Assembly: GCA_964526075.1 (NCBI GenBank) | Contig: CAZGIA010000004.1 | Location: 1 to 24,994 of the forward strand | Length of the DNA stretch: 24,994 bases | Reading direction: 5' to 3' | Origin: an uncultured Candidatus Saccharibacteria bacterium | GTDB lineage: Bacteria > Patescibacteriota > Minisyncoccia > Phycocordibacterales > Zambryskibacteraceae | Shown here: one piece after another, positions 1 to 24,994 of the stretch | How the letters are laid out: every line of letters starts with the position of its first letter | Numbering within the stretch: the stretch's first letter is position 1 | Translations under genes and position numbers: made by a program | The notes under the pieces: generated by a model | What the model was told of the DNA's origin: nothing | The model's input: only the letters and a program-made list of their open reading frames with translations | Database searches by the model: none

Positions 1-19
1 ATTGAGAAGTAATGCCATT

Positions 20-385
20 TTAGATAAATTTGCGGATCATCTTTCCATTTTTTTCAAAGTCCATTTTATTGCCCAGCGCCTTCAAGTCAGGGAAAACCCA
101 AATGTGAGCATGGTGGACATCAGTGCCGTCAATTTTCAAATGTATCTGTTCTGTATTAAAAGTTTTCTGTTGAGCTAGTGCTATTTTTCTTACTATCTCA
201 AAGTATTTTCCGGCATTGGGCGCATCCCAAACCCAACGATGATGCTCCTTTGGAATCACTTGCGTGTGGCCGGGAGACATTGGGTTGATATCAAGAAATG
301 CTAGGAAATCGTTATCCTCATAAACTTTGTATGCAGGTACTTCGCCCGCTATGATTTTGCAGAAGATGCAGTTGGCGTCTTTCAT
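20..385 (-). CDS. HIT family nucleotide hydrolase (histidine triad, HxHxW variant)
   Basis: N-terminal CIFCKII and FLAFLDINPMSPGHTQVIPKEH match the HIT family; the triad region reads VHHAHIWV. Overlaps the upstream ORF by 1 nt. Confidence 0.9.
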   Translation of the reverse strand: MKDANCIFCKIIAGEVPAYKVYEDNDFLAFLDINPMSPGHTQVIPKEHHRWVWDAPNAGKYFEIVRKIALAQQKTFNTEQIHLKIDGTDVHHAHIWVFPDLKALGNKMDFEKNGKMIRKFI

Positions 386-1350
386 TAGTAGTTTTGATAA
401 TTAACCAGCTGGCCGAAGCGGTCGAAGAGCTCAATGGACTCGTACTCTTTGGCCCACATTTCCCACCCTCGACCAAGGAAGACTCGCCAAGTTTGGCCAG
501 AAAATTTCGGATCACTTTGATGATAAATCAGGCATCCTTGGTAATTGAAATGCTCTTGAATGAAGGTTTTGCAATTACTTGAAAGTAATTTGCCTTTATA
601 ACAGTCCGCACAGTATTCATTGTTTATTTTCTCACCAATTTGAGGTGTTTCGCAGGATGAGATAGAGCTGACTATATTGCGACAAGATGTATCCATGTTT
701 TCTATCCCTAATTCATTGTTTGGACGTGGACAATTACGCGAGAGAGCGGGGTTGAAAGCATAATTAGGTAGATCCTCGAGATAACCAGTACATATATTTT
801 CCTTGAAGCTAGTAATGGTGTAGGGTGAGCGATTACCAATTGAACCAGTAGTTATGATTGCTCGTTCATTGTCACCCAAGATGACATCTTGATTTATGGA
901 TTTGTCATTGGGAGAAAGTATAAGAGTAGCTTGAGGAATGATCGCGATGTCAGCTGAAAATTTTTGCAAATTTGAACCTATATAATATGGACGCTTGTCC
1001 TTACCATTTCTGAGTTGCCAGCCAGTGATGTTGATTGGAGTACGACTACGGTTGTCTAACGTAATATATTCTTCATAGGGTTGGTATGAATAAGCTGCGT
1101 TTCCTGTACCGATAACCACTTCATTTGTGCCAGAATTTGTATTTGAGCTATTGTCATTTGAATTTGTTCTATTGTTTGAAGATGAGCCACTGATCGAATA
1201 ATTTCCGTTTGAAATATTGTTTCCTATGGCCCAACCCAAACCTGTGTCGCCCTTATTGTTGCTTGCATTGGTAGTAAGAATAATAATGATAAAAATGATG
1301 ATAAGAATACCTGCAAGGTTACTGGCACCATGATTTAGTGGTGGTCTCAT
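385..1350 (-). CDS. Hypothetical membrane-anchored/secreted protein with Ser/Asn-rich linker, lamin-tail-like segment and Cys-rich region
   Basis: 321-aa ORF with hydrophobic N-terminus (LAGILIIIFIIIILTT), SN-rich linker, EEYITLDNRSRTPINITGWQL resembling lamin-tail domains, and multiple Cys. The domain call is by eye. Confidence 0.6.
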   Translation of the reverse strand: MRPPLNHGASNLAGILIIIFIIIILTTNASNNKGDTGLGWAIGNNISNGNYSISGSSSNNRTNSNDNSSNTNSGTNEVVIGTGNAAYSYQPYEEYITLDNRSRTPINITGWQLRNGKDKRPYYIGSNLQKFSADIAIIPQATLILSPNDKSINQDVILGDNERAIITTGSIGNRSPYTITSFKENICTGYLEDLPNYAFNPALSRNCPRPNNELGIENMDTSCRNIVSSISSCETPQIGEKINNEYCADCYKGKLLSSNCKTFIQEHFNYQGCLIYHQSDPKFSGQTWRVFLGRGWEMWAKEYESIELFDRFGQLVNYQNY

Positions 1351-1384
1351 AAGGTTATCTTAATACGCGTGGTAAAATAGTCCA

Positions 1385-3007
1385 ATGCATTTTCCCGATC
1401 TCCTTGAAACCCTTCTGAATTCACGTGGCATCAAACTTGAAGACAAGGAGGCTTTTCTCAAGCCGAATTATGCATATCTTCATGATCCCATGCTTCTTCC
1501 AGATATGAAGAGAGCAAGAGATCGAGTGCTTAGAGCTCTTATAAACGAAGAGCATATATTAGTTTTCTCTGATTATGATGCTGATGGTATTCCTGGGGCT
1601 GTGATACTTTCAGATTTTTTCAAAAGGATAGGATACAAAAATTATTCCTTTTATATTCCACATCGGCATGATGAGGGTTATGGTCTCAATTTAGACGCTG
1701 TGAAAGAGTGTGCAGAAAGAGGAGCGAAGCTCATCATCACTGTAGATTGTGGAATCTCCGACGTTGAAGAGATTGCCTTAGCTAATTCTCTCGGTATGGA
1801 TGTCTTAGTTACAGATCATCATGAACCACATACAAAACTTCCTGAAGCTTACGCTATTGTAAATCCCAAACTTAAGAAGAGTACGTATCCTTTTGATGGT
1901 CTTTGTGGTTCGGCTGTAGTGTATAAATTAGTTCAGGCTATCTATGCTAAGAAGGATTTTGGGCAGAAATCAGGTATTGAAAAGTGGTCACTTGATATGG
2001 TTGGTATTGCTACACTTTCTGATATGGTTCCTCTAGTGGGAGAAAATAGAATTTTAGCGTATTTTGGATTAGAGGTTCTTAGAAAGTCACCTCGTCCAGG
2101 ATTAACGGCGCTCTTTAACAAGTTGAATCTTGGTAGACGAAATATATCTGAAGATGATGTCACTTTCTCGATTACCCCTCGTATTAACGCCGCTTCACGT
2201 ATGGGTATTCCGGAAGACGCCTTCAAATTACTTTCAACAGATGATCCGGTAGAAGCGATGAGATTGGTGGAACATTTAGAAAAGATTAATGCAGAGCGAA
2301 AAGGTCTTGTGGCTAGTATGGTAAAAGAAGCTAAGACACATTTGAAGAAACGGGAGTCAATTCCTGCGGTGATTGTGATAGGGAATCCGGAATGGAAGCC
2401 GAGTCTGTCAGGCTTGGTTTGTAATAGCTTAGTGGAAGAATATGAGCGACCAGTATTTTGTTGGGGAAGGGATGGCGATGGAATACTTAAAGGTTCCTGC
2501 CGTTCGTATAATGGCTACGATCTTCATGCACTTATGACACTTACTCAAGAGGCCTTCATGGAGTTTGGTGGGCATAAGGGTGCGGGAGGATTCTCAGTCA
2601 CACTTGAGCAAGTCAGTGTGCTAGAAGAAAAACTTTCACAATCTTTGCTCCACTTGGAGGTTGAACCTCCAAGTGGGGATGAGTGCATACCTCTTGTACT
2701 TTCAGATATTGGTGAAGGTCTCTGGCAAATACTTTCTCAATTTGCTCCTTTTGGTATGGGTAATGAAAAGCCGATTTTTAAAATAAAGAATGCTTCAATT
2801 CAATCAGTAAAACAGTTTGGCAAAACTAAGGAACATTTGGAATTAACCCTCTCCTCGAATTTGAAGGCAATTTCTTTCTTCGCATCACCTAGCAGCTATA
2901 ACCTAGCCCCTAGCCCCTGTTTGTGTACCCTCCATGCCCACCTTGAAAAGTCTTATTTTAGAAATAGACCTGAATTACGTCTTAGAATTGTTAATATAGA
3001 AGTATGA
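1385..3007 (+). CDS. recJ: Single-stranded DNA-specific exonuclease RecJ
   Basis: DHH-family motifs SDYDADG, ITVDCG, VTDHH, PRINAASRM and DHHA1 GGHKGAGG. Confidence 0.95.
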   Translation: MHFPDLLETLLNSRGIKLEDKEAFLKPNYAYLHDPMLLPDMKRARDRVLRALINEEHILVFSDYDADGIPGAVILSDFFKRIGYKNYSFYIPHRHDEGYGLNLDAVKECAERGAKLIITVDCGISDVEEIALANSLGMDVLVTDHHEPHTKLPEAYAIVNPKLKKSTYPFDGLCGSAVVYKLVQAIYAKKDFGQKSGIEKWSLDMVGIATLSDMVPLVGENRILAYFGLEVLRKSPRPGLTALFNKLNLGRRNISEDDVTFSITPRINAASRMGIPEDAFKLLSTDDPVEAMRLVEHLEKINAERKGLVASMVKEAKTHLKKRESIPAVIVIGNPEWKPSLSGLVCNSLVEEYERPVFCWGRDGDGILKGSCRSYNGYDLHALMTLTQEAFMEFGGHKGAGGFSVTLEQVSVLEEKLSQSLLHLEVEPPSGDECIPLVLSDIGEGLWQILSQFAPFGMGNEKPIFKIKNASIQSVKQFGKTKEHLELTLSSNLKAISFFASPSSYNLAPSPCLCTLHAHLEKSYFRNRPELRLRIVNIEV

Positions 3008-3050
3008 CCCATTCGATTGCACTCAGGGTCATAGTGAGTAATATCGAACT

Positions 3051-3527
3051 ATGATAAAAATTTATACAGATGGTTCATCAAGAGGAAACCCTGGTCCGGG
3101 AGGCTGGGGGGCTATTGTCATGGACGGCATTCGTACAATTGAGTTGGGTGGTAGGGAAGATCACACCACCAACAATCGCATGGAACTTTCAGCTGCTATA
3201 AAAGCTTTGGAATTTGTATCCAAACTGTCTGCTGACAACTGTGTACTGTTTACTGATTCTGAGTATGTCATGAAGGGGATTACAGAATGGATTAAGGGTT
3301 GGCAATTGCGTGGTTGGAGAACAACAGCTAAGAAACCGGTTTTGAATCAAGATCTCTGGCAAGCGTTGGTTCTTGCTTCAGACGAGAAGAAAATTGAGTG
3401 GAAGTATGTGGCCGGACATTCGGGGCATGAATATAATGAACGTTGCGATGAGATTGCCACTTCTTTTGCCGATGATCTCAATATCACTCTCTATAATGGA
3501 GCAAGTTCAGATTACAAACTTTCTTAA
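3051..3527 (+). CDS. rnhA: Ribonuclease HI
   Basis: IYTDGSSRGNPGPGGWG, TTNNRMEL, TDSEYV, GHSGHEYNERCD. Confidence 0.96.
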   Translation: MIKIYTDGSSRGNPGPGGWGAIVMDGIRTIELGGREDHTTNNRMELSAAIKALEFVSKLSADNCVLFTDSEYVMKGITEWIKGWQLRGWRTTAKKPVLNQDLWQALVLASDEKKIEWKYVAGHSGHEYNERCDEIATSFADDLNITLYNGASSDYKLS

Positions 3528-4899
3528 TCCAGTTTTACTGTTTATCCTTAGTTTTGTAGGAGGCGTCTTTGTCTCTTCATTCTTTTTTCTACCACCACTA
3601 ATTTTCCTTTTGATACTCTTTGTTGCTGTAGCGATTACTGTTGTTGAAAAAGTTTGGTATGGGAAAGTCGGATCCGAAGTCCTGTTACTGGTATTGTTAT
3701 TAATTGCTTTTTCTCTTGGTTCTTTGCGTTATGCTGTCAAGGATTTTCATGAACTTCAGTTACCGACAGAGACTGGAGTGGTGGTGAGTGAACCAGAAGA
3801 CAAAGATAATGTTAGAAGATTTGTTTTCCTTGCTGATAATAACGAGAAAGTGTTAGTTTCTGCTCCTCTCTACCATCAAGTACAATACGGTGACAAGGTG
3901 AAAGTGTCTGGGAAATTTGAAAAACCCGGTTTAATCGAATCTGAAGATAGTAGTCGTCCGTTTGATTATGGAAAGTATCTAGCTAAGGATGATATTTATT
4001 ACACTTTGAGCTTTGCCAATGTTTTAGTACTTTCAAGCGGGCATGGCAATCCGATAAAAGCCACCCTTTTTAAGATTAAGAGAAATTTTGTTGAGCAGGC
4101 TAAAACTATTTTGGCTGAACCATATGCTAGCCTACTTATGGGTCTTGTGGTCGCAGGACGGGATGCCTTACCTGCAAATATTCTTGAGGAGTTTCGTCGG
4201 GCTGGAGTGATTCATATTGTAGTTCTTTCAGGATTCAATATCACACTTATTGCTGACTTTCTCAGGAAACTTTTTCAGAATTTTTTCCTACGTTTGGGTT
4301 GGGCTCGCTTTCAGCATGCTCCAGCTTTTGCTTCGATTGTGGGTGTGACCTTGTTTGTCATTATGACTGGTGGAGAAGCTACTGTAGTAAGAGCAGCCCT
4401 CATGGCTTTTACCGTCATTGTGGCAGGTCTGTTTGGTCGAAATTATTCTGCTCCACGGGCACTTCTTATGGCTGGTTTTCTAATGCTATTACAAAATCCG
4501 AAGATATTAGTTTTCGATCCCTCTTTCCAGCTTTCTTTCCTTGCTACTCTTGGTCTCATTTATCTTGTGCCCTTAGTCGGACAATGGATAAAATGGGTTA
4601 CAGAGAAGTGGGAAATTAAACAAACTTTGGCTCAAACTATTGCTACTCAAATAGCTGTTCTTCCACTACTTATCTATCTAGTCGGTGATGTCTCCTTGGT
4701 TTCTTTGCCAGCCAATCTTCTCATTCTTCTTATCGTACCGTACACTATGCTGGTTGGATTTCTGGCGGTAATTATTTCGTATGTGAGTGTTGTAATTGCT
4801 TGGCCAATCACTTTGGTAACTCATCTGTTGCTATCGTGGATTCTTTTTGTCTCGCACTTCTTGGGTTCTTTGTCGTTTGCTACTGTGAAGCTTTTTTAA
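3496..4899 (+). CDS. comEC: ComEC/Rec2 competence membrane protein (no MBL domain)
   Basis: Multi-TM protein with AGVIHIVVLSGFNI, VVRAALM, SFQLSFLATLG and ANLLIL. ATG 3496 was chosen over the ORF-track start 3373 to minimise overlap with rnhA; the start is uncertain. Confidence 0.88.
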   Translation: MEQVQITNFLNPVLLFILSFVGGVFVSSFFFLPPLIFLLILFVAVAITVVEKVWYGKVGSEVLLLVLLLIAFSLGSLRYAVKDFHELQLPTETGVVVSEPEDKDNVRRFVFLADNNEKVLVSAPLYHQVQYGDKVKVSGKFEKPGLIESEDSSRPFDYGKYLAKDDIYYTLSFANVLVLSSGHGNPIKATLFKIKRNFVEQAKTILAEPYASLLMGLVVAGRDALPANILEEFRRAGVIHIVVLSGFNITLIADFLRKLFQNFFLRLGWARFQHAPAFASIVGVTLFVIMTGGEATVVRAALMAFTVIVAGLFGRNYSAPRALLMAGFLMLLQNPKILVFDPSFQLSFLATLGLIYLVPLVGQWIKWVTEKWEIKQTLAQTIATQIAVLPLLIYLVGDVSLVSLPANLLILLIVPYTMLVGFLAVIISYVSVVIAWPITLVTHLLLSWILFVSHFLGSLSFATVKLF

Positions 4900-5401
4900 A
4901 ATTCTCTTCGATTTTCTGCCAATTGAGATTGGCGAAAAAGTCTTCAATGTATTGTTTCTTGCCGGATGGTTGGTAGTCGGCGACGTAGGAGTGTTCCCAC
5001 ATATCGAGAGCGAGGATGGGGACGCATTGGGAGAGTTGGCCTAAGTGTTGTTCGTCTACCCAGCTTTGGATGAGTTGCTTAGAAATAGGATCGTAGTAAA
5101 GCATAGCCCAACCCACACCTCTAGTTAGTGCCAATGTTTTAAATTTCTCCCAATCGACTTCTCTGAGAGGACCACTTGGGGTGAGCGGAGTCGAACCACC
5201 TTCAAGAGACTTGAAATAAACTTCGTGATTCCTCATGCCGTTCCACTCGAAGGGGAAACGACGGTCGTATCTTTCCTGAGCCAAGAGTTCATTGGTGTTC
5301 TTCACATATCCAGCATAAAGCTTCAAGTGTTCCTCAATAGTCTTGTCGCTAATACCCTTGAGCTTAGGTATATTGAATGTATATTCTTCAAATGTTTTCA
5401 T
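4880..5401 (-). CDS. Fe/Mn superoxide dismutase family protein (compact)
   Basis: Metal-ligand motifs EEHLKLYAGYV, NHEVYF and LDMWEHSY. Confidence 0.88.
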   Translation of the reverse strand: MKTFEEYTFNIPKLKGISDKTIEEHLKLYAGYVKNTNELLAQERYDRRFPFEWNGMRNHEVYFKSLEGGSTPLTPSGPLREVDWEKFKTLALTRGVGWAMLYYDPISKQLIQSWVDEQHLGQLSQCVPILALDMWEHSYVADYQPSGKKQYIEDFFANLNWQKIEENFKKASQ

Positions 5402-6273
5402 ATCGTAATTATATAGGAAAGTTTATATTTAAAAAGCATTGGCGAGAAGTAATTTTGGCTACTTTGCTTCTTAGTAACATTGTCGTTTGGATTTTATTGT
5501 TTCAACATCAGTCAGAGAAACTCAAAGTTTCATTTCTAGATGTTGGCCAAGGTGATGCCATCTTAATTCAAACTCCAAACAAGTATCAAGTTTTGATAGA
5601 TGGGGGCAAGAATCGCAGAGTTGTTTCAGAATTGGGGAAACTTTTACCTTTCGGTGATCGATCAATAGATGTGGTAGTTGCTACTCATCCAGATGCAGAT
5701 CATATTGGCGGACTCTTGGAAGTAGTTGCTCGTTATGACATTGGATTATATCTTGAGCCTGGAGTTGAGAGTAAAAATTCTCTTGGTGAGGAACTTAATA
5801 TCAGATTGAATAATAATAAGGTTCAGAGGCTTCTTGCAAGAAGAGGACAGATTATTAATTTTGGCGATGGGGTGAAACTCTTCATCCTTTTCCCAAACCA
5901 AGATGTTTCAAAATGGGATACTAATGAAGCTTCTGTTGTGGCTAAATTGGTTTATGGCAGTCAATCCTTTCTTTTCACTGGTGATTCTCCAATCAAAACA
6001 GAAAATATTTTATTTAAGCTTAATTCAGAAATTCTTGATGTTGATGTTTTGAAAGTAGGTCATCATGGCTCACGTACTTCTACCTCACTTTCTTATGCTC
6101 AGAGTGTTTCTCCTCTTTTTGCAATTATTTCTGCCGGAAAAAATAACTCCTATGGTCATCCGCATCAGGAGGTTTTAAACATTTTACAAAAAGTGGGAGC
6201 AGAAATTCTAAGTACCGCTGAAAAGGGCGCAATCACTTTTGAAACAGATGGACAAGTTCTCAATTTAAAATAA
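5377..6273 (+). CDS. ComEC-type metallo-beta-lactamase fold hydrolase with N-terminal TM helix
   Basis: FLDVGQGDA, THPDADHIGG, LFTGD, KVGHHGS and YGHP. The start is uncertain (5377, 5392 or later) because it overlaps the divergent SOD start. Confidence 0.88.
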   Translation: MYILQMFSYRNYIGKFIFKKHWREVILATLLLSNIVVWILLFQHQSEKLKVSFLDVGQGDAILIQTPNKYQVLIDGGKNRRVVSELGKLLPFGDRSIDVVVATHPDADHIGGLLEVVARYDIGLYLEPGVESKNSLGEELNIRLNNNKVQRLLARRGQIINFGDGVKLFILFPNQDVSKWDTNEASVVAKLVYGSQSFLFTGDSPIKTENILFKLNSEILDVDVLKVGHHGSRTSTSLSYAQSVSPLFAIISAGKNNSYGHPHQEVLNILQKVGAEILSTAEKGAITFETDGQVLNLK

Positions 6274-6305
6274 TAAATAATAGATATTTGTATGCTTTGT
6301 GAAAA

Positions 6306-6343
6306 ATACGTTATAATGTCACTATCGTGAGTCAATAACGTAT
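6306..6343. repeat. 38-bp imperfect palindrome, copy 1 (overlaps -10 TATAAT 6312-6317 and ATG 6342)
   Basis: ATACGTTAT-AATG-TCAC-TATC-GTGA-GTCA-ATAACGTAT, with 9-bp perfect outer arms. Confidence 0.85.
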
Positions 6344-6908
6344 GGGTAAATTAGAAATAAGTAGTAGCAAAAAGACCAGAAATAACAATTTACAAAAATT
6401 GATTCTTGAGACCGTTTCTCTGGCAGGATTCATGAGTATTGCTCTCGTAGCACCGAATGTCCTGAAGTCAATGAATAAACTTGGTTTAATTCCTAATTTC
6501 AGACAGGAGGAATATATTGCGTCATCTGCCAGTAAATTAGCTAAGCGTGGCTTGCTTGTTTTCGATGGTAGGAAATATTGTTTAACTGCTACTGGTGAGA
6601 GCTTATTGCGTCGTTGGCAACTAAGTGATTTTAAAATTGAAAAGCCAAAAAGGTGGGATCGAAAGTGGCGCGTAATTATCTTTGATATTCCAGAGAAGAA
6701 AAGAAAGAGTCGCGATCAGATCAGAACCTTATTTAAATTAGCGGGATTCTATCTGTTGCAGGATAGCGTCTGGGTCTACCCGTATGAGTGTGAAGATATT
6801 CTTACCCTTCTTAAATCTGATTTAGGAGTAGGAAAGAATGTTCTCTATCTTATTGTCGATGAATTGGAAAATGATAAATATCTACGAGCATCATTTGGTC
6901 TTAAATAA
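6342..6908 (+). CDS. PaaX-like protein: winged-helix plus Cas2-like ferredoxin-fold domain
   Basis: wHTH-like SKLAKRGLLVFDGRKYCLTATG followed by WDRKWRVIIFDIPEKKRKSRDQIRTLFKLAGFYLLQDSVWVYPY, typical of the PaaX central/Cas2-like domain. Confidence 0.8.
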   Translation: MGKLEISSSKKTRNNNLQKLILETVSLAGFMSIALVAPNVLKSMNKLGLIPNFRQEEYIASSASKLAKRGLLVFDGRKYCLTATGESLLRRWQLSDFKIEKPKRWDRKWRVIIFDIPEKKRKSRDQIRTLFKLAGFYLLQDSVWVYPYECEDILTLLKSDLGVGKNVLYLIVDELENDKYLRASFGLK

Positions 6909-6922
6909 AAGTTTAATTATCT

Positions 6923-6960
6923 ATACGTTACTTACTCACGATCGTAAGATAGTAACGTAT
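6923..6960. repeat. 38-bp imperfect palindrome, copy 2 (15 nt after the stop codon)
   Basis: ATACGTTAC-TTAC-TCAC-GATC-GTAA-GATA-GTAACGTAT; 28/38 identical to copy 1 without gaps. Arms extend to 11 bp (6922-6932 / 6951-6961). Confidence 0.85.
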
Positions 6961-7003
6961 AATAAGACTGTCACGTCGAGAAGTAAATTTGTAAATAGAG
7001 TAT

Positions 7004-7246
7004 TTAAATCACTCCTGCTTTCTTGAGGACGCTGTGGGCACCATTTTTGGCAATAGTTTTGATAGCTTTAGTGGAGAGGGTGAGAGTGATAGTTTTCTTG
7101 AGTTCAGGTATATAGATACGCTTTCTTTGGAGATTGGGGTATTTCCTAACCATTCCCGTAGGATTAAATTGGGTAGCACGAGTTCGGTTGGAGTAACCTC
7201 CACCCATTTTTGAGCCCTTTTTAGTAATAATACATATCTTAGTCAT
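7004..7246 (-). CDS. rpmB: 50S ribosomal protein L28
   Basis: MTKICIITKK..GGGYSNRTRA..RKYPNLQRKRIYIPE..LSTKAIKTI. Confidence 0.88.
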   Translation of the reverse strand: MTKICIITKKGSKMGGGYSNRTRATQFNPTGMVRKYPNLQRKRIYIPELKKTITLTLSTKAIKTIAKNGAHSVLKKAGVI

Positions 7247-7266
7247 AGTTGCGATATACTAGCATC

Positions 7267-7872
7267 ATGGAGTTTATATTTCAAATTTTTATTCTAATCT
7301 TTTCTGTAGTCATTCATGAAGTTTCTCATGGCTACGCGGCCAGTTACTTGGGGGATCAGACCGCTCGCTATCAGGGTCGATTGACACTTAATCCTCTCAA
7401 ACATCTTGATCCTTTTGGATCTTTCATTGTGCCTCTTATTTCCTATCAACTTGGAGGCTTCATTTTAGGCTGGGCGAAACCTGTACCATATAATCCCTAC
7501 AATCTTCGCTCTGGAAGATGGTCAGAGGCTATGGTCGCTGGGGCAGGACCACTTTCAAATATTGGTATTGCTGTGATCTTTGGGCTTCTCCTACGTTTCT
7601 CCCAAGGATTTGGGAATTCAGCTTTTGTAGAGATTACAACTCTAATCGTCTTTATCAATATTCTTTTGGCAGTTTTCAATCTCATTCCGATACCACCCTT
7701 GGATGGGTCTAAACTTCTTTTTGCTATTTTCCCGTCTGAATTAAATCAGATTAGAACCTTTTTTGAGCGTTACGGCTTTATCTTACTCCTTTTCATTATC
7801 TTCTTCGTTTGGAGGTTGATTTTGCCCATAGTTATAGCCATTTTTAGCTTTATTACGGGTATAGGATTTTAA
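7267..7872 (+). CDS. Site-2 protease family (M50) membrane metalloprotease
   Basis: HEVSHG and [11 protein letters not shown] motifs. ATG 7267 was chosen because it lies 6 nt after TATACT. Confidence 0.92.
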
Positions 7873-7875
7873 TCA

Positions 7876-7904
7876 TTGACAAATATATAAAAAGGGTGTA
7901 TAGT
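7876..7904 (+). promoter_or_regulatory. sigma70-type promoter of cassette 1
   Basis: TTGACA-17-TATAGT; GGAGG at 7912-7916. Confidence 0.8.
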
Positions 7905-7920
7905 TATAGTTGGAGGCAAC

Positions 7921-8022
7921 ATGGACCAGTTCTTTACCGACTCGTGGCCGGAATGGTTGAAAAAGACCGTTCTGGTAGCGATCGTCGGTGGTCTGTTCAT
8001 GGCTATCGCCATGAATATCTGA
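7921..8022 (+). CDS. 33-aa single-TM ORFan ([33 protein letters not shown]), cassette 1
   Basis: Not in the ORF track. Has its own promoter, GGAGG SD and downstream hairpin; 51/102 GC by hand count. Confidence 0.7.
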
Positions 8023-8031
8023 CCACCAAAG

Positions 8032-8056
8032 AGGCCCCCTTCACAGGGGGCCTTTC
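8032..8056 (+). terminator. Hairpin terminator of cassette 1
   Basis: AGGCCCCCT-TCAC-AGGGGGCCT followed by TTCG; the U tract is short. Confidence 0.7.
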
Positions 8057-8065
8057 GTCATCTGG

Positions 8066-8094
8066 TTGCAAAAGGTCAAACCTTTTAGTAGAGT
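8066..8094 (+). promoter_or_regulatory. Promoter for rpsL-rpsG
   Basis: TTGCAA-17-TAGAGT. Confidence 0.65.
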
Positions 8095-8120
8095 GGGGGT
8101 CTCCATTTGGAGGATTTTTG

Positions 8121-8534
8121 ATGTCTACTATCAATCAACTCGTAAAGAGAAAAAGGGGAAAACTTAAGCGTAAGACCAAGGCGGTCGCTTTGACGCGGGG
8201 ATTCAATACTCTTAAAAATCGTCCAACCTTCTTCAACTCTCCCTTTAAACGTGGCGTAGCCACTAAGGTGACTACCAAGACTCCCAAGAAACCGAACTCC
8301 GCTATTCGTAAGATTGCTCGTGTACGTCTGACCAATGGTCTTGAAGTGACTGCTTATATTCCTGGTATTGGTCACAACCTTCAAGAACACTCAGTGGTGC
8401 TTCTTCGTGGTGGTCGTGTCAAAGACGTTGGTCTTCGTTACACTATTGTTCGTGGTGTGCTTGATGCTACTGGTGTGGAGACTCGTCGCCAGACACGTTC
8501 CCAGTATGGTGCTAAGAAGCCTAAAGGGAAATAA
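8121..8534 (+). CDS. rpsL: 30S ribosomal protein S12
   Basis: [42 protein letters not shown]. Start is ATG 8121 with GGAGG SD; the ORF-track extension to 7896 is spurious. Confidence 0.98.
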
Positions 8535-8563
8535 ACAATTTCCAATAAACAATAAACAAGCAA

Positions 8564-9034
8564 ATGAGACGCAAACTTAAAGCCAAGCCGAAAATTATCC
8601 CTGACGCAGTCTATGACTCCGAGAAGGTCACTAAGTTTATCAACTACACGATGCAGGAAGGGAAGAAGGTTACTGCTCGTAAGGTGGTTTATGATGCTCT
8701 TAATTTTATCAAAGAGAAAACCAAGAATGAAAATCCTCTTGAAGTTTTTGAAACTGCTCTCAAGAATACTGGCCCTACCATGGAAGTTCGTTCTCGTCGT
8801 GTTGGTGGTGCCAACTATCAAGTCCCTCGTGAGGTACGCCCAGAGAGACGTCAGATGCTTTCGATGACTTGGATTGTTGATGCCGCTCGTAGTAAGAAGG
8901 GTAAACCTATGCATGAGAAATTGGCAGAAGAAATTATCGCAGCTTCAAACAACGAAGGTGATGCCGTGAGAAAACGTGAGAACACTCACAAGATGGCAGA
9001 AGCCAACAAGGCGTTTGCACATTTTGCGTGGTAA
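8564..9034 (+). CDS. rpsG: 30S ribosomal protein S7
   Basis: [30 protein letters not shown]. Confidence 0.98.
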
Positions 9035-9053
9035 TCCCGCCATGGCGGGATTA
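9032..9053. repeat. Perfect 22-bp palindrome beginning at the rpsG stop codon
   Basis: TAATCCCGCCATGGCGGGATTA is its own reverse complement. Confidence 0.85.
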
Positions 9054-9072
9054 TCCTGAGCGTAGTCGAAGG
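9051..9072 (-). repeat. REP-like dispersed element, copy A
   Basis: TTATCCTGAGCGTAGTCGAAGG is the exact reverse complement of 15986-16007. Confidence 0.85.
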
Positions 9073-9097
9073 GTAGTTTAAAAACACCATGTTTAAG

Positions 9098-9122
9098 AAA
9101 AGAGCCCTTTAGGGGCTCTTTT
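9098..9122 (+). terminator. Intrinsic terminator after rpsG
   Basis: AAAAGAGCCC-TTTAG-GGGCTCTTTT. Confidence 0.8.
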
Positions 9123-9181
9123 CGTTTCCCCAAATTAAACATTTAAATATTGGAAAATTTAAATGGTGTTACCATTAATCT

Positions 9182-9661
9182 ATGGCAACAGTGCAAAGAT
9201 TTGAGGACTTGATGTGTTGGCAGAAGGCGAGAGAACTCACTCGCGAGGTGTATAAAAGTTTTAATACCTGCCGAGACCGAGGGTTTACTGACCAGATCCA
9301 ACGAGCGAGTGTTTCGGTTATGAGTAATATTTCCGAAGGATTTGAGAGTGGGACGCGAGAAATGTTTGTAAATTATCTCTATATTGCCAAGGGTTCTGCT
9401 GGGGAAGTTCGCGCACAACTTTATGCCGCATATGATATTGGCTATTTAAATATTGAAACATTTAAATATTTAAAGAATAAAGCGGAAGAATGTTCCAAAT
9501 TGCTAAACAGTTTTATCAAAGCGGTCAAAAGTTCACCGAATAGTGGTCTGCAGAGGAAAAAGGAGCTGACTAAACAAGAACAGGAGGCCGAAGCCTTCTC
9601 CACCTACGCCCAAAGCGAATTAGCCAAAGTTCACCCCAATATTTACGGTAAGAAATCTTAA
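9182..9661 (+). CDS. Four-helix-bundle protein (TIGR02436 / 23S rRNA-IVS protein family, Avd-like fold)
   Basis: FEDLMCWQKAREL..DQIQRASVSVMSNISEGF..YLYIAKGSAGEVRAQLYAAYDIGYL. Confidence 0.92.
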   Translation: MATVQRFEDLMCWQKARELTREVYKSFNTCRDRGFTDQIQRASVSVMSNISEGFESGTREMFVNYLYIAKGSAGEVRAQLYAAYDIGYLNIETFKYLKNKAEECSKLLNSFIKAVKSSPNSGLQRKKELTKQEQEAEAFSTYAQSELAKVHPNIYGKKS

Positions 9662-9684
9662 ATCTTTAAATTTTCTAATTCCTA

Positions 9685-9712
9685 TTGACTTTTATATAAA
9701 TCAGTGTATTAT
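9685..9712 (+). promoter_or_regulatory. Promoter of cassette 2
   Basis: TTGACT-16-TATTAT. Confidence 0.65.
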
Positions 9713-9795
9713 ATAGGTAACGTCGTTTCGTTCTTTTCAAGTAGGCAAGCGGGTTGCCGACGTTACCGCGGGTCCTGCAAAAAGAGGGTAGAGAA

Positions 9796-10128
9796 ATGAA
9801 GACTGTGATTTTGTCGCAAGAGCTGAGCGAGTTCAAGAAGGAGTTTGAAGATCTTGACTCGTCCAGCAAGATTTATCGAACCACCGCACACTCCCCGAAA
9901 AGCTCGTTCCATGAGACGTTCGTGACGGCCTCGAAGGACCTCCACCTGGAGTTCGGGCGCCTTTCCGAAGAGCTCAGGTGGGAGATCGCGGTACTCATCC
10001 GCAGGGAGCTGGACGAAACCGGCGGGGTGCTCCTCATGCGAGCAAGGAAGGATGCTTCCGTCGCTATCATGGCAACTCTGGCCAATGGGGATGATTCGTA
10101 CATTCATCTTTCGAAGGTCGGTACTTAA
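9796..10128 (+). CDS. 110-aa ORFan, cassette 2
   Basis: ATG 9796 follows purine-rich AGAGGG. Visibly GC-richer than its flanks; no family recognised. Confidence 0.65.
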   Translation: MKTVILSQELSEFKKEFEDLDSSSKIYRTTAHSPKSSFHETFVTASKDLHLEFGRLSEELRWEIAVLIRRELDETGGVLLMRARKDASVAIMATLANGDDSYIHLSKVGT

Positions 10129-10135
10129 GATTTTG

Positions 10136-10168
10136 GGCCCGGCGCGTACGCGCGCCGGGCCTTTCGTT
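10136..10168 (+). terminator. Hairpin terminator of cassette 2
   Basis: GGCCCGGCGCG-TACG-CGCGCCGGGCC followed by TTTCGTTT. Confidence 0.8.
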
Positions 10169-10196
10169 TGCCCAAAAAGACCTTTTCCTATATAGT
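10168..10196 (+). promoter_or_regulatory. Promoter for fusA
   Basis: TTGCCC-17-TATAGT. Confidence 0.65.
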
Positions 10197-10243
10197 TTTC
10201 CCTAACAAACCCCTTAGGGTTTTTATTATCCTTAATATTATTT

Positions 10244-12412
10244 ATGCAAAGAGATTATCCACTCGAGCGAGTTCGGAACTTCGGTATCATTGCTCATATT
10301 GATGCTGGGAAGACTACCACTTCCGAGCGAGTACTTTTCTATACTGGAGCACAACACAAGATTGGTGAGGTGCATGAAGGTGAGACTACTACCGATTGGA
10401 TGGAGCAGGAACGTGAACGTGGCATCACTATTACAGCAGCAGCTATTACTTGTTTCTGGGCTCCGACTTATATGTCGGATGAAGATCGTGCTAAAAAAGA
10501 GAACAAATATCGTTTTAACGTGATTGATACTCCTGGGCACATCGACTTTACTGTGGAGGTGAAGCGCTCTTTGCGTGTGCTTGATGGTGCGGTAGTAGTC
10601 TTTGACGGTGTAGCTGGAGTAGAGCCTCAATCTGAGACCAACTGGCGTTATGCTGAAGAGGCCTTGGTACCTAGAATTTGTTTTATCAATAAACTTGATC
10701 GTACAGGAGCTTCATTTGAACGTTCCTACCAATCCATCTTGAATCGTCTTTCTAAGAAAGCGGTGCGTCTACAACTTCCGATCGGTGAGGAAGAAAAACA
10801 TGAAGGGATTATCGATCTTTTGAAAATGAAGGCTTATTATTTTGAAGGTGAGATGGGAAATAAGGTCGTAGAGTCCGAGGTCCCCGAGGACTTAATCGCT
10901 GATGCCAAGAAGTATCGTGCAGAACTTGTGGAGCGCATTGTTGAGAATGACGATAGTATGATGAGCGATTACCTTGAAGGTAAAGTGTCTAGCGTTGAAG
11001 ATTTGAAAAAGGTTCTCCGTAAGGCGGTGATTGAAAACAAGGTCTTCCCAGTTATGGCTGGCTCAGCGCTTAAGAATAAGGGTGTTCAGCTTGTACTTGA
11101 TGCTGTGGTTGACTATCTTCCGTCTCCACTCGACATTCCTCCTATTAAAGGGACTCATCCTGAGACTGGGGAAGAAGTGATTCGTCATGCTTCAGACGAG
11201 GAACCTTTCTCCGCGTTGGCTTTCAAACTTCAGGCAGATCCGTTTGTTGGTCAACTCACTTTCTTCCGTGTGTATTCTGGCAAGATTGAGGCTGGTACCT
11301 ATATTTATAATTCTACTACTGCTACTAAGGAACGTCTTGGGCGTATCGTACGTCTCCAGGCAGATAAACGTGAGGAAGTGAAGGCGGTGTATGCGGGTGA
11401 GATAGCGGCGGCTGTTGGTTTGAAAGAAGCTAAAACCTCGCACACTTTCTGTGATGAAAATAATCCCATTGCTCTTGATCAGATTAAGTTCCCAGAACCA
11501 GTGATCTTTCTTCGTATTGAACCTAAGACCAAGGTTGATCAGGAGAAAATGGGTATGGCATTGAAGCGCCTTTCTGACGAAGATCCAACTTTCCGTATCA
11601 AGTCTGACGTAGAAACTGCTGAGACTGTGATCATGGGTATGGGGGAGCTTCATCTTGAGATTATTGTGGATCGTATGAAGCGTGAATTCGGAGTCGAGGC
11701 CAATGTCGGCAAACCTCAGGTGGCTTACAAAGAAACTATTCTTGGTGAAGCTGAAGTGGAAAACAAATATATCAAGCAAACTGGAGGTAAGGGTCAGTAC
11801 GGTCATGTCAAGATCAAGATCAAACCACTTCCGGCTTATGATCCAGAAGAGAAGATTCCTAAGAATGCTCACCGTGAGCCAGGTTTCGAATTCATTGATG
11901 CTATTAAGGGAGGTGTGGTTCCTCAGGAATTTATTCCAGCTGTTGAAAAGGGAATTAGAGAAGCCATGGATCGTGGTATTTTGGCAGGCTTTAAGATGGT
12001 AGATATTTCTGCTGAACTTAACTATGGTTCTTATCATGATGTGGACTCTTCCGAAATTGCTTACAAGATTGCTGCTTCTCAAGCCTTCCAAGAAGCGGCT
12101 CGCCGAGCGAAGCCCGTCCTCCTCGAGCCTATTATGAAAGTAGAAGTAGTCGTGCCGGAGAAATTCATGGGAGACATTACAGGGAATCTTTCCGGCAAGC
12201 GCGGCCAGATCGAAGCTATGGAAGATCGCGGTGACCTCAAGGTGGTGCGTGCCAAGGTGCCTCTCTCTGAGATGTTTGGTTATGTGACCTCACTCCGCTC
12301 TATGACTGAAGGTCGTGGTTCCTCTACTATGGAATTTGATCACTACGCGGTGGTGCCTACAAATGTGGCTACTGCTATCATCGAAGCTCGTACTGGTACG
12401 AAAGCTACTTAG
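10244..12412 (+). CDS. fusA: Elongation factor G
   Basis: RNFGIIAHIDAGKTTT, DWMEQERERGITI, DTPGH, NKLD, GMGELHLEI. Confidence 0.99.
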   Translation: MQRDYPLERVRNFGIIAHIDAGKTTTSERVLFYTGAQHKIGEVHEGETTTDWMEQERERGITITAAAITCFWAPTYMSDEDRAKKENKYRFNVIDTPGHIDFTVEVKRSLRVLDGAVVVFDGVAGVEPQSETNWRYAEEALVPRICFINKLDRTGASFERSYQSILNRLSKKAVRLQLPIGEEEKHEGIIDLLKMKAYYFEGEMGNKVVESEVPEDLIADAKKYRAELVERIVENDDSMMSDYLEGKVSSVEDLKKVLRKAVIENKVFPVMAGSALKNKGVQLVLDAVVDYLPSPLDIPPIKGTHPETGEEVIRHASDEEPFSALAFKLQADPFVGQLTFFRVYSGKIEAGTYIYNSTTATKERLGRIVRLQADKREEVKAVYAGEIAAAVGLKEAKTSHTFCDENNPIALDQIKFPEPVIFLRIEPKTKVDQEKMGMALKRLSDEDPTFRIKSDVETAETVIMGMGELHLEIIVDRMKREFGVEANVGKPQVAYKETILGEAEVENKYIKQTGGKGQYGHVKIKIKPLPAYDPEEKIPKNAHREPGFEFIDAIKGGVVPQEFIPAVEKGIREAMDRGILAGFKMVDISAELNYGSYHDVDSSEIAYKIAASQAFQEAARRAKPVLLEPIMKVEVVVPEKFMGDITGNLSGKRGQIEAMEDRGDLKVVRAKVPLSEMFGYVTSLRSMTEGRGSSTMEFDHYAVVPTNVATAIIEARTGTKAT

Positions 12413-12414
12413 TC

Positions 12415-12443
12415 TTGACTTTATTCCAAATTTTTAGTATTAA
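12415..12443 (+). promoter_or_regulatory. Probable promoter of cassette 3
   Basis: TTGACT-17-TATTAA (weak -10), starting 3 nt after the fusA stop; GGAGGT at 12473-12478. Confidence 0.5.
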
Positions 12444-12482
12444 ATAAGAAACTCAATTCAGAGCTGTTCTTGGGAGGTGCAC

Positions 12483-12620
12483 ATGGCAAACAACAACCCG
12501 CAAGATGAAGATCCTCGGCCACCGGCTCAGGACATCCCAGCTGATGACGGTCCAGACGACACGCCGTCCAGGGAGCAGGAGAACGACACTCCTGATCCGC
12601 CGGATCCGGACGACGAGTAG
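12483..12620 (+). CDS. 45-aa acidic Pro-rich ORFan (MANNNPQDEDPRPPAQDIPADDGPDDTPSREQENDTPDPPDPDDE), cassette 3
   Basis: Not in the ORF track. GGAGGT SD 4 nt before ATG; 84/138 GC by hand count; followed by a hairpin. Confidence 0.65.
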   Translation: MANNNPQDEDPRPPAQDIPADDGPDDTPSREQENDTPDPPDPDDE

Positions 12621-12637
12621 TTCCGGCGATGGGGGGC

Positions 12638-12665
12638 AAGGGGCAGGCTTTCGAGCCTGCCCTTT
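12638..12665 (+). terminator. Hairpin terminator of cassette 3
   Basis: GGGCAGGCT-TTCG-AGCCTGCCC followed by TTT; extends to 12 bp with one G.U pair. Confidence 0.75.
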
Positions 12666-12750
12666 ACAATTTATAGCCTTTTCTGTAATATGACGCCTAC
12701 GTGTAAACCGTGTCTTGCTCTTTGAGATTCTCTCAATAGTATCTATGGCT

Positions 12751-12825
12751 ATGGTTTATGCTTGTTTCGACGAAGTCCGCTTACTGTGGACGGAGGCGGA
12801 TGTGTTCTGAACCTTAAAAAACCAT
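12751..12825 (+). ncRNA. Candidate structured 5' leader of the tuf-rpsJ operon
   Basis: Closing helix ATGGTTT 12751-57 / AAACCAT 12819-25; internal GTCCGC-TTACT-GTGGAC hairpin; upstream TTGCTC-16-TAGTAT promoter at 12715-12742. Confidence 0.45.
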
Positions 12826-12924
12826 TCGACTTGACTTATGGCAGGCAAGTTTCTCGCGCGCTTTTTTAGTTTCAGGAACAACTTCGCAACTTATTAAACT
12901 TATCTAACTTATTAAACTAAATTT

Positions 12925-14115
12925 ATGGCAGAATTTGATCGAAGTAAGCCCCATGTAAACGTGGGCACCATTGGTCACGTTGACCATGGCAAAACCACCT
13001 TGACCGCCGCTATCTTGAATGTGCTTAACCGCGCAGGCAAGAAGGCTACCGTCAAGAACGTAGACCAGATTGACAATTCACCGGAGGAAAAGGCTCGTGG
13101 TATTACCATCGCGCTCTCACACTCTGAGTATGAGACTGATGCTCGTCACTATGCTCACGTCGATGCTCCTGGTCACGCAGATTACATTAAGAACATGATT
13201 ACCGGTGCTGCTCAGATGGACGGTGCTATCCTCGTGGTAGCCGCTACTGATGGTGTGATGCCTCAAACTCGTGAACACATTCTTCTCGCCAAACAGGTAG
13301 GAGTGCCAAAGATTATTGTCTTCCTCAACAAATGCGATATGGTGGGAGATAAGGAGTTGATTGGTTTGGTCGAAGAGGAAGTCAGAGATCTTCTCAAGAA
13401 GTATGATTACGATGGTGAAAATGCTCCAGTTATCCAAGGTTCAGCTCTGAAGGCTCTTGAAGCTTCTGGAGTTGATGACGAGTGGTCTAAGCAAATCATT
13501 GCTCTCACTGATGCTCTTGACACTTATATCCCTCAGCCTGTACGTGAACTTGATAAACCCTTCCTTATGCCAGTTGAAGATGTTTTCTCTATTGAAGGTC
13601 GAGGTACAGTAGTGACTGGCCGTATCGAGAGAGGCATTATTAAGGTTGGTGAGGAAGTAGAAATTATCGGTATTAAGGATACAGTGAAAACTACTGTGAC
13701 TGGTATCGAAATGTTCAACAAATCTCTACAACAGGGTGAAGCTGGAGACAATGCAGGTATTCTTCTCCGTGGTGTGAAGAAAGAAGATCTTCATCGTGGT
13801 CAAGTACTTGCAAAGACGGGTTCGATCAAGCCACATACTGACTTCGTTGCCGAAGTCTATGTTCTTAAGAAGGAAGAAGGTGGTCGCCACACTCCTTTTT
13901 TCACTGGCTACAAACCTCAGTTTTATATCGGTACTACCGATGTAACTGGTGAGGTGACTCTTGCAGAAGGAGTAGAGATGATTATGCCTGGTGATACAGC
14001 TACCTTCAATGTTAAGCTCGTGGTTCCTGTTGCCCTTGAGGATCAGCGTCGTTTCGCTATCCGTGAAGGTGGAAAAACTGTCGGTGCCGGAGTCGTCACT
14101 AAGATTGTTGCCTAA
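12925..14115 (+). CDS. tuf: Elongation factor Tu
   Basis: [45 protein letters not shown]. Confidence 0.99.
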
Positions 14116-14474
14116 TGTCTAAGCCTACTGCTCCAAAGAAGAAAGCTCCTAAGAAAGCTGTTGAAGCAGTGAGCCGACTTCGTATCCGCGTGCGAGCATA
14201 CGAATCCAAGATTCTAGACCTTTCGGTCAAACAGATCATGGATACAGCGCTTCGCTATGACGCAATGGTAGAGGGTCCCATCCCTCTACCAACTGAGAAG
14301 AAAATCTATACCGTGAATCGTGCACCATTCGTATACAAGAATGCGCGAGAACAGTTCGAGATGCGAATTCATAAACGACTCATAGATATAGTCAATCCTT
14401 CTCCCAAGGTGATTGAATCACTAACTAATCTTTCCCTACCTTCTGGCGTTAACATTGACGTCAAGATGATTTAG
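14115..14474 (+). CDS. rpsJ: 30S ribosomal protein S10
   Basis: RLRIRVRAYESKILD..GPIPLPT..REQFEMRIHKRLIDI, with a Lys/Ala-rich N-terminal extension. Confidence 0.97.
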   Translation: MSKPTAPKKKAPKKAVEAVSRLRIRVRAYESKILDLSVKQIMDTALRYDAMVEGPIPLPTEKKIYTVNRAPFVYKNAREQFEMRIHKRLIDIVNPSPKVIESLTNLSLPSGVNIDVKMI

Positions 14475-14500
14475 TTTGATTCATCACTACAAGTAGTAAC

Positions 14501-14959
14501 ATGGACAAAATTCGAGCTAAAAAAGAAAATATGACCCAGATCTTTGCTGAAAACGGCGAAGTCTTCGCTGTCACTCTACTGAAGCTCGTTGATGCCAAAG
14601 GTCAGACCTTAAGTACTGATTCCCAAGGTCTGACCTTGAAAGAGGGAGATGTCGTCACAGTTTCTGGTATCACCAAGGGTAAGGGCTTCCAAGGCGTAAT
14701 TAAGCGACATGGGTTTAAGGGAGGTCGACGTTCTCATGGTCAGAAACATTCTGAACGTGAAGCTGGTTCGATCGGTGGAGGTGGTCGCGCTGGAGGTCGT
14801 GTTGCTAAGGGCATGCGCATGGCTGGTCGCATGGGTGGAAGTAAGACCAGTGTGAAGAATCTTAGAGTGGTGAAGGTGCTCCCAGAAACTGGTGAGGTCT
14901 TCATCTCTGGAGCAGTGCCAGGAAGAAGGGGAACTAAGCTTGAAATCAAGAACCAGTAG
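14501..14959 (+). CDS. rplC: 50S ribosomal protein L3 (short, 152 aa)
   Basis: MTQIF..VTVSGITKGKGFQGVIKRHGF..RMAGRMG..GAVPG. Confidence 0.95.
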   Translation: MDKIRAKKENMTQIFAENGEVFAVTLLKLVDAKGQTLSTDSQGLTLKEGDVVTVSGITKGKGFQGVIKRHGFKGGRRSHGQKHSEREAGSIGGGGRAGGRVAKGMRMAGRMGGSKTSVKNLRVVKVLPETGEVFISGAVPGRRGTKLEIKNQ

Positions 14960-14987
14960 TTCTATGGCGATCACTACAAGTAAAAAC

Positions 14988-15686
14988 ATGGAAGCAAACA
15001 TCTATAGCTTAGAAGGAAAGAAAGCAGGTAACATTACTTTGCCAAAGAATATTTTTGGTCTGGAATGGAATGCTGATTTGGTCAAACAGGTGGCGGATTC
15101 TCTCATATCTTCGATTAGAAAGAATATTGCACATAGTAAGAATCGTGCGGAAGTGGCTGGTGGCGGCAAGAAACCATGGCAACAGAAGGGGACTGGTCGT
15201 GCGCGTCACGGTTCCATTCGTTCACCTATCTGGCGTCATGGTGGAGTCACTCATGGTCCACGTTCGGACAAGAATTTCCTTCGTGTTGTTTCGAAGAAGA
15301 TGAGGATAAAGGCGCTTTATACTATTCTCTCTAGAAAGTTTAAAGAAGGTGAAGTTCTTTTCCTCGATGCTATGACGCTTCCAGAAAATAAGACCAAGTC
15401 TGCGGTGCTTGCGCTCAATACTCTTTCCAAGGTTAAAGGTTTCAACTACGTCTTCTCTAAAAAGAAGAATGCTACCGTCATTGCTCTAGCGAAGAAAAAT
15501 AAGGTTCTTGAAAATGCTTTCTCCAACCTTGGCAATGTAGAAGTGATTGAGGCACGTAACCTAAGTCCACTTATCTTACTTAAATATAAGTATTTGATCT
15601 TCGAGAATCCTGATGTATCCTTGAAGTCTCTTCCTAAGCTTGCTACTCCCAAAGCTAGAAGCAAGAAGCTAGCAGCTAATACCTAG
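14988..15686 (+). CDS. rplD: 50S ribosomal protein L4
   Basis: KNRAEVAGGGKKPWQQKGTGRARHGSIRSPIWRHGGVTHGP. Start is 14988 (alternative 14964). Confidence 0.96.
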   Translation: MEANIYSLEGKKAGNITLPKNIFGLEWNADLVKQVADSLISSIRKNIAHSKNRAEVAGGGKKPWQQKGTGRARHGSIRSPIWRHGGVTHGPRSDKNFLRVVSKKMRIKALYTILSRKFKEGEVLFLDAMTLPENKTKSAVLALNTLSKVKGFNYVFSKKKNATVIALAKKNKVLENAFSNLGNVEVIEARNLSPLILLKYKYLIFENPDVSLKSLPKLATPKARSKKLAANT

Positions 15687-15690
15687 TCCA

Positions 15691-15984
15691 ATGACCAACA
15701 CCAACATCAAAGCAGAAAATGTGCTCCTTCGTGCCCATGTTACTGAGAAGGCAGCTCTTTCTGCAGATCGCTCTGGTGTCTACGTCTTTGACGTGAGTGA
15801 GAACTCCAACAAGACTTCGATTGCAGCTTCAGTGAAGGCGGTGTACAAAGTTACTCCAGTCAAGGTTCGTGTGACCAAGATTATGCCGAAAGCTGTTTTC
15901 GTTCGTGGAAAAAGGGGAGTAAAGAAGGGGGGTAAGAAGGCATACGTTTACCTTAAGAAAGGGGACAAGATTGAGTTAATTTAA
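15691..15984 (+). CDS. rplW: 50S ribosomal protein L23
   Basis: HVTEKA..YVFDVSENSNKTSI..KKAYVYLKKG. Confidence 0.95.
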   Translation: MTNTNIKAENVLLRAHVTEKAALSADRSGVYVFDVSENSNKTSIAASVKAVYKVTPVKVRVTKIMPKAVFVRGKRGVKKGGKKAYVYLKKGDKIELI

Positions 15985-15985
15985 T

Positions 15986-16007
15986 CCTTCGACTACGCTC
16001 AGGATAA
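15986..16007 (+). repeat. REP-like dispersed element, copy B
   Basis: CCTTCGACTACGCTCAGGATAA, 1 nt after the rplW stop. Confidence 0.85.
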
Positions 16008-16022
16008 ATTTTCAAGAAATTT

Positions 16023-16862
16023 ATGAAAAAATATAAACCCACCAGTAAGTCTCGTCGCAGCATGACCGGAATCAATTTCCGAAAACTTTTGAGTGGGAAT
16101 AAACCTGAGAAATCTCTTACGAAAGGTTTCCGCCGTGGTTCTGGTAGAAATCAATCAGGCAAGGTTACAACTCGTCATAAGGGAGGAGGGCATAAGAGAA
16201 CTTTTCGAAATGTAGATTTTTTCTATAACAAATATGATATTCCTTTTACAATTAAAACCGTTGAATACGATCCCAATCGTTCAGGCTTTATAGGTATTGC
16301 ACAATATGCTGATGGTGAGAAACGCTACGTTCTCCTCCATAACACAGCCCAAATTGGTGACACTTATATAGTTTCTGAGAAGGCGAATTCCACTCCGGGG
16401 AATCGTATGCCACTTGGCAATATGCTTGTTGGTACCTTCATCTACAATATTGAGTTGAAACATAAGGGTGGTGCCAAAATTGCTCGTTCCTCCGGCGATT
16501 ATGCTGAACTTCTAGCCAAGGATGGTGGTTATGTAGATATCAAACTTCCTTCATCTGAAGTGAGAAAGGTTCCAGCCAATGCTTGGGCATCTATTGGTGA
16601 AGTTTCTAACAACGAAAACAGATTGGTCAATCTCGGCAAAGCAGGTCGTTCACGTTGGCTTGGTATTCGTCCTACTGTTCGTGGTACTGCTCAGAATCCG
16701 GTAGATCATCCACATGGAGGAGGTGAAGGTAGGCAGGGTAGAGGTCGTCGTCGTGCGATCTCAGTTTATGGTAAACCGACCGGTAAGGGTCAGAAGTCTC
16801 GCCGAGCCAAGAAATATTCAAATAAGTTTATAGTCCGAAGGAGAAAAGTGGGCAAAAAATAA
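16023..16862 (+). CDS. rplB: 50S ribosomal protein L2
   Basis: EYDPNRS, PTVRGTAQNPVDHPHGGGEGR. Confidence 0.98.
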   Translation: MKKYKPTSKSRRSMTGINFRKLLSGNKPEKSLTKGFRRGSGRNQSGKVTTRHKGGGHKRTFRNVDFFYNKYDIPFTIKTVEYDPNRSGFIGIAQYADGEKRYVLLHNTAQIGDTYIVSEKANSTPGNRMPLGNMLVGTFIYNIELKHKGGAKIARSSGDYAELLAKDGGYVDIKLPSSEVRKVPANAWASIGEVSNNENRLVNLGKAGRSRWLGIRPTVRGTAQNPVDHPHGGGEGRQGRGRRRAISVYGKPTGKGQKSRRAKKYSNKFIVRRRKVGKK

Positions 16863-16997
16863 AAAGAATTCAATTTTTTTACCTCGCGATAATTCTCTGC
16901 TGAGAATTTCGCTTTTGAGGCCATGAGAAGTCATATTATGACTCCTCATCTTGTGAAAGGCGCGAAAATCAACCTTCTTTTTACTTGTGTAGAGCTA

Positions 16998-17026
16998 TTG
17001 ACTATTTTAAATAAAGTTTGTATAGT
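16998..17026 (+). promoter_or_regulatory. Promoter of cassette 4
   Basis: TTGACT-17-TATAGT; GAGG at 17053-17056. Confidence 0.8.
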
Positions 17027-17061
17027 AAAAATAGACGCGAATTTTAGGAATTGAGGCACAT

Positions 17062-17391
17062 ATGACGATGACAAGGGAAGAATTTCTCAACCTGGTTCAG
17101 GAGGCGGTCGAAATCGTTGATGGAGGCCAAACGGACGAGGAGGATAAAAAGAACGAGAACGATGAGCTGTGGGACGACAACGGAAAGTTGCATGGGGGCT
17201 TCTACGCCGCTTCTGAAAGGGCCGCCAGAGAAGTAGGTCTCCCAGTCACGGAAGAGAAGGGAGATCTGGTGGTCCTGGCTATCTATTGGCGGCAGGAGGA
17301 CGCTTTGTTTGGAGAAGAAGGCCCTTCTTTGAAGCTTCCAGATCTGATTCGCCATATCGATGCGGCGTGGGAGCACATGCAGAAACTCTAG
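17062..17391 (+). CDS. 109-aa acidic ORFan, cassette 4
   Basis: Has its own promoter, SD and terminator; about 26 D/E versus 11 K/R; no family recognised. Confidence 0.72.
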   Translation: MTMTREEFLNLVQEAVEIVDGGQTDEEDKKNENDELWDDNGKLHGGFYAASERAAREVGLPVTEEKGDLVVLAIYWRQEDALFGEEGPSLKLPDLIRHIDAAWEHMQKL

Positions 17392-17401
17392 TTCTTCATC
17401 T

Positions 17402-17427
17402 GGGCGGACCATCGCGGTCCGCCCTTT
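17402..17427 (+). terminator. Hairpin terminator of cassette 4
   Basis: GGGCGGACC-ATCGC-GGTCCGCCC followed by TTT. Confidence 0.75.
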
Positions 17428-17460
17428 GCATATGTAGATACAATGTATATACTTATGTAT

Positions 17461-17697
17461 ATGACTACTAAGCTGAAAAGGTGGGGCAATAGTTATGGTA
17501 TTCGCGTACCTAAGAGCGAAGCTAAAAGATTGGGTATAAAAGAAGGTAGCCCAGTTAAATTTAATATCGAGCTCGTAAAGAAAAGAAAATATACCCTAGA
17601 GGAACTTGTGGCTCAAATTAATCCCAAAAATAGACACCCACTAATTGACTGGGGGCCTGATGTGGGTAACGAAATCTTACCTGAATGGAAAGAGTAA
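17461..17697 (+). CDS. mazE: AbrB/MazE family antitoxin
   Basis: TKLKRWGNSYGIRVPK..KYTLEELVAQINP..IDWGPDVGNE. Starts at ATG 17461, 7 nt after TATACT. Confidence 0.93.
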   Translation: MTTKLKRWGNSYGIRVPKSEAKRLGIKEGSPVKFNIELVKKRKYTLEELVAQINPKNRHPLIDWGPDVGNEILPEWKE

Positions 17698-18023
17698 AAT
17701 ATATTCCTGAGCGAGGTGATATTGTGAAGTTAAATTTAGGCCCCACCAGAGGTCACGAGCAGAGCGGCTACAGGCCTTTTGTAATTTTGTCTCGCTCAAT
17801 TTTTAATATGAATGGCGGGCATACCATTGGATGTCCGATTACTTCTAGAATCAGACATGACCCATTTGAAACACTCATAAATACATCAAGTGTTAAGGGT
17901 GTGATTTTAATTGATCAGATCCGTACAATTGACTATCTTTCTCGCAAGGTTAAGTATGTCTGCAAATGTCCGCCAGAAGTTCTATATGAAGTTACATCAA
18001 AACTAGAAACCTTAATCCATTAG
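17685..18023 (+). CDS. mazF: PemK/MazF family endoribonuclease toxin
   Basis: YIPERGDIVKLNLGPTRGHEQSGYRPFVILS..CPITS..DQIRTID; overlaps the antitoxin by 13 nt. Confidence 0.94.
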   Translation: MERVKYIPERGDIVKLNLGPTRGHEQSGYRPFVILSRSIFNMNGGHTIGCPITSRIRHDPFETLINTSSVKGVILIDQIRTIDYLSRKVKYVCKCPPEVLYEVTSKLETLIH

Positions 18024-18127
18024 TTGCCGAGCTAAGAAATATTCCAACAAGTTTATTGTTTCAAGACGCAAGGTTGGGAAGAGGAAATAAGATAAGAGAT
18101 TCAATGGAATTAAGATTTTTTGGTATC

Positions 18128-18156
18128 TTGCATTTTTTTTGTAAACCTTGTAAGGT
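18128..18156 (+). promoter_or_regulatory. Promoter for rplJ-rplL
   Basis: TTGCAT-17-TAAGGT. Confidence 0.6.
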
Positions 18157-18171
18157 ATCCTTCGTAAGGTC

Positions 18172-18206
18172 AAAGATAAGAGGCAAACATAAGTCCTCTT
18201 GAGATC
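18172..18206 (+). ncRNA. Probable L10 leader (autoregulatory kink-turn mimic)
   Basis: AAAGAT-AAGAGG-caaacataagt-CCTCTT-GAGATC upstream of rplJ; AGA..stem..UAA..stem..GAG layout resembles known L10 leaders. Confidence 0.6.
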
Positions 18207-18257
18207 AGAATTCCTTCTTTCCTTATATGTATCTTTTACTAATTAATAGTAACTTTG

Positions 18258-18746
18258 ATGGCTATATCAAAGCAGAAGAAAGCAGATGTAGTTGAGAAAT
18301 TGGTGGGAGCCTTCAAGACAGCTCAATCTCTCGTCTTCGTGAACTTCAAAGGTCTGACTGTGGGCAAGACCACCAAGATGAGAGGAGAGCTTAAGAAAGA
18401 GGGCGTTTCTTATTCTGTAGCTAAAAAAACTCTCACTGACAGAGCGCTTGATGCTCAGAGCTATGTGGGTGATAAACCAGTGTTTGAAGGTGAACTTGCG
18501 ATAGCTTGGGGAGAAGATCTTCTTACTCCGGCAAGGGAGGTTTATACTTTCGTCAAGAAATTTCCCGAGAATCTTAAAATCTTAGGGGGAGTTTTCGAAG
18601 GTAGGTACATGTCCAAGGTGGAGATTGAAGAGATCGCTATGATTCCTCAGATTCCAGTCTTGCGTGGGATGTTTGTAAATATCATCAATTCTCCAATCCA
18701 GAGGTTCGTGATCGCTCTCGGCGAAATCGCTAAGACTAAAAATTAA
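18258..18746 (+). CDS. rplJ: 50S ribosomal protein L10
   Basis: MAISKQKK..FVNFKGLTV..YSVAKKTL..ILGGVFEG. Confidence 0.95.
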   Translation: MAISKQKKADVVEKLVGAFKTAQSLVFVNFKGLTVGKTTKMRGELKKEGVSYSVAKKTLTDRALDAQSYVGDKPVFEGELAIAWGEDLLTPAREVYTFVKKFPENLKILGGVFEGRYMSKVEIEEIAMIPQIPVLRGMFVNIINSPIQRFVIALGEIAKTKN

Positions 18747-18764
18747 AAATTGAAAATTAACAAT

Positions 18765-19136
18765 ATGTCAGATAAAACAGAAAAAATTATTGCAGAGGTT
18801 GAAGGTATGACAGTCCTCGAGCTCAATGTGTTGGTCAAGGCGTTCGAAGAGAAGTTCGGTGTGAGTGCCACAGCTGTCGCAGGACCCGCCTCCGCGCAAG
18901 GCTCCGGCGAGGTGATAGAAGAGAAGTCTACAGCTGATGTGGAACTTTCCTCATCAGGCGACAACAAGATTGCTGTCATTAAGGTAGTAAAGGAGGTTCT
19001 AGCTCTTGGTCTCAAGGAAGCTAAGGATCTCGTTGATGCCGCTCCATCTATGCTCAAAATTGGTATGAAGAAGGAAGAGGCAGAAGCCTTTAAGGCAACT
19101 ATTGAAACAGCAGGAGGAAAAGTTACCTTGAAGTAA
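18765..19136 (+). CDS. rplL: 50S ribosomal protein L7/L12
   Basis: [50 protein letters not shown]. Confidence 0.97.
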
Positions 19137-19266
19137 CTGTCGGGAGGGTTACCCTCGGTATATACTTGGAGGTTGAACCACTAAGTGTGATGAACCAACG
19201 GGCGCTCATAGTTATGGGTACTTTTGTCTGGTTGTAACTTATTCTTTGTCAGTTTAGAATACGGCT

Positions 19267-19890
19267 ATGTCTAAATCGGTTGCGCTTATCTTCGGAGGGG
19301 AGGGAAAGGTTAAGATTATGCGTCTTTTCATCTTTAATCCTGGAATTATTTTCACTTCATCTGAAGTTTCCAAGCGAGCCAAGGCTTCTCCTCTTGCTAC
19401 TAGACGAGAGCTTGGGGTTCTTCTTAAGGCTGGACTTATCAAGAAAGGCATCAAGGGTTATGTTCTCAATCGTTCCTATCGTTTCTTGACTGCTATAGGG
19501 AATTTCTTAATAGATGCTACTCCTCTCTCTGAAAGAGAGATAATTCGTAAGATTTCTTCAGCTGGCAATGTGAAGCTCATCCTCATAGCTGGAGTTTTTC
19601 TCCATAATTTAGATTCTAGGGTAGATATCCTTATAGTAGGGGATCATATAAAGCAAGGGAAGCTTCTCTCTGCTATTTCTTCTATTGAAGCTGAGCTTGG
19701 CAAAGAGCTTCGTTATGCAGTTTTTGAAACTCACGACTTCCAATATCGCTTGGGTATTTATGACAAGCTTATTAGAGACATTCTCGAGTCTCAGCATGAG
19801 AAAATTCTTAACAAATTGGGACTCCAAGCTCCTGCTAGTAACCCCTTAAATAAGGGAATGACTACTCCATCGGTTATCCACAGCATCTAA
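19267..19890 (+). CDS. Winged-HTH plus nucleotidyltransferase-like fold protein (hypothetical)
   Basis: N-terminal HTH-like LIFGG..KVKIMRLF..RRELGVLLKAGLI; C-terminal GVFL..DSRVDILIVGD resembles the MNT-fold GS/DxD region. Preceded by TTGTAA-17-TAGAAT-6-ATG. Confidence 0.65.
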   Translation: MSKSVALIFGGEGKVKIMRLFIFNPGIIFTSSEVSKRAKASPLATRRELGVLLKAGLIKKGIKGYVLNRSYRFLTAIGNFLIDATPLSEREIIRKISSAGNVKLILIAGVFLHNLDSRVDILIVGDHIKQGKLLSAISSIEAELGKELRYAVFETHDFQYRLGIYDKLIRDILESQHEKILNKLGLQAPASNPLNKGMTTPSVIHSI

Positions 19891-19980
19891 TTTCTCCTTT
19901 TTAGGGCTTAGATTTAGTTGTATAATTAATCCATACCCCTTTTAGAGGTAATTAATAGTTGAATATTCAGTTAAGAACAT

Positions 19981-20676
19981 ATGTTATTAAACACATGGAA
20001 TGAAGTTCTGACTCTTTCCTTCCAGAATCTCTGGGTAGGAGTGATCAACTTCGTTCCGAATCTGGTAATTGCACTCGTGATCCTCGTTCTTGGTTGGCTT
20101 ATTGGAGCCCTTTTGGGTCGCGCAGTTTGGCAAGTCATCAAGTCTCTCAAGGTTGACGAAGCTCTTCGGCGAGCGGGTCTTGAGACCTTCCTCCGTCGTG
20201 GTGGTGTAGATCTAGACTCAGGAGCCTTCTTAGGAGCTCTGGTGAAATGGTTTGTGATCGTAGTCTTCCTTGTAGCAGCTTTTGATGTCTTGGGTCTTTC
20301 CCAGGTTAATCTATTCCTTCAGGAGGTAGTTCTCGGTTATTTGCCACGAGTAATCGCAGCAGCCTTGGTGCTTCTTGTGGGAGGTGTGGTTGGTGATGTG
20401 GCTGGTCGTGTAGTCCTTACAGCCGCAAAAACTGCTGGTGTACATTCAGCACATTTTGCTTCGGCTGTGGCTAAGTGGGCGCTCTGGATTTTCGCAATCC
20501 TCGTGGCTCTCTCCCAACTCGGGATTGCTACCGCTTTCAGCCAAACTCTCTTTACTGGTCTGGTTATCGCTATCTCCTTGGCTCTTGGTCTTTCCTTCGG
20601 TCTTGGTGGTCAAGAGGCAGCTTCTCGTTACATCGAGAGATTGCGTGCTGAGATGAGTGGTCGAAACAACGGTTAA
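19981..20676 (+). CDS. MscS-associated TM-helix (CmpX-like) membrane protein
   Basis: Two repeated hydrophobic units (FVPNLVIALVILVLGWLI / YLPRVIAAALVLLVGGVV) and C-terminal ALGLSFGLGGQEAA. Confidence 0.8.
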   Translation: MLLNTWNEVLTLSFQNLWVGVINFVPNLVIALVILVLGWLIGALLGRAVWQVIKSLKVDEALRRAGLETFLRRGGVDLDSGAFLGALVKWFVIVVFLVAAFDVLGLSQVNLFLQEVVLGYLPRVIAAALVLLVGGVVGDVAGRVVLTAAKTAGVHSAHFASAVAKWALWIFAILVALSQLGIATAFSQTLFTGLVIAISLALGLSFGLGGQEAASRYIERLRAEMSGRNNG

Positions 20677-20735
20677 GTATTAGATCTTTAACCTACTCTA
20701 GGTTAGGAATTAGCTAGATAATACTTAAAGCGAGC

Positions 20736-20760
20736 AAAATCCGCCTTATGGGCGGATTTT
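20736..20760. terminator. Bidirectional intrinsic terminator
   Basis: AAAATCCGCC-TTATG-GGCGGATTTT. Confidence 0.85.
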
Positions 20761-20781
20761 GTTATATTTCTATGGATCGAT

Positions 20782-20810
20782 TTGACTTCATCCCTTGTTT
20801 TCTATACTAT
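20782..20810 (+). promoter_or_regulatory. Promoter for the rpsS-onward block
   Basis: TTGACT-17-TACTAT. Confidence 0.65.
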
Positions 20811-20856
20811 ATTTTATACAAGCGTTTCTGCGCTTTTTGTTTTCGTAACAACACAA

Positions 20857-21198
20857 ATGACACGTTCATCGATCAAAGGTCCATATGTTGACCCTCGCGT
20901 CTTGAAGAAGCTTGAGGGGAAGAAACCCGGCACTACTGGTGTTATTAAGACCTGGTCTAGAGCTTGTCAGGTGGCTCCCGAGATGGTTGGTTTTACCTTC
21001 GGAGTCCACAATGGTCGAGATCATATAGAAGTATTTATCACCGAGGACATGGTTGGACACCGCCTCGGTGAATTTTCGCTTACGAGAAAATTTCTTCGCC
21101 ATGGTGGCAAGATGCAGAAGGAGCTTGAGACCAAGCAGAAGGAGGGGGAGATTGCTGCAGCCAAGGCCGCTAAGGGCTCGGAAGCTACTAAAAAGTAA
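20857..21198 (+). CDS. rpsS: 30S ribosomal protein S19
   Basis: [30 protein letters not shown], with a C-terminal extension. Confidence 0.97.
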
Positions 21199-21223
21199 TT
21201 TTTAATTTTTAATTTAAAAACTT

Positions 21224-21604
21224 ATGAATGAAGTTAAAGCAGAATTAAAAAATTATCGACAATCACCACGCAAGGTACGCTTGGTTGCTGATATGTTGCG
21301 TGGTAAGCCGATAGAAGAGGCTCTCACTCTTCTCTCTTTTGTACCCAAGCGAGCTGCCCTACCCTTATTGAAGTTACTAGCTTCAGCAAAAGCCAATGCG
21401 GTAAGCTTGGCCATTCCTACGGAGAATTTGAGAGTTAAGTCTATAATGGTTGATTCTGGCGCCATTTTATACAGAAGGATGCCACGCAGTCGTGGTATGG
21501 CCAATCCTTTAAGAAAGCGTACCAGCCATGTCAAAGTAGTTCTGGCTGAAGGCAAACCAAAGAAAATTAAAGCTAAAAGCAAGAAGCTAGCACCTAGCAC
21601 CTAA
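21224..21604 (+). CDS. rplV: 50S ribosomal protein L22
   Basis: YRQSPRKVRLVADMLRG..RMPRSRG..KRTSHVKVVL. Confidence 0.97.
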   Translation: MNEVKAELKNYRQSPRKVRLVADMLRGKPIEEALTLLSFVPKRAALPLLKLLASAKANAVSLAIPTENLRVKSIMVDSGAILYRRMPRSRGMANPLRKRTSHVKVVLAEGKPKKIKAKSKKLAPST

Positions 21605-21608
21605 TCCT

Positions 21609-22277
21609 ATGACCCACACAGTCCATCCTTATTCCCATCGTCTAGGTATGATCCGAGATTGGAAGTCTCGTTGGTTTTCTCCTAAGGGTAAGTACCAGAT
21701 AGCTCTTAAGGGTGACATTCTTATTCGTGAGTATCTTGAGAAGAAACTTAAAGGTTTCTTTGTCGCAGATATCGAGATTGAAAGAAGTGAGAAGCAGATG
21801 CGTGTAATTCTCTCCAGTTCTCGCCCAGGCATGATCATCGGTCGTCAAGGCGATGGGGCTGAAGCTCTGAGAAGTGAACTTAGGAAACTTCTCAGTAAGA
21901 ATAATCTCCTTGATGAAAAGAAGGTGGATCTCAAGCTTGATATCAAGGAAGTCAAGAACGCCGAGGCCAATGCCGCTATTGTAGCTCAGATGGTAGTTGA
22001 AGGACTTGAGAAACGTATGACCTTCCGTCGTGTGATGAAGATGACTGTAGAGAAGGTTATGGCCAATCGTGACGTTTTAGGAGTTAAGATAGTGCTTTCT
22101 GGTATGATCACCAGCGGTATGGCTCGTACTGAGACCCTCAAGAAGGGGCGTATTCCGCTTCAAACTTTTCGAGCTGATGTGGATTACGCTTGTACTACCG
22201 CTCGTCTCACTCTAGGAGCTGTGGGTGTGAAGGTTTGGATTTACAAGGGAGATATCTTTGCTGATGCAAAAAAATAA
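21609..22277 (+). CDS. rpsC: 30S ribosomal protein S3
   Basis: VHPYSHRLG..SSRPGMIIGRQG..GRIPLQTFRADVDY..GVKVWIYKG. Confidence 0.97.
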   Translation: MTHTVHPYSHRLGMIRDWKSRWFSPKGKYQIALKGDILIREYLEKKLKGFFVADIEIERSEKQMRVILSSSRPGMIIGRQGDGAEALRSELRKLLSKNNLLDEKKVDLKLDIKEVKNAEANAAIVAQMVVEGLEKRMTFRRVMKMTVEKVMANRDVLGVKIVLSGMITSGMARTETLKKGRIPLQTFRADVDYACTTARLTLGAVGVKVWIYKGDIFADAKK

Positions 22278-22360
22278 CTAATTTCTAATTGACCTAATTA
22301 ACCTAAAATGAACTCACTTAGAACAATTAGAATAATTAGAAATTAGAATAATTTACTATT

Positions 22361-22777
22361 ATGTTTTTCCCAAAAAAAGTTAAATACAGAAAGTGGCACA
22401 CCATGAGGAAAAATCCAACCAAGGTTGGCGTAGCGTCTCGTGGTGTGACAGTGGCTTTCGGATCCTTTGGTCTCAAGGCCATGGCTCCAGCTCGTATTAA
22501 ATCGAATCAAATTGAATCAGCTCGAAAAGTACTTTCTCGTTCAATAGGTAAGACTGGTCGACTTTGGATTCGTATCTTTCCTGATATGCCTTACACTGAG
22601 AAGCCAGCGGAGGTGAAGCTTGGAAAAGGCAAAGGAGATTTGGCTGGTTATGTCGCTCCGGTACTTCCGGGTCGTATCCTTTTCGAGGTTGATGGCATTG
22701 AGGAGGCTATGGCCAGAGAGGCCTTGAGAAAGGCAGGTACTAAGCTTCCAGTTAAGACTAAAATTGTGGCCAGATAG
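22361..22777 (+). CDS. rplP: 50S ribosomal protein L16
   Basis: PKKVKYRKWH..QIESARK..WIRIFPD..GKGKG. Confidence 0.97.
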   Translation: MFFPKKVKYRKWHTMRKNPTKVGVASRGVTVAFGSFGLKAMAPARIKSNQIESARKVLSRSIGKTGRLWIRIFPDMPYTEKPAEVKLGKGKGDLAGYVAPVLPGRILFEVDGIEEAMAREALRKAGTKLPVKTKIVAR

Positions 22778-22798
22778 TTCGTAAACTCATAAAGTAAT

Positions 22799-22978
22799 AT
22801 GAAAAAGACCAATTATATCGGGAAGACAAAAGAGGATCTTGTAAAATCTCTATACGAAAAGAGAGAATCACTTCGTGCTTTCCGTTTTGGTGAAGCTGGC
22901 TCAAAAACTAGAAATGTGAAGGAAGGTATTAGTTTAAGAAAGGATATTGCCCGTATCATGACTGAACTGAATAAATAG
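22799..22978 (+). CDS. rpmC: 50S ribosomal protein L29
   Basis: 59-aa ORF missing from the track: MKKTNYIGKTKEDLVKSLYEKRESLRAFRF..LRKDIARIMTELNK, in the canonical position between rplP and rpsQ. Confidence 0.92.
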   Translation: MKKTNYIGKTKEDLVKSLYEKRESLRAFRFGEAGSKTRNVKEGISLRKDIARIMTELNK

Positions 22979-23002
22979 TTCGACAAGCTCACTACAAGTA
23001 AT

Positions 23003-23251
23003 ATGAACAAAAAACAAACAAAAGGAAAAATACTTTCTGGCATAGTCATCTCCACCAAGATGAAGGATACTATTGTGGTGAAGGTAGATCGATTTGAAAA
23101 ACATGCCAAATATGAGAAGTTCATCAAGCGCTCCAAGAAGTTCAAGGCTCATGATGCTAGCAATACTGCTACTCTTGGTGATAAGGTAGATATCGTTGAA
23201 ACTAAGCCAATTTCTAAGGACAAACACTTCAGGCTAGTCCCTAGAACCTAG
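23003..23251 (+). CDS. rpsQ: 30S ribosomal protein S17
   Basis: GIVISTKMKDTIVV..KKFKAHD..IVETKPISKDKHFRL. Confidence 0.97.
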   Translation: MNKKQTKGKILSGIVISTKMKDTIVVKVDRFEKHAKYEKFIKRSKKFKAHDASNTATLGDKVDIVETKPISKDKHFRLVPRT

Positions 23252-23269
23252 TCCCTAGCACCTACCTAA

Positions 23270-23641
23270 ATGATCCAAGCACAAAGTATAGTTCAAATAG
23301 CAGATAACTCTGGCGCCAAGATCGGCAGAGTCTTCAAGGTGCTTGGTGCATCCAAGAAGCGTACAGCCTCAATTGGTGAACTAGTCGTCCTCTCTGTGCA
23401 AAAAGCTGAGCCCCGCAAGCAGGTCAAGAAGAAGGATGTGCTCTATGGGGTGGTGGTTCGTCAGAAATCACCTTTCCGCAGAAAGGACGGCACCTATCTT
23501 CGCTTTGATGAAAATGCGGTTGTGATTCTTGATAATGCTAAGAAGGAGCCGATGGCTGGTCGTGTCTTCGGGCCAGTACCGAGAGAGATTGGTGAGCGTG
23601 GTTTCCAAAGTATTATTTCTAAGGCCCCTGAAGTCGTATAG
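23270..23641 (+). CDS. rplN: 50S ribosomal protein L14
   Basis: MIQ..ADNSGAK..RFDENAVVI..RVFGPVPREI. Confidence 0.98.
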   Translation: MIQAQSIVQIADNSGAKIGRVFKVLGASKKRTASIGELVVLSVQKAEPRKQVKKKDVLYGVVVRQKSPFRRKDGTYLRFDENAVVILDNAKKEPMAGRVFGPVPREIGERGFQSIISKAPEVV

Positions 23642-23667
23642 TTTAAAGCTGATTATAAATAACTTTT

Positions 23668-23883
23668 ATGCACGTCAAAAAAGGAGACAACATTATAGTA
23701 CTTACCGGTAAGGACAGGGGTGTCTCTGGTAAGATTTTGCGTGCTTTTCCAAGTGAGGGCATGGTCTTAGTTGAAGGTGTAAATATTAAAAAAGTTCACG
23801 AAAAATCAAAGAAGGGTAAGGGCAAGGGCCAGATTATTGAAAAGGCTTTTCCAATTCATGTCTCGAATGTGAGAAAGCAATGA
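23668..23883 (+). CDS. rplX: 50S ribosomal protein L24 (short, 71 aa)
   Basis: VKKGDNIIVLTGKDRG..VLVEGVN..PIHVSNV. Confidence 0.95.
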   Translation: MHVKKGDNIIVLTGKDRGVSGKILRAFPSEGMVLVEGVNIKKVHEKSKKGKGKGQIIEKAFPIHVSNVRKQ

Positions 23884-23904
23884 ATATTGTAAATTAGCGA
23901 AACC

Positions 23905-24417
23905 ATGGAAACACTTAAACAAAAAACAAAGACATTAGAGGGATACAAAAATTCTATGCAGAAGCCTAAGATTACAAAGGTGGTAGTTTCGACTGGTGTT
24001 GGTTCATTTAAAGACAAGAATAAATTCAAGATAGTTGAAGATCGTCTGGCACGTATCACTGGTCAGAAAGCAGCTCCACGTAGTGCCAAGGTCTCGATTG
24101 CAACTTTTAAGAGTCGTGAGGGTGATGTAGTGGGGTATCAGGTCACCCTCCGTGGGAAGAGGATGCATGATTTCCTTGAACGCCTTATCCATTTAGCCCT
24201 TCCTCGTACCAAGGATTTCCGTGGCATCAACATCTCTGGGGCTGATGAAATGGGGAATCTTACTATAGGGATCAAGGAACATAGTATTTTTCCAGAAACT
24301 ACTGATGAGGAGCTCAAAGATATCTTTGGCTTTGCTGTGACAGTGGTTACAACTGCCAAGAGTAAGGAAGAAGTCTTAAAATTCTTAACCCATCTTGGCT
24401 TTCCGTTTAAGAAATAA
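23905..24417 (+). CDS. rplE: 50S ribosomal protein L5
   Basis: PKITKVVVSTGVG..ITGQK..VTLRGKRM..LPRTKDFRG..IFPE. Confidence 0.96.
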   Translation: METLKQKTKTLEGYKNSMQKPKITKVVVSTGVGSFKDKNKFKIVEDRLARITGQKAAPRSAKVSIATFKSREGDVVGYQVTLRGKRMHDFLERLIHLALPRTKDFRGINISGADEMGNLTIGIKEHSIFPETTDEELKDIFGFAVTVVTTAKSKEEVLKFLTHLGFPFKK

Positions 24418-24440
24418 TGTGTTAGAATCTCGTCGCTTAT

Positions 24441-24626
24441 ATGGCCAAAACATCAGTAATCGCAAGAAGTAAAAAGAAGCCCAAGTTTCAAACTAGGGCT
24501 ACTAATCGTTGTTTTCGCTGTGGTCGTGGTCGAGGCTATATGAGAGATTTTGATCTCTGTAGAATTTGTTTTCGTGAACTTGCAAATGAAGGTAAGATTC
24601 CAGGGGTTAAGAAGGCTTCCTGGTAG
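24441..24626 (+). CDS. rpsN: 30S ribosomal protein S14, Zn-binding (type Z)
   Basis: [17 protein letters not shown]. Confidence 0.96.
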
Positions 24627-24653
24627 TTCGATAAACTCACTATAAATATTTAT

Positions 24654-24994
24654 ATGGATCAAATTTCTAATTTCATCATCAAGCTAAAAAATGCAGGCAA
24701 TGCTGGAGCCGAGAGTGTTACTATGCCTGCCTCCAAACTCAAACTTTCTATTGCTGAGGTTTTGAAGAAAGAGGGTTTCGTGAAGGGTTGTGCTCAGAAG
24801 TCTGAGAAGGGAAGACCAGTTATTCTTGTCTCACTTTTTTCAGAGAATCGTGTTCCGAAAATCAAGGGTGTGAAGCGAATTTCTAAACCTTCTAAACGCA
24901 TTTACAAGAAAGCTACCGAATTACGTTCAGTAAAAAATGGTTATGGGGCACTCATCCTCTCTACTTCTCTAGGGGTGATGACAGGTAAGCAGGC
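24654..24994 (+). CDS. rpsH: 30S ribosomal protein S8 (partial, runs off the window)
   Basis: MDQISNFIIKLKNA..SKLKLSIAEVLKKEGFV..RISKPSKRIY..ILSTSLGVMT. Confidence 0.95.
   Translation, partial: MDQISNFIIKLKNAGNAGAESVTMPASKLKLSIAEVLKKEGFVKGCAQKSEKGRPVILVSLFSENRVPKIKGVKRISKPSKRIYKKATELRSVKNGYGALILSTSLGVMTGKQ

Follow-up and report, generated by a model that had tools for sequence, protein, structure and literature searches.

The ORF-bearing intervening sequences (IVS) of 23S rRNA in Coxiella burnetii and Leptospira contain genes of the family TIGR02436/PF05635; terminal inverted repeats pair into a long stem, with the ORF in its loop (PMC4990558). In C. burnetii, the stem of the S23p IVS contains tandem GACAGAT heptamers, which differ in number from strain to strain, and this stem is cut by RNase III (PMC4990558). 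We analysed heptad arrays in a 24,994-nt stretch of DNA (the window) of a 462-kb Patescibacteria genome, G000. Here the gene family and a putative stem-and-loop arrangement like that of the IVS recur in elements between protein-coding genes. However, the arrays at ribosomal protein junctions of the window are solo arms without an ORF or partner arm, translation carries them into the C-terminal tail of the upstream protein, and RNase III cleavage is putative. In the papers searched, a cassette with heptad arms was found only for the Coxiella 23S IVS.

Heptamers have also been described between genes. TAACTGA heptamers of Beggiatoaceae, Cyanobacteria and Bacteroidetes form two to six tandem copies that lie a few nucleotides before a start codon and run over the stop codon of the preceding gene; like our arrays, they provide stop codons in all three frames and are found inside ribosomal protein operons, the downstream genes mostly having no Shine-Dalgarno (SD) sequence (MacGregor 2015, PMC4679880). 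However, they consist of one fixed unit, whereas G000 has many unrelated, degenerate unit families, and almost no inverted pairs, and no link to four-helix-bundle genes, were reported for them (PMC4679880). The GGGAATC/GGGGAYT heptamers of Xanthomonas and Nostoc and the STRR heptamers of cyanobacteria are over-represented in intergenic regions (Rehm 2015, PMC4692102). They resemble the present arrays in forming convergent (inverted) pairs, about 70 per Xanthomonas genome, and in keeping their location while varying in length between close relatives, but these G-rich units were studied for G-quadruplex formation, the arrays reach up to 14-26 units, and no tie was made to PF05635 genes or protein tails (PMC4692102). 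Neither TAACTGA nor these units were found in tandem in G000. Xanthomonas campestris likewise encodes a member of the TIGR02436 family, XCC0516 (PDB 2GSC).

Repeated 7-nt spacing is also a property of two protein-binding sites. The operators of the omega repressor of plasmid pSM19035 are arrays of 7-bp units, direct and inverted, each read by one protein unit, and the RNA site of HutP has three UAG triplets 7 nt apart, bound by a ring protein. In contrast to both, the units considered here are diverse; the omega operators lie in promoters, whereas our arrays lie in transcribed junctions.

Heptad arrays of the window and of the genome

All window features given below are on the plus strand. The last 11-12 codons of rplD (L4) are formed by a C-rich CTAG-type array of five units (15650..15688), which stops 4 nt 5' of the rplW start codon (ATG at 15691); positions 15654-15688 read GCTAGAA GCAAGAA GCTAGCA GCTAATA CCTAGTC, translated as ...KARSKKLAANT*. 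A second C-rich CTAG-type array of five units (21569..21606) forms the tail and stop codon of rplV (L22), again 4 nt 5' of the next start (rpsC ATG at 21609), with GCTAAAA GCAAGAA GCTAGCA CCTAGCA CCTAATC at 21572-21606, translated as ...KAKSKKLAPST*. The two ends are identical in 37 of 43 nt, in a single register, as far as the next ATG. The array at 23233..23267 (CTAGTCC CTAGAAC CTAGTCC CTAGCAC CTACCTA) encodes the last residues of rpsQ, contains its stop codon (23249-23251) and reaches the rplN ATG at 23270. A contig of ~97% identity (run X4) has seven gap letters somewhere in 23197-23758, a stretch that includes the rpsQ array.

Other unit types are present at the rpsL, rplJ and rpsS ends. 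An AATAAAC-type array (8530..8563) leads from the rpsL stop codon up to the rpsG ATG (8564), a TAAAAAT-type array (18737..18764) includes the rplJ stop and touches the rplL ATG at 18765, and a TAATTTT array (21196..21215) begins at the rpsS stop, 5' of the rplV ATG at 21224. In near-identical strains, the latter lacks 7 nt (run X1) or has an AATTTTC insertion (run X2). Tract length thus shifts in 7-nt steps between strains: a DNA-level process and not protein selection shapes the tracts, in line with the sequence-only reading, which had considered protein-level selection alone an unlikely cause. One array of CTAG heptads (SPSSYNLAPSPC, 2889..2920) is in frame within a loop of recJ, the unit with a would-be in-frame TAG having TAT instead. 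The length of this loop is constant across 14 genus relatives, lag-7 identity is 0.53 inside it versus 0.27 in the flanks, and each species group has its own type of unit. All these strings, at the six gene ends and in recJ, had been listed by the sequence-only reading and were found in place. The ACTGTNT heptad listed inside rnhA (3224..3258) is in place too, but its periodicity is weak and may be due to chance, as the best lag-7 match is 15/21, below the 16/21 cut-off and indistinguishable from background.

Genome-wide, the period-7 signal exceeds chance. Tandem Repeats Finder (TRF) reports 69 period-7 arrays versus 9.2 in dinucleotide shuffles. CTAG recurs at lag 7 25 times, and one to four times at each of lags 5, 6, 8, 9 and 10. 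Lag 7 leads all lags, with 30 sequence windows having at least 17/21 self-matches, followed by lag 14 (14) and lag 9 (10), other lags giving 0-4. The mode is 4-5 units per array, and six or more are never reached. Duplications of a higher order (14 nt) occur, and the solo arrays have no folding signal (z from -2.2 to +0.8).

Placement was analysed for 48 arrays, using our own crude gene caller. A called stop codon lies inside 11 of the 48, versus 1.9 when arrays are placed at random (no more than 7 in any of 500 trials), and a start codon lies within 30 nt of the array end in 14, versus 2.2 expected; 12 arrays terminate between 4 nt inside and 6 nt before a start codon. Intergenic regions between tandem genes have 0.53 arrays per kb and convergent ones 0.60, coding sequence has 0.07, and no arrays were found in divergent intergenic regions of G000. 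Enrichment at gene ends, as had been proposed, is therefore observed. The further idea that heptamers are deposited at stop-codon junctions needs correction: stops are not the target, as upstream ORFs end inside the arrays because these carry their own TAG or TAA in every frame. Since CTAG is a palindrome and 7 mod 3 = 1, three CTAG units give TAG in all six frames, and an ORF entering an arm stops within ~21 nt.

TIGR02436 cassettes

The window contains one TIGR02436/PF05635 four-helix-bundle gene (9182..9661; TIGR02436 110 bits; PDB relatives 2GSC and 2RLD), inserted between rpsG and fusA. It is flanked by a short upstream arm (ATTGGAAAATTTAAA, 9149..9163) and a downstream arm (TTTAAATTTTCTAAT, 9666..9680) with an inverted-repeat score of 25, the two being complementary in 14 of 15 positions. 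In both PDB entries there are five chains. Avd is a pentamer.

In relatives, such genes are placed between heptad arms. In a first set of 14 loci (16 genes), one of them cut by a contig end, heptad arrays were present on both sides at every complete locus, inverted in all but G077, which has direct repeats. For a second sample, 40 TIGR02436 genes were drawn from 25 genomes of the order without knowledge of their repeats. Of these, 35/40 had a flanking inverted-repeat score of 25 or more, versus 4/118 and 4/240 controls (Fisher p = 3e-25), and in 21/40 both flanks reached a lag-7 identity of 15/21 or more, versus 1/118 and 0/240 (p = 3e-14). The arm units vary between cassettes, even in single genomes (G129, G011). 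One cassette (G175, L141) is itself located inside a 23S rRNA IVS with heptad stems.

Synteny ties cassettes to solo arrays. Between the KH-protein gene and trmD, the sister species G004 has a G-type arm, a 309-aa ORF, a TIGR02436 gene and a C-type arm TACCTAGTCCCAAGTCCCTAGAACCTAACTC, followed by the ATG. At the same junction G000 has AGACTAGTCCCTAGCCCCTAACCT alone before the ATG, and the downstream arm of G004 aligns with this solo array. Upstream of a PrgI-like gene there is a cassette in G017 and many other families, and an ORF-less hairpin in G000. The suspected link of the repeats to the four-helix-bundle family is borne out by these inverted arms and by the G004 cassette standing where G000 has a solo array. 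The three ribosomal protein junctions (rplD, rplV, rpsQ) have no cassette or paired hairpin in the relatives examined, and 136 ribosomal protein loci contained a single TIGR02436 gene.

The CTAG-heptad pattern was found in 42 of 151 genomes of the order; a reversed-pattern control gave 0-2 matches per genome. In a hand tally of genomes, TIGR02436 is present in 31/42 genomes with CTAG heptads versus 39/109 without (odds ratio 5, p = 4.5e-5). Inside the genus, co-occurrence does not reach significance (17/22 versus 8/15, p = 0.16). A correlation of array load with the copy number of TIGR02436, a check suggested by the sequence-only reading, was not observed: G140 has nine genes and no CTAG matches, G096 two genes and 86 matches. 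What connects arrays and genes is presence and physical adjacency.

Origin of the arrays and of the protein tails

The tracts probably derive from the arms of hairpin or cassette elements, a family that is common in this Patescibacteria order. A full element is located between two genes and consists of a G-rich arm of ~4-5 units (TAGNNNN)n directly after the upstream stop, a loop or cargo, typically an Avd-like TIGR02436/PF05635 gene, and a complementary C-rich arm (NNNNCTA)n ending 3-10 nt before the next ATG. Most G000 copies would be reduced, some to hairpins without an ORF, and those at rplD-rplW, rplV-rpsC, rpsQ-rplN and KH-trmD to a lone C-rich arm abutting the next start codon. For each junction we infer the direction of change, loss or gain of cargo. 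By analogy with the 23S rRNA IVS, paired arms may form an RNA stem cut by RNase III, whose gene (rnc) is present; a pentameric protein may read about five heptads, and solo arms presumably have no function of their own. Array turnover is fast, given one-unit differences between strains and junctions with or without an array in species of one genus. The routes could be slipped-strand mispairing and recombination at repeated cores, for example the palindromic CTAG.

Several observations count against the element reading. Arrays at the ribosomal protein junctions are solo in relatives too; G000 has at least 48 arrays versus one intact and one truncated TIGR02436 gene; copy-number scaling is absent and the within-genus association is not significant. 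The ACAAT-type hairpins C6, C13, C1 and C7 of G000 have the C-rich arm first, opposite to the cassette order, and the arms of the window's own cassette are just 15 nt long, with a period closer to 8 than 7. Unit mismatches gather only weakly in particular columns (z = 2.5).

The arrays might instead be ordinary simple sequence repeats, with replication slippage favouring 7-nt units, an idea put forward for many bacteria, and arrays persisting where constraint is weak, as in short spacers and disordered tails; those near TIGR02436 genes would be more of the same, and solo arrays would have no element ancestry. The one-unit strain differences, the 14-nt duplications, the many unrelated unit types and the lack of cassettes at ribosomal protein junctions of relatives all fit this, and heptamer over-representation and polymerase slippage have been discussed in the literature (PMC4692102). 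We nevertheless consider it quite improbable, as it does not explain the complementary inverted pairs, the tie to one gene family (35/40 versus 4/118), the ceiling below six units with its mode at 4-5, the odd GCAAGAA unit shared by unlinked loci and cassette arms of other species, or the recJ array, which keeps its length while all of its units change in concert. Selection of C-rich, G-poor arrays as unstructured translation leaders for internal cistrons of a non-SD organism, a role proposed for the TAACTGA repeats of Beggiatoaceae with the same geometry, ribosomal protein operons included (PMC4679880), is unlikely, and would be compatible with an element origin as co-option. The 12 arrays ending at start codons and the lack of folding speak for it; canonical SD boxes are rare (GGAGG 5' of 10/515 starts), four relatives within the genus have no CCUCC in the 3' tail of their 16S rRNA, and ACCTA/CCTAA and ACAAT are ~3-fold enriched upstream of starts. 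However, many relatives have overlapping or 1-5 nt stop-start spacing at the same junctions and no array, arrays are just as dense in convergent spacers, where no start follows, and the unit sequences are diverse. Moreover, the sequence 5' of starts shows no excess of complementarity to the genus 16S tail (91 windows, versus 82 ± 8 when the windows are shuffled and 81 ± 22 when the tails are).

A multimeric site for an oligomeric nucleic-acid-binding protein, with one unit per subunit, is a rather unlikely alternative. The candidate reader would be the pentameric four-helix-bundle protein, whose gene adjoins its arms and whose family structures have five chains, matching arrays and arms of ~4-5 and never six or more units; another would be a HutP-like reader of UAG-N4-UAG-N4-UAG, the (C)UAG-N3/4 spacing being that of the HutP site. 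But the arm units differ between cassettes even within a genome, so sequence-specific recognition would need co-varying proteins; many G000 arrays face a single intact gene, and a search of G000 and of four genomes with a heavy array load gave no HutP homologue.

The element reading also bears on the tails of L4 and L22, which within one genus vary from species to species, both in length and in sequence, several in relatives likewise being heptad arrays, as the sequence-only reading had suggested comparing. The downstream cassette arms of G017, G005 and G011 read ..GCTAGC(A/C)CCTAGAAGCAAG(A/C)AGCTA.. and contain the GCAAGAA unit of both tails. In local alignments, G000 solo arrays score 15-27 against arms of the genus, the null maximum being 10-13. 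The likeness of the two tails is best read as two copies of this genus-wide arm sequence, to which ectopic conversion between arrays may have contributed. A private L4-L22 event and convergence were both rejected, the same sequence being present in the arms of these three genomes.

Taken as a whole, the sequence-only interpretation is partly supported. According to the element reading, an ORF running into an arm would end within ~21 nt unless the in-frame unit is mutated, as seen in CAAG (AAG, Lys) and TAT (Tyr). L4, L22 and S17 would then each end in a tail of translated arm sequence, and two unrelated proteins, L4 and L22, would in this way come to share KA(R/K)SKKLA.

Heptad arrays in the genome and at gene ends

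The window covers positions 1-24994 of contig C4. The source genome (462.5 kb in 45 contigs, GC 41.6%, completeness 93%) has as relatives tiny Patescibacteria, represented by metagenome-assembled genomes of the Paceibacteria/Minisyncoccia type. The window contains recJ, rnhA and the str and S10/spc ribosomal operons. The only intact gene of the TIGR02436 four-helix-bundle family in it lies between rpsG and fusA (9182-9661). Some 3.9 kb of sequence (16863-20781) splits the S10 operon between rplB and rpsS; it contains an acidic ORF, a pair of AbrB/MazE-like and MazF/PemK-like genes (17443-18023), rplJ-rplL, a 207-aa ORF and a membrane protein gene. The distance from rplW to rplV is 4-8 kb in relatives from the same genus, which suggests that they carry similar insertions.

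The sequence-only reading had listed 7-nt periodic tracts at the ends of rplD (15654-15688), rplV (21572-21606), rpsQ (23233-23260), rpsL (8531-8565), rplJ (18741-18761) and rpsS (21196-21216), and within recJ (2888-2922) and rnhA (3224-3258). All strings quoted there are present at these positions, and the tails KARSKKLAANT* of L4 (rplD) and KAKSKKLAPST* of L22 (rplV) are correctly translated; of all these tracts, only that in rnhA is weak. The periodicity itself is well above background. Tandem Repeats Finder found 69 arrays of period 7 in the genome compared to 9.2 in dinucleotide shuffles, 19 of period 14 (1.8 in shuffles) and 48 of period 9 (9 in shuffles). CTAG recurs at spacing 7 in 25 cases, and at spacings 5, 6, 8, 9 and 10 in one to four cases each. 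In a lag scan with a cut-off of at least 17/21 matches, lag 7 had the most clusters (30), followed by lag 14 (14) and lag 9 (10); every other lag had 0-4. As in STRR-like heptamers, head-to-tail 7-nt units are over-represented relative to other unit sizes. The unit families are CTAGNNN, ACAATNN/ATTGTNN, AATTGAA/ATTTTCA, TCTTAAA and GTGAGAG. A division of the units into core and variable spacer, as might mark a binding site, was looked for in the concentration of mismatches by unit column, which reaches only z = 2.5, with array edges contaminating this measure. A second periodicity class is 9 nt (CTAATTAAC, TTAGAATAA, AACTTATTA; window 22285-22353 and 12888-12918, contig C3:26440-26480, contig C29:1975-2105). 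The 9-nt repeats form the arms of an ORF-less hairpin upstream of a PrgI-like gene and precede a truncated TIGR02436 copy on C3.

With genes called by our own codon-usage procedure (87% coding), 25 of the 48 arrays are intergenic or straddle a gene end. The expected enrichment at gene ends was observed: a called stop lies inside 11/48 arrays (1.9 by random placement). Further, 14/48 arrays end within 30 nt of a start codon (2.2 expected), 12 of these between 4 nt inside the gene and 6 nt before the start. The bias to non-coding sequence, another feature of STRR-like heptamers, is present too: tandem and convergent spacers contain 0.53 and 0.60 arrays per kb, respectively, and coding sequence only 0.07; the divergent spacers of the genome (8.9 kb) contain none. 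Thus the arrays are a feature of transcribed 3' ends and of junctions between cistrons, not of promoter regions.

The rplD, rplV and rpsQ arrays consist of five units each and reach to within 3-6 nt of the next ATG. Since 7 mod 3 = 1, TAG or TAA falls in each frame over three successive units, and since CTAG is palindromic, both strands are affected. Therefore an ORF entering an array can continue for approximately 21 nt at most, unless a mutation has altered the unit in frame, and this accounts for the position of arrays at stop codons. Mutated units of this kind are indeed seen: the second unit of both the rplD and the rplV array has CAAG, and the recJ array has TAT. The same stop-in-every-frame argument was made by MacGregor for TAACTGA repeats (PMC4679880). 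In annotation, C-termini that vary and spurious short ORFs are to be expected at junctions of this kind.

Four-helix-bundle genes between complementary heptad arms

The sequence-only reading had suspected a link between the arrays and the four-helix-bundle family. The pattern CTAGNNNCTAGNNNCTA was found in 42 of 151 genomes of the order, most often in G096 (86 hits), G076 (44), G039 (25) and the source genome (24), compared to 0-2 hits per genome for the reversed pattern. TIGR02436 genes are present in 70 of the same 151 genomes, namely in 31/42 heptad-positive and 39/109 heptad-negative ones (odds ratio 5, p = 4.5e-5, counted by hand). The CTAG-heptad load shows no visible dependence on TIGR02436 copy number, a correlation that the same reading had proposed to check; the association is one of presence and adjacency, not of copy number.

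The adjacency is physical. Several pattern hits fell within 50 nt of TIGR02436 genes, and 14 loci were then fetched. In all complete loci the TIGR02436 gene is situated between two heptad arrays, which are mutually reverse complementary in all cases but one, where they are direct. The upstream arm of these cassettes is G-rich, (TAGNNNN)n, and the downstream arm is C-rich, (NNNNCTA)n. The arm sequences vary both between genomes and between copies in one genome. One cassette of this set resides inside a 23S rRNA intervening sequence (IVS).

A second sample comprised 40 TIGR02436 genes from 25 genomes, picked without regard to heptads. An inverted-repeat score of at least 25 was observed in the flanks of 35/40 of these genes, 4/118 other genes of the source genome and 4/240 random windows, and the suspected link is thereby borne out. 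At least 15/21 matches at lag 7 in both flanks were seen in 21/40, 1/118 and 0/240 cases, respectively, and 7 was the best lag in 27 upstream and 30 downstream flanks. At the window's own TIGR02436 gene the paired arms are weak (15 nt). Across the sample, the upstream arm ends 0-27 nt before the ATG of the cassette ORF. The downstream arm extends from about the stop codon to 3-10 nt before the ATG of the next gene, and the solo arrays in the window share this geometry. Taken together, the link holds across more than 25 Patescibacteria genomes.

About 12 of 56 cassettes, from different families and with arms all different, are directly upstream of the same PrgI-like gene, whose product has the motif MRFQVPQFI.VEDKIFGP.. 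(downstream flanks of loci L145, L146, L149, L150, L157, L163, L166, L173, L176, L178, L188, L194). This could be either an old conserved insertion with compensatory arm changes or an insertion hot spot.

Solo arrays of the window and their turnover

No PF05635/TIGR02436 ORF is present at the rplD, rplV, rpsQ, rpsL, rplJ and rpsS end arrays or at the recJ array, and these solo arrays have no partner arm and do not fold. Complementary arms occur also in ORF-less hairpins elsewhere in the source genome. As there is no such ORF at them, we classify the window arrays as arm-type sequences or remnants, and not as cassettes. The rplD, rplV and rpsQ arrays have the features of a downstream arm: four to five C-rich CTA units, an end close before an ATG, and units common to the arms of the genus. 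In particular, the downstream arms of cassettes in three relatives (G017, G005, G011) contain ..CTAGAAGCAAG(A/C)AGCTA.., the same run as in the rplD and rplV tails, including the odd unit GCAAGAA. Alignments of solo arrays with genus arms score 15-27, compared to a null maximum of 10-13. Because the units are common to genus cassette arms, the near-identity of the L4 and L22 ends (37/43), to which the sequence-only reading had drawn attention, is best explained by shared arm sequence rather than by protein convergence.

A direct synteny case comes from the junction of a KH-protein gene and trmD. In G004, a species of the same genus, the stop codon is followed by TGGCTAGGTTCTAGTGGCTAGGGACTAGCCAGC, a 309-aa ORF, TIGR02436, TACCTAGTCCCAAGTCCCTAGAACCTAACTC and ATG. 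At the same junction of the source genome, on contig C5 outside the window, the stop codon is followed by AGACTAGTCCCTAGCCCCTAACCT and then ATG. Judged by sequence, this solo array is homologous to the G004 cassette arm; the homology is established at this junction for this pair of genomes, and not at the three r-protein junctions. Thus there is one case within the genus of a lone array that can be the arm of a cassette. The 309-aa second cargo gene of G004 (locus L195 on G004:C6, minus strand, 1442-2371) has no homologue in the source genome; from the look of its sequence it may encode a cysteine protease of transglutaminase-like type. At the junction preceding the PrgI-like gene, a cassette in G017 corresponds to an ORF-less hairpin in the source genome (dG -27.7, z -3.5).

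At the three r-protein junctions, no cassette was found in relatives, where the arrays are solo too. A tblastn search of 136 r-protein loci with 41 family proteins produced one gene (locus L057), unplaced relative to these junctions. Paired arrays elsewhere in the source genome fold into long imperfect hairpins (z -3 to -7), and the one just beyond the window (C4:28126-28200) has the cassette-type order of arms. Two near-identical ACAATTT/ATTGTTT heptad hairpins on contig C6 (1375-1470 and 2115-2205), about 650 bp apart, share the loop AAAAAAATTGGAATCTC and bracket a short stretch; their C-rich arm comes first, in reverse of the cassette order.

The arrays change at short evolutionary distances. 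Assembled Logan contigs of four metagenome runs, in which minor variants are invisible, were aligned to 20 kb of the window. The array between rpsS and rplV (at 21196) is 7 nt shorter in one run and has an extra AATTTTC in another, and so shows the unit-number polymorphism between strains typical of STRR-like heptamers; it is the only array with clear polymorphism. The CTAG arrays at rplD and rplV do not vary in the aligned strain contigs, and other indels are few. The only other multi-base indel hot spot lies at 6993-6996, at a palindrome downstream of the 6342-6908 gene, where strain contigs have 6-9 nt of complex inserted sequence (AGTTGT, G, AG). Of 37 species of the genus, 15 have no CTAG-heptad hit, and the highest load is 63 hits. 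Past the conserved cores, the C-termini of L22 and L4 vary within the genus from none to about 16 residues, and several of these tails are themselves heptad arrays, e.g. GCTAGAAGCAATAAGCTAAAAGCTAAAAGCTAG in L22 of G010 and GCTAGAACCAAGTCCCTAGCCCCTAGAACCTAGTC in L4 of G005.

The recJ array behaves differently in that its length is constant: the loop is equally long in all 14 RecJ proteins of the genus that were compared, and thus a private insertion is ruled out. The mean lag-7 identity of its DNA is 0.53, higher than that at other lags (0.23-0.35) and that of the flanks (0.27). Species groups differ in unit type (CCTAGCN, CTTACTN, CCTAAAT or AAGCTNN), and therefore the loop peptide changes with it. 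One of these types, CTTACTN/AGTAAGN, is also the arm type of cassettes in three genomes (G016, G006, G014). The concerted change of units at fixed length points to conversion-like overwriting.

Possible functions and significance

Several other roles were considered. The 16S rRNA of the source genome is unassembled. In four genus relatives (G012, L101:3055-3115; G021, L102:1418-1480; G046, L103:3954-4010; G020, L106:805-865), the 16S rRNA 3' end after helix 45 reads GGAGTAATTCAATT(T/C)GAAAAT, not GGATCACCTCCTTA. This tail lacks the CCUCC anti-Shine-Dalgarno sequence in all four; about 20 nt are conserved, with divergence beyond. Some AT-rich heptads resemble the complement of the tail. Still, alternative Shine-Dalgarno pairing was rejected, as the sequences preceding start codons show no excess of 6-mers complementary to this tail (91 windows, compared to 82 +/- 8 in shuffled windows and 81 +/- 22 with shuffled tails). 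The source genome has GGAGG upstream of only 10/515 starts, and TATAAT-like boxes within 22 nt of ATG are enriched 5-6-fold, which suggests that mRNAs are leaderless. A spacer recurring between ribosomal protein genes, TAGTTCGAC..GCTCACTA(C/T)AAGTAAT-ATG (14475-14500, 15985-16022, 22778-22798, 22979-23002, 24627-24653 and others like them), resembles an internal promoter with -35 and -10 boxes, positioned so that transcripts would begin without a leader. Where this promoter-like spacer is missing, the junction tends to have a heptad array instead.

The CTAG arrays also contain the geometry UAG-N4-UAG-N4-UAG. A HutP-type antiterminator site was rejected as family membership, since HutP (PF09021) was not found in the source genome or in four heavily loaded genomes (G096, G076, G039, G148). 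Nor do the arrays belong to the TAACTGA repeat family (MacGregor 2015): the source genome contains 30 single TAACTGA/TCAGTTA sites, none in tandem.

The functional model leans on the intervening sequence in Coxiella 23S rRNA, the sole studied analogue, where the stems of the S23p-encoding IVS include heptameric repeats that vary and are cleaved by RNase III (PMC4990558). The RNase III gene rnc is present in the source genome. By analogy, paired arms could form an RNA stem, and the cargo would be excised or insulated from the polycistronic transcript. Solo arms would then be remnants or landing sites, at most co-opted as G-poor unstructured leaders, and the protein tails would be by-products. 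The number of units per array has its mode at 4-5 and never reaches 6, and the crystal entries of the four-helix-bundle family have five chains each; one heptad unit per subunit of a pentamer would fit these numbers. It is conceivable, if rather doubtful, that heptad arrays and genes of Avd-like pentameric four-helix bundles form one self-propagating or self-maintaining system. The protein would recognise some five heptads on the paired arms, in either their DNA or their RNA form; the cassettes would enter and leave intercistronic junctions by recombination at repeated cores; and arms left behind or overwritten by ectopic conversion would keep rewriting the C-termini and loops of the essential proteins L4, L22, S17 and RecJ.

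To our knowledge, heptamer repeats have been recognised as over-represented in bacteria for decades, without a cause, and we know of no role for the large PF05635/TIGR02436 family outside diversity-generating retroelements. The present observations join these two old puzzles. Heptamer over-representation, TAACTGA repeats, paired GGGAATC repeats and the Coxiella IVS have been described already; the literature searched does not say that inverted heptad arms enclose PF05635/TIGR02436 genes as a general rule. To this the window adds a case from Patescibacteria, solo arms translated into the tails of L4, L22 and S17, a synteny pair within one genus together with strain variation in unit steps, and a fixed-length recJ array changing in concert. 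Here universal ribosomal proteins acquire lineage-specific tails from non-coding repeat DNA, and a RecJ loop is rewritten at constant length. If true, a self-maintaining system of this kind would explain the excess of heptamer repeats in bacterial genomes and would give a role to a large orphan protein family.

Follow-up and report, generated by a model that had tools for sequence, protein, structure and literature searches.

A small PaaX/Cas2-like gene between two matched 38-bp palindromes in an ultra-small bacterium: a candidate autorepressed module

Why should a single small gene stand between two copies of the same long palindrome? The locus that raises this question belongs to an uncultured Candidatus Saccharibacteria bacterium (assembly GCA_964526075.1; GTDB lineage Bacteria; Patescibacteriota; Minisyncoccia; Phycocordibacterales; Zambryskibacteraceae), an ultra-small bacterium referred to here as a member of Zambryskibacteria. 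The window, i.e. the whole stretch of DNA analysed, comprises 24,994 bp (contig CAZGIA010000004.1, positions 1-24,994, forward strand). The original prediction described a PaaX/Cas2-like gene bracketed by two 38-bp palindromes identical at 28 of 38 positions, and this was confirmed by alignment, by a pattern scan and by a match of the protein to PF20803. The upstream copy (U, 6306-6343) and the downstream copy (D, 6923-6960) align without gaps (74 % identity), and both contain the outer arms ATACGTTA and TAACGTAT and the centre TCAC.ATCGT. The self-complementary pairs number 14 of 19 in U and 16 of 19 in D. The shared pattern occurs at these two places only in the window, while 0.00 occurrences were expected from 100 shuffles. 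As predicted, U lies over a -10 box and the start codon, the ATG at 6342 sharing its last two bases. The stop codon occupies 6906-6908, so that D begins 14 nt past it. On its two sides the gene has an MBL-fold gene and rpmB, and no paa genes adjoin. The features are the following:

6306-6343, no strand: upstream palindrome U, probable operator, extending over the -10 box and 2 nt into the start codon
6313-6318, plus strand: TATAAT, candidate -10 box of a putative promoter, within the left arm of U
6342-6908, plus strand: mini-PaaX gene, 188 aa (PF20803 match, AF2 model, PDB match)
6504-6545, plus strand: codons for residues 55-68, predicted recognition helix of the winged helix-turn-helix (wHTH; helix in the AF2 model, co-varies with outer-arm bases)
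6693-6779, plus strand: codons for residues 118-146, helix alpha-1 and beta2-beta3 hairpin of the Cas2-like domain (co-varies with inner-core bases)
6923-6960, no strand: downstream palindrome D, second cognate site, between the stop of the gene and the stop of convergent rpmB
7004-7246, minus strand: rpmB, convergent neighbour, its stop codon facing D

The 188-aa protein consists of an N-terminal winged helix (about residues 1-95) and a Cas2-like PaaX_M domain (about residues 103-188). The latter matches PF20803 at residues 103-174 (E 2.5e-20, 72.8 bits, cut-off 24). At the sequence level the winged helix gives a weak HTH_45 match alone (E 0.006), and the AF2 model (pLDDT 79) has a helix-strand-helix-helix-wing arrangement over residues 3-95. 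In the structure search the best PDB match was PaaX 8a39 (E 1.2e-5; Foldseek alignment of 183 columns), followed by 3kfw, also PaaX-type, and by Cas2 chains from rank 3 onwards. A PDB search with the single sequence of the protein and a PHROGs search gave no match, and PADLOC returned weak Cas2 and winged-helix matches and nothing else. The protein ends at residue 188, right after the Cas2-like domain, and PF08223 (PaaX_C) was not matched. With PaaX_C missing, a score of 32 bits against the TIGR02277 equivalog cut-off of 264.55, and no linkage to paa genes, identity as PaaX proper was ruled out. Identity as Cas2 was likewise ruled out, as the TIGR01573 score of 23.7 bits is just under the cut-off of 24.5 and covers residues 110-150 alone, and neither cas1 in the genome nor a CRISPR array at the locus was found. 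The lack of both at the locus had been predicted; no array was found there, and Cas1 (PF01867) gave no match anywhere in the 92.8 %-complete genome, while it did in control genomes. Asp115, the Cas2-type aspartate of beta1, is invariant among 93 sequences and is not kept in PaaX or Rv0674. This conservation hints at a role beyond DNA binding.

The arrangement is not peculiar to this locus. The 462-kb genome has nine PaaX_M genes, in unrelated housekeeping contexts, and 9/9 are bracketed by a matched palindrome pair of their own, the core of which differs from paralog to paralog. About 23 further palindromes stand solo, 1-4 per class, which brings the 38-bp sites to about forty, and three classes have no cognate gene in the assembly. 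The solo copies are all intergenic, several of them upstream of genes and at least three between convergent 3' ends. Loose ends seen at 6923/6960 in metagenome contigs correspond to a paralogous solo copy on another contig (C21:696). A 133-aa ORF between two palindromes on contig C5 was considered as a further family member and rejected, having neither a Pfam nor a profile match. The original prediction had asked for homologs with a cognate palindrome on either side and for co-variation between site and protein, and this check came out positive. Taking as bracketed those genes for which the similarity between upstream and downstream copies exceeded the 95th percentile of mismatched pairs, 130 of 163 unique relatives (about 80 %) had the bracket. 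In 66 of the 104 well-defined relatives U ends exactly 2 nt into the ATG (-2), while the position of D varies from 1 nt before to 99 nt past the end of the stop codon. The spacing between U and D is 601-731 bp, with no clear signal of helical phasing. The family is large (1,711 clusters at 50 % identity, E <= 1e-10) and its members are often annotated as Cas2 or PaaX in databases. A literature search on PaaX with Cas2-like, Patescibacteria, PaaX_M and PF20803 found no description of the family or of its layout.

Protein and palindrome were seen to change in concert. Counting positions (k) from the dyad centre, wHTH residues 54-65 co-vary with the bases of the outer arm (k13-18; z up to 25). 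Y58 is paired with G at k15 in 35 of 36 cases, S61 with T at k14 in 47 of 55 and R61 with C in 20 of 21. A second set of residues, in the Cas2-like domain (121, 125, 128, 138 and 141), co-varies with inner-core bases (k2-6; z up to 29): K121 goes with G at k4 (50/53), each of the 27 A at this position occurs with R121, and D125 goes with C at k5 (45/60), N125 with T (13/15) and N141 with G at k2 (13/14). In independent-pair tests of K121/G, D125/C and N141/G, 5-6 co-switches were found compared to about 0 counter-switches (p 0.03-0.06 each); the outer-arm co-variation comprises just 2-3 phylogenetically independent switches. In the AF2 model residues 121, 125 and 128 share a face of helix 118-134, and the stretch 54-65 falls in helix 55-68. 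The predicted co-variation with the HTH recognition helix was thus borne out for the outer arm, but it is not a matter of the HTH alone, as the Cas2-like domain is also involved. Together with the cognate brackets, the co-variation agrees with the suggestion that the palindromes are a protein-binding dyad of the enclosed gene.

The sites are symmetric mainly in two blocks (k2-6 and k11-18) with centres about 10.5 bp apart, and together with the co-variation this suggests that duplex DNA is read directly. Pairing in the spacer (k7-10) and at the centre (k1) is near the expectation from composition. Linear duplex is nevertheless not proven by co-variation, because a hairpin stem, in a cruciform or in single-stranded DNA, would give the same half-site pattern. 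It could be that the hairpin, in RNA or single-stranded DNA, is the functional form and that its stem-loop is bound or cleaved by the Cas2-like domain; the processing of mRNA ends or hairpins linked to replication would be examples. Some Cas2 and VapD relatives are RNases, and both copies fold (-12.9 to -18.3 kcal/mol, z -3.3 to -5.3). However, G:T mismatches on the sense strand are not clearly in excess of A:C mismatches (57 and 37 in U, 54 and 48 in D), a stem would have to accommodate the near-chance pairing at k7-10 and k1, and a wHTH recognition helix reads the major groove of duplex DNA. In addition, the -10 box at positions 8-13 of U puts the predicted start of transcription near the dyad centre, leaving a transcript without the left arm of U. 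We thus consider a hairpin function very improbable, and the idea that D serves as an RNA processing site was not upheld, there being no G:U wobble bias, a weakly paired spacer and a predicted start that cuts U.

We think it moderately probable that the locus is a self-contained autorepressed module, in which the mini-PaaX protein sits as a dimer on its own 38-bp dyad, represses its own gene via U and has D as a second site. From the anatomy, its conservation throughout the family and the protein-DNA co-variation we infer the binding, the dimer, the repression and a role for D. The locus would be one of nine such mini-PaaX modules in this Zambryskibacteria genome, each lacking the effector domain of true PaaX. 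The 188-aa protein would most likely act as a dimer, each winged helix reading one outer arm (ATACGTTA); one helical turn further in, the inner half-core (TCAC beside an invariant C-N4-G) would be recognised by each Cas2-like domain through its helix alpha-1 and beta-hairpin. Binding at U would repress transcription of the gene, because U holds the -10 box and overlaps the ATG. A sense TATAAT is found in 33 of 66 U copies (50 %) compared to 13 of 66 D copies (20 %), and U is probably an autorepressed promoter. The operator of E. coli PaaX is a long dyad of this kind as well (TGATTC-N27-GAATCA), and the protein acts as a repressor on its own promoter (PMC9493321). The sequencing runs containing the present locus are DNA metagenomes only, none of them RNA.

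Conservation in the D copies falls on the same positions as in the U copies, and D appears to be kept as a second full-strength site. It may strengthen autorepression through co-operative or looped binding; alternatively or additionally, it may be a roadblock shielding the unit from its convergent neighbour. That D is a mere terminator, of the gene or of convergent rpmB, or a repeat that arose by chance, is scarcely credible. Its place between two convergent stop codons and its capacity to form a stem would suit a terminator, but D is AT-rich and has no T-run on either strand, a terminator scan called none at either palindrome, and elsewhere the genome uses classical GC-rich, T-tailed terminators. 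The chance expectation of 0.00 speaks against an accidental repeat, and the match of D to its own U, seen in about 80 % of 163 cassettes regardless of which gene adjoins, contradicts both versions.

If the palindromes are operators, the nine paralogs could also be ordinary transcription factors that govern a wider set of genes, with the solo palindromes as operators of housekeeping genes and D as the operator of the neighbour. The intergenic position of the solo copies, several of them upstream of genes, and the sense TATAAT in 13 of 66 D copies are in line with such a regulon. Against it, the site near ndk is specific to the lineage and precedes the promoter of ndk itself, and orthologous ndk genes of relatives do without it. 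At least three solo sites and the D studied here have convergent 3' ends on both sides, with no promoter to be controlled; about half of the downstream neighbours of cassettes are convergent, and the neighbours differ from slot to slot and share no function. A regulon of this kind is improbable in our view. The only conserved target of the mini-PaaX family is itself.

The solo copies, the stacked copies described below and the range of 0-9 units within one genus are not explained by a plain autorepressor. The two palindromes had also been proposed to be the terminal sites of a mobile one-gene cassette. In such a scenario the Cas2-like domain, with its invariant Asp, would cut or recombine them, and either the unit or the palindrome alone would move in a REP/RAYT-like manner by means of a non-HUH protein. 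Asp115 is indeed as invariant as in Cas2. Among 37 congeners the copy number varies between 0 and 9, with some near-complete genomes having none, and it follows the number of RAYT-like Y1 transposases (Spearman 0.67). Empty MBL-rpmB junctions, for which the original prediction had suggested a search, were found in congeners; depending on the species the interval is empty, occupied or filled with other ORFs. The hypothesis that all occupants of a slot belong to one lineage was rejected by AU tests for A, B and C (p 0.016, 0.0006 and 0.004, respectively). The solo palindrome upstream of ndk is missing at 29/29 congener loci examined, three loci have palindromes of different classes stacked on each other and overlapping by exactly 2 nt, and one cassette, on contig C16, is surrounded by a 144-nt flanking duplication. 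In the other 162 of 163 cassettes, however, flanking repeats are limited to the palindrome, without a long target-site duplication. Paralogs within the genome are just 46-64 % identical, which argues against recent transposition. Throughout the genus the slots are in synteny, and three of them (D, E and F) are compatible with vertical descent. In the contigs of four metagenomes the cassette is whole, and a credible deletion joint was not seen. The four half-sites show no hybrid att-type pattern, cross-pairing being no better than pairing within a site. Solo copies number just 1-4 per class, and behind one of them a relic of the gene's 5' end remains, which fits decay better than transposition of a palindrome.

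An active mobile cassette is therefore unlikely: patchy copy number and slot replacement were found as the proposal implied, but recent copies, hybrid sites and, in the four metagenomes, a deletion variant were not. A cassette for site-specific recombination of the integron or lox type was rejected, there being no adjacent recombinase and no hybrid half-sites; the single PF00589 gene of the genome (C12:5458-6021) is not adjacent. It seems that the module is dispensable and occupies conserved intergenic slots, where it would be inherited mostly vertically, often lost and sometimes replaced by a unit of another lineage, and that it may leave or spawn solo palindromes. As a tentative idea, which we hold for possible although the balance is against it, the Cas2 fold could have become a sequence-specific reader of the inner core (by helix alpha-1 and the beta-hairpin), beside a winged helix for the outer arm, in a self-propagating, REPtron-like unit without a transposase that diversified into many orthogonal protein-palindrome pairs among the smallest bacterial genomes, and Asp115 may cut or copy the dyad centre.

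Genomes of this group are about 450-600 kb in size and have very few regulators, and here nine genes and about forty sites are devoted to a self-targeting family. If the proposed working is true, nature has supplied in this family a series of orthogonal repressor/operator pairs, for which the code linking residues to bases can be read in part (K/R at 121, D/N at 125, Y or I/V at 58, S/R at 61). It would also be a new use of the Cas2 fold, bearing on the origins of Cas2 and PaaX, and a second independent case of the partnership between gene and palindrome known from REP/RAYT. In practical terms, a large family is at present widely mislabelled as Cas2 or PaaX.

Known systems share parts of this design. 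Looping repressors (lac O1/O2, gal OE/OI, deo) likewise have a second operator hundreds of bp downstream of the promoter-proximal one, but here the second site is past the stop of the regulator's own gene, at 601-731 bp and without clear helical phasing. With the REP/RAYT systems (REPtrons) the module has in common a single gene flanked by its own class of palindrome, solo intergenic copies, several classes per genome each with its own gene, mostly vertical inheritance in fixed places, and co-evolution of protein and repeat. The same genome has eight true RAYT-like PF01797 genes elsewhere, each flanked by its own hairpins. The mini-PaaX protein, in contrast, is not an HUH/Y1 (IS200-like) transposase and has only PaaX_M and a weak HTH, with no evident transposition chemistry; its solo copies are 1-4 per class instead of tens to hundreds, and its upstream palindrome doubles as a promoter and overlaps the start codon.

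Cas2 (TIGR01573, PF09827) shares with the present domain the ferredoxin-like fold, a beta1 motif ending in Asp (FDIP here) and a Q-x-S-V-aromatic strand. Cas2 dimers rest on duplex DNA in the Cas1-Cas2 integrase complex. Here the domain is fused to a winged helix, and Cas1 was not found in the genome; certain residues of the domain vary with particular bases, whereas sequence reading is not known from Cas2.

The closest relative in architecture is PaaX of E. coli and Pseudomonas, a repressor that responds to phenylacetyl-CoA (PDB 8A39, 3L09; TIGR02277; PF07848, PF20803 and PF08223), in which the middle domain, likewise Cas2-like, also comes after a winged helix. In either case the dyad is long and its short arms are separated by some three helical turns (6-N27-6 in PaaX, 8-N22-8 here). 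PaaX blocks its own promoter by occlusion (PMC9493321), and the dyad of PaaX-like geometry, to which binding is predicted here, overlaps the -10 box and the ATG. PaaX chains, however, have 305-316 aa and a PaaX_C effector domain for aryl-CoA sensing, compared to 188 aa without PaaX_C in the present protein, and the Cas2-type Asp, which PaaX does not have, is retained. A second cognate site behind the gene and nine paralogs with distinct sites in 0.46 Mb are features of the Zambryskibacteria modules, and the Cas2-like domain, which has been described in PaaX solely as a dimerisation motif, here co-varies with the inner-core bases.

The original prediction placed a PaaX/Cas2-like gene between two matched 38-bp palindromes, and the sequence agrees with this description. 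The cassette, i.e. the mini-PaaX gene with its two bracketing palindromes, and its neighbour are laid out as follows:

6306-6343, upstream palindrome (copy 1)
6313-6318, TATAAT, within copy 1
6342-6908, plus strand, mini-PaaX gene (188 aa); its ATG at 6342 shares the last two bases of copy 1
6906-6908, TAA stop of mini-PaaX
6923-6960, downstream palindrome (copy 2), starting 14 nt after the stop
7004-7246, minus strand, rpmB, convergent with mini-PaaX; its stop lies 43 nt beyond the end of copy 2

The repeat finder returned the two 38-mers as the top direct-repeat family of the window (74 % identity) and copy 2 itself as a 20+20 inverted repeat with 85 % complementarity. The pattern of shared bases has two matches in the whole window, both of them the 38-mers (0.00 expected from shuffles). 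Just past the rpmB stop, at 6993-6996, contigs of two to three of four metagenome runs hold ~9 extra bases, a strain-level indel.

The gene product matches PF20803 ("PaaX protein central Cas2-like domain" in Pfam) at residues 103-174 (E 2.5e-20), and the domain search also gave a weak winged-helix match. In an AlphaFold model (input alignment of 93 sequences, pLDDT 79), the N-terminal part is predicted to be a winged helix whose recognition helix spans 55-68, followed by a Cas2-type domain modelled as beta-alpha-beta-beta-alpha-beta, in which helix alpha-1 covers 118-134 and a beta-hairpin 137-146. The solved structure best matching the model was E. coli PaaX (8a39, E 1.2e-5, 183 columns), followed by Rv0674 and then Cas2 chains. 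Mini-PaaX is not PaaX proper: with 32 bits it stays below the equivalog cut-off of 264.55, it lacks the PaaX_C domain and it has no paa neighbours. Nor is it Cas2, with 23.7 bits against a cut-off of 24.5 and no Cas1 in its own genome, which is 92.8 % complete. Source databases label the relatives Cas2, PaaX or hypothetical.

By record titles, the relatives come from Candidatus Zambryskibacteria and neighbouring Parcubacteria/Paceibacteria groups. Matching loci number at least 540 in genome contigs and at least 586 in metagenome contigs, and a representative library of 1.84 billion proteins holds 1,711 clusters (50 % identity, E <= 1e-10), nearly all of 180-200 aa. The comparison set comprised 163 unique cassettes, those from related genomes not being independent samples. 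Most homologs are flanked on both sides by cognate palindromes: in 130 of the 163 cassettes the similarity of upstream and downstream flanks exceeded the 95th percentile of mismatched pairs, and in all but one the sharing was limited to the palindrome. Of 104 well-defined cassettes, 66 have an upstream palindrome whose end is exactly 2 nt inside the ATG. The position of the downstream copy varies between 1 nt before and 99 nt after the stop codon end. The two copies are 601-731 bp apart, with no clear helical phasing.

The own genome assembly (462,519 bp, 45 contigs, with the window on contig C4) contains nine paralogs, found by tblastn and a PF20803 search; eight are full-length (46-64 % identity) and the ninth is distant. 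All nine carry their own matched palindrome both upstream and downstream. The outer arms are related among paralogs (e.g. ATACGTTA, ATACATTA, CTACATCA and CCCATTATAA), whereas the inner cores differ, examples being TCAC-GATC-GTGA, TCAC-TGGA-GTGA, GCC-TATA-GGC, CGC-TATA-GCG and CAGC-GATC-GCTG. The genome has 43 palindromes of 38 bp with at least 15 of 19 pairs, compared to 1-2 in shuffles, and the majority belong to the mini-PaaX family; a family-specific scan gave 37 sites, every one intergenic. For three palindrome classes the assembly contains no cognate gene. Head-to-tail stacks of two palindromes from different classes occur at three loci, the two sharing exactly 2 nt (AT), just as the upstream copy does with the ATG:

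L067:1536-1609, stacked pair
L068:1488-1561, stacked pair
L065:5139-5212, stacked pair

Two TCAC-TATA-GTGA palindromes, a class whose cognate mini-PaaX gene is absent from the assembly, lie in a ~90-nt direct repeat around an unrelated 133-aa ORF (L065:1328-1904, G000:C5:19827-20403), which neither matches a Pfam family nor resembles mini-PaaX in profile comparison.

The palindrome co-varies with the protein. With all sites anchored on the dyad centre and positions numbered outwards from it (k1 to k19), neither the C at k3 nor its partner G ever varies. Symmetry beyond the composition expectation is found mainly in k2-6 and k11-18, blocks centred ~10.5 bp apart, and is near chance at k7-10 and k1. 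Mutual information splits the two protein domains cleanly. Outer-arm bases track residues 54-65 of the recognition helix, the co-variation that the original prediction had proposed to look for, together with residues 15-17. The Cas2-like domain also takes part: inner-core bases track residues 121, 125 and 128, spaced i, i+4, i+7 on helix alpha-1, and 138 and 141 on the beta-hairpin.

Residue-base counts in 104 cassettes
K121 with G at k4: 50/53
R121 with A at k4: all 27 A
D125 with C at k5: 45/60
N125 with T at k5: 13/15
Y58 with G at k15: 35/36
S61 with T at k14: 47/55
R61 with C at k14: 20/21

The protein of the window (R121, D125, Y58, S61) agrees with its own site. In the same genome ACG stands in the outer arms of all three paralogs with Y58, and in the five paralogs without Y58 an A replaces the G (ACA; CCA in the paralog on contig C10). 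When phylogenetically independent pairs were counted on a tree made without the co-varying columns, K121/G, D125/C and N141/G showed 5-6 co-switches each with ~0 counter-switches (p 0.03-0.06 each). The winged-helix pairs are less secure because they have only 2-3 independent switches.

Both palindromes fold, as any palindrome does, and the original prediction had offered hairpin RNA processing sites as one possibility. This found no support: the sense strand showed no clear preference for G:T over A:C mismatches (upstream 57 v 37, downstream 54 v 48), and spacer pairing was barely above chance. The candidate -10 box at palindrome positions 8-13 puts the predicted transcript start near the dyad centre, so that the RNA would lack the upstream copy's left arm. 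Neither copy is followed by a T-run and the terminator scan called none at either, which also speaks against a mere terminator; elsewhere the genome has ordinary terminators, GC-rich and T-tailed. Together these observations count against an RNA hairpin and favour duplex DNA, each half-site probably being read over two major grooves in succession. A hairpin as substrate, its stem being a duplex in a cruciform or in single-stranded DNA, would be equally compatible with the co-variation.

TATAAT occurs on the sense strand in 33 of 66 upstream copies compared to 13 of 66 downstream copies. Apart from this motif, conservation in the downstream copy falls on the same positions as in the upstream copy, and all four half-sites match the cassette consensus to the same degree, which argues for a maintained, putative binding site and against a decaying duplicate. 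By simple ORF calls, the downstream neighbour is convergent in 45 of 92 cassettes, against ~22 % expected from background gene order, a comparison uncorrected for shared synteny. Beside the observed anatomy, conservation and co-variation, we infer binding, repression, dimer formation and the role of the downstream copy, like every functional statement on the cassette, from sequence. In the most likely mechanism, mini-PaaX would be a dimeric repressor that uses two reading heads on each subunit to recognise its own long dyad, and binding at the upstream copy would shut off its own promoter. The downstream copy may be a second operator that serves co-operative or looped binding, that acts as a roadblock to the convergent neighbour, or that does both.

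The whole unit behaves as a dispensable, self-contained module. Copy number ranges from 0 to 9 across 37 congeners, several near-complete genomes having none. Empty sites between the MBL gene and rpmB, which the original prediction had proposed to look for in relatives, were found in five species, where the genes abut or lie at most 36 bp apart; six species have the cassette and others unrelated ORFs, and wherever the cassette is absent so is the palindrome. This spot (window 6274-7003, loci L037-L064) is variable in the genus, with unrelated ORFs of ~100-300 aa, among them a minus-strand ORF of roughly 240 aa in three species. The own-genome cassettes occupy syntenic slots common to congeners. 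AU tests, with groups set from flanks after a first tree had been seen, accepted a single lineage per slot for three slots. They rejected a single lineage for three more, the MBL-rpmB slot with p 0.016 and two further slots with p 0.0006 and 0.004, which suggests that occupants were replaced or that two ancestral copies were differentially lost.

About 23 palindromes are solo copies, standing without an adjoining mini-PaaX gene; their cores match a cassette class, with 1-4 per class. Such copies might, with low probability, be read as control of a regulon by the paralogs. The solo copy 5' of ndk (C4:29618, beyond the window) sits upstream of ndk's own promoter, and none of the 29 congener loci inspected has it. 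The sequence after this palindrome, ATGGGTTTAGAAA, resembles a remnant of the MG(K)LE start of the cassette. The ndk ORF call begins at the ATG ending this palindrome (L004:1501-1600, G000:C4:29618-29717), and the true start, judged from congeners, is ATGCATCC, which lies ~60 nt further downstream and is preceded by its own -10 box. Within the genus, the spacer between map and ndk varies from gene overlap to ~108 nt.

The Cas2-type aspartate of strand beta1 is retained in mini-PaaX (D115, invariant in 93 sequences), whereas E. coli PaaX and Rv0674 lack it. The cassette on contig C16 is flanked by a direct repeat of 144 nt (95 % identity; L072:1361-1504 and L072:2168-2311, i.e. G000:C16:2860-3003 and 3667-3810), a feature absent from the other 162. 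The repeat holds a downstream-type palindrome and ~53 nt of the 3' end of a convergent 487-aa gene, and is a duplication or insertion footprint. Active mobility by a Cas2-type nuclease activity would be a further, less likely explanation; however, the paralogs are at most 64 % identical, the half-sites carry no hybrid-site signature, and the deletion form was not seen in contigs from four metagenomes.

The 0.46-Mb genome also has eight IS200/RAYT-like Y1 transposase genes (PF01797), the second of them beyond the window:

G000 C2:4990-5643
G000 C4:32438-33055
G000 C2:13316-13948
G000 C7:10824-11498
G000 C14:3592-4242
G000 C1:6578-7288
G000 C42:201-455
G000 C9:14093-14740

At least five are bracketed by their own short, GC-richer hairpins, the classical REPtron layout. 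Across the 37 congeners, Y1 transposase and mini-PaaX copy numbers correlate (Spearman 0.67, kinship ignored), and four congeners lack both families.

Full-text literature searches gave no description of the truncated architecture, a second site located behind the gene, the orthogonal paralog expansion in tiny genomes or the base-specific co-variation with a Cas2-like domain, all of which appear to be new. The organisation of the unit is similar to that of REP/RAYT. The long-dyad design and autoregulation have precedent in E. coli PaaX, whose operator is TGATTC-N27-GAATCA and which represses its own promoter (PMC9493321).

Follow-up and report, generated by a model that had tools for sequence, protein, structure and literature searches.

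Four predicted small expression units in a translation-gene cluster

The window, the whole stretch of 24,994 nucleotides that was analysed, contains a cluster of translation genes in which four short units, here called cassettes, lie at the M50 peptidase-rpsL (slot 1), rpsG-fusA (slot 2), fusA-tuf (slot 3) and rplB-rplJ (slot 4) joints. A ribosomal-protein and elongation-factor block that is normally rigid thus holds compositionally foreign small genes at four joints in a tiny-genome CPR bacterium. As listed in Table 1, each cassette appears to consist of a sigma-70-type promoter, a GGAGG-type site, a short ORF and a GC-rich terminator-like hairpin; all four units reported in an initial annotation were present. 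The roles of the promoters and terminators are read from the sequence. The cassette 1 promoter is the best promoter match in the region (11/12), and the top three promoter matches within 19 kb are all cassette promoters.

Table 1. Coordinates of the cassettes and adjoining features in the window.
Feature	Position	Strand	Remarks
Cassette 1 promoter TTGACA-17-TATAGT	7876..7904	+	M50 peptidase stop codon 3 nt before
ORFan1, 33-aa single-pass membrane microprotein	7921..8022	+	GGAGG at 7912-7916
Hairpin 1, 9-bp stem then TTCGTC	8032..8053	+	terminator-like
Native rpsL promoter TTGCAA-17-TAGAGT	8066..8094	+	conserved in relatives with empty gaps
rpsG terminator hairpin, then TTTTCGTTTCCCCAAA	9098..9134	+	left copy of 15/17 direct repeat
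23S-rRNA-IVS/Avd-like four-helix-bundle gene, 159 aa	9182..9661	+	Pfam PF05635, E = 1e-33
Cassette 2 promoter TTGACT-16-TATTAT	9685..9712	+	
ORFan2 5' leader, conserved, 83 nt	9713..9795	+	between cassette 2 promoter and ORF
ORFan2, 110 aa	9796..10128	+	family without a name
Hairpin 2, 11-bp all-GC stem then TTTCG	10136..10161	+	
fusA promoter TTGCCC-17-TATAGT	10168..10196	+	belongs to unit moving with cassette 2
Cassette 3 promoter TTGACT-17-TATTAA	12415..12443	+	fusA stop codon 2 nt before
ORFan3, 45 aa, acidic, Pro-rich	12483..12620	+	GGGAGGTG at 12472-12479
Hairpin 3, 9-bp stem	12641..12662	+	3' end touches native tuf -35
Native tuf promoter TTTACA-17-TAATAT	12663..12691	+	then tuf leader 12692-12924, genus-conserved
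Segment missing in natural allele	16863..17401	+	spacer, cassette 4 promoter, GAGG and ORFan4
AT-rich spacer before cassette 4 promoter	16863..16997	+	
Cassette 4 promoter TTGACT-17-TATAGT	16998..17026	+	
GAGG before ORFan4	17053..17056	+	
ORFan4, 109 aa	17062..17391	+	
Hairpin 4	17402..17424	+	rplB terminator in allele without ORFan4
TTGCAT-16-TATACT promoter and mazE/mazF toxin-antitoxin pair	17426..18023	+	Pfam MazE, PemK

The ORFs are GC-richer than the host genes, as the initial annotation had noted. GC3 of ORFan1 to ORFan4 is 0.71, 0.70, 0.63 and 0.62, compared with a host mean of 0.38 (sd 0.06, 99th percentile 0.57, 246 long ORFs). Coding status is least certain for ORFan3 (GC1/2/3 of 0.76/0.43/0.63). 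With this non-host composition and their insulated look, the units resemble autonomous, moron-like expression units, a reading already put forward in the initial annotation.

The strict architecture requires a promoter followed by an SD plus an ORF no shorter than 30 aa and, after these, a T-tailed GC hairpin of 8 bp or more. The 0.46 Mb genome contains six such units and none of 40 Markov-1 simulated genomes contains any, so that the genome scan proposed earlier gives a frequency above chance. Three of the six matches fall within this stretch. Promoter, SD and ORF together occur 14 times, versus 1.9 +/- 1.2 in simulation. The region upstream of rplU, the vicinity of rplY and the stretch before tsaE-polA hold further GC3-rich, SD-led ORFans bracketed by promoter and terminator. 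Among ORFans elsewhere in the genome, one of 133 aa was matched in 2 of the 36 congeners searched, while those of 274 and 108 aa had no match in them.

The genome is a 45-contig MAG with runs of N, which could suggest a metagenome assembly or binning chimera. The probability of such an artefact is practically nil. Independent Logan contigs from a different study match 14594-17445 and 10691-14623 with 0-3 differences and span the junctions, and therefore the cassettes are not assembly chimeras; moreover, cassettes 1 and 2 are also found in L034, a separate sample. The artefact is refuted by these contigs.

The four gaps across the genus

Gene order is identical across 20 same-genus loci. In these loci the gaps M50-rpsL (30-976 nt), rpsG-fusA (6-1635 nt), fusA-tuf (154-2008 nt) and rplB-rplJ (111-2040 nt) vary, and the other gaps remain short. 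The four gaps in relatives are either empty or contain different cargo from species to species: other ORFans, toxin-antitoxin pairs (MNT/HEPN, HigB/ParE, MazEF) and other accessory genes (Cas2/PaaX-like, Avd-like, YkuD). None of ORFan1-4 was found in the 20 syntenic loci. Homologous inserts were found at one and the same gap only, and no insert family occurred at two different slots. The syntenic alignment suggested in the initial annotation thus bore out the variable gap content and not the target duplication, which was missing at the one readable junction.

The native downstream promoters are also present at the empty sites of relatives, so the places that the cassettes occupy are the only permissive ones. 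The rpsL promoter reads TTGCA[AT]-17-TA[GC]AGT in empty-gap relatives. The tuf promoter of the window aligns with TTGACT-17-TAACAT and its leader in such relatives, and the position of the cassette 3 promoter is that of their native tuf -35. A TTGCTC at 12716, formerly taken as the tuf promoter, was rejected as it sits within the genus-conserved tuf leader. A TTGC promoter follows the cassette at rpsL, fusA and mazE, as had been described, and not at tuf. These second promoters had been regarded as part of the cassette pattern; they are native to rpsL, fusA and rplJ-type operons, and the fusA promoter is the sole one to move along with an insert. Since tuf, rpsL and rplJ have their own promoters in empty-gap relatives, the cluster was not fragmented by the inserts, contrary to the earlier proposal for the str operon. 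Every cassette lies between the stop codon or terminator of the gene upstream and the native promoter that precedes the next operon, and nowhere else would an insert leave the expression of essential genes undisturbed.

The initial annotation had also postulated a system that drops cassettes beside promoters. Such a dedicated system, integron-like or PeSL-like (in the latter case recombining between conserved promoter/stem-loop modules), would account for the terminator hairpin that runs straight into a -35 box at every border, for the conserved promoter with unrelated downstream cargo by species at slots 1 and 3, and for the direct repeat in slot 2 described below. However, neither the slots nor their surroundings showed an integrase, a transposase or an att site such as attC, as in the initial annotation, and no recombinogenic end sequence or module was found to be shared: the longest word that any two cassette borders have in common was 11 nt (9.8 in shuffles). 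Together with the lack of two-slot families and of a target duplication at the ORFan4 junction, this weakens the explanation, which we regard as very unlikely. The cassettes resemble PeSL (promoter-early stem-loop) cassettes of T4-type phages, whose repeated motifs are mutually similar and recombine (PMC2839356), in that strong sigma-70 promoters, each fused to a GC-rich stem-loop terminator, enclose ORFans and the modular content varies among close relatives. Unlike PeSL, the borders share no more than shuffles and no family moves from slot to slot. Like integron gene cassettes, they are single-gene units in tandem at a fixed place; unlike these, they have their own promoters and terminators, with no attI, attC or integrase.

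Age and probable exchange at individual slots

ORFan2 in slot 2 belongs to a family of 184 cluster representatives at E <= 1e-3 (profile search), mostly of ~110-135 aa and often sited after rpsG. It has no Pfam, PHROG or fold match. Homologues at the same slot share 94%, 71% and 29% identity, and a six-frame search of 36 whole congener genomes gave one weak match, at the same site. A dN/dS of 0.036/0.437 against L034 shows purifying selection, so that ORFan2 at least is a working protein gene. The cassette 2 promoter has an almost identical counterpart in L034 and conserved ones in L033 and L080, and hairpin 2 carries a compensatory G-C to A-T change within the stem in L033. Five genomes, with proteins of 23-93% identity, share the conserved ORFan2 leader; it is non-coding because its reading frame is not conserved. 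It is predicted to form a stem GGTAACGTCG/CGACGTTACC or, alternatively, a fold that sequesters the SD; one pair of the stem is altered on both sides in L048, and the folding energies are not exceptional.

Synonymous divergence of ORFan2 from L034 (pS 0.33, dS 0.44) is about half of that of the adjoining rpsG and fusA (pS 0.72-0.76, saturated), with 87-95% identity in its non-coding parts. The tract from 9683 to ~10300, which comprises cassette 2, the fusA promoter and the opening codons of fusA, is ~90% identical to L034 against a baseline of 0.75-0.8. ORFan2 and the fusA promoter resemble the closest relative far more than the core genes beside them do. The fusA promoter is present in L034, in L080 and at the empty site of G020 (hairpin-TTTTTGTTTGCCCAAAAA). 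In L080 the cassette 2 unit is accompanied by a 12-codon fusA 5' fragment ahead of the genome's own fusA, and in G018 a toxin-antitoxin pair has the fusA 3' end on one side and an 82% copy of that end on the other. The 15/17 direct repeat of the terminator/fusA-promoter junction, with its right copy at 10159-10175, encloses the IVP gene and cassette 2. The 23S-IVS/Avd-like gene is a further, separate insert (~9113-9682 relative to L034), flanked by ATTTAAAT-type repeats; it is absent in L034 and occupies the same slot in G013 and L080. Cassette 2 is the only one for which the comparison gives direct evidence of recent exchange.

At slot 4, 16862 is linked to 17416 in contigs of runs X2 and X4 by 16 other letters, which restore the hairpin; the cassette 4 hairpin is homologous to this rplB terminator of the allele without ORFan4. 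In run X5, 16823 and 18052 are joined in one contig, which has neither ORFan4 nor mazEF. These presence/absence alleles coexist in the same samples. ORFan4 (AF2 model helical, pLDDT 65) had no homologue among 5.8 billion proteins and no match in the six-frame search of the 36 congeners. The mazE/mazF pair, found at this slot in G010 alone among the 20 loci, is additional cargo of the slot; the probable mazE start is 17461, and the gene is near-leaderless.

Slot 1 is old and common to at least six species, with a homologous promoter, GGAGG and a small TM protein in six. The promoter (TTGACA..gggtgTATAGT) is homologous in five of the six genomes compared, G005 retaining the -10 part alone. The homologue of ORFan1 in L034 is also of 33 aa at the same site, and hairpin 1 is retained there although the stem sequence differs; G005, G016, G019 and G012 have small divergent TM proteins. 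ORFan1 and its L034 homologue have diverged as core genes have (pS 0.79, saturated), yet GC3 is still 0.71, which import from L034-like donors does not explain. At slot 3, other species have unrelated cargo of 100-200 nt. ORFan3 had no tblastn match in the 20 genus loci, and no congener was unusually similar in the fusA 3' and tuf 5' segments flanking cassette 3. No donors were identified for cassettes 1, 3 and 4.

Slot 1 and the ORFan2 family are shared and of old standing and do not represent recent drops. A rival explanation takes the cassettes for old resident genes, lineage-specific and very fast-evolving, that were inherited vertically in these slots and lost many times, with no part played by lateral import; selection, or else GC-biased gene conversion acting on joints prone to recombination, would maintain their high GC3 and GGAGG. 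The homologous slot 1 units in six species, the core-like divergence of ORFan1, the location of the ORFan2 family after rpsG in five of eight contigs over a wide divergence range, and the lack of slot changes are in line with this explanation. Against it stand the lower divergence of cassette 2, the duplicated flank-gene fragments in L080 and G018, and the lack of homologues of ORFan4 and of the 274-aa and 108-aa ORFs in the 36 congeners; resident genes would also have tracked the shift of the genome to GC3 0.38. We consider it unlikely.

Proposed slot turnover and the possible source of the cargo

The explanation that we favour, with moderate confidence, is that accessory genes occupy fixed slots at transcription-unit boundaries within the translation-gene supercluster of one genus of Paceibacteria (CPR), and that the content of these slots is exchanged through the flanks. 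Turnover would proceed without machinery specific to cassettes. Related strains, for the most part GC-richer, may supply DNA that is taken up, a step based on the presence of comEC (3373-4899 in the window) and recA, and homologous recombination would then proceed via the very conserved flanks rpsL, rpsG, fusA, tuf and rplB. Imprecise events now and then may leave flank-gene fragments or junction repeats behind. Patescibacteria have been reported to be naturally competent, with ribosomal proteins, tuf and rpsL overrepresented in their HGT (PMC12455944, PMC10187176).

This would follow the logic of a hotspot or "minimal mobile element", as described for Neisseria (Saunders and Snyder 2002; defined in PMC3787668). 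These elements and other core-flanked HGT hotspots likewise have variable content between specific conserved genes of close relatives and no mobility genes, and their exchange relies on transformation plus homologous recombination within the flanks. The present slots differ in that the flanks are the most conserved translation genes of an ultra-small CPR bacterium, the slots are tiny (0-2 kb) inside an otherwise rigid operon block, and every cargo gene is an insulated transcription unit. Phage morons of the HK97/HK022 type are extra genes with their own promoter and terminator and deviant GC (PMC3594210); deviant GC and conserved neighbour order imply their horizontal origin. The cassettes are likewise extra genes of deviant GC between order-conserved neighbours, with promoter and terminator of their own. 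Unlike morons, they lie in a cellular ribosomal-protein/elongation-factor cluster with no phage genes nearby and no PHROG matches, are GC-richer than the host, and carry SD-like sites in a host without an anti-SD.

Core-gene GC3 in related genomes ranges from 0.37 to 0.78, with this genome at the AT-rich end. Some GC3-rich inserts in relatives reach 0.77-0.81, above any genus core gene seen, and congeners therefore cannot be the sole source. Direct import from unrelated GC-richer, SD-using organisms (the bacterial host of the episymbiont, other bacteria or phages), with illegitimate integration at permissive sites, would explain GGAGG and a GC3 of 0.62-0.81 in a genus that lacks the 16S anti-SD and has SD-like motifs at its own genes at background level only (8-12%). 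Among the GC3-rich inserts with an SD, that of G002 encodes an ordinary bacterial YkuD L,D-transpeptidase. However, 5.8 billion proteins include no homologue of ORFan4, relatives of ORFan2 are found only in related small-genome contigs, phage matches are lacking, and the promoters are of host type, also serving SD-less, AT-rich ORFs of the genome. We judge this origin quite improbable. The GGAGG of slot 1 is conserved in species whose 16S tail has no CCUCC, which hints at selection outside the proposed model.

Units and slots in the translation gene cluster

Operons of ribosomal proteins and elongation factors are textbook examples of rigid, co-transcribed blocks. In the window, four short ORFs (ORFan1 to ORFan4) were located in the gaps M50-rpsL, rpsG-fusA, fusA-tuf and rplB-rplJ, here called slots 1 to 4. 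All four units described by the initial annotation were present, with their promoters, SD-like sites, ORFs and perfect GC-rich hairpins, and the observation was confirmed with four corrections needed. The MAG comprises 0.46 Mb in 45 contigs with 42% G+C, the window is the start of its contig C4, and its relatives are labelled Candidatus Paceibacteria.

Coordinates of the cassettes and associated features (window positions unless a contig or locus is named)
Feature	Location	Strand	Remarks
Cassette 1	7876-8056		slot 1; ORFan1, 33 aa
Cassette 2	9685-10168		slot 2; ORFan2, 110 aa
Cassette 3	12415-12665		slot 3; ORFan3, 45 aa
Cassette 4	16998-17427		slot 4; ORFan4, 109 aa
Genes in order: M50 peptidase, rpsL, rpsG, 23S-IVS/Avd-like, fusA, tuf, rpsJ, short rplC, rplD, rplW, rplB, mazE, mazF, rplJ, rplL		+
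PaaX/Cas2-like gene	6342-6908		upstream of M50
ATTTAAAT(A/C)TTT-type repeats	9137-9151, 9658-9672		also flanks of the Avd-like gene in L022 and L080
Tract shared with L034	9683 to ~10300		cassette 2 region
ORFan2-family leaders	9713-9795; L034:2881-2965; L033:5918-6003; L037:1290-1374; L048:3838-3916
Native tuf promoter, TTTACA-17-TAATAT	12663-12691	+	aligned with relatives
tuf leader	12692-12924
mazE start region	17448-17463
rplJ promoter and leader	18127-18254
fusA 5' fragment in L080	~3170-3250
fusA 3' duplication in G018	L025:6060-6161
16S rRNA 3' tail	G000:C8:1124-1175 (outside the window); L058-L076		spacer just downstream varies freely
Palindromic repeat copies	G000:C1:6568, 7274, 28327, 28782, 53339; C2:9763, 38251
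Retroelement-like region	G000:C5:8128-10500 (L043:2629-5008)

The top three sigma-70 matches in 19 kb were cassette promoters. A genome scan akin to the one proposed with the initial annotation used a strict architecture: TTGAC[AT]-N16-18-TAnnnT, followed within 150 nt by an SD-like site and an ORF of 30 aa or more, and next by a perfect GC-rich hairpin of 8 bp or longer that ends in a T tail. It was commoner than in simulated sequence, with 6 occurrences in the genome and 0 in 40 Markov-1 simulated genomes. Promoter, SD-like site and ORF together occurred 14 times (1.9 +/- 1.2 simulated); the promoter motif by itself was not enriched (40 in the genome, 36.6 simulated). The cassette ORFs were also GC-richer than the host, as had been reported: GC3 was 0.71, 0.70, 0.63 and 0.62 for ORFan1 to ORFan4, compared with a mean of 0.38 (sd 0.06) in 246 long host ORFs. 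In all four, GC3 exceeded GC2, as is usual in genuine coding sequence. Independent assembly of runs from another study yielded contigs across 14594-17445 and 10691-14623 that showed 0-3 differences, so the junctions are no chimeras.

We compared 20 syntenic loci from 18 genomes of the same genus, annotated with the window proteins, and examined L033, L034 (the closest relative) and L080 in addition. Gene order was the same in all 20 loci, rplJ-rplL after rplB included. The gaps measured 30-976 nt (M50-rpsL), 6-1635 nt (rpsG-fusA), 154-2008 nt (fusA-tuf) and 111-2040 nt (rplB-rplJ), and intergenic distances apart from these four were short throughout. In the 20 loci and the three additional ones, the same conserved genes flanked variable content. 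The four sites differed by presence or absence and by cargo, and the ORFs were not lineage-wide; none of ORFan1 to ORFan4 was found among the 20 loci. Cargo of relatives included MNT/HEPN, HigB/ParE and MazEF toxin-antitoxin pairs, Cas2/PaaX-like, Avd-like and YkuD transpeptidase genes, and many ORFans. In an all-against-all comparison, homologous inserts were confined to one and the same gap, and no insert family occurred at two different gaps. The PaaX/Cas2-like gene upstream of M50 was itself variable, being present in only 8 of the 19 loci covering the region; a homologous domain is slot cargo in G023 and also occurs on the P0005 contig.

Promoters and leaders of the core genes

The rpsL promoter TTGCA[AT]-17-TA[GC]AGT was present in species with empty gaps. 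In relatives, rplJ was preceded by a TTGCAT-17-TAAAGT promoter and a conserved leader, and tuf had its own promoter and a conserved leader of ~230 nt in every species compared. The TTGCTC formerly taken as the tuf -35 box sits inside this leader, and the actual promoter lies upstream of it (see the table). Only the fusA promoter was limited to lineages having, or having had, an insert; the rpsG-fusA spacing was 6-9 nt in many species. The TTGC-type promoters that the initial annotation saw downstream of the cassettes are native, apart from the one mis-assigned to tuf, and occur also at empty sites. Fragmentation of the str operon by the cassettes, as had been suggested, did not hold, since native promoters already stand at the empty gaps of relatives; the cluster was therefore modular before the inserts. 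The inserts fill the space between the predicted end of one transcription unit and the predicted promoter of the next. In this genus of ultra-small bacteria, translation operons are split into predicted transcription units whose joints probably serve as swap sites for accessory genes.

The tuf leader, downstream of tuf's own promoter, was conserved genus-wide, with the motif CTTTGAGATT(A/C)TCTCAATA among its conserved parts, and is a candidate cis-regulatory RNA. In the window, the rplJ promoter (TTGCAT..TAAGGT) precedes a leader that contains GTAAGGTCAAAGATAAGAGGCA...CCTTAT. This leader was kept in all relatives (consensus CATAAGGTCAAAGACAAG...GGCCTTAT) and resembles the L10 leader. Neither leader was detected by Rfam, which gave no match in the window and five relatives' loci at the gathering score or at E <= 1.

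Turnover of slot content

The initial annotation proposed a system that drops 'moron-like' cassettes into highly transcribed loci. This was partly supported. The units are moron-like, variable and compositionally foreign; a targeting system found no support, there being no mobility genes, no specific ends and no family at two gaps. Pfam scans of the window genes from 7249 to 19890 found no integrase domain, and Pfam found no recombinase among slot genes of the window and relatives. In agreement with the initial annotation, no integrase, transposase or attC-like site was found in these slot genes. No att site was found, and the junction lacking ORFan4 carried no target duplication. The longest word common to the cassette borders was 11 nt (shuffles: mean 9.8, maximum 12), with one exception, a 15/17 repeat of the terminator-tail/fusA -35 junction that brackets the Avd-like gene and cassette 2 in the window. 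tRNA genes were rejected as integration targets (0 in the window).

The evidence speaks for permissive inter-operon hotspots, probably refreshed through homologous recombination, rather than for a dedicated system of targeting. The core genes flanking cassette 2 were saturated at synonymous sites between the window and L034 (pS 0.65-0.76), compared with a pS of 0.33 for ORFan2. A continuous tract containing the cassette 2 -35 box, leader, ORF and hairpin, the fusA promoter and the first fusA codons was ~90% identical to L034, against 75-80% elsewhere. Behind a cassette 2 unit in L080 lie 12 codons from the fusA 5' end and a hairpin, ahead of the resident fusA. In G018, the fusA 3' end stands on one side of a HigB/ParE pair, and its last 34 codons recur as an 82% copy on the other. 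These fusA fragment duplications at slot borders are probably recombination scars. Among contigs of related strains from the same samples, some joined the rplB stop (16862) to 17416 via 16 letters rebuilding the hairpin and others skipped both ORFan4 and mazEF; presence and absence alleles therefore coexist. Where ORFan4 is absent, hairpin 4 possibly serves rplB as its own terminator. comEC lies inside the window and recA is present in the genome. Natural competence has been reported in CPR bacteria, and among horizontally transferred genes of Patescibacteria those for ribosomal proteins, as well as tuf and rpsL, are reported to be over-represented (PMC10187176, PMC12455944).

The contrast in synonymous divergence, the tract, the fusA scars, the junction repeat, the coexisting alleles and comEC/recA together point to recombination via the flanks, and slot content would be exchanged, after DNA uptake, through recombination in the conserved flanking genes. 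For cassettes 1, 3 and 4 neither a donor nor a tract was found; for cassette 3, none of the congeners was conspicuous at the fusA 3' end or the tuf 5' end. Genomes of ~0.5 Mb without visible mobile elements would thus still renew their gene content, with their most conserved genes as recombination anchors.

Like phage morons, all four cassettes have a predicted promoter and terminator around a single gene, although hairpin 4 is perhaps rplB's, and they are extra DNA of atypical composition between genes adjacent in relatives. Morons reside in phages or prophages, whereas the cassettes are flanked by rpsL, rpsG, fusA, tuf and rplB and had no PHROG matches. By their predicted signals, the cassettes fit moron anatomy (PMC3594210) except for phage residence. 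The slots match the definition of a minimal mobile element (PMC3787668), with variable content between conserved flanks, no mobility genes by Pfam and no specific end sequences by border comparison. PeSLs have repeated, mutually similar promoter/stem-loop motifs, whereas the cassette borders were no more alike than shuffles. Integron cassettes are promoterless, with attC and an adjacent IntI; the cassettes here carry promoters, and their hairpins differ in sequence.

Cargo, base composition and Shine-Dalgarno-like sites

Slot 1 is old. Its promoter, TTGACA..gggtgTAT(A/G)(G/A)T, was homologous in the window, L034, G016, G019 and G012, and G005 retained only the -10 part. In 6/6 genomes there followed a site of the GGAGG type, a small single-pass membrane protein of very divergent sequence, a GC hairpin and the native rpsL promoter. 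In slot 3 of other species, a conserved promoter preceded unrelated short cargo; a common small RNA was rejected, as the transcribed portions from the window and from four relatives could not be aligned. ORFan3 itself, a putative coding sequence, would encode a low-complexity acidic peptide.

By its homologues, ORFan2 is evidently not an orphan. They were found in the rpsG-fusA gap of L034, L033 and G047 (94%, 71% and 29% identity), and a profile search gave 184 cluster representatives, mostly of 110-135 aa and without a Pfam family. The context was directly downstream of rpsG in 5 of 8 cases and elsewhere in 3. Six-frame whole-genome searches of 36 congeners gave one weak match only, after rpsG. 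The dN/dS of 0.036/0.437 against L034 indicates purifying selection. The ESM Atlas gave only un-named clusters under a useful score, and Foldseek matched the AF2 model (pLDDT 76) to nothing significant among PDB or AFDB clusters (TM < 0.5). The 83-nt leader was kept down to 23% protein identity; its reading frame varies, and it is therefore non-coding. In the family, the leader was conserved far better than the protein and could form two mutually exclusive helices, one sequestering the SD-like site. The RNAalifold fold and the manual stem were both plausible and mutually exclusive, so the structure is tentative, and folding energies were unexceptional (z -1.8 to +1.1). The leader may be an autoregulatory RNA.

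ORFan4 had no relatives among 5.8 billion proteins and no match in the six-frame searches of the 36 congeners, and its AF2 model was of low confidence (pLDDT 65). None of ORFan1 to ORFan4 matched Pfam or PHROGs. Slot 4 also carries an adjacent mazE (PF04014, E = 4e-8) and mazF (PF02452, E = 2e-26), a type II toxin-antitoxin pair. Repeats of the ATTTAAAT(A/C)TTT type lay at either side of the Avd-like (23S-IVS protein) gene in three genomes, which suggests that the gene moves as its own module. The ORFan2 family and the slot 1 membrane microproteins upstream of rpsL exemplify a class of lineage-restricted small proteins with strong expression predicted from sequence, and these proteins likely matter for the episymbiotic lifestyle.

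The 16S rRNA 3' tail, GGAGUAAUUCAAUU, was invariant in 19 genomes (this one and 18 congeners) and lacks the CCUCC anti-SD core, which fits the anti-SD loss reported in about half of Parcubacteria (PMC9297842). An SD-like site preceded only 8% of all ORFs, near the roughly 10% hand-estimated from base composition, and host genes gave no SD signal. The contrast first drawn between SD-led cassette ORFs and mostly SD-less host genes was borne out, the host being at background level. Altered pairing with the 16S tail was rejected (tail-complementary words before starts 0.344, shuffled 0.327). In many host genes the start codon came immediately after a -10 box. Of all 6-mers within 22 nt upstream of start codons, TATAAT was the most frequent (41/294 genes), and mazE probably starts at 17461, 7 nt past its -10 box, a leaderless geometry.

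The cassettes nevertheless have GGAGG, and at slot 1 it was conserved across species, which raises the question of what canonical SD motifs do where the 16S rRNA cannot pair with them. The cassette GGAGG sites are either relics of SD-using donors, continually renewed, or act in another way. We also considered that the GGAGG-led, GC3-rich cassettes are a separate expression class, with GGAGG read other than by SD pairing or the genes built for expression in another cell, and the slots an 'expression dock'; we regard this as very improbable. Candidates for reading GGAGG would include a protein, a different site in rRNA, and a translation apparatus that is foreign or active only under certain conditions; the other cell could be the episymbiont's bacterial host, and the dock would keep its promoter and GGAGG while exchanging cargo.

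Core-gene GC3 ranged from 0.37 to 0.78 among related genomes, with this genome at the AT-rich end and L034 at ~0.6, so imports from congeners would look GC3-rich here. Congener import is not the whole explanation, because ORFan1 kept a high GC3 while diverging from its L034 homologue as much as the core genes, and some SD-led inserts of relatives reached 0.77-0.81. Inserts across the genus formed two classes, GC3-rich with an SD-like site versus AT-rich without one (mostly toxin-antitoxin modules). A genus-wide GC enrichment of inserts was rejected (mean GC3 of insert minus core, -0.04); only the SD-led subclass was GC3-rich. In this genome, SD-like sites were over-represented before ORFs with GC3 >= 0.55 (odds ratio 5.5, p = 4e-4). 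A slot-proximal rise of GC3 was discarded as evidence, GC3 being high in fusA 3', tuf 5' and rpsL 5' but not in rplB 3' or fusA 5'.

Elsewhere in the genome, a 196-aa ORFan (GC3 0.75) with a Gly/Trp/Tyr-rich C-terminus has as neighbours a reverse transcriptase (RVT_1) and an ORF of 121 aa, an arrangement reminiscent of a diversity-generating retroelement. The palindromic repeat (TG)TCC[CG]GAGGGT[CG]ACCCTC[CG]GGA(CA) forms a family of at least 7 copies; it resembles REP elements and bears no relation to the hairpins of the cassettes.

Follow-up and report, generated by a model that had tools for sequence, protein, structure and literature searches.

A short repeat at operon junctions of a Zambryskibacteraceae bacterium, probably a mini-insertion element without hairpin or reading frame

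We analyzed a spacer sequence that recurs between genes in a 24,994-nt stretch of DNA (the window; contig CAZGIA010000004.1, assembly GCA_964526075.1) from an uncultured Candidatus Saccharibacteria bacterium, placed by GTDB in the Zambryskibacteraceae. The spacers probably represent a family of mini-insertion elements, lacking both a hairpin and an open reading frame (ORF), that were pasted into TA dinucleotides at tight gene junctions. Their consensus is TA/G-TTCGAY-N3-5-CTCAC-TAYAAR-TA/A, where the slashes bound the insert, and the next ATG lies 0-9 nt downstream. The element comprises 21 nt and a duplicated TA, which together make 23-24 nt; it is non-palindromic and non-coding and has no start codon inside. 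The frame from TAG to ATG, as read from the window spacers, is not conserved.

Copies in the window and their gene context

Five such spacers between ribosomal protein genes had been listed in a preliminary description of this DNA, and all five lie where it placed them, each opening with the TAG of the upstream gene and closing with the next ATG. The flanking genes were identified by Pfam as S10, L3, L4, L16, L29, S17, S14 and S8, and the exact 12-mer TCACTACAAGTA was found again at 14484, 14971 and 22989. Two forward-strand copies are intact. At rpmC/rpsQ (22976-23005) the L29 TAG is followed by a TTCGAC box, the linker AAG, a CTCAC-TACAAG-TA box, AT and the S17 ATG, and at rpsN/rpsH (24624-24656) the S14 TAG leads into TTCGAT, the linker AAA, CTCAC-TATAAA-TA and 5 nt before the S8 ATG; in relatives the latter junction mostly reads tggTAAaaatATG. 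The remaining forward copies form a spectrum of decay. At rpsJ/rplC (14472-14503) box 1 is mutated to TTTGAT and box 2 is intact (TCACTACAAGTA), at rplC/rplD (14957-14990) box 1 reads TTCTAT and an intact box 2 follows a longer linker, and the rplP/rpmC copy (22775-22801) is both decayed and shortened, consisting of TAGTTCGTAAACTCATAAAGTAAT and the ATG.

We also identified degenerate forward copies beyond these five. The rplW/rplB spacer (about 15985-16025) carries the sub-variant TTCGACTACGCTCAGGATAAAT after a TAA stop with the ATG 13 nt downstream, and the same sub-variant is found nested within another copy in a relative (locus L053). A strongly decayed copy, TAGTTTAAAGCTGAT-TATAAATAA...ATG, lies at rplN/rplX (23639-23670), a junction that holds intact copies in at least seven relatives. 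Further degenerate copies lie outside the window at rplR/rpsE and, on another contig, at rplM/rpsI, at rpsK/rpsD and in the spacer before infA. The reported reverse-strand partial copy between recJ and rnhA is likewise present (3031-3051, reverse strand), its neighbors matching DHH/RecJ_OB and RNase_H; its own TA lies directly against the TG of the rnhA ATG, and base frequencies give an estimate of about 0.002 such copies per genome by chance. The window copies displayed no presence/absence polymorphism in four DNA runs, a point against the insertion reading. A mazEF pair is also located within the S10 operon of the window.

Taken alone, the 12-mer is not enriched in the window (4 matches at up to 2 mismatches, 1.9 expected, not above chance). 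The complete two-box pattern, in contrast, far exceeds chance: this genome holds 4 exact copies and the 37 genomes of the genus hold 132, spread over 31 of them, where a reversed-pattern control gave 0. Sampling across the order revealed sporadic copies in 17 of 223 genera, with a single match to the reversed control in 401 genomes. The preliminary description had held that a mobile element should have copies elsewhere in the genome, and copies do occur on other contigs and in other genomes.

Among roughly 76 copies inspected, about 85% have their TAG as the in-frame stop of a genuine ORF upstream, an ATG-led ORF begins 0-9 nt downstream in about 80-85%, and all junction copies are oriented with the genes. 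In this genome, 11 of the 13 forward copies sit at ribosomal or IF1 junctions; such junctions account for about 13% of its co-directional ones. These observations favor a functional RNA signal: after termination at UAG, an unstructured two-box sequence would keep the ribosome (70S or 30S) on the mRNA and pass it to the AUG 0-9 nt behind, as a coupling or reinitiation cassette independent of Shine-Dalgarno (SD) pairing that has spread and been kept by selection, above all in highly expressed ribosomal operons. We regard this as possible but doubtful. Many copies are decayed, the distance to the ATG varies, about 15% of copies lack an ATG nearby or an ORF upstream, and in TAATAG copies the TAG is not the stop codon.

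Filled and empty orthologous junctions

Insertion is supported by orthologous junctions, dozens of which occur both ways, with a stop-start distance of 0-10 nt in one genome and a 23-nt insert in another. Compared with the short junction found in relatives (such as TAAATTTATG), a filled one differs by a precise 23-nt insert within the TA^A of a TAA stop. At rplX, for instance, locus L055 reads gtagtcTA[23 nt]AATTTATG and locus L050 reads gtggtcTAAATTTATG; exact differences were also seen for L060/L046 (rplX), L048/L049 (rpsH) and L055/L046 (rplR). In total, precise 23-nt differences with TA on both sides were found at rplX, rpsH, rplR, rpmC and rplO. The insertion converts the upstream TAA to TAG and restores a TAA behind the insert, and where the second TA of TAATATG served as the site the result is TAATAG...GTA-TG (L087, L078). 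In a set of 74 fuzzy copies, TAG precedes 49 and TA follows 54, the base after this trailing TA being A in 47 of the 54.

The copies further bear marks of copying. Nested or tandem copies occur at rplB (L049) and rplC (L053, L054), copies cluster at adjacent junctions, and copies of one genome share a linker specific to it: G148 has GGG two times, G264 has TTCG two times, and G011 has AAG in 5 of its 6 copies. Copies are near-identical, while 4-fold sites between the same genomes differ by 48-69%. Occupancy is patchy over the genus tree, with sister species filled and empty at one and the same junction, and every junction was patchily filled in the 21 genomes compared. Thus, the filled and empty junctions, the TA flanks, the change of TAA to TAG, the nesting and the genome-specific variants back the earlier suggestion of a mini element that targets or supplies TAG stops.

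We propose that copies were pasted into TA dinucleotides of tightly packed junctions, without exception in gene orientation, the site being nearly always the TA of a TAA stop 0-10 nt ahead of the next ATG. Insertion shifts the following start codon downstream by about 23 nt and damages neither gene, and copies later decay or disappear. The insert may be tolerated because its RNA, unstructured and rich in A/U near the start, would still let a ribosome terminating at UAG reach the next AUG. The copy mechanism is probably strand-specific, and one of the genome's many IS200/RAYT-type Y1 transposases may act in trans.

Two patterns are less easily accommodated by insertion. About 85% of copies occupy the TA of the stop codon itself and every junction copy is co-oriented with the genes, for which random insertion into TA followed by purifying selection may not be a full explanation. 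Further, the rpsN/rpsH and rpsH/rplF junctions are also filled in distant families, with identical boxes and variation in the linker alone, which could mean ancient copies under selection and counts in favor of a ribosome signal. A ribosome signal is also favored by L055 and L060, whose shared copies at two junctions differ by 1 nt each even though their 4-fold sites differ by 62%. Against such a signal, most orthologous junctions in the genus have no element and carry TAATG or TAAATTTATG instead, and exact copies are missing from 6 of the 37 genus genomes and from 206 of the 223 sampled genera of the order. A role of the element in ribosome hand-over is possible but unproven.

Translation, transcription and RNA processing

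CCUCC is missing from the 16S rRNA of this genus and order (PMC9297842), and most first genes are leaderless. Cistrons inside operons therefore require a different way to initiate, which again favors a signal that hands over ribosomes. The 3' tail of the genus 16S reads GGAGUAAUUCAAUUYGAAA, and CCUCC is absent from this tail across the order, in genomes without the element as well. Pairing of the motif with the 16S tail reaches only -5 to -7 kcal/mol, with shuffled tails doing no worse, and pairing with the whole 16S gave z-scores of about 0 to -1, so complementarity to tail or body does not exceed that of shuffles. An SD-type signal was rejected given this lack of tail complementarity and of any general presence at a fixed distance from starts (about 14 copies for about 450 genes, 0-9 nt from the ATG). 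The SD-independent initiation or coupling signal proposed in the preliminary description gained no support, since no 16S complementarity exists in the genus, most junctions of close relatives are empty, and the anti-SD is absent throughout the order with or without the element. Because most junctions and most genomes do without it, the element is dispensable for translation in this anti-SD-less order. The more specific proposal that the 23-nt cassette is a dedicated hand-over signal, in which the TTCGAY and CTCACUAYAAR boxes retain the UAG-terminating ribosome via a protein or rRNA site, the ribosome reinitiates on the next AUG and the cassette spreads by raising downstream expression, seems unlikely to us. 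If true, it would be a portable, self-contained stop-plus-restart module that functionally replaces SD-based coupling.

At the DNA level, the element could be a compact internal promoter, with TATAAA as a -10 box yielding leaderless or short-leader mRNAs, or the binding site of a regulator that reads two direct 7-mers, CGAYAAR and CTAYAAR, at a distance of 11 bp. In favor of this reading, the arrangement of the 7-mers is similar to that of the boxes of winged-helix response regulators. TAnAAT placed exactly 6-7 nt ahead of ATG is used widely in this genome, the spacing of TATAAA fits in some copies (those before rpsH, rplC and rplD in the window), and the reverse complement of the 3031-3051 copy provides rnhA with a TAATAT -10-like box 6 nt before its ATG. 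However, TATAAA or TACAAG ends anywhere from 2 to 11 nt before the ATG (mode 4), in contrast to the sharp 6-7 nt of the genome's leaderless promoters, whose peak is at -12/-13. The TACAAG variant also lacks the conserved final T, TTCGAC is merely 8-9 nt from the -10-like box, and a DNA site offers no rationale for the placement of an in-frame TAG stop. A DNA-level role is very unlikely, and a sigma-70 leaderless promoter in particular (TAnnnT 6-7 nt before ATG, -35 box 17 nt upstream) finds no support, given the variable 2-11 nt spacing and the 8-9 nt to TTCGAC. The sequence CTCACTATA within the element is the T7 promoter core; a search for T7-like RNA polymerase (PF00940) had no match in 37 genus genomes and equally none in 14 named control genomes, so its sensitivity is not demonstrated.

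At the RNA level, fold z-scores ranged from -1.05 to +0.64 with no conserved stem, and no Rfam family matched the element. An autoregulatory operator for ribosomal proteins finds no support, because each junction is patchily filled, the RNA is unstructured, no Rfam ribosomal protein leader was found and copies also occupy non-ribosomal junctions, next to murG-like and ksgA genes and genes for membrane proteins; the same holds for the ribosomal-protein repressor site suggested in the preliminary description. A Nus-factor boxA was discarded as well: the conserved rRNA-leader element is CGTCTTAACTA, and nothing resembling the motif occurs there. Another reading is an RNA processing site, where an endoribonuclease, either a RelE-like ribosome-dependent enzyme at UAG or the operon-encoded MazF, cuts the polycistronic mRNA and frees the downstream cistron. 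The UAG stop and UACA-type core are similar to known cleavage preferences of such toxins, the lineage favors leaderless mRNAs, and mazEF lies inside the operon. A cut at UAG would leave a leader of 25-35 nt and not a leaderless mRNA, ACA is absent from the TATAAA variant, and the element is spread over many genomes and families, making this reading extremely improbable.

Relation to known small repeats and transposases

The proposed mini-insertion element is alike in kind to the cyanobacterial SDRs (2008; cited in PMC3116915 and PMC2884548). These are reportedly non-coding repeats of about 21-27 nt with nested and tandem copies, insertion being inferred from interrupted conserved sequences and the mobilizing machinery being unknown. 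Judged by this description, size (23 nt), nesting and absence of coding capacity are shared, but the sequences are not similar and the phyla differ. To our knowledge, neither targeting of stop codons or operon junctions nor strict co-orientation with genes has been reported for SDRs.

TA-targeting MITEs of the IS630/Tc1-mariner type resemble the element in their TA target, seemingly duplicated on both sides, but the element has no terminal inverted repeats (its ends are GTTCGAC and CTATAAA, read from the sequence), and a DDE_3 transposase is present in one of five element-rich genomes. It is also several times smaller than any MITE we know of. Known DDE and Y1 transposases require terminal inverted repeats or a hairpin, and the element has no hairpin either.

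MIRUs (mycobacterial interspersed repetitive units; Supply et al. 1997, summarized in PMC3184786) are 40-100 bp long, with inverted repeats that are imperfect at the termini and GC-rich internally, and they carry a small ORF overlapping the stop and start of its neighbors. Both they and the element are small repeats that lie within an operon in the orientation of its genes, both occupy the stop/start junction in such a way that the two flanking genes survive, and both show filled and empty sites and short direct repeats suggestive of transposition; unlike MIRUs, the element is 23 nt long, lacks inverted repeats and an ORF, and brings its own TAG stop. REP/REPIN sequences, associated with RAYT transposases (Y1, IS200-like), form hairpins from imperfect palindromes and carry a GTAG or CGTC tag, and Y1 enzymes insert and excise without scars and strand-specifically (PMC3116915, PMC3733652). 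Like REPs, the element is a short intergenic repeat often found just 3' of stops within operons, but it is unable to form a hairpin and has a G before the TAG only occasionally.

Genomes with the element carry several Y1_Tnp genes (eight in this genome), and across 37 genomes copy number correlates with Y1_Tnp gene number (Spearman 0.44). None of the 6 genomes lacking exact copies has more than one Y1 gene, and 28 of the 31 with copies have at least two; in G002 and G042, however, copies occur in the absence of any Y1 gene. Hairpins flanking the Y1 genes are their own palindromes, unrelated to the element. No transposition machinery tied to the element was found, which counts against a mobile nature.

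The element has practical effects as well. Short-read assemblies are broken by it, with contigs ending at the rpsN/rpsH copy, and gene callers may be misled about starts, for example by a false ATG at 14964.

If the insertion reading holds, the element would be among the smallest DNAs that behave as mobile, entering stop codons in strict orientation and precisely to the base, without hairpin, inverted repeats or ORF. Known transposition chemistries are no obvious fit, which would point to a copy mechanism not yet described or to Y1 transposases used in an unusual way. The loss of the anti-SD in Parcubacteria-type lineages was noted previously, its consequence was not (PMC9297842), and the filled and empty junctions would provide natural experiments on operon-internal translation in such lineages.

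A two-box repeat at gene junctions of the genus and order

The search pattern TTCGAY-N3-7-TCACTAYAARTA, controlled by its reversed version, has 4 exact copies in the 462-kb genome that contains the window. Across the genus there are 132 exact copies, spread over 31 of 37 genomes, and none of the reversed pattern. In the order (401 genomes sampled) 17 of 223 genera, belonging to at least 14 families, carry 1-9 copies each of the pattern, and the reversed version matched once. The pattern thus lies far above its control, with copies outside the window as well, and the feature is real and lineage-wide.

The consensus from about 76 inspected copies, drawn from many genomes, is TAG-TTCGAY-(3-5 variable nt)-CTCAC-TAYAAR-TA-A, with YAAR nearly always TAAA or CAAG. 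In ~85% of copies the element's TAG terminates a substantial upstream ORF in frame, and an ATG-led ORF starts 0-9 nt past the final TA in ~80-85%. When orientation was checked relative to genes, all junction copies were found to run in the gene direction; for orientation relative to the replication strand, the near-closed genome G042 offers three copies only, one of them in an ambiguous intergenic context. The element RNA showed no structure on folding, and no Rfam family matched it.

Within the window, the preliminary description had placed five variant spacers between ribosomal protein genes, and all five (14472-14503, 14957-14990, 22775-22801, 22976-23005 and 24624-24656) indeed begin at one gene's TAG stop and finish at its neighbour's ATG, with Pfam assigning the neighbours to S10, L3, L4, L16, L29, S17, S14 and S8. 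The 12-mer TCACTACAAGTA occurs without mismatch at 14484, 14971 and 22989. Degenerate copies, extra to these five, were found between rplW and rplB (~15985-16025) and between rplN and rplX (23639-23670), and further copies lie outside the window at rplR-rpsE, rplM-rpsI and rpsK-rpsD and before infA. The decayed copies form a graded series, with four or five of them in the window. A start of L4 called at ATG 14964, within a decayed copy, would be wrong; 14988 matches the L4 N-terminus. In X1, the best-covered sequencing run of the source samples, short-read contigs stop on both sides of the rpsN-rpsH copy (window 24602-24652), so the repeat fragments the X1 assembly.

The reverse partial copy at 3031-3051 was also confirmed, between genes for RecJ and RNase H (Pfam). 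Its reverse complement supplies a TAATAT box 6 nt 5' of the rnhA ATG, so this element fragment may have been co-opted as the -10 box of a leaderless rnhA.

The window holds other repetitive spacers. Many are tandem 7-9-mers such as AACTTATTAAAC, AATAAACAAT, TAATTTT and AATTAGAAT (12880-12924, 8535-8563, 21199-21223 and 22300-22360), and several gene ends carry CTAGNNCC-type repeats (~15640-15690, 21560-21608 and 23220-23269). One 7-nt unit has been gained or lost between strains in two tandem repeats (21196 and 23240). The S10 operon is interrupted between rplB and rpsS by ~4 kb (16862-20857) containing a mazE/mazF toxin-antitoxin pair (17443-18023), rplJ-rplL (18258-19136), a 207-aa gene of unknown kind and an MscS-like membrane protein. 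Some source-sample strains have 16862 joined to 17416, making a 553-nt piece variable. The gene for ribosomal protein L3 (14501-14959) encodes only 152 aa, and the Pfam match of the protein is limited to profile positions 175-288 of 369.

Filled and empty junctions among relatives

The ribosomal protein cluster was taken from 20 other genomes of the genus and its orthologous junctions were lined up one by one (L numbers denote loci of relatives, G numbers genomes). In most of these genomes the typical junction is very short (TAATG, TAATATG, TAAATTTATG), and a patchy minority of junctions carry the element. The filled junction minus the empty one is exactly the element. At rplX, L055 reads gtagtcTA + 23 nt + AATTTATG where L050 reads gtggtcTAAATTTATG; L060 versus L046 gives an identical outcome, with TAAATATCATG, and rpsH (L048 versus L049) and rplR (L055 versus L046) behave alike. 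The insert thus lies within the TA^A of a TAA stop and is flanked by TA at either end; it converts TAA to TAG and regenerates a TAA 3' of itself. An A follows the final TA in 47 of 54 cases. Insertions also occur at the second TA of TAATATG (TAATAG...GTA-TG in L087; also L078), so the element's TAG need not be a stop.

Other features, the decay series included, also speak for copying. Tandem or nested copies were seen in L049 (rplB), L053 (rplC) and L054 (rplC), and some linkers are confined to a single genome, where more than one copy has them (GGG in two copies of G148, TTCG in two of G264). Neighbouring junctions tend to carry copies together, and the same junction can differ in state between sister species on a concatenated ribosomal protein tree. 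At 4-fold degenerate sites the compared genomes differ by 48-69%, so near-identical copies must be recent or strongly constrained. At the window's own copies, 4 DNA runs revealed no presence/absence polymorphism in the population.

Translation background and alternative readings

The window's genome is tiny and CPR-like, with few SD-like motifs and a sharp TAnAAT peak at -12/-13 from the ATG, which together are the signature of leaderless mRNAs. A few genes retain GGAGG at SD distance. Three near-identical leaderless promoters (C1:24781, C1:42194 and C20:4293 of the window's genome, G000) carry TTCG every ~10 nt (ATTCGTATCATTCGATCAAATTCGTTATAATTCG) and resemble sites for one common regulator; among relatives, the ribosomal operons of L043, L045 and L053 have comparable ATTCG-rich spacers. 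The window's assembly contains no 16S, and in five genomes of the genus where 16S was found, the sequence after helix 45 is GGAGTAATTCAATTYGAAA, with no CCTCC. Seven genera of the order likewise have no CCTCC, whether or not they bear the element, and all 16S 3' ends seen in the order (loci L031, L032, L033, L034, L037, L122, L123 and L126-L130) read GGA(G/A/T)T(A/T)(A/T)TTCAA... after helix 45, without CCUCC. No 23S gene follows the 16S at these loci. Loss of the anti-SD is on record for a subgroup of Parcubacteria (PMC9297842).

Base pairing as a substitute for the SD found no support. Upstream regions pair with the 16S tail of the genus no better than with shuffled tails, the element motif itself pairs weakly with that tail, and complementarity of the element to the whole 16S is not above shuffles. 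A sigma-70 leaderless promoter was rejected because TATAAA/TACAAG lies 2-11 nt before the ATG, most often 4, versus the genome's sharp 6-7 nt. A phage-type promoter, of the T7 kind (whose core equals CTCACTATA) or the mitochondrial kind (TATAAGTA, that of yeast), was rejected because a search of the 37 genomes found no PF00940 polymerase. UAG made special through RF1 loss is out since two PCRF genes, i.e. both release-factor genes, are present, and boxA was ruled out. For mimicry of a tRNA 3' half, the 21/26 T-arm-like match lies inside the CDS of a 173-aa minus-strand ORF (4880-5401) on a contig where ARAGORN found no tRNA, and it is treated as chance. An operator for a ribosomal protein repressor, also proposed initially, does not agree with copies at non-ribosomal junctions and with positions that are not conserved.

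The best reading is a mini-insertion element that does no harm at junctions, and we consider it probable. The main rival is a true coupling signal handing translation from one gene to the next. Such a signal would be expected to show what the copies do show: they are strictly oriented, they use the TA of the stop codon itself, they fill the same junctions again in distant families and they are enriched in ribosomal operons. The element is however absent at most junctions and in most genomes of this anti-SD-less order, many copies are decaying and some lie away from stops or starts, so that such a hand-over seems unlikely to us. Under the insertion reading, local hopping, together with the exceptionally dense packing of tight TAA-ATG junctions in ribosomal operons, could account for the enrichment there, a figure obtained partly by manual listing because the crude ORF caller missed most small ribosomal genes. 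DNA-level and processing readings are minor.

Relation to known mobile elements

Full-text searches with the motif strings, and with Parcubacteria or Patescibacteria combined with leaderless or Shine-Dalgarno, returned no account of the element. Its closest described counterparts are MIRUs, cyanobacterial small dispersed repeats (referred to in PMC3116915) and REP/RAYT systems. The cyanobacterial repeats are 21-27 nt long and nested, and we know of no mobiliser for them. MIRUs insert at operon junctions with stop and start preserved (PMC3184786). The element differs structurally from MIRUs, REPs and MITEs in having no ORF, hairpin or inverted repeats.

The 462-kb genome encodes eight Y1_Tnp (IS200/RAYT-like) paralogs of 205-224 aa, the nearest just past the window (G000:C4:32438-33055). 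Each gene is flanked by its own palindrome, and each palindrome recurs at 4-12 other places, amounting to several REPIN-like systems in parallel. Y1 enzymes are strand-specific and scarless, which would fit the element, but they require hairpins, which it does not have. A Y1 gene is absent from two copy-carrying genomes. Across the 37 genomes of the genus, element count and Y1 count are correlated (Spearman 0.44) and the six genomes without exact copies all have at most one Y1 gene, statistics that are inflated by kinship of the genomes and overstate the case. Short of proof of a mobiliser, we take this correlation as a sign that the element is part of the mobile-DNA load.
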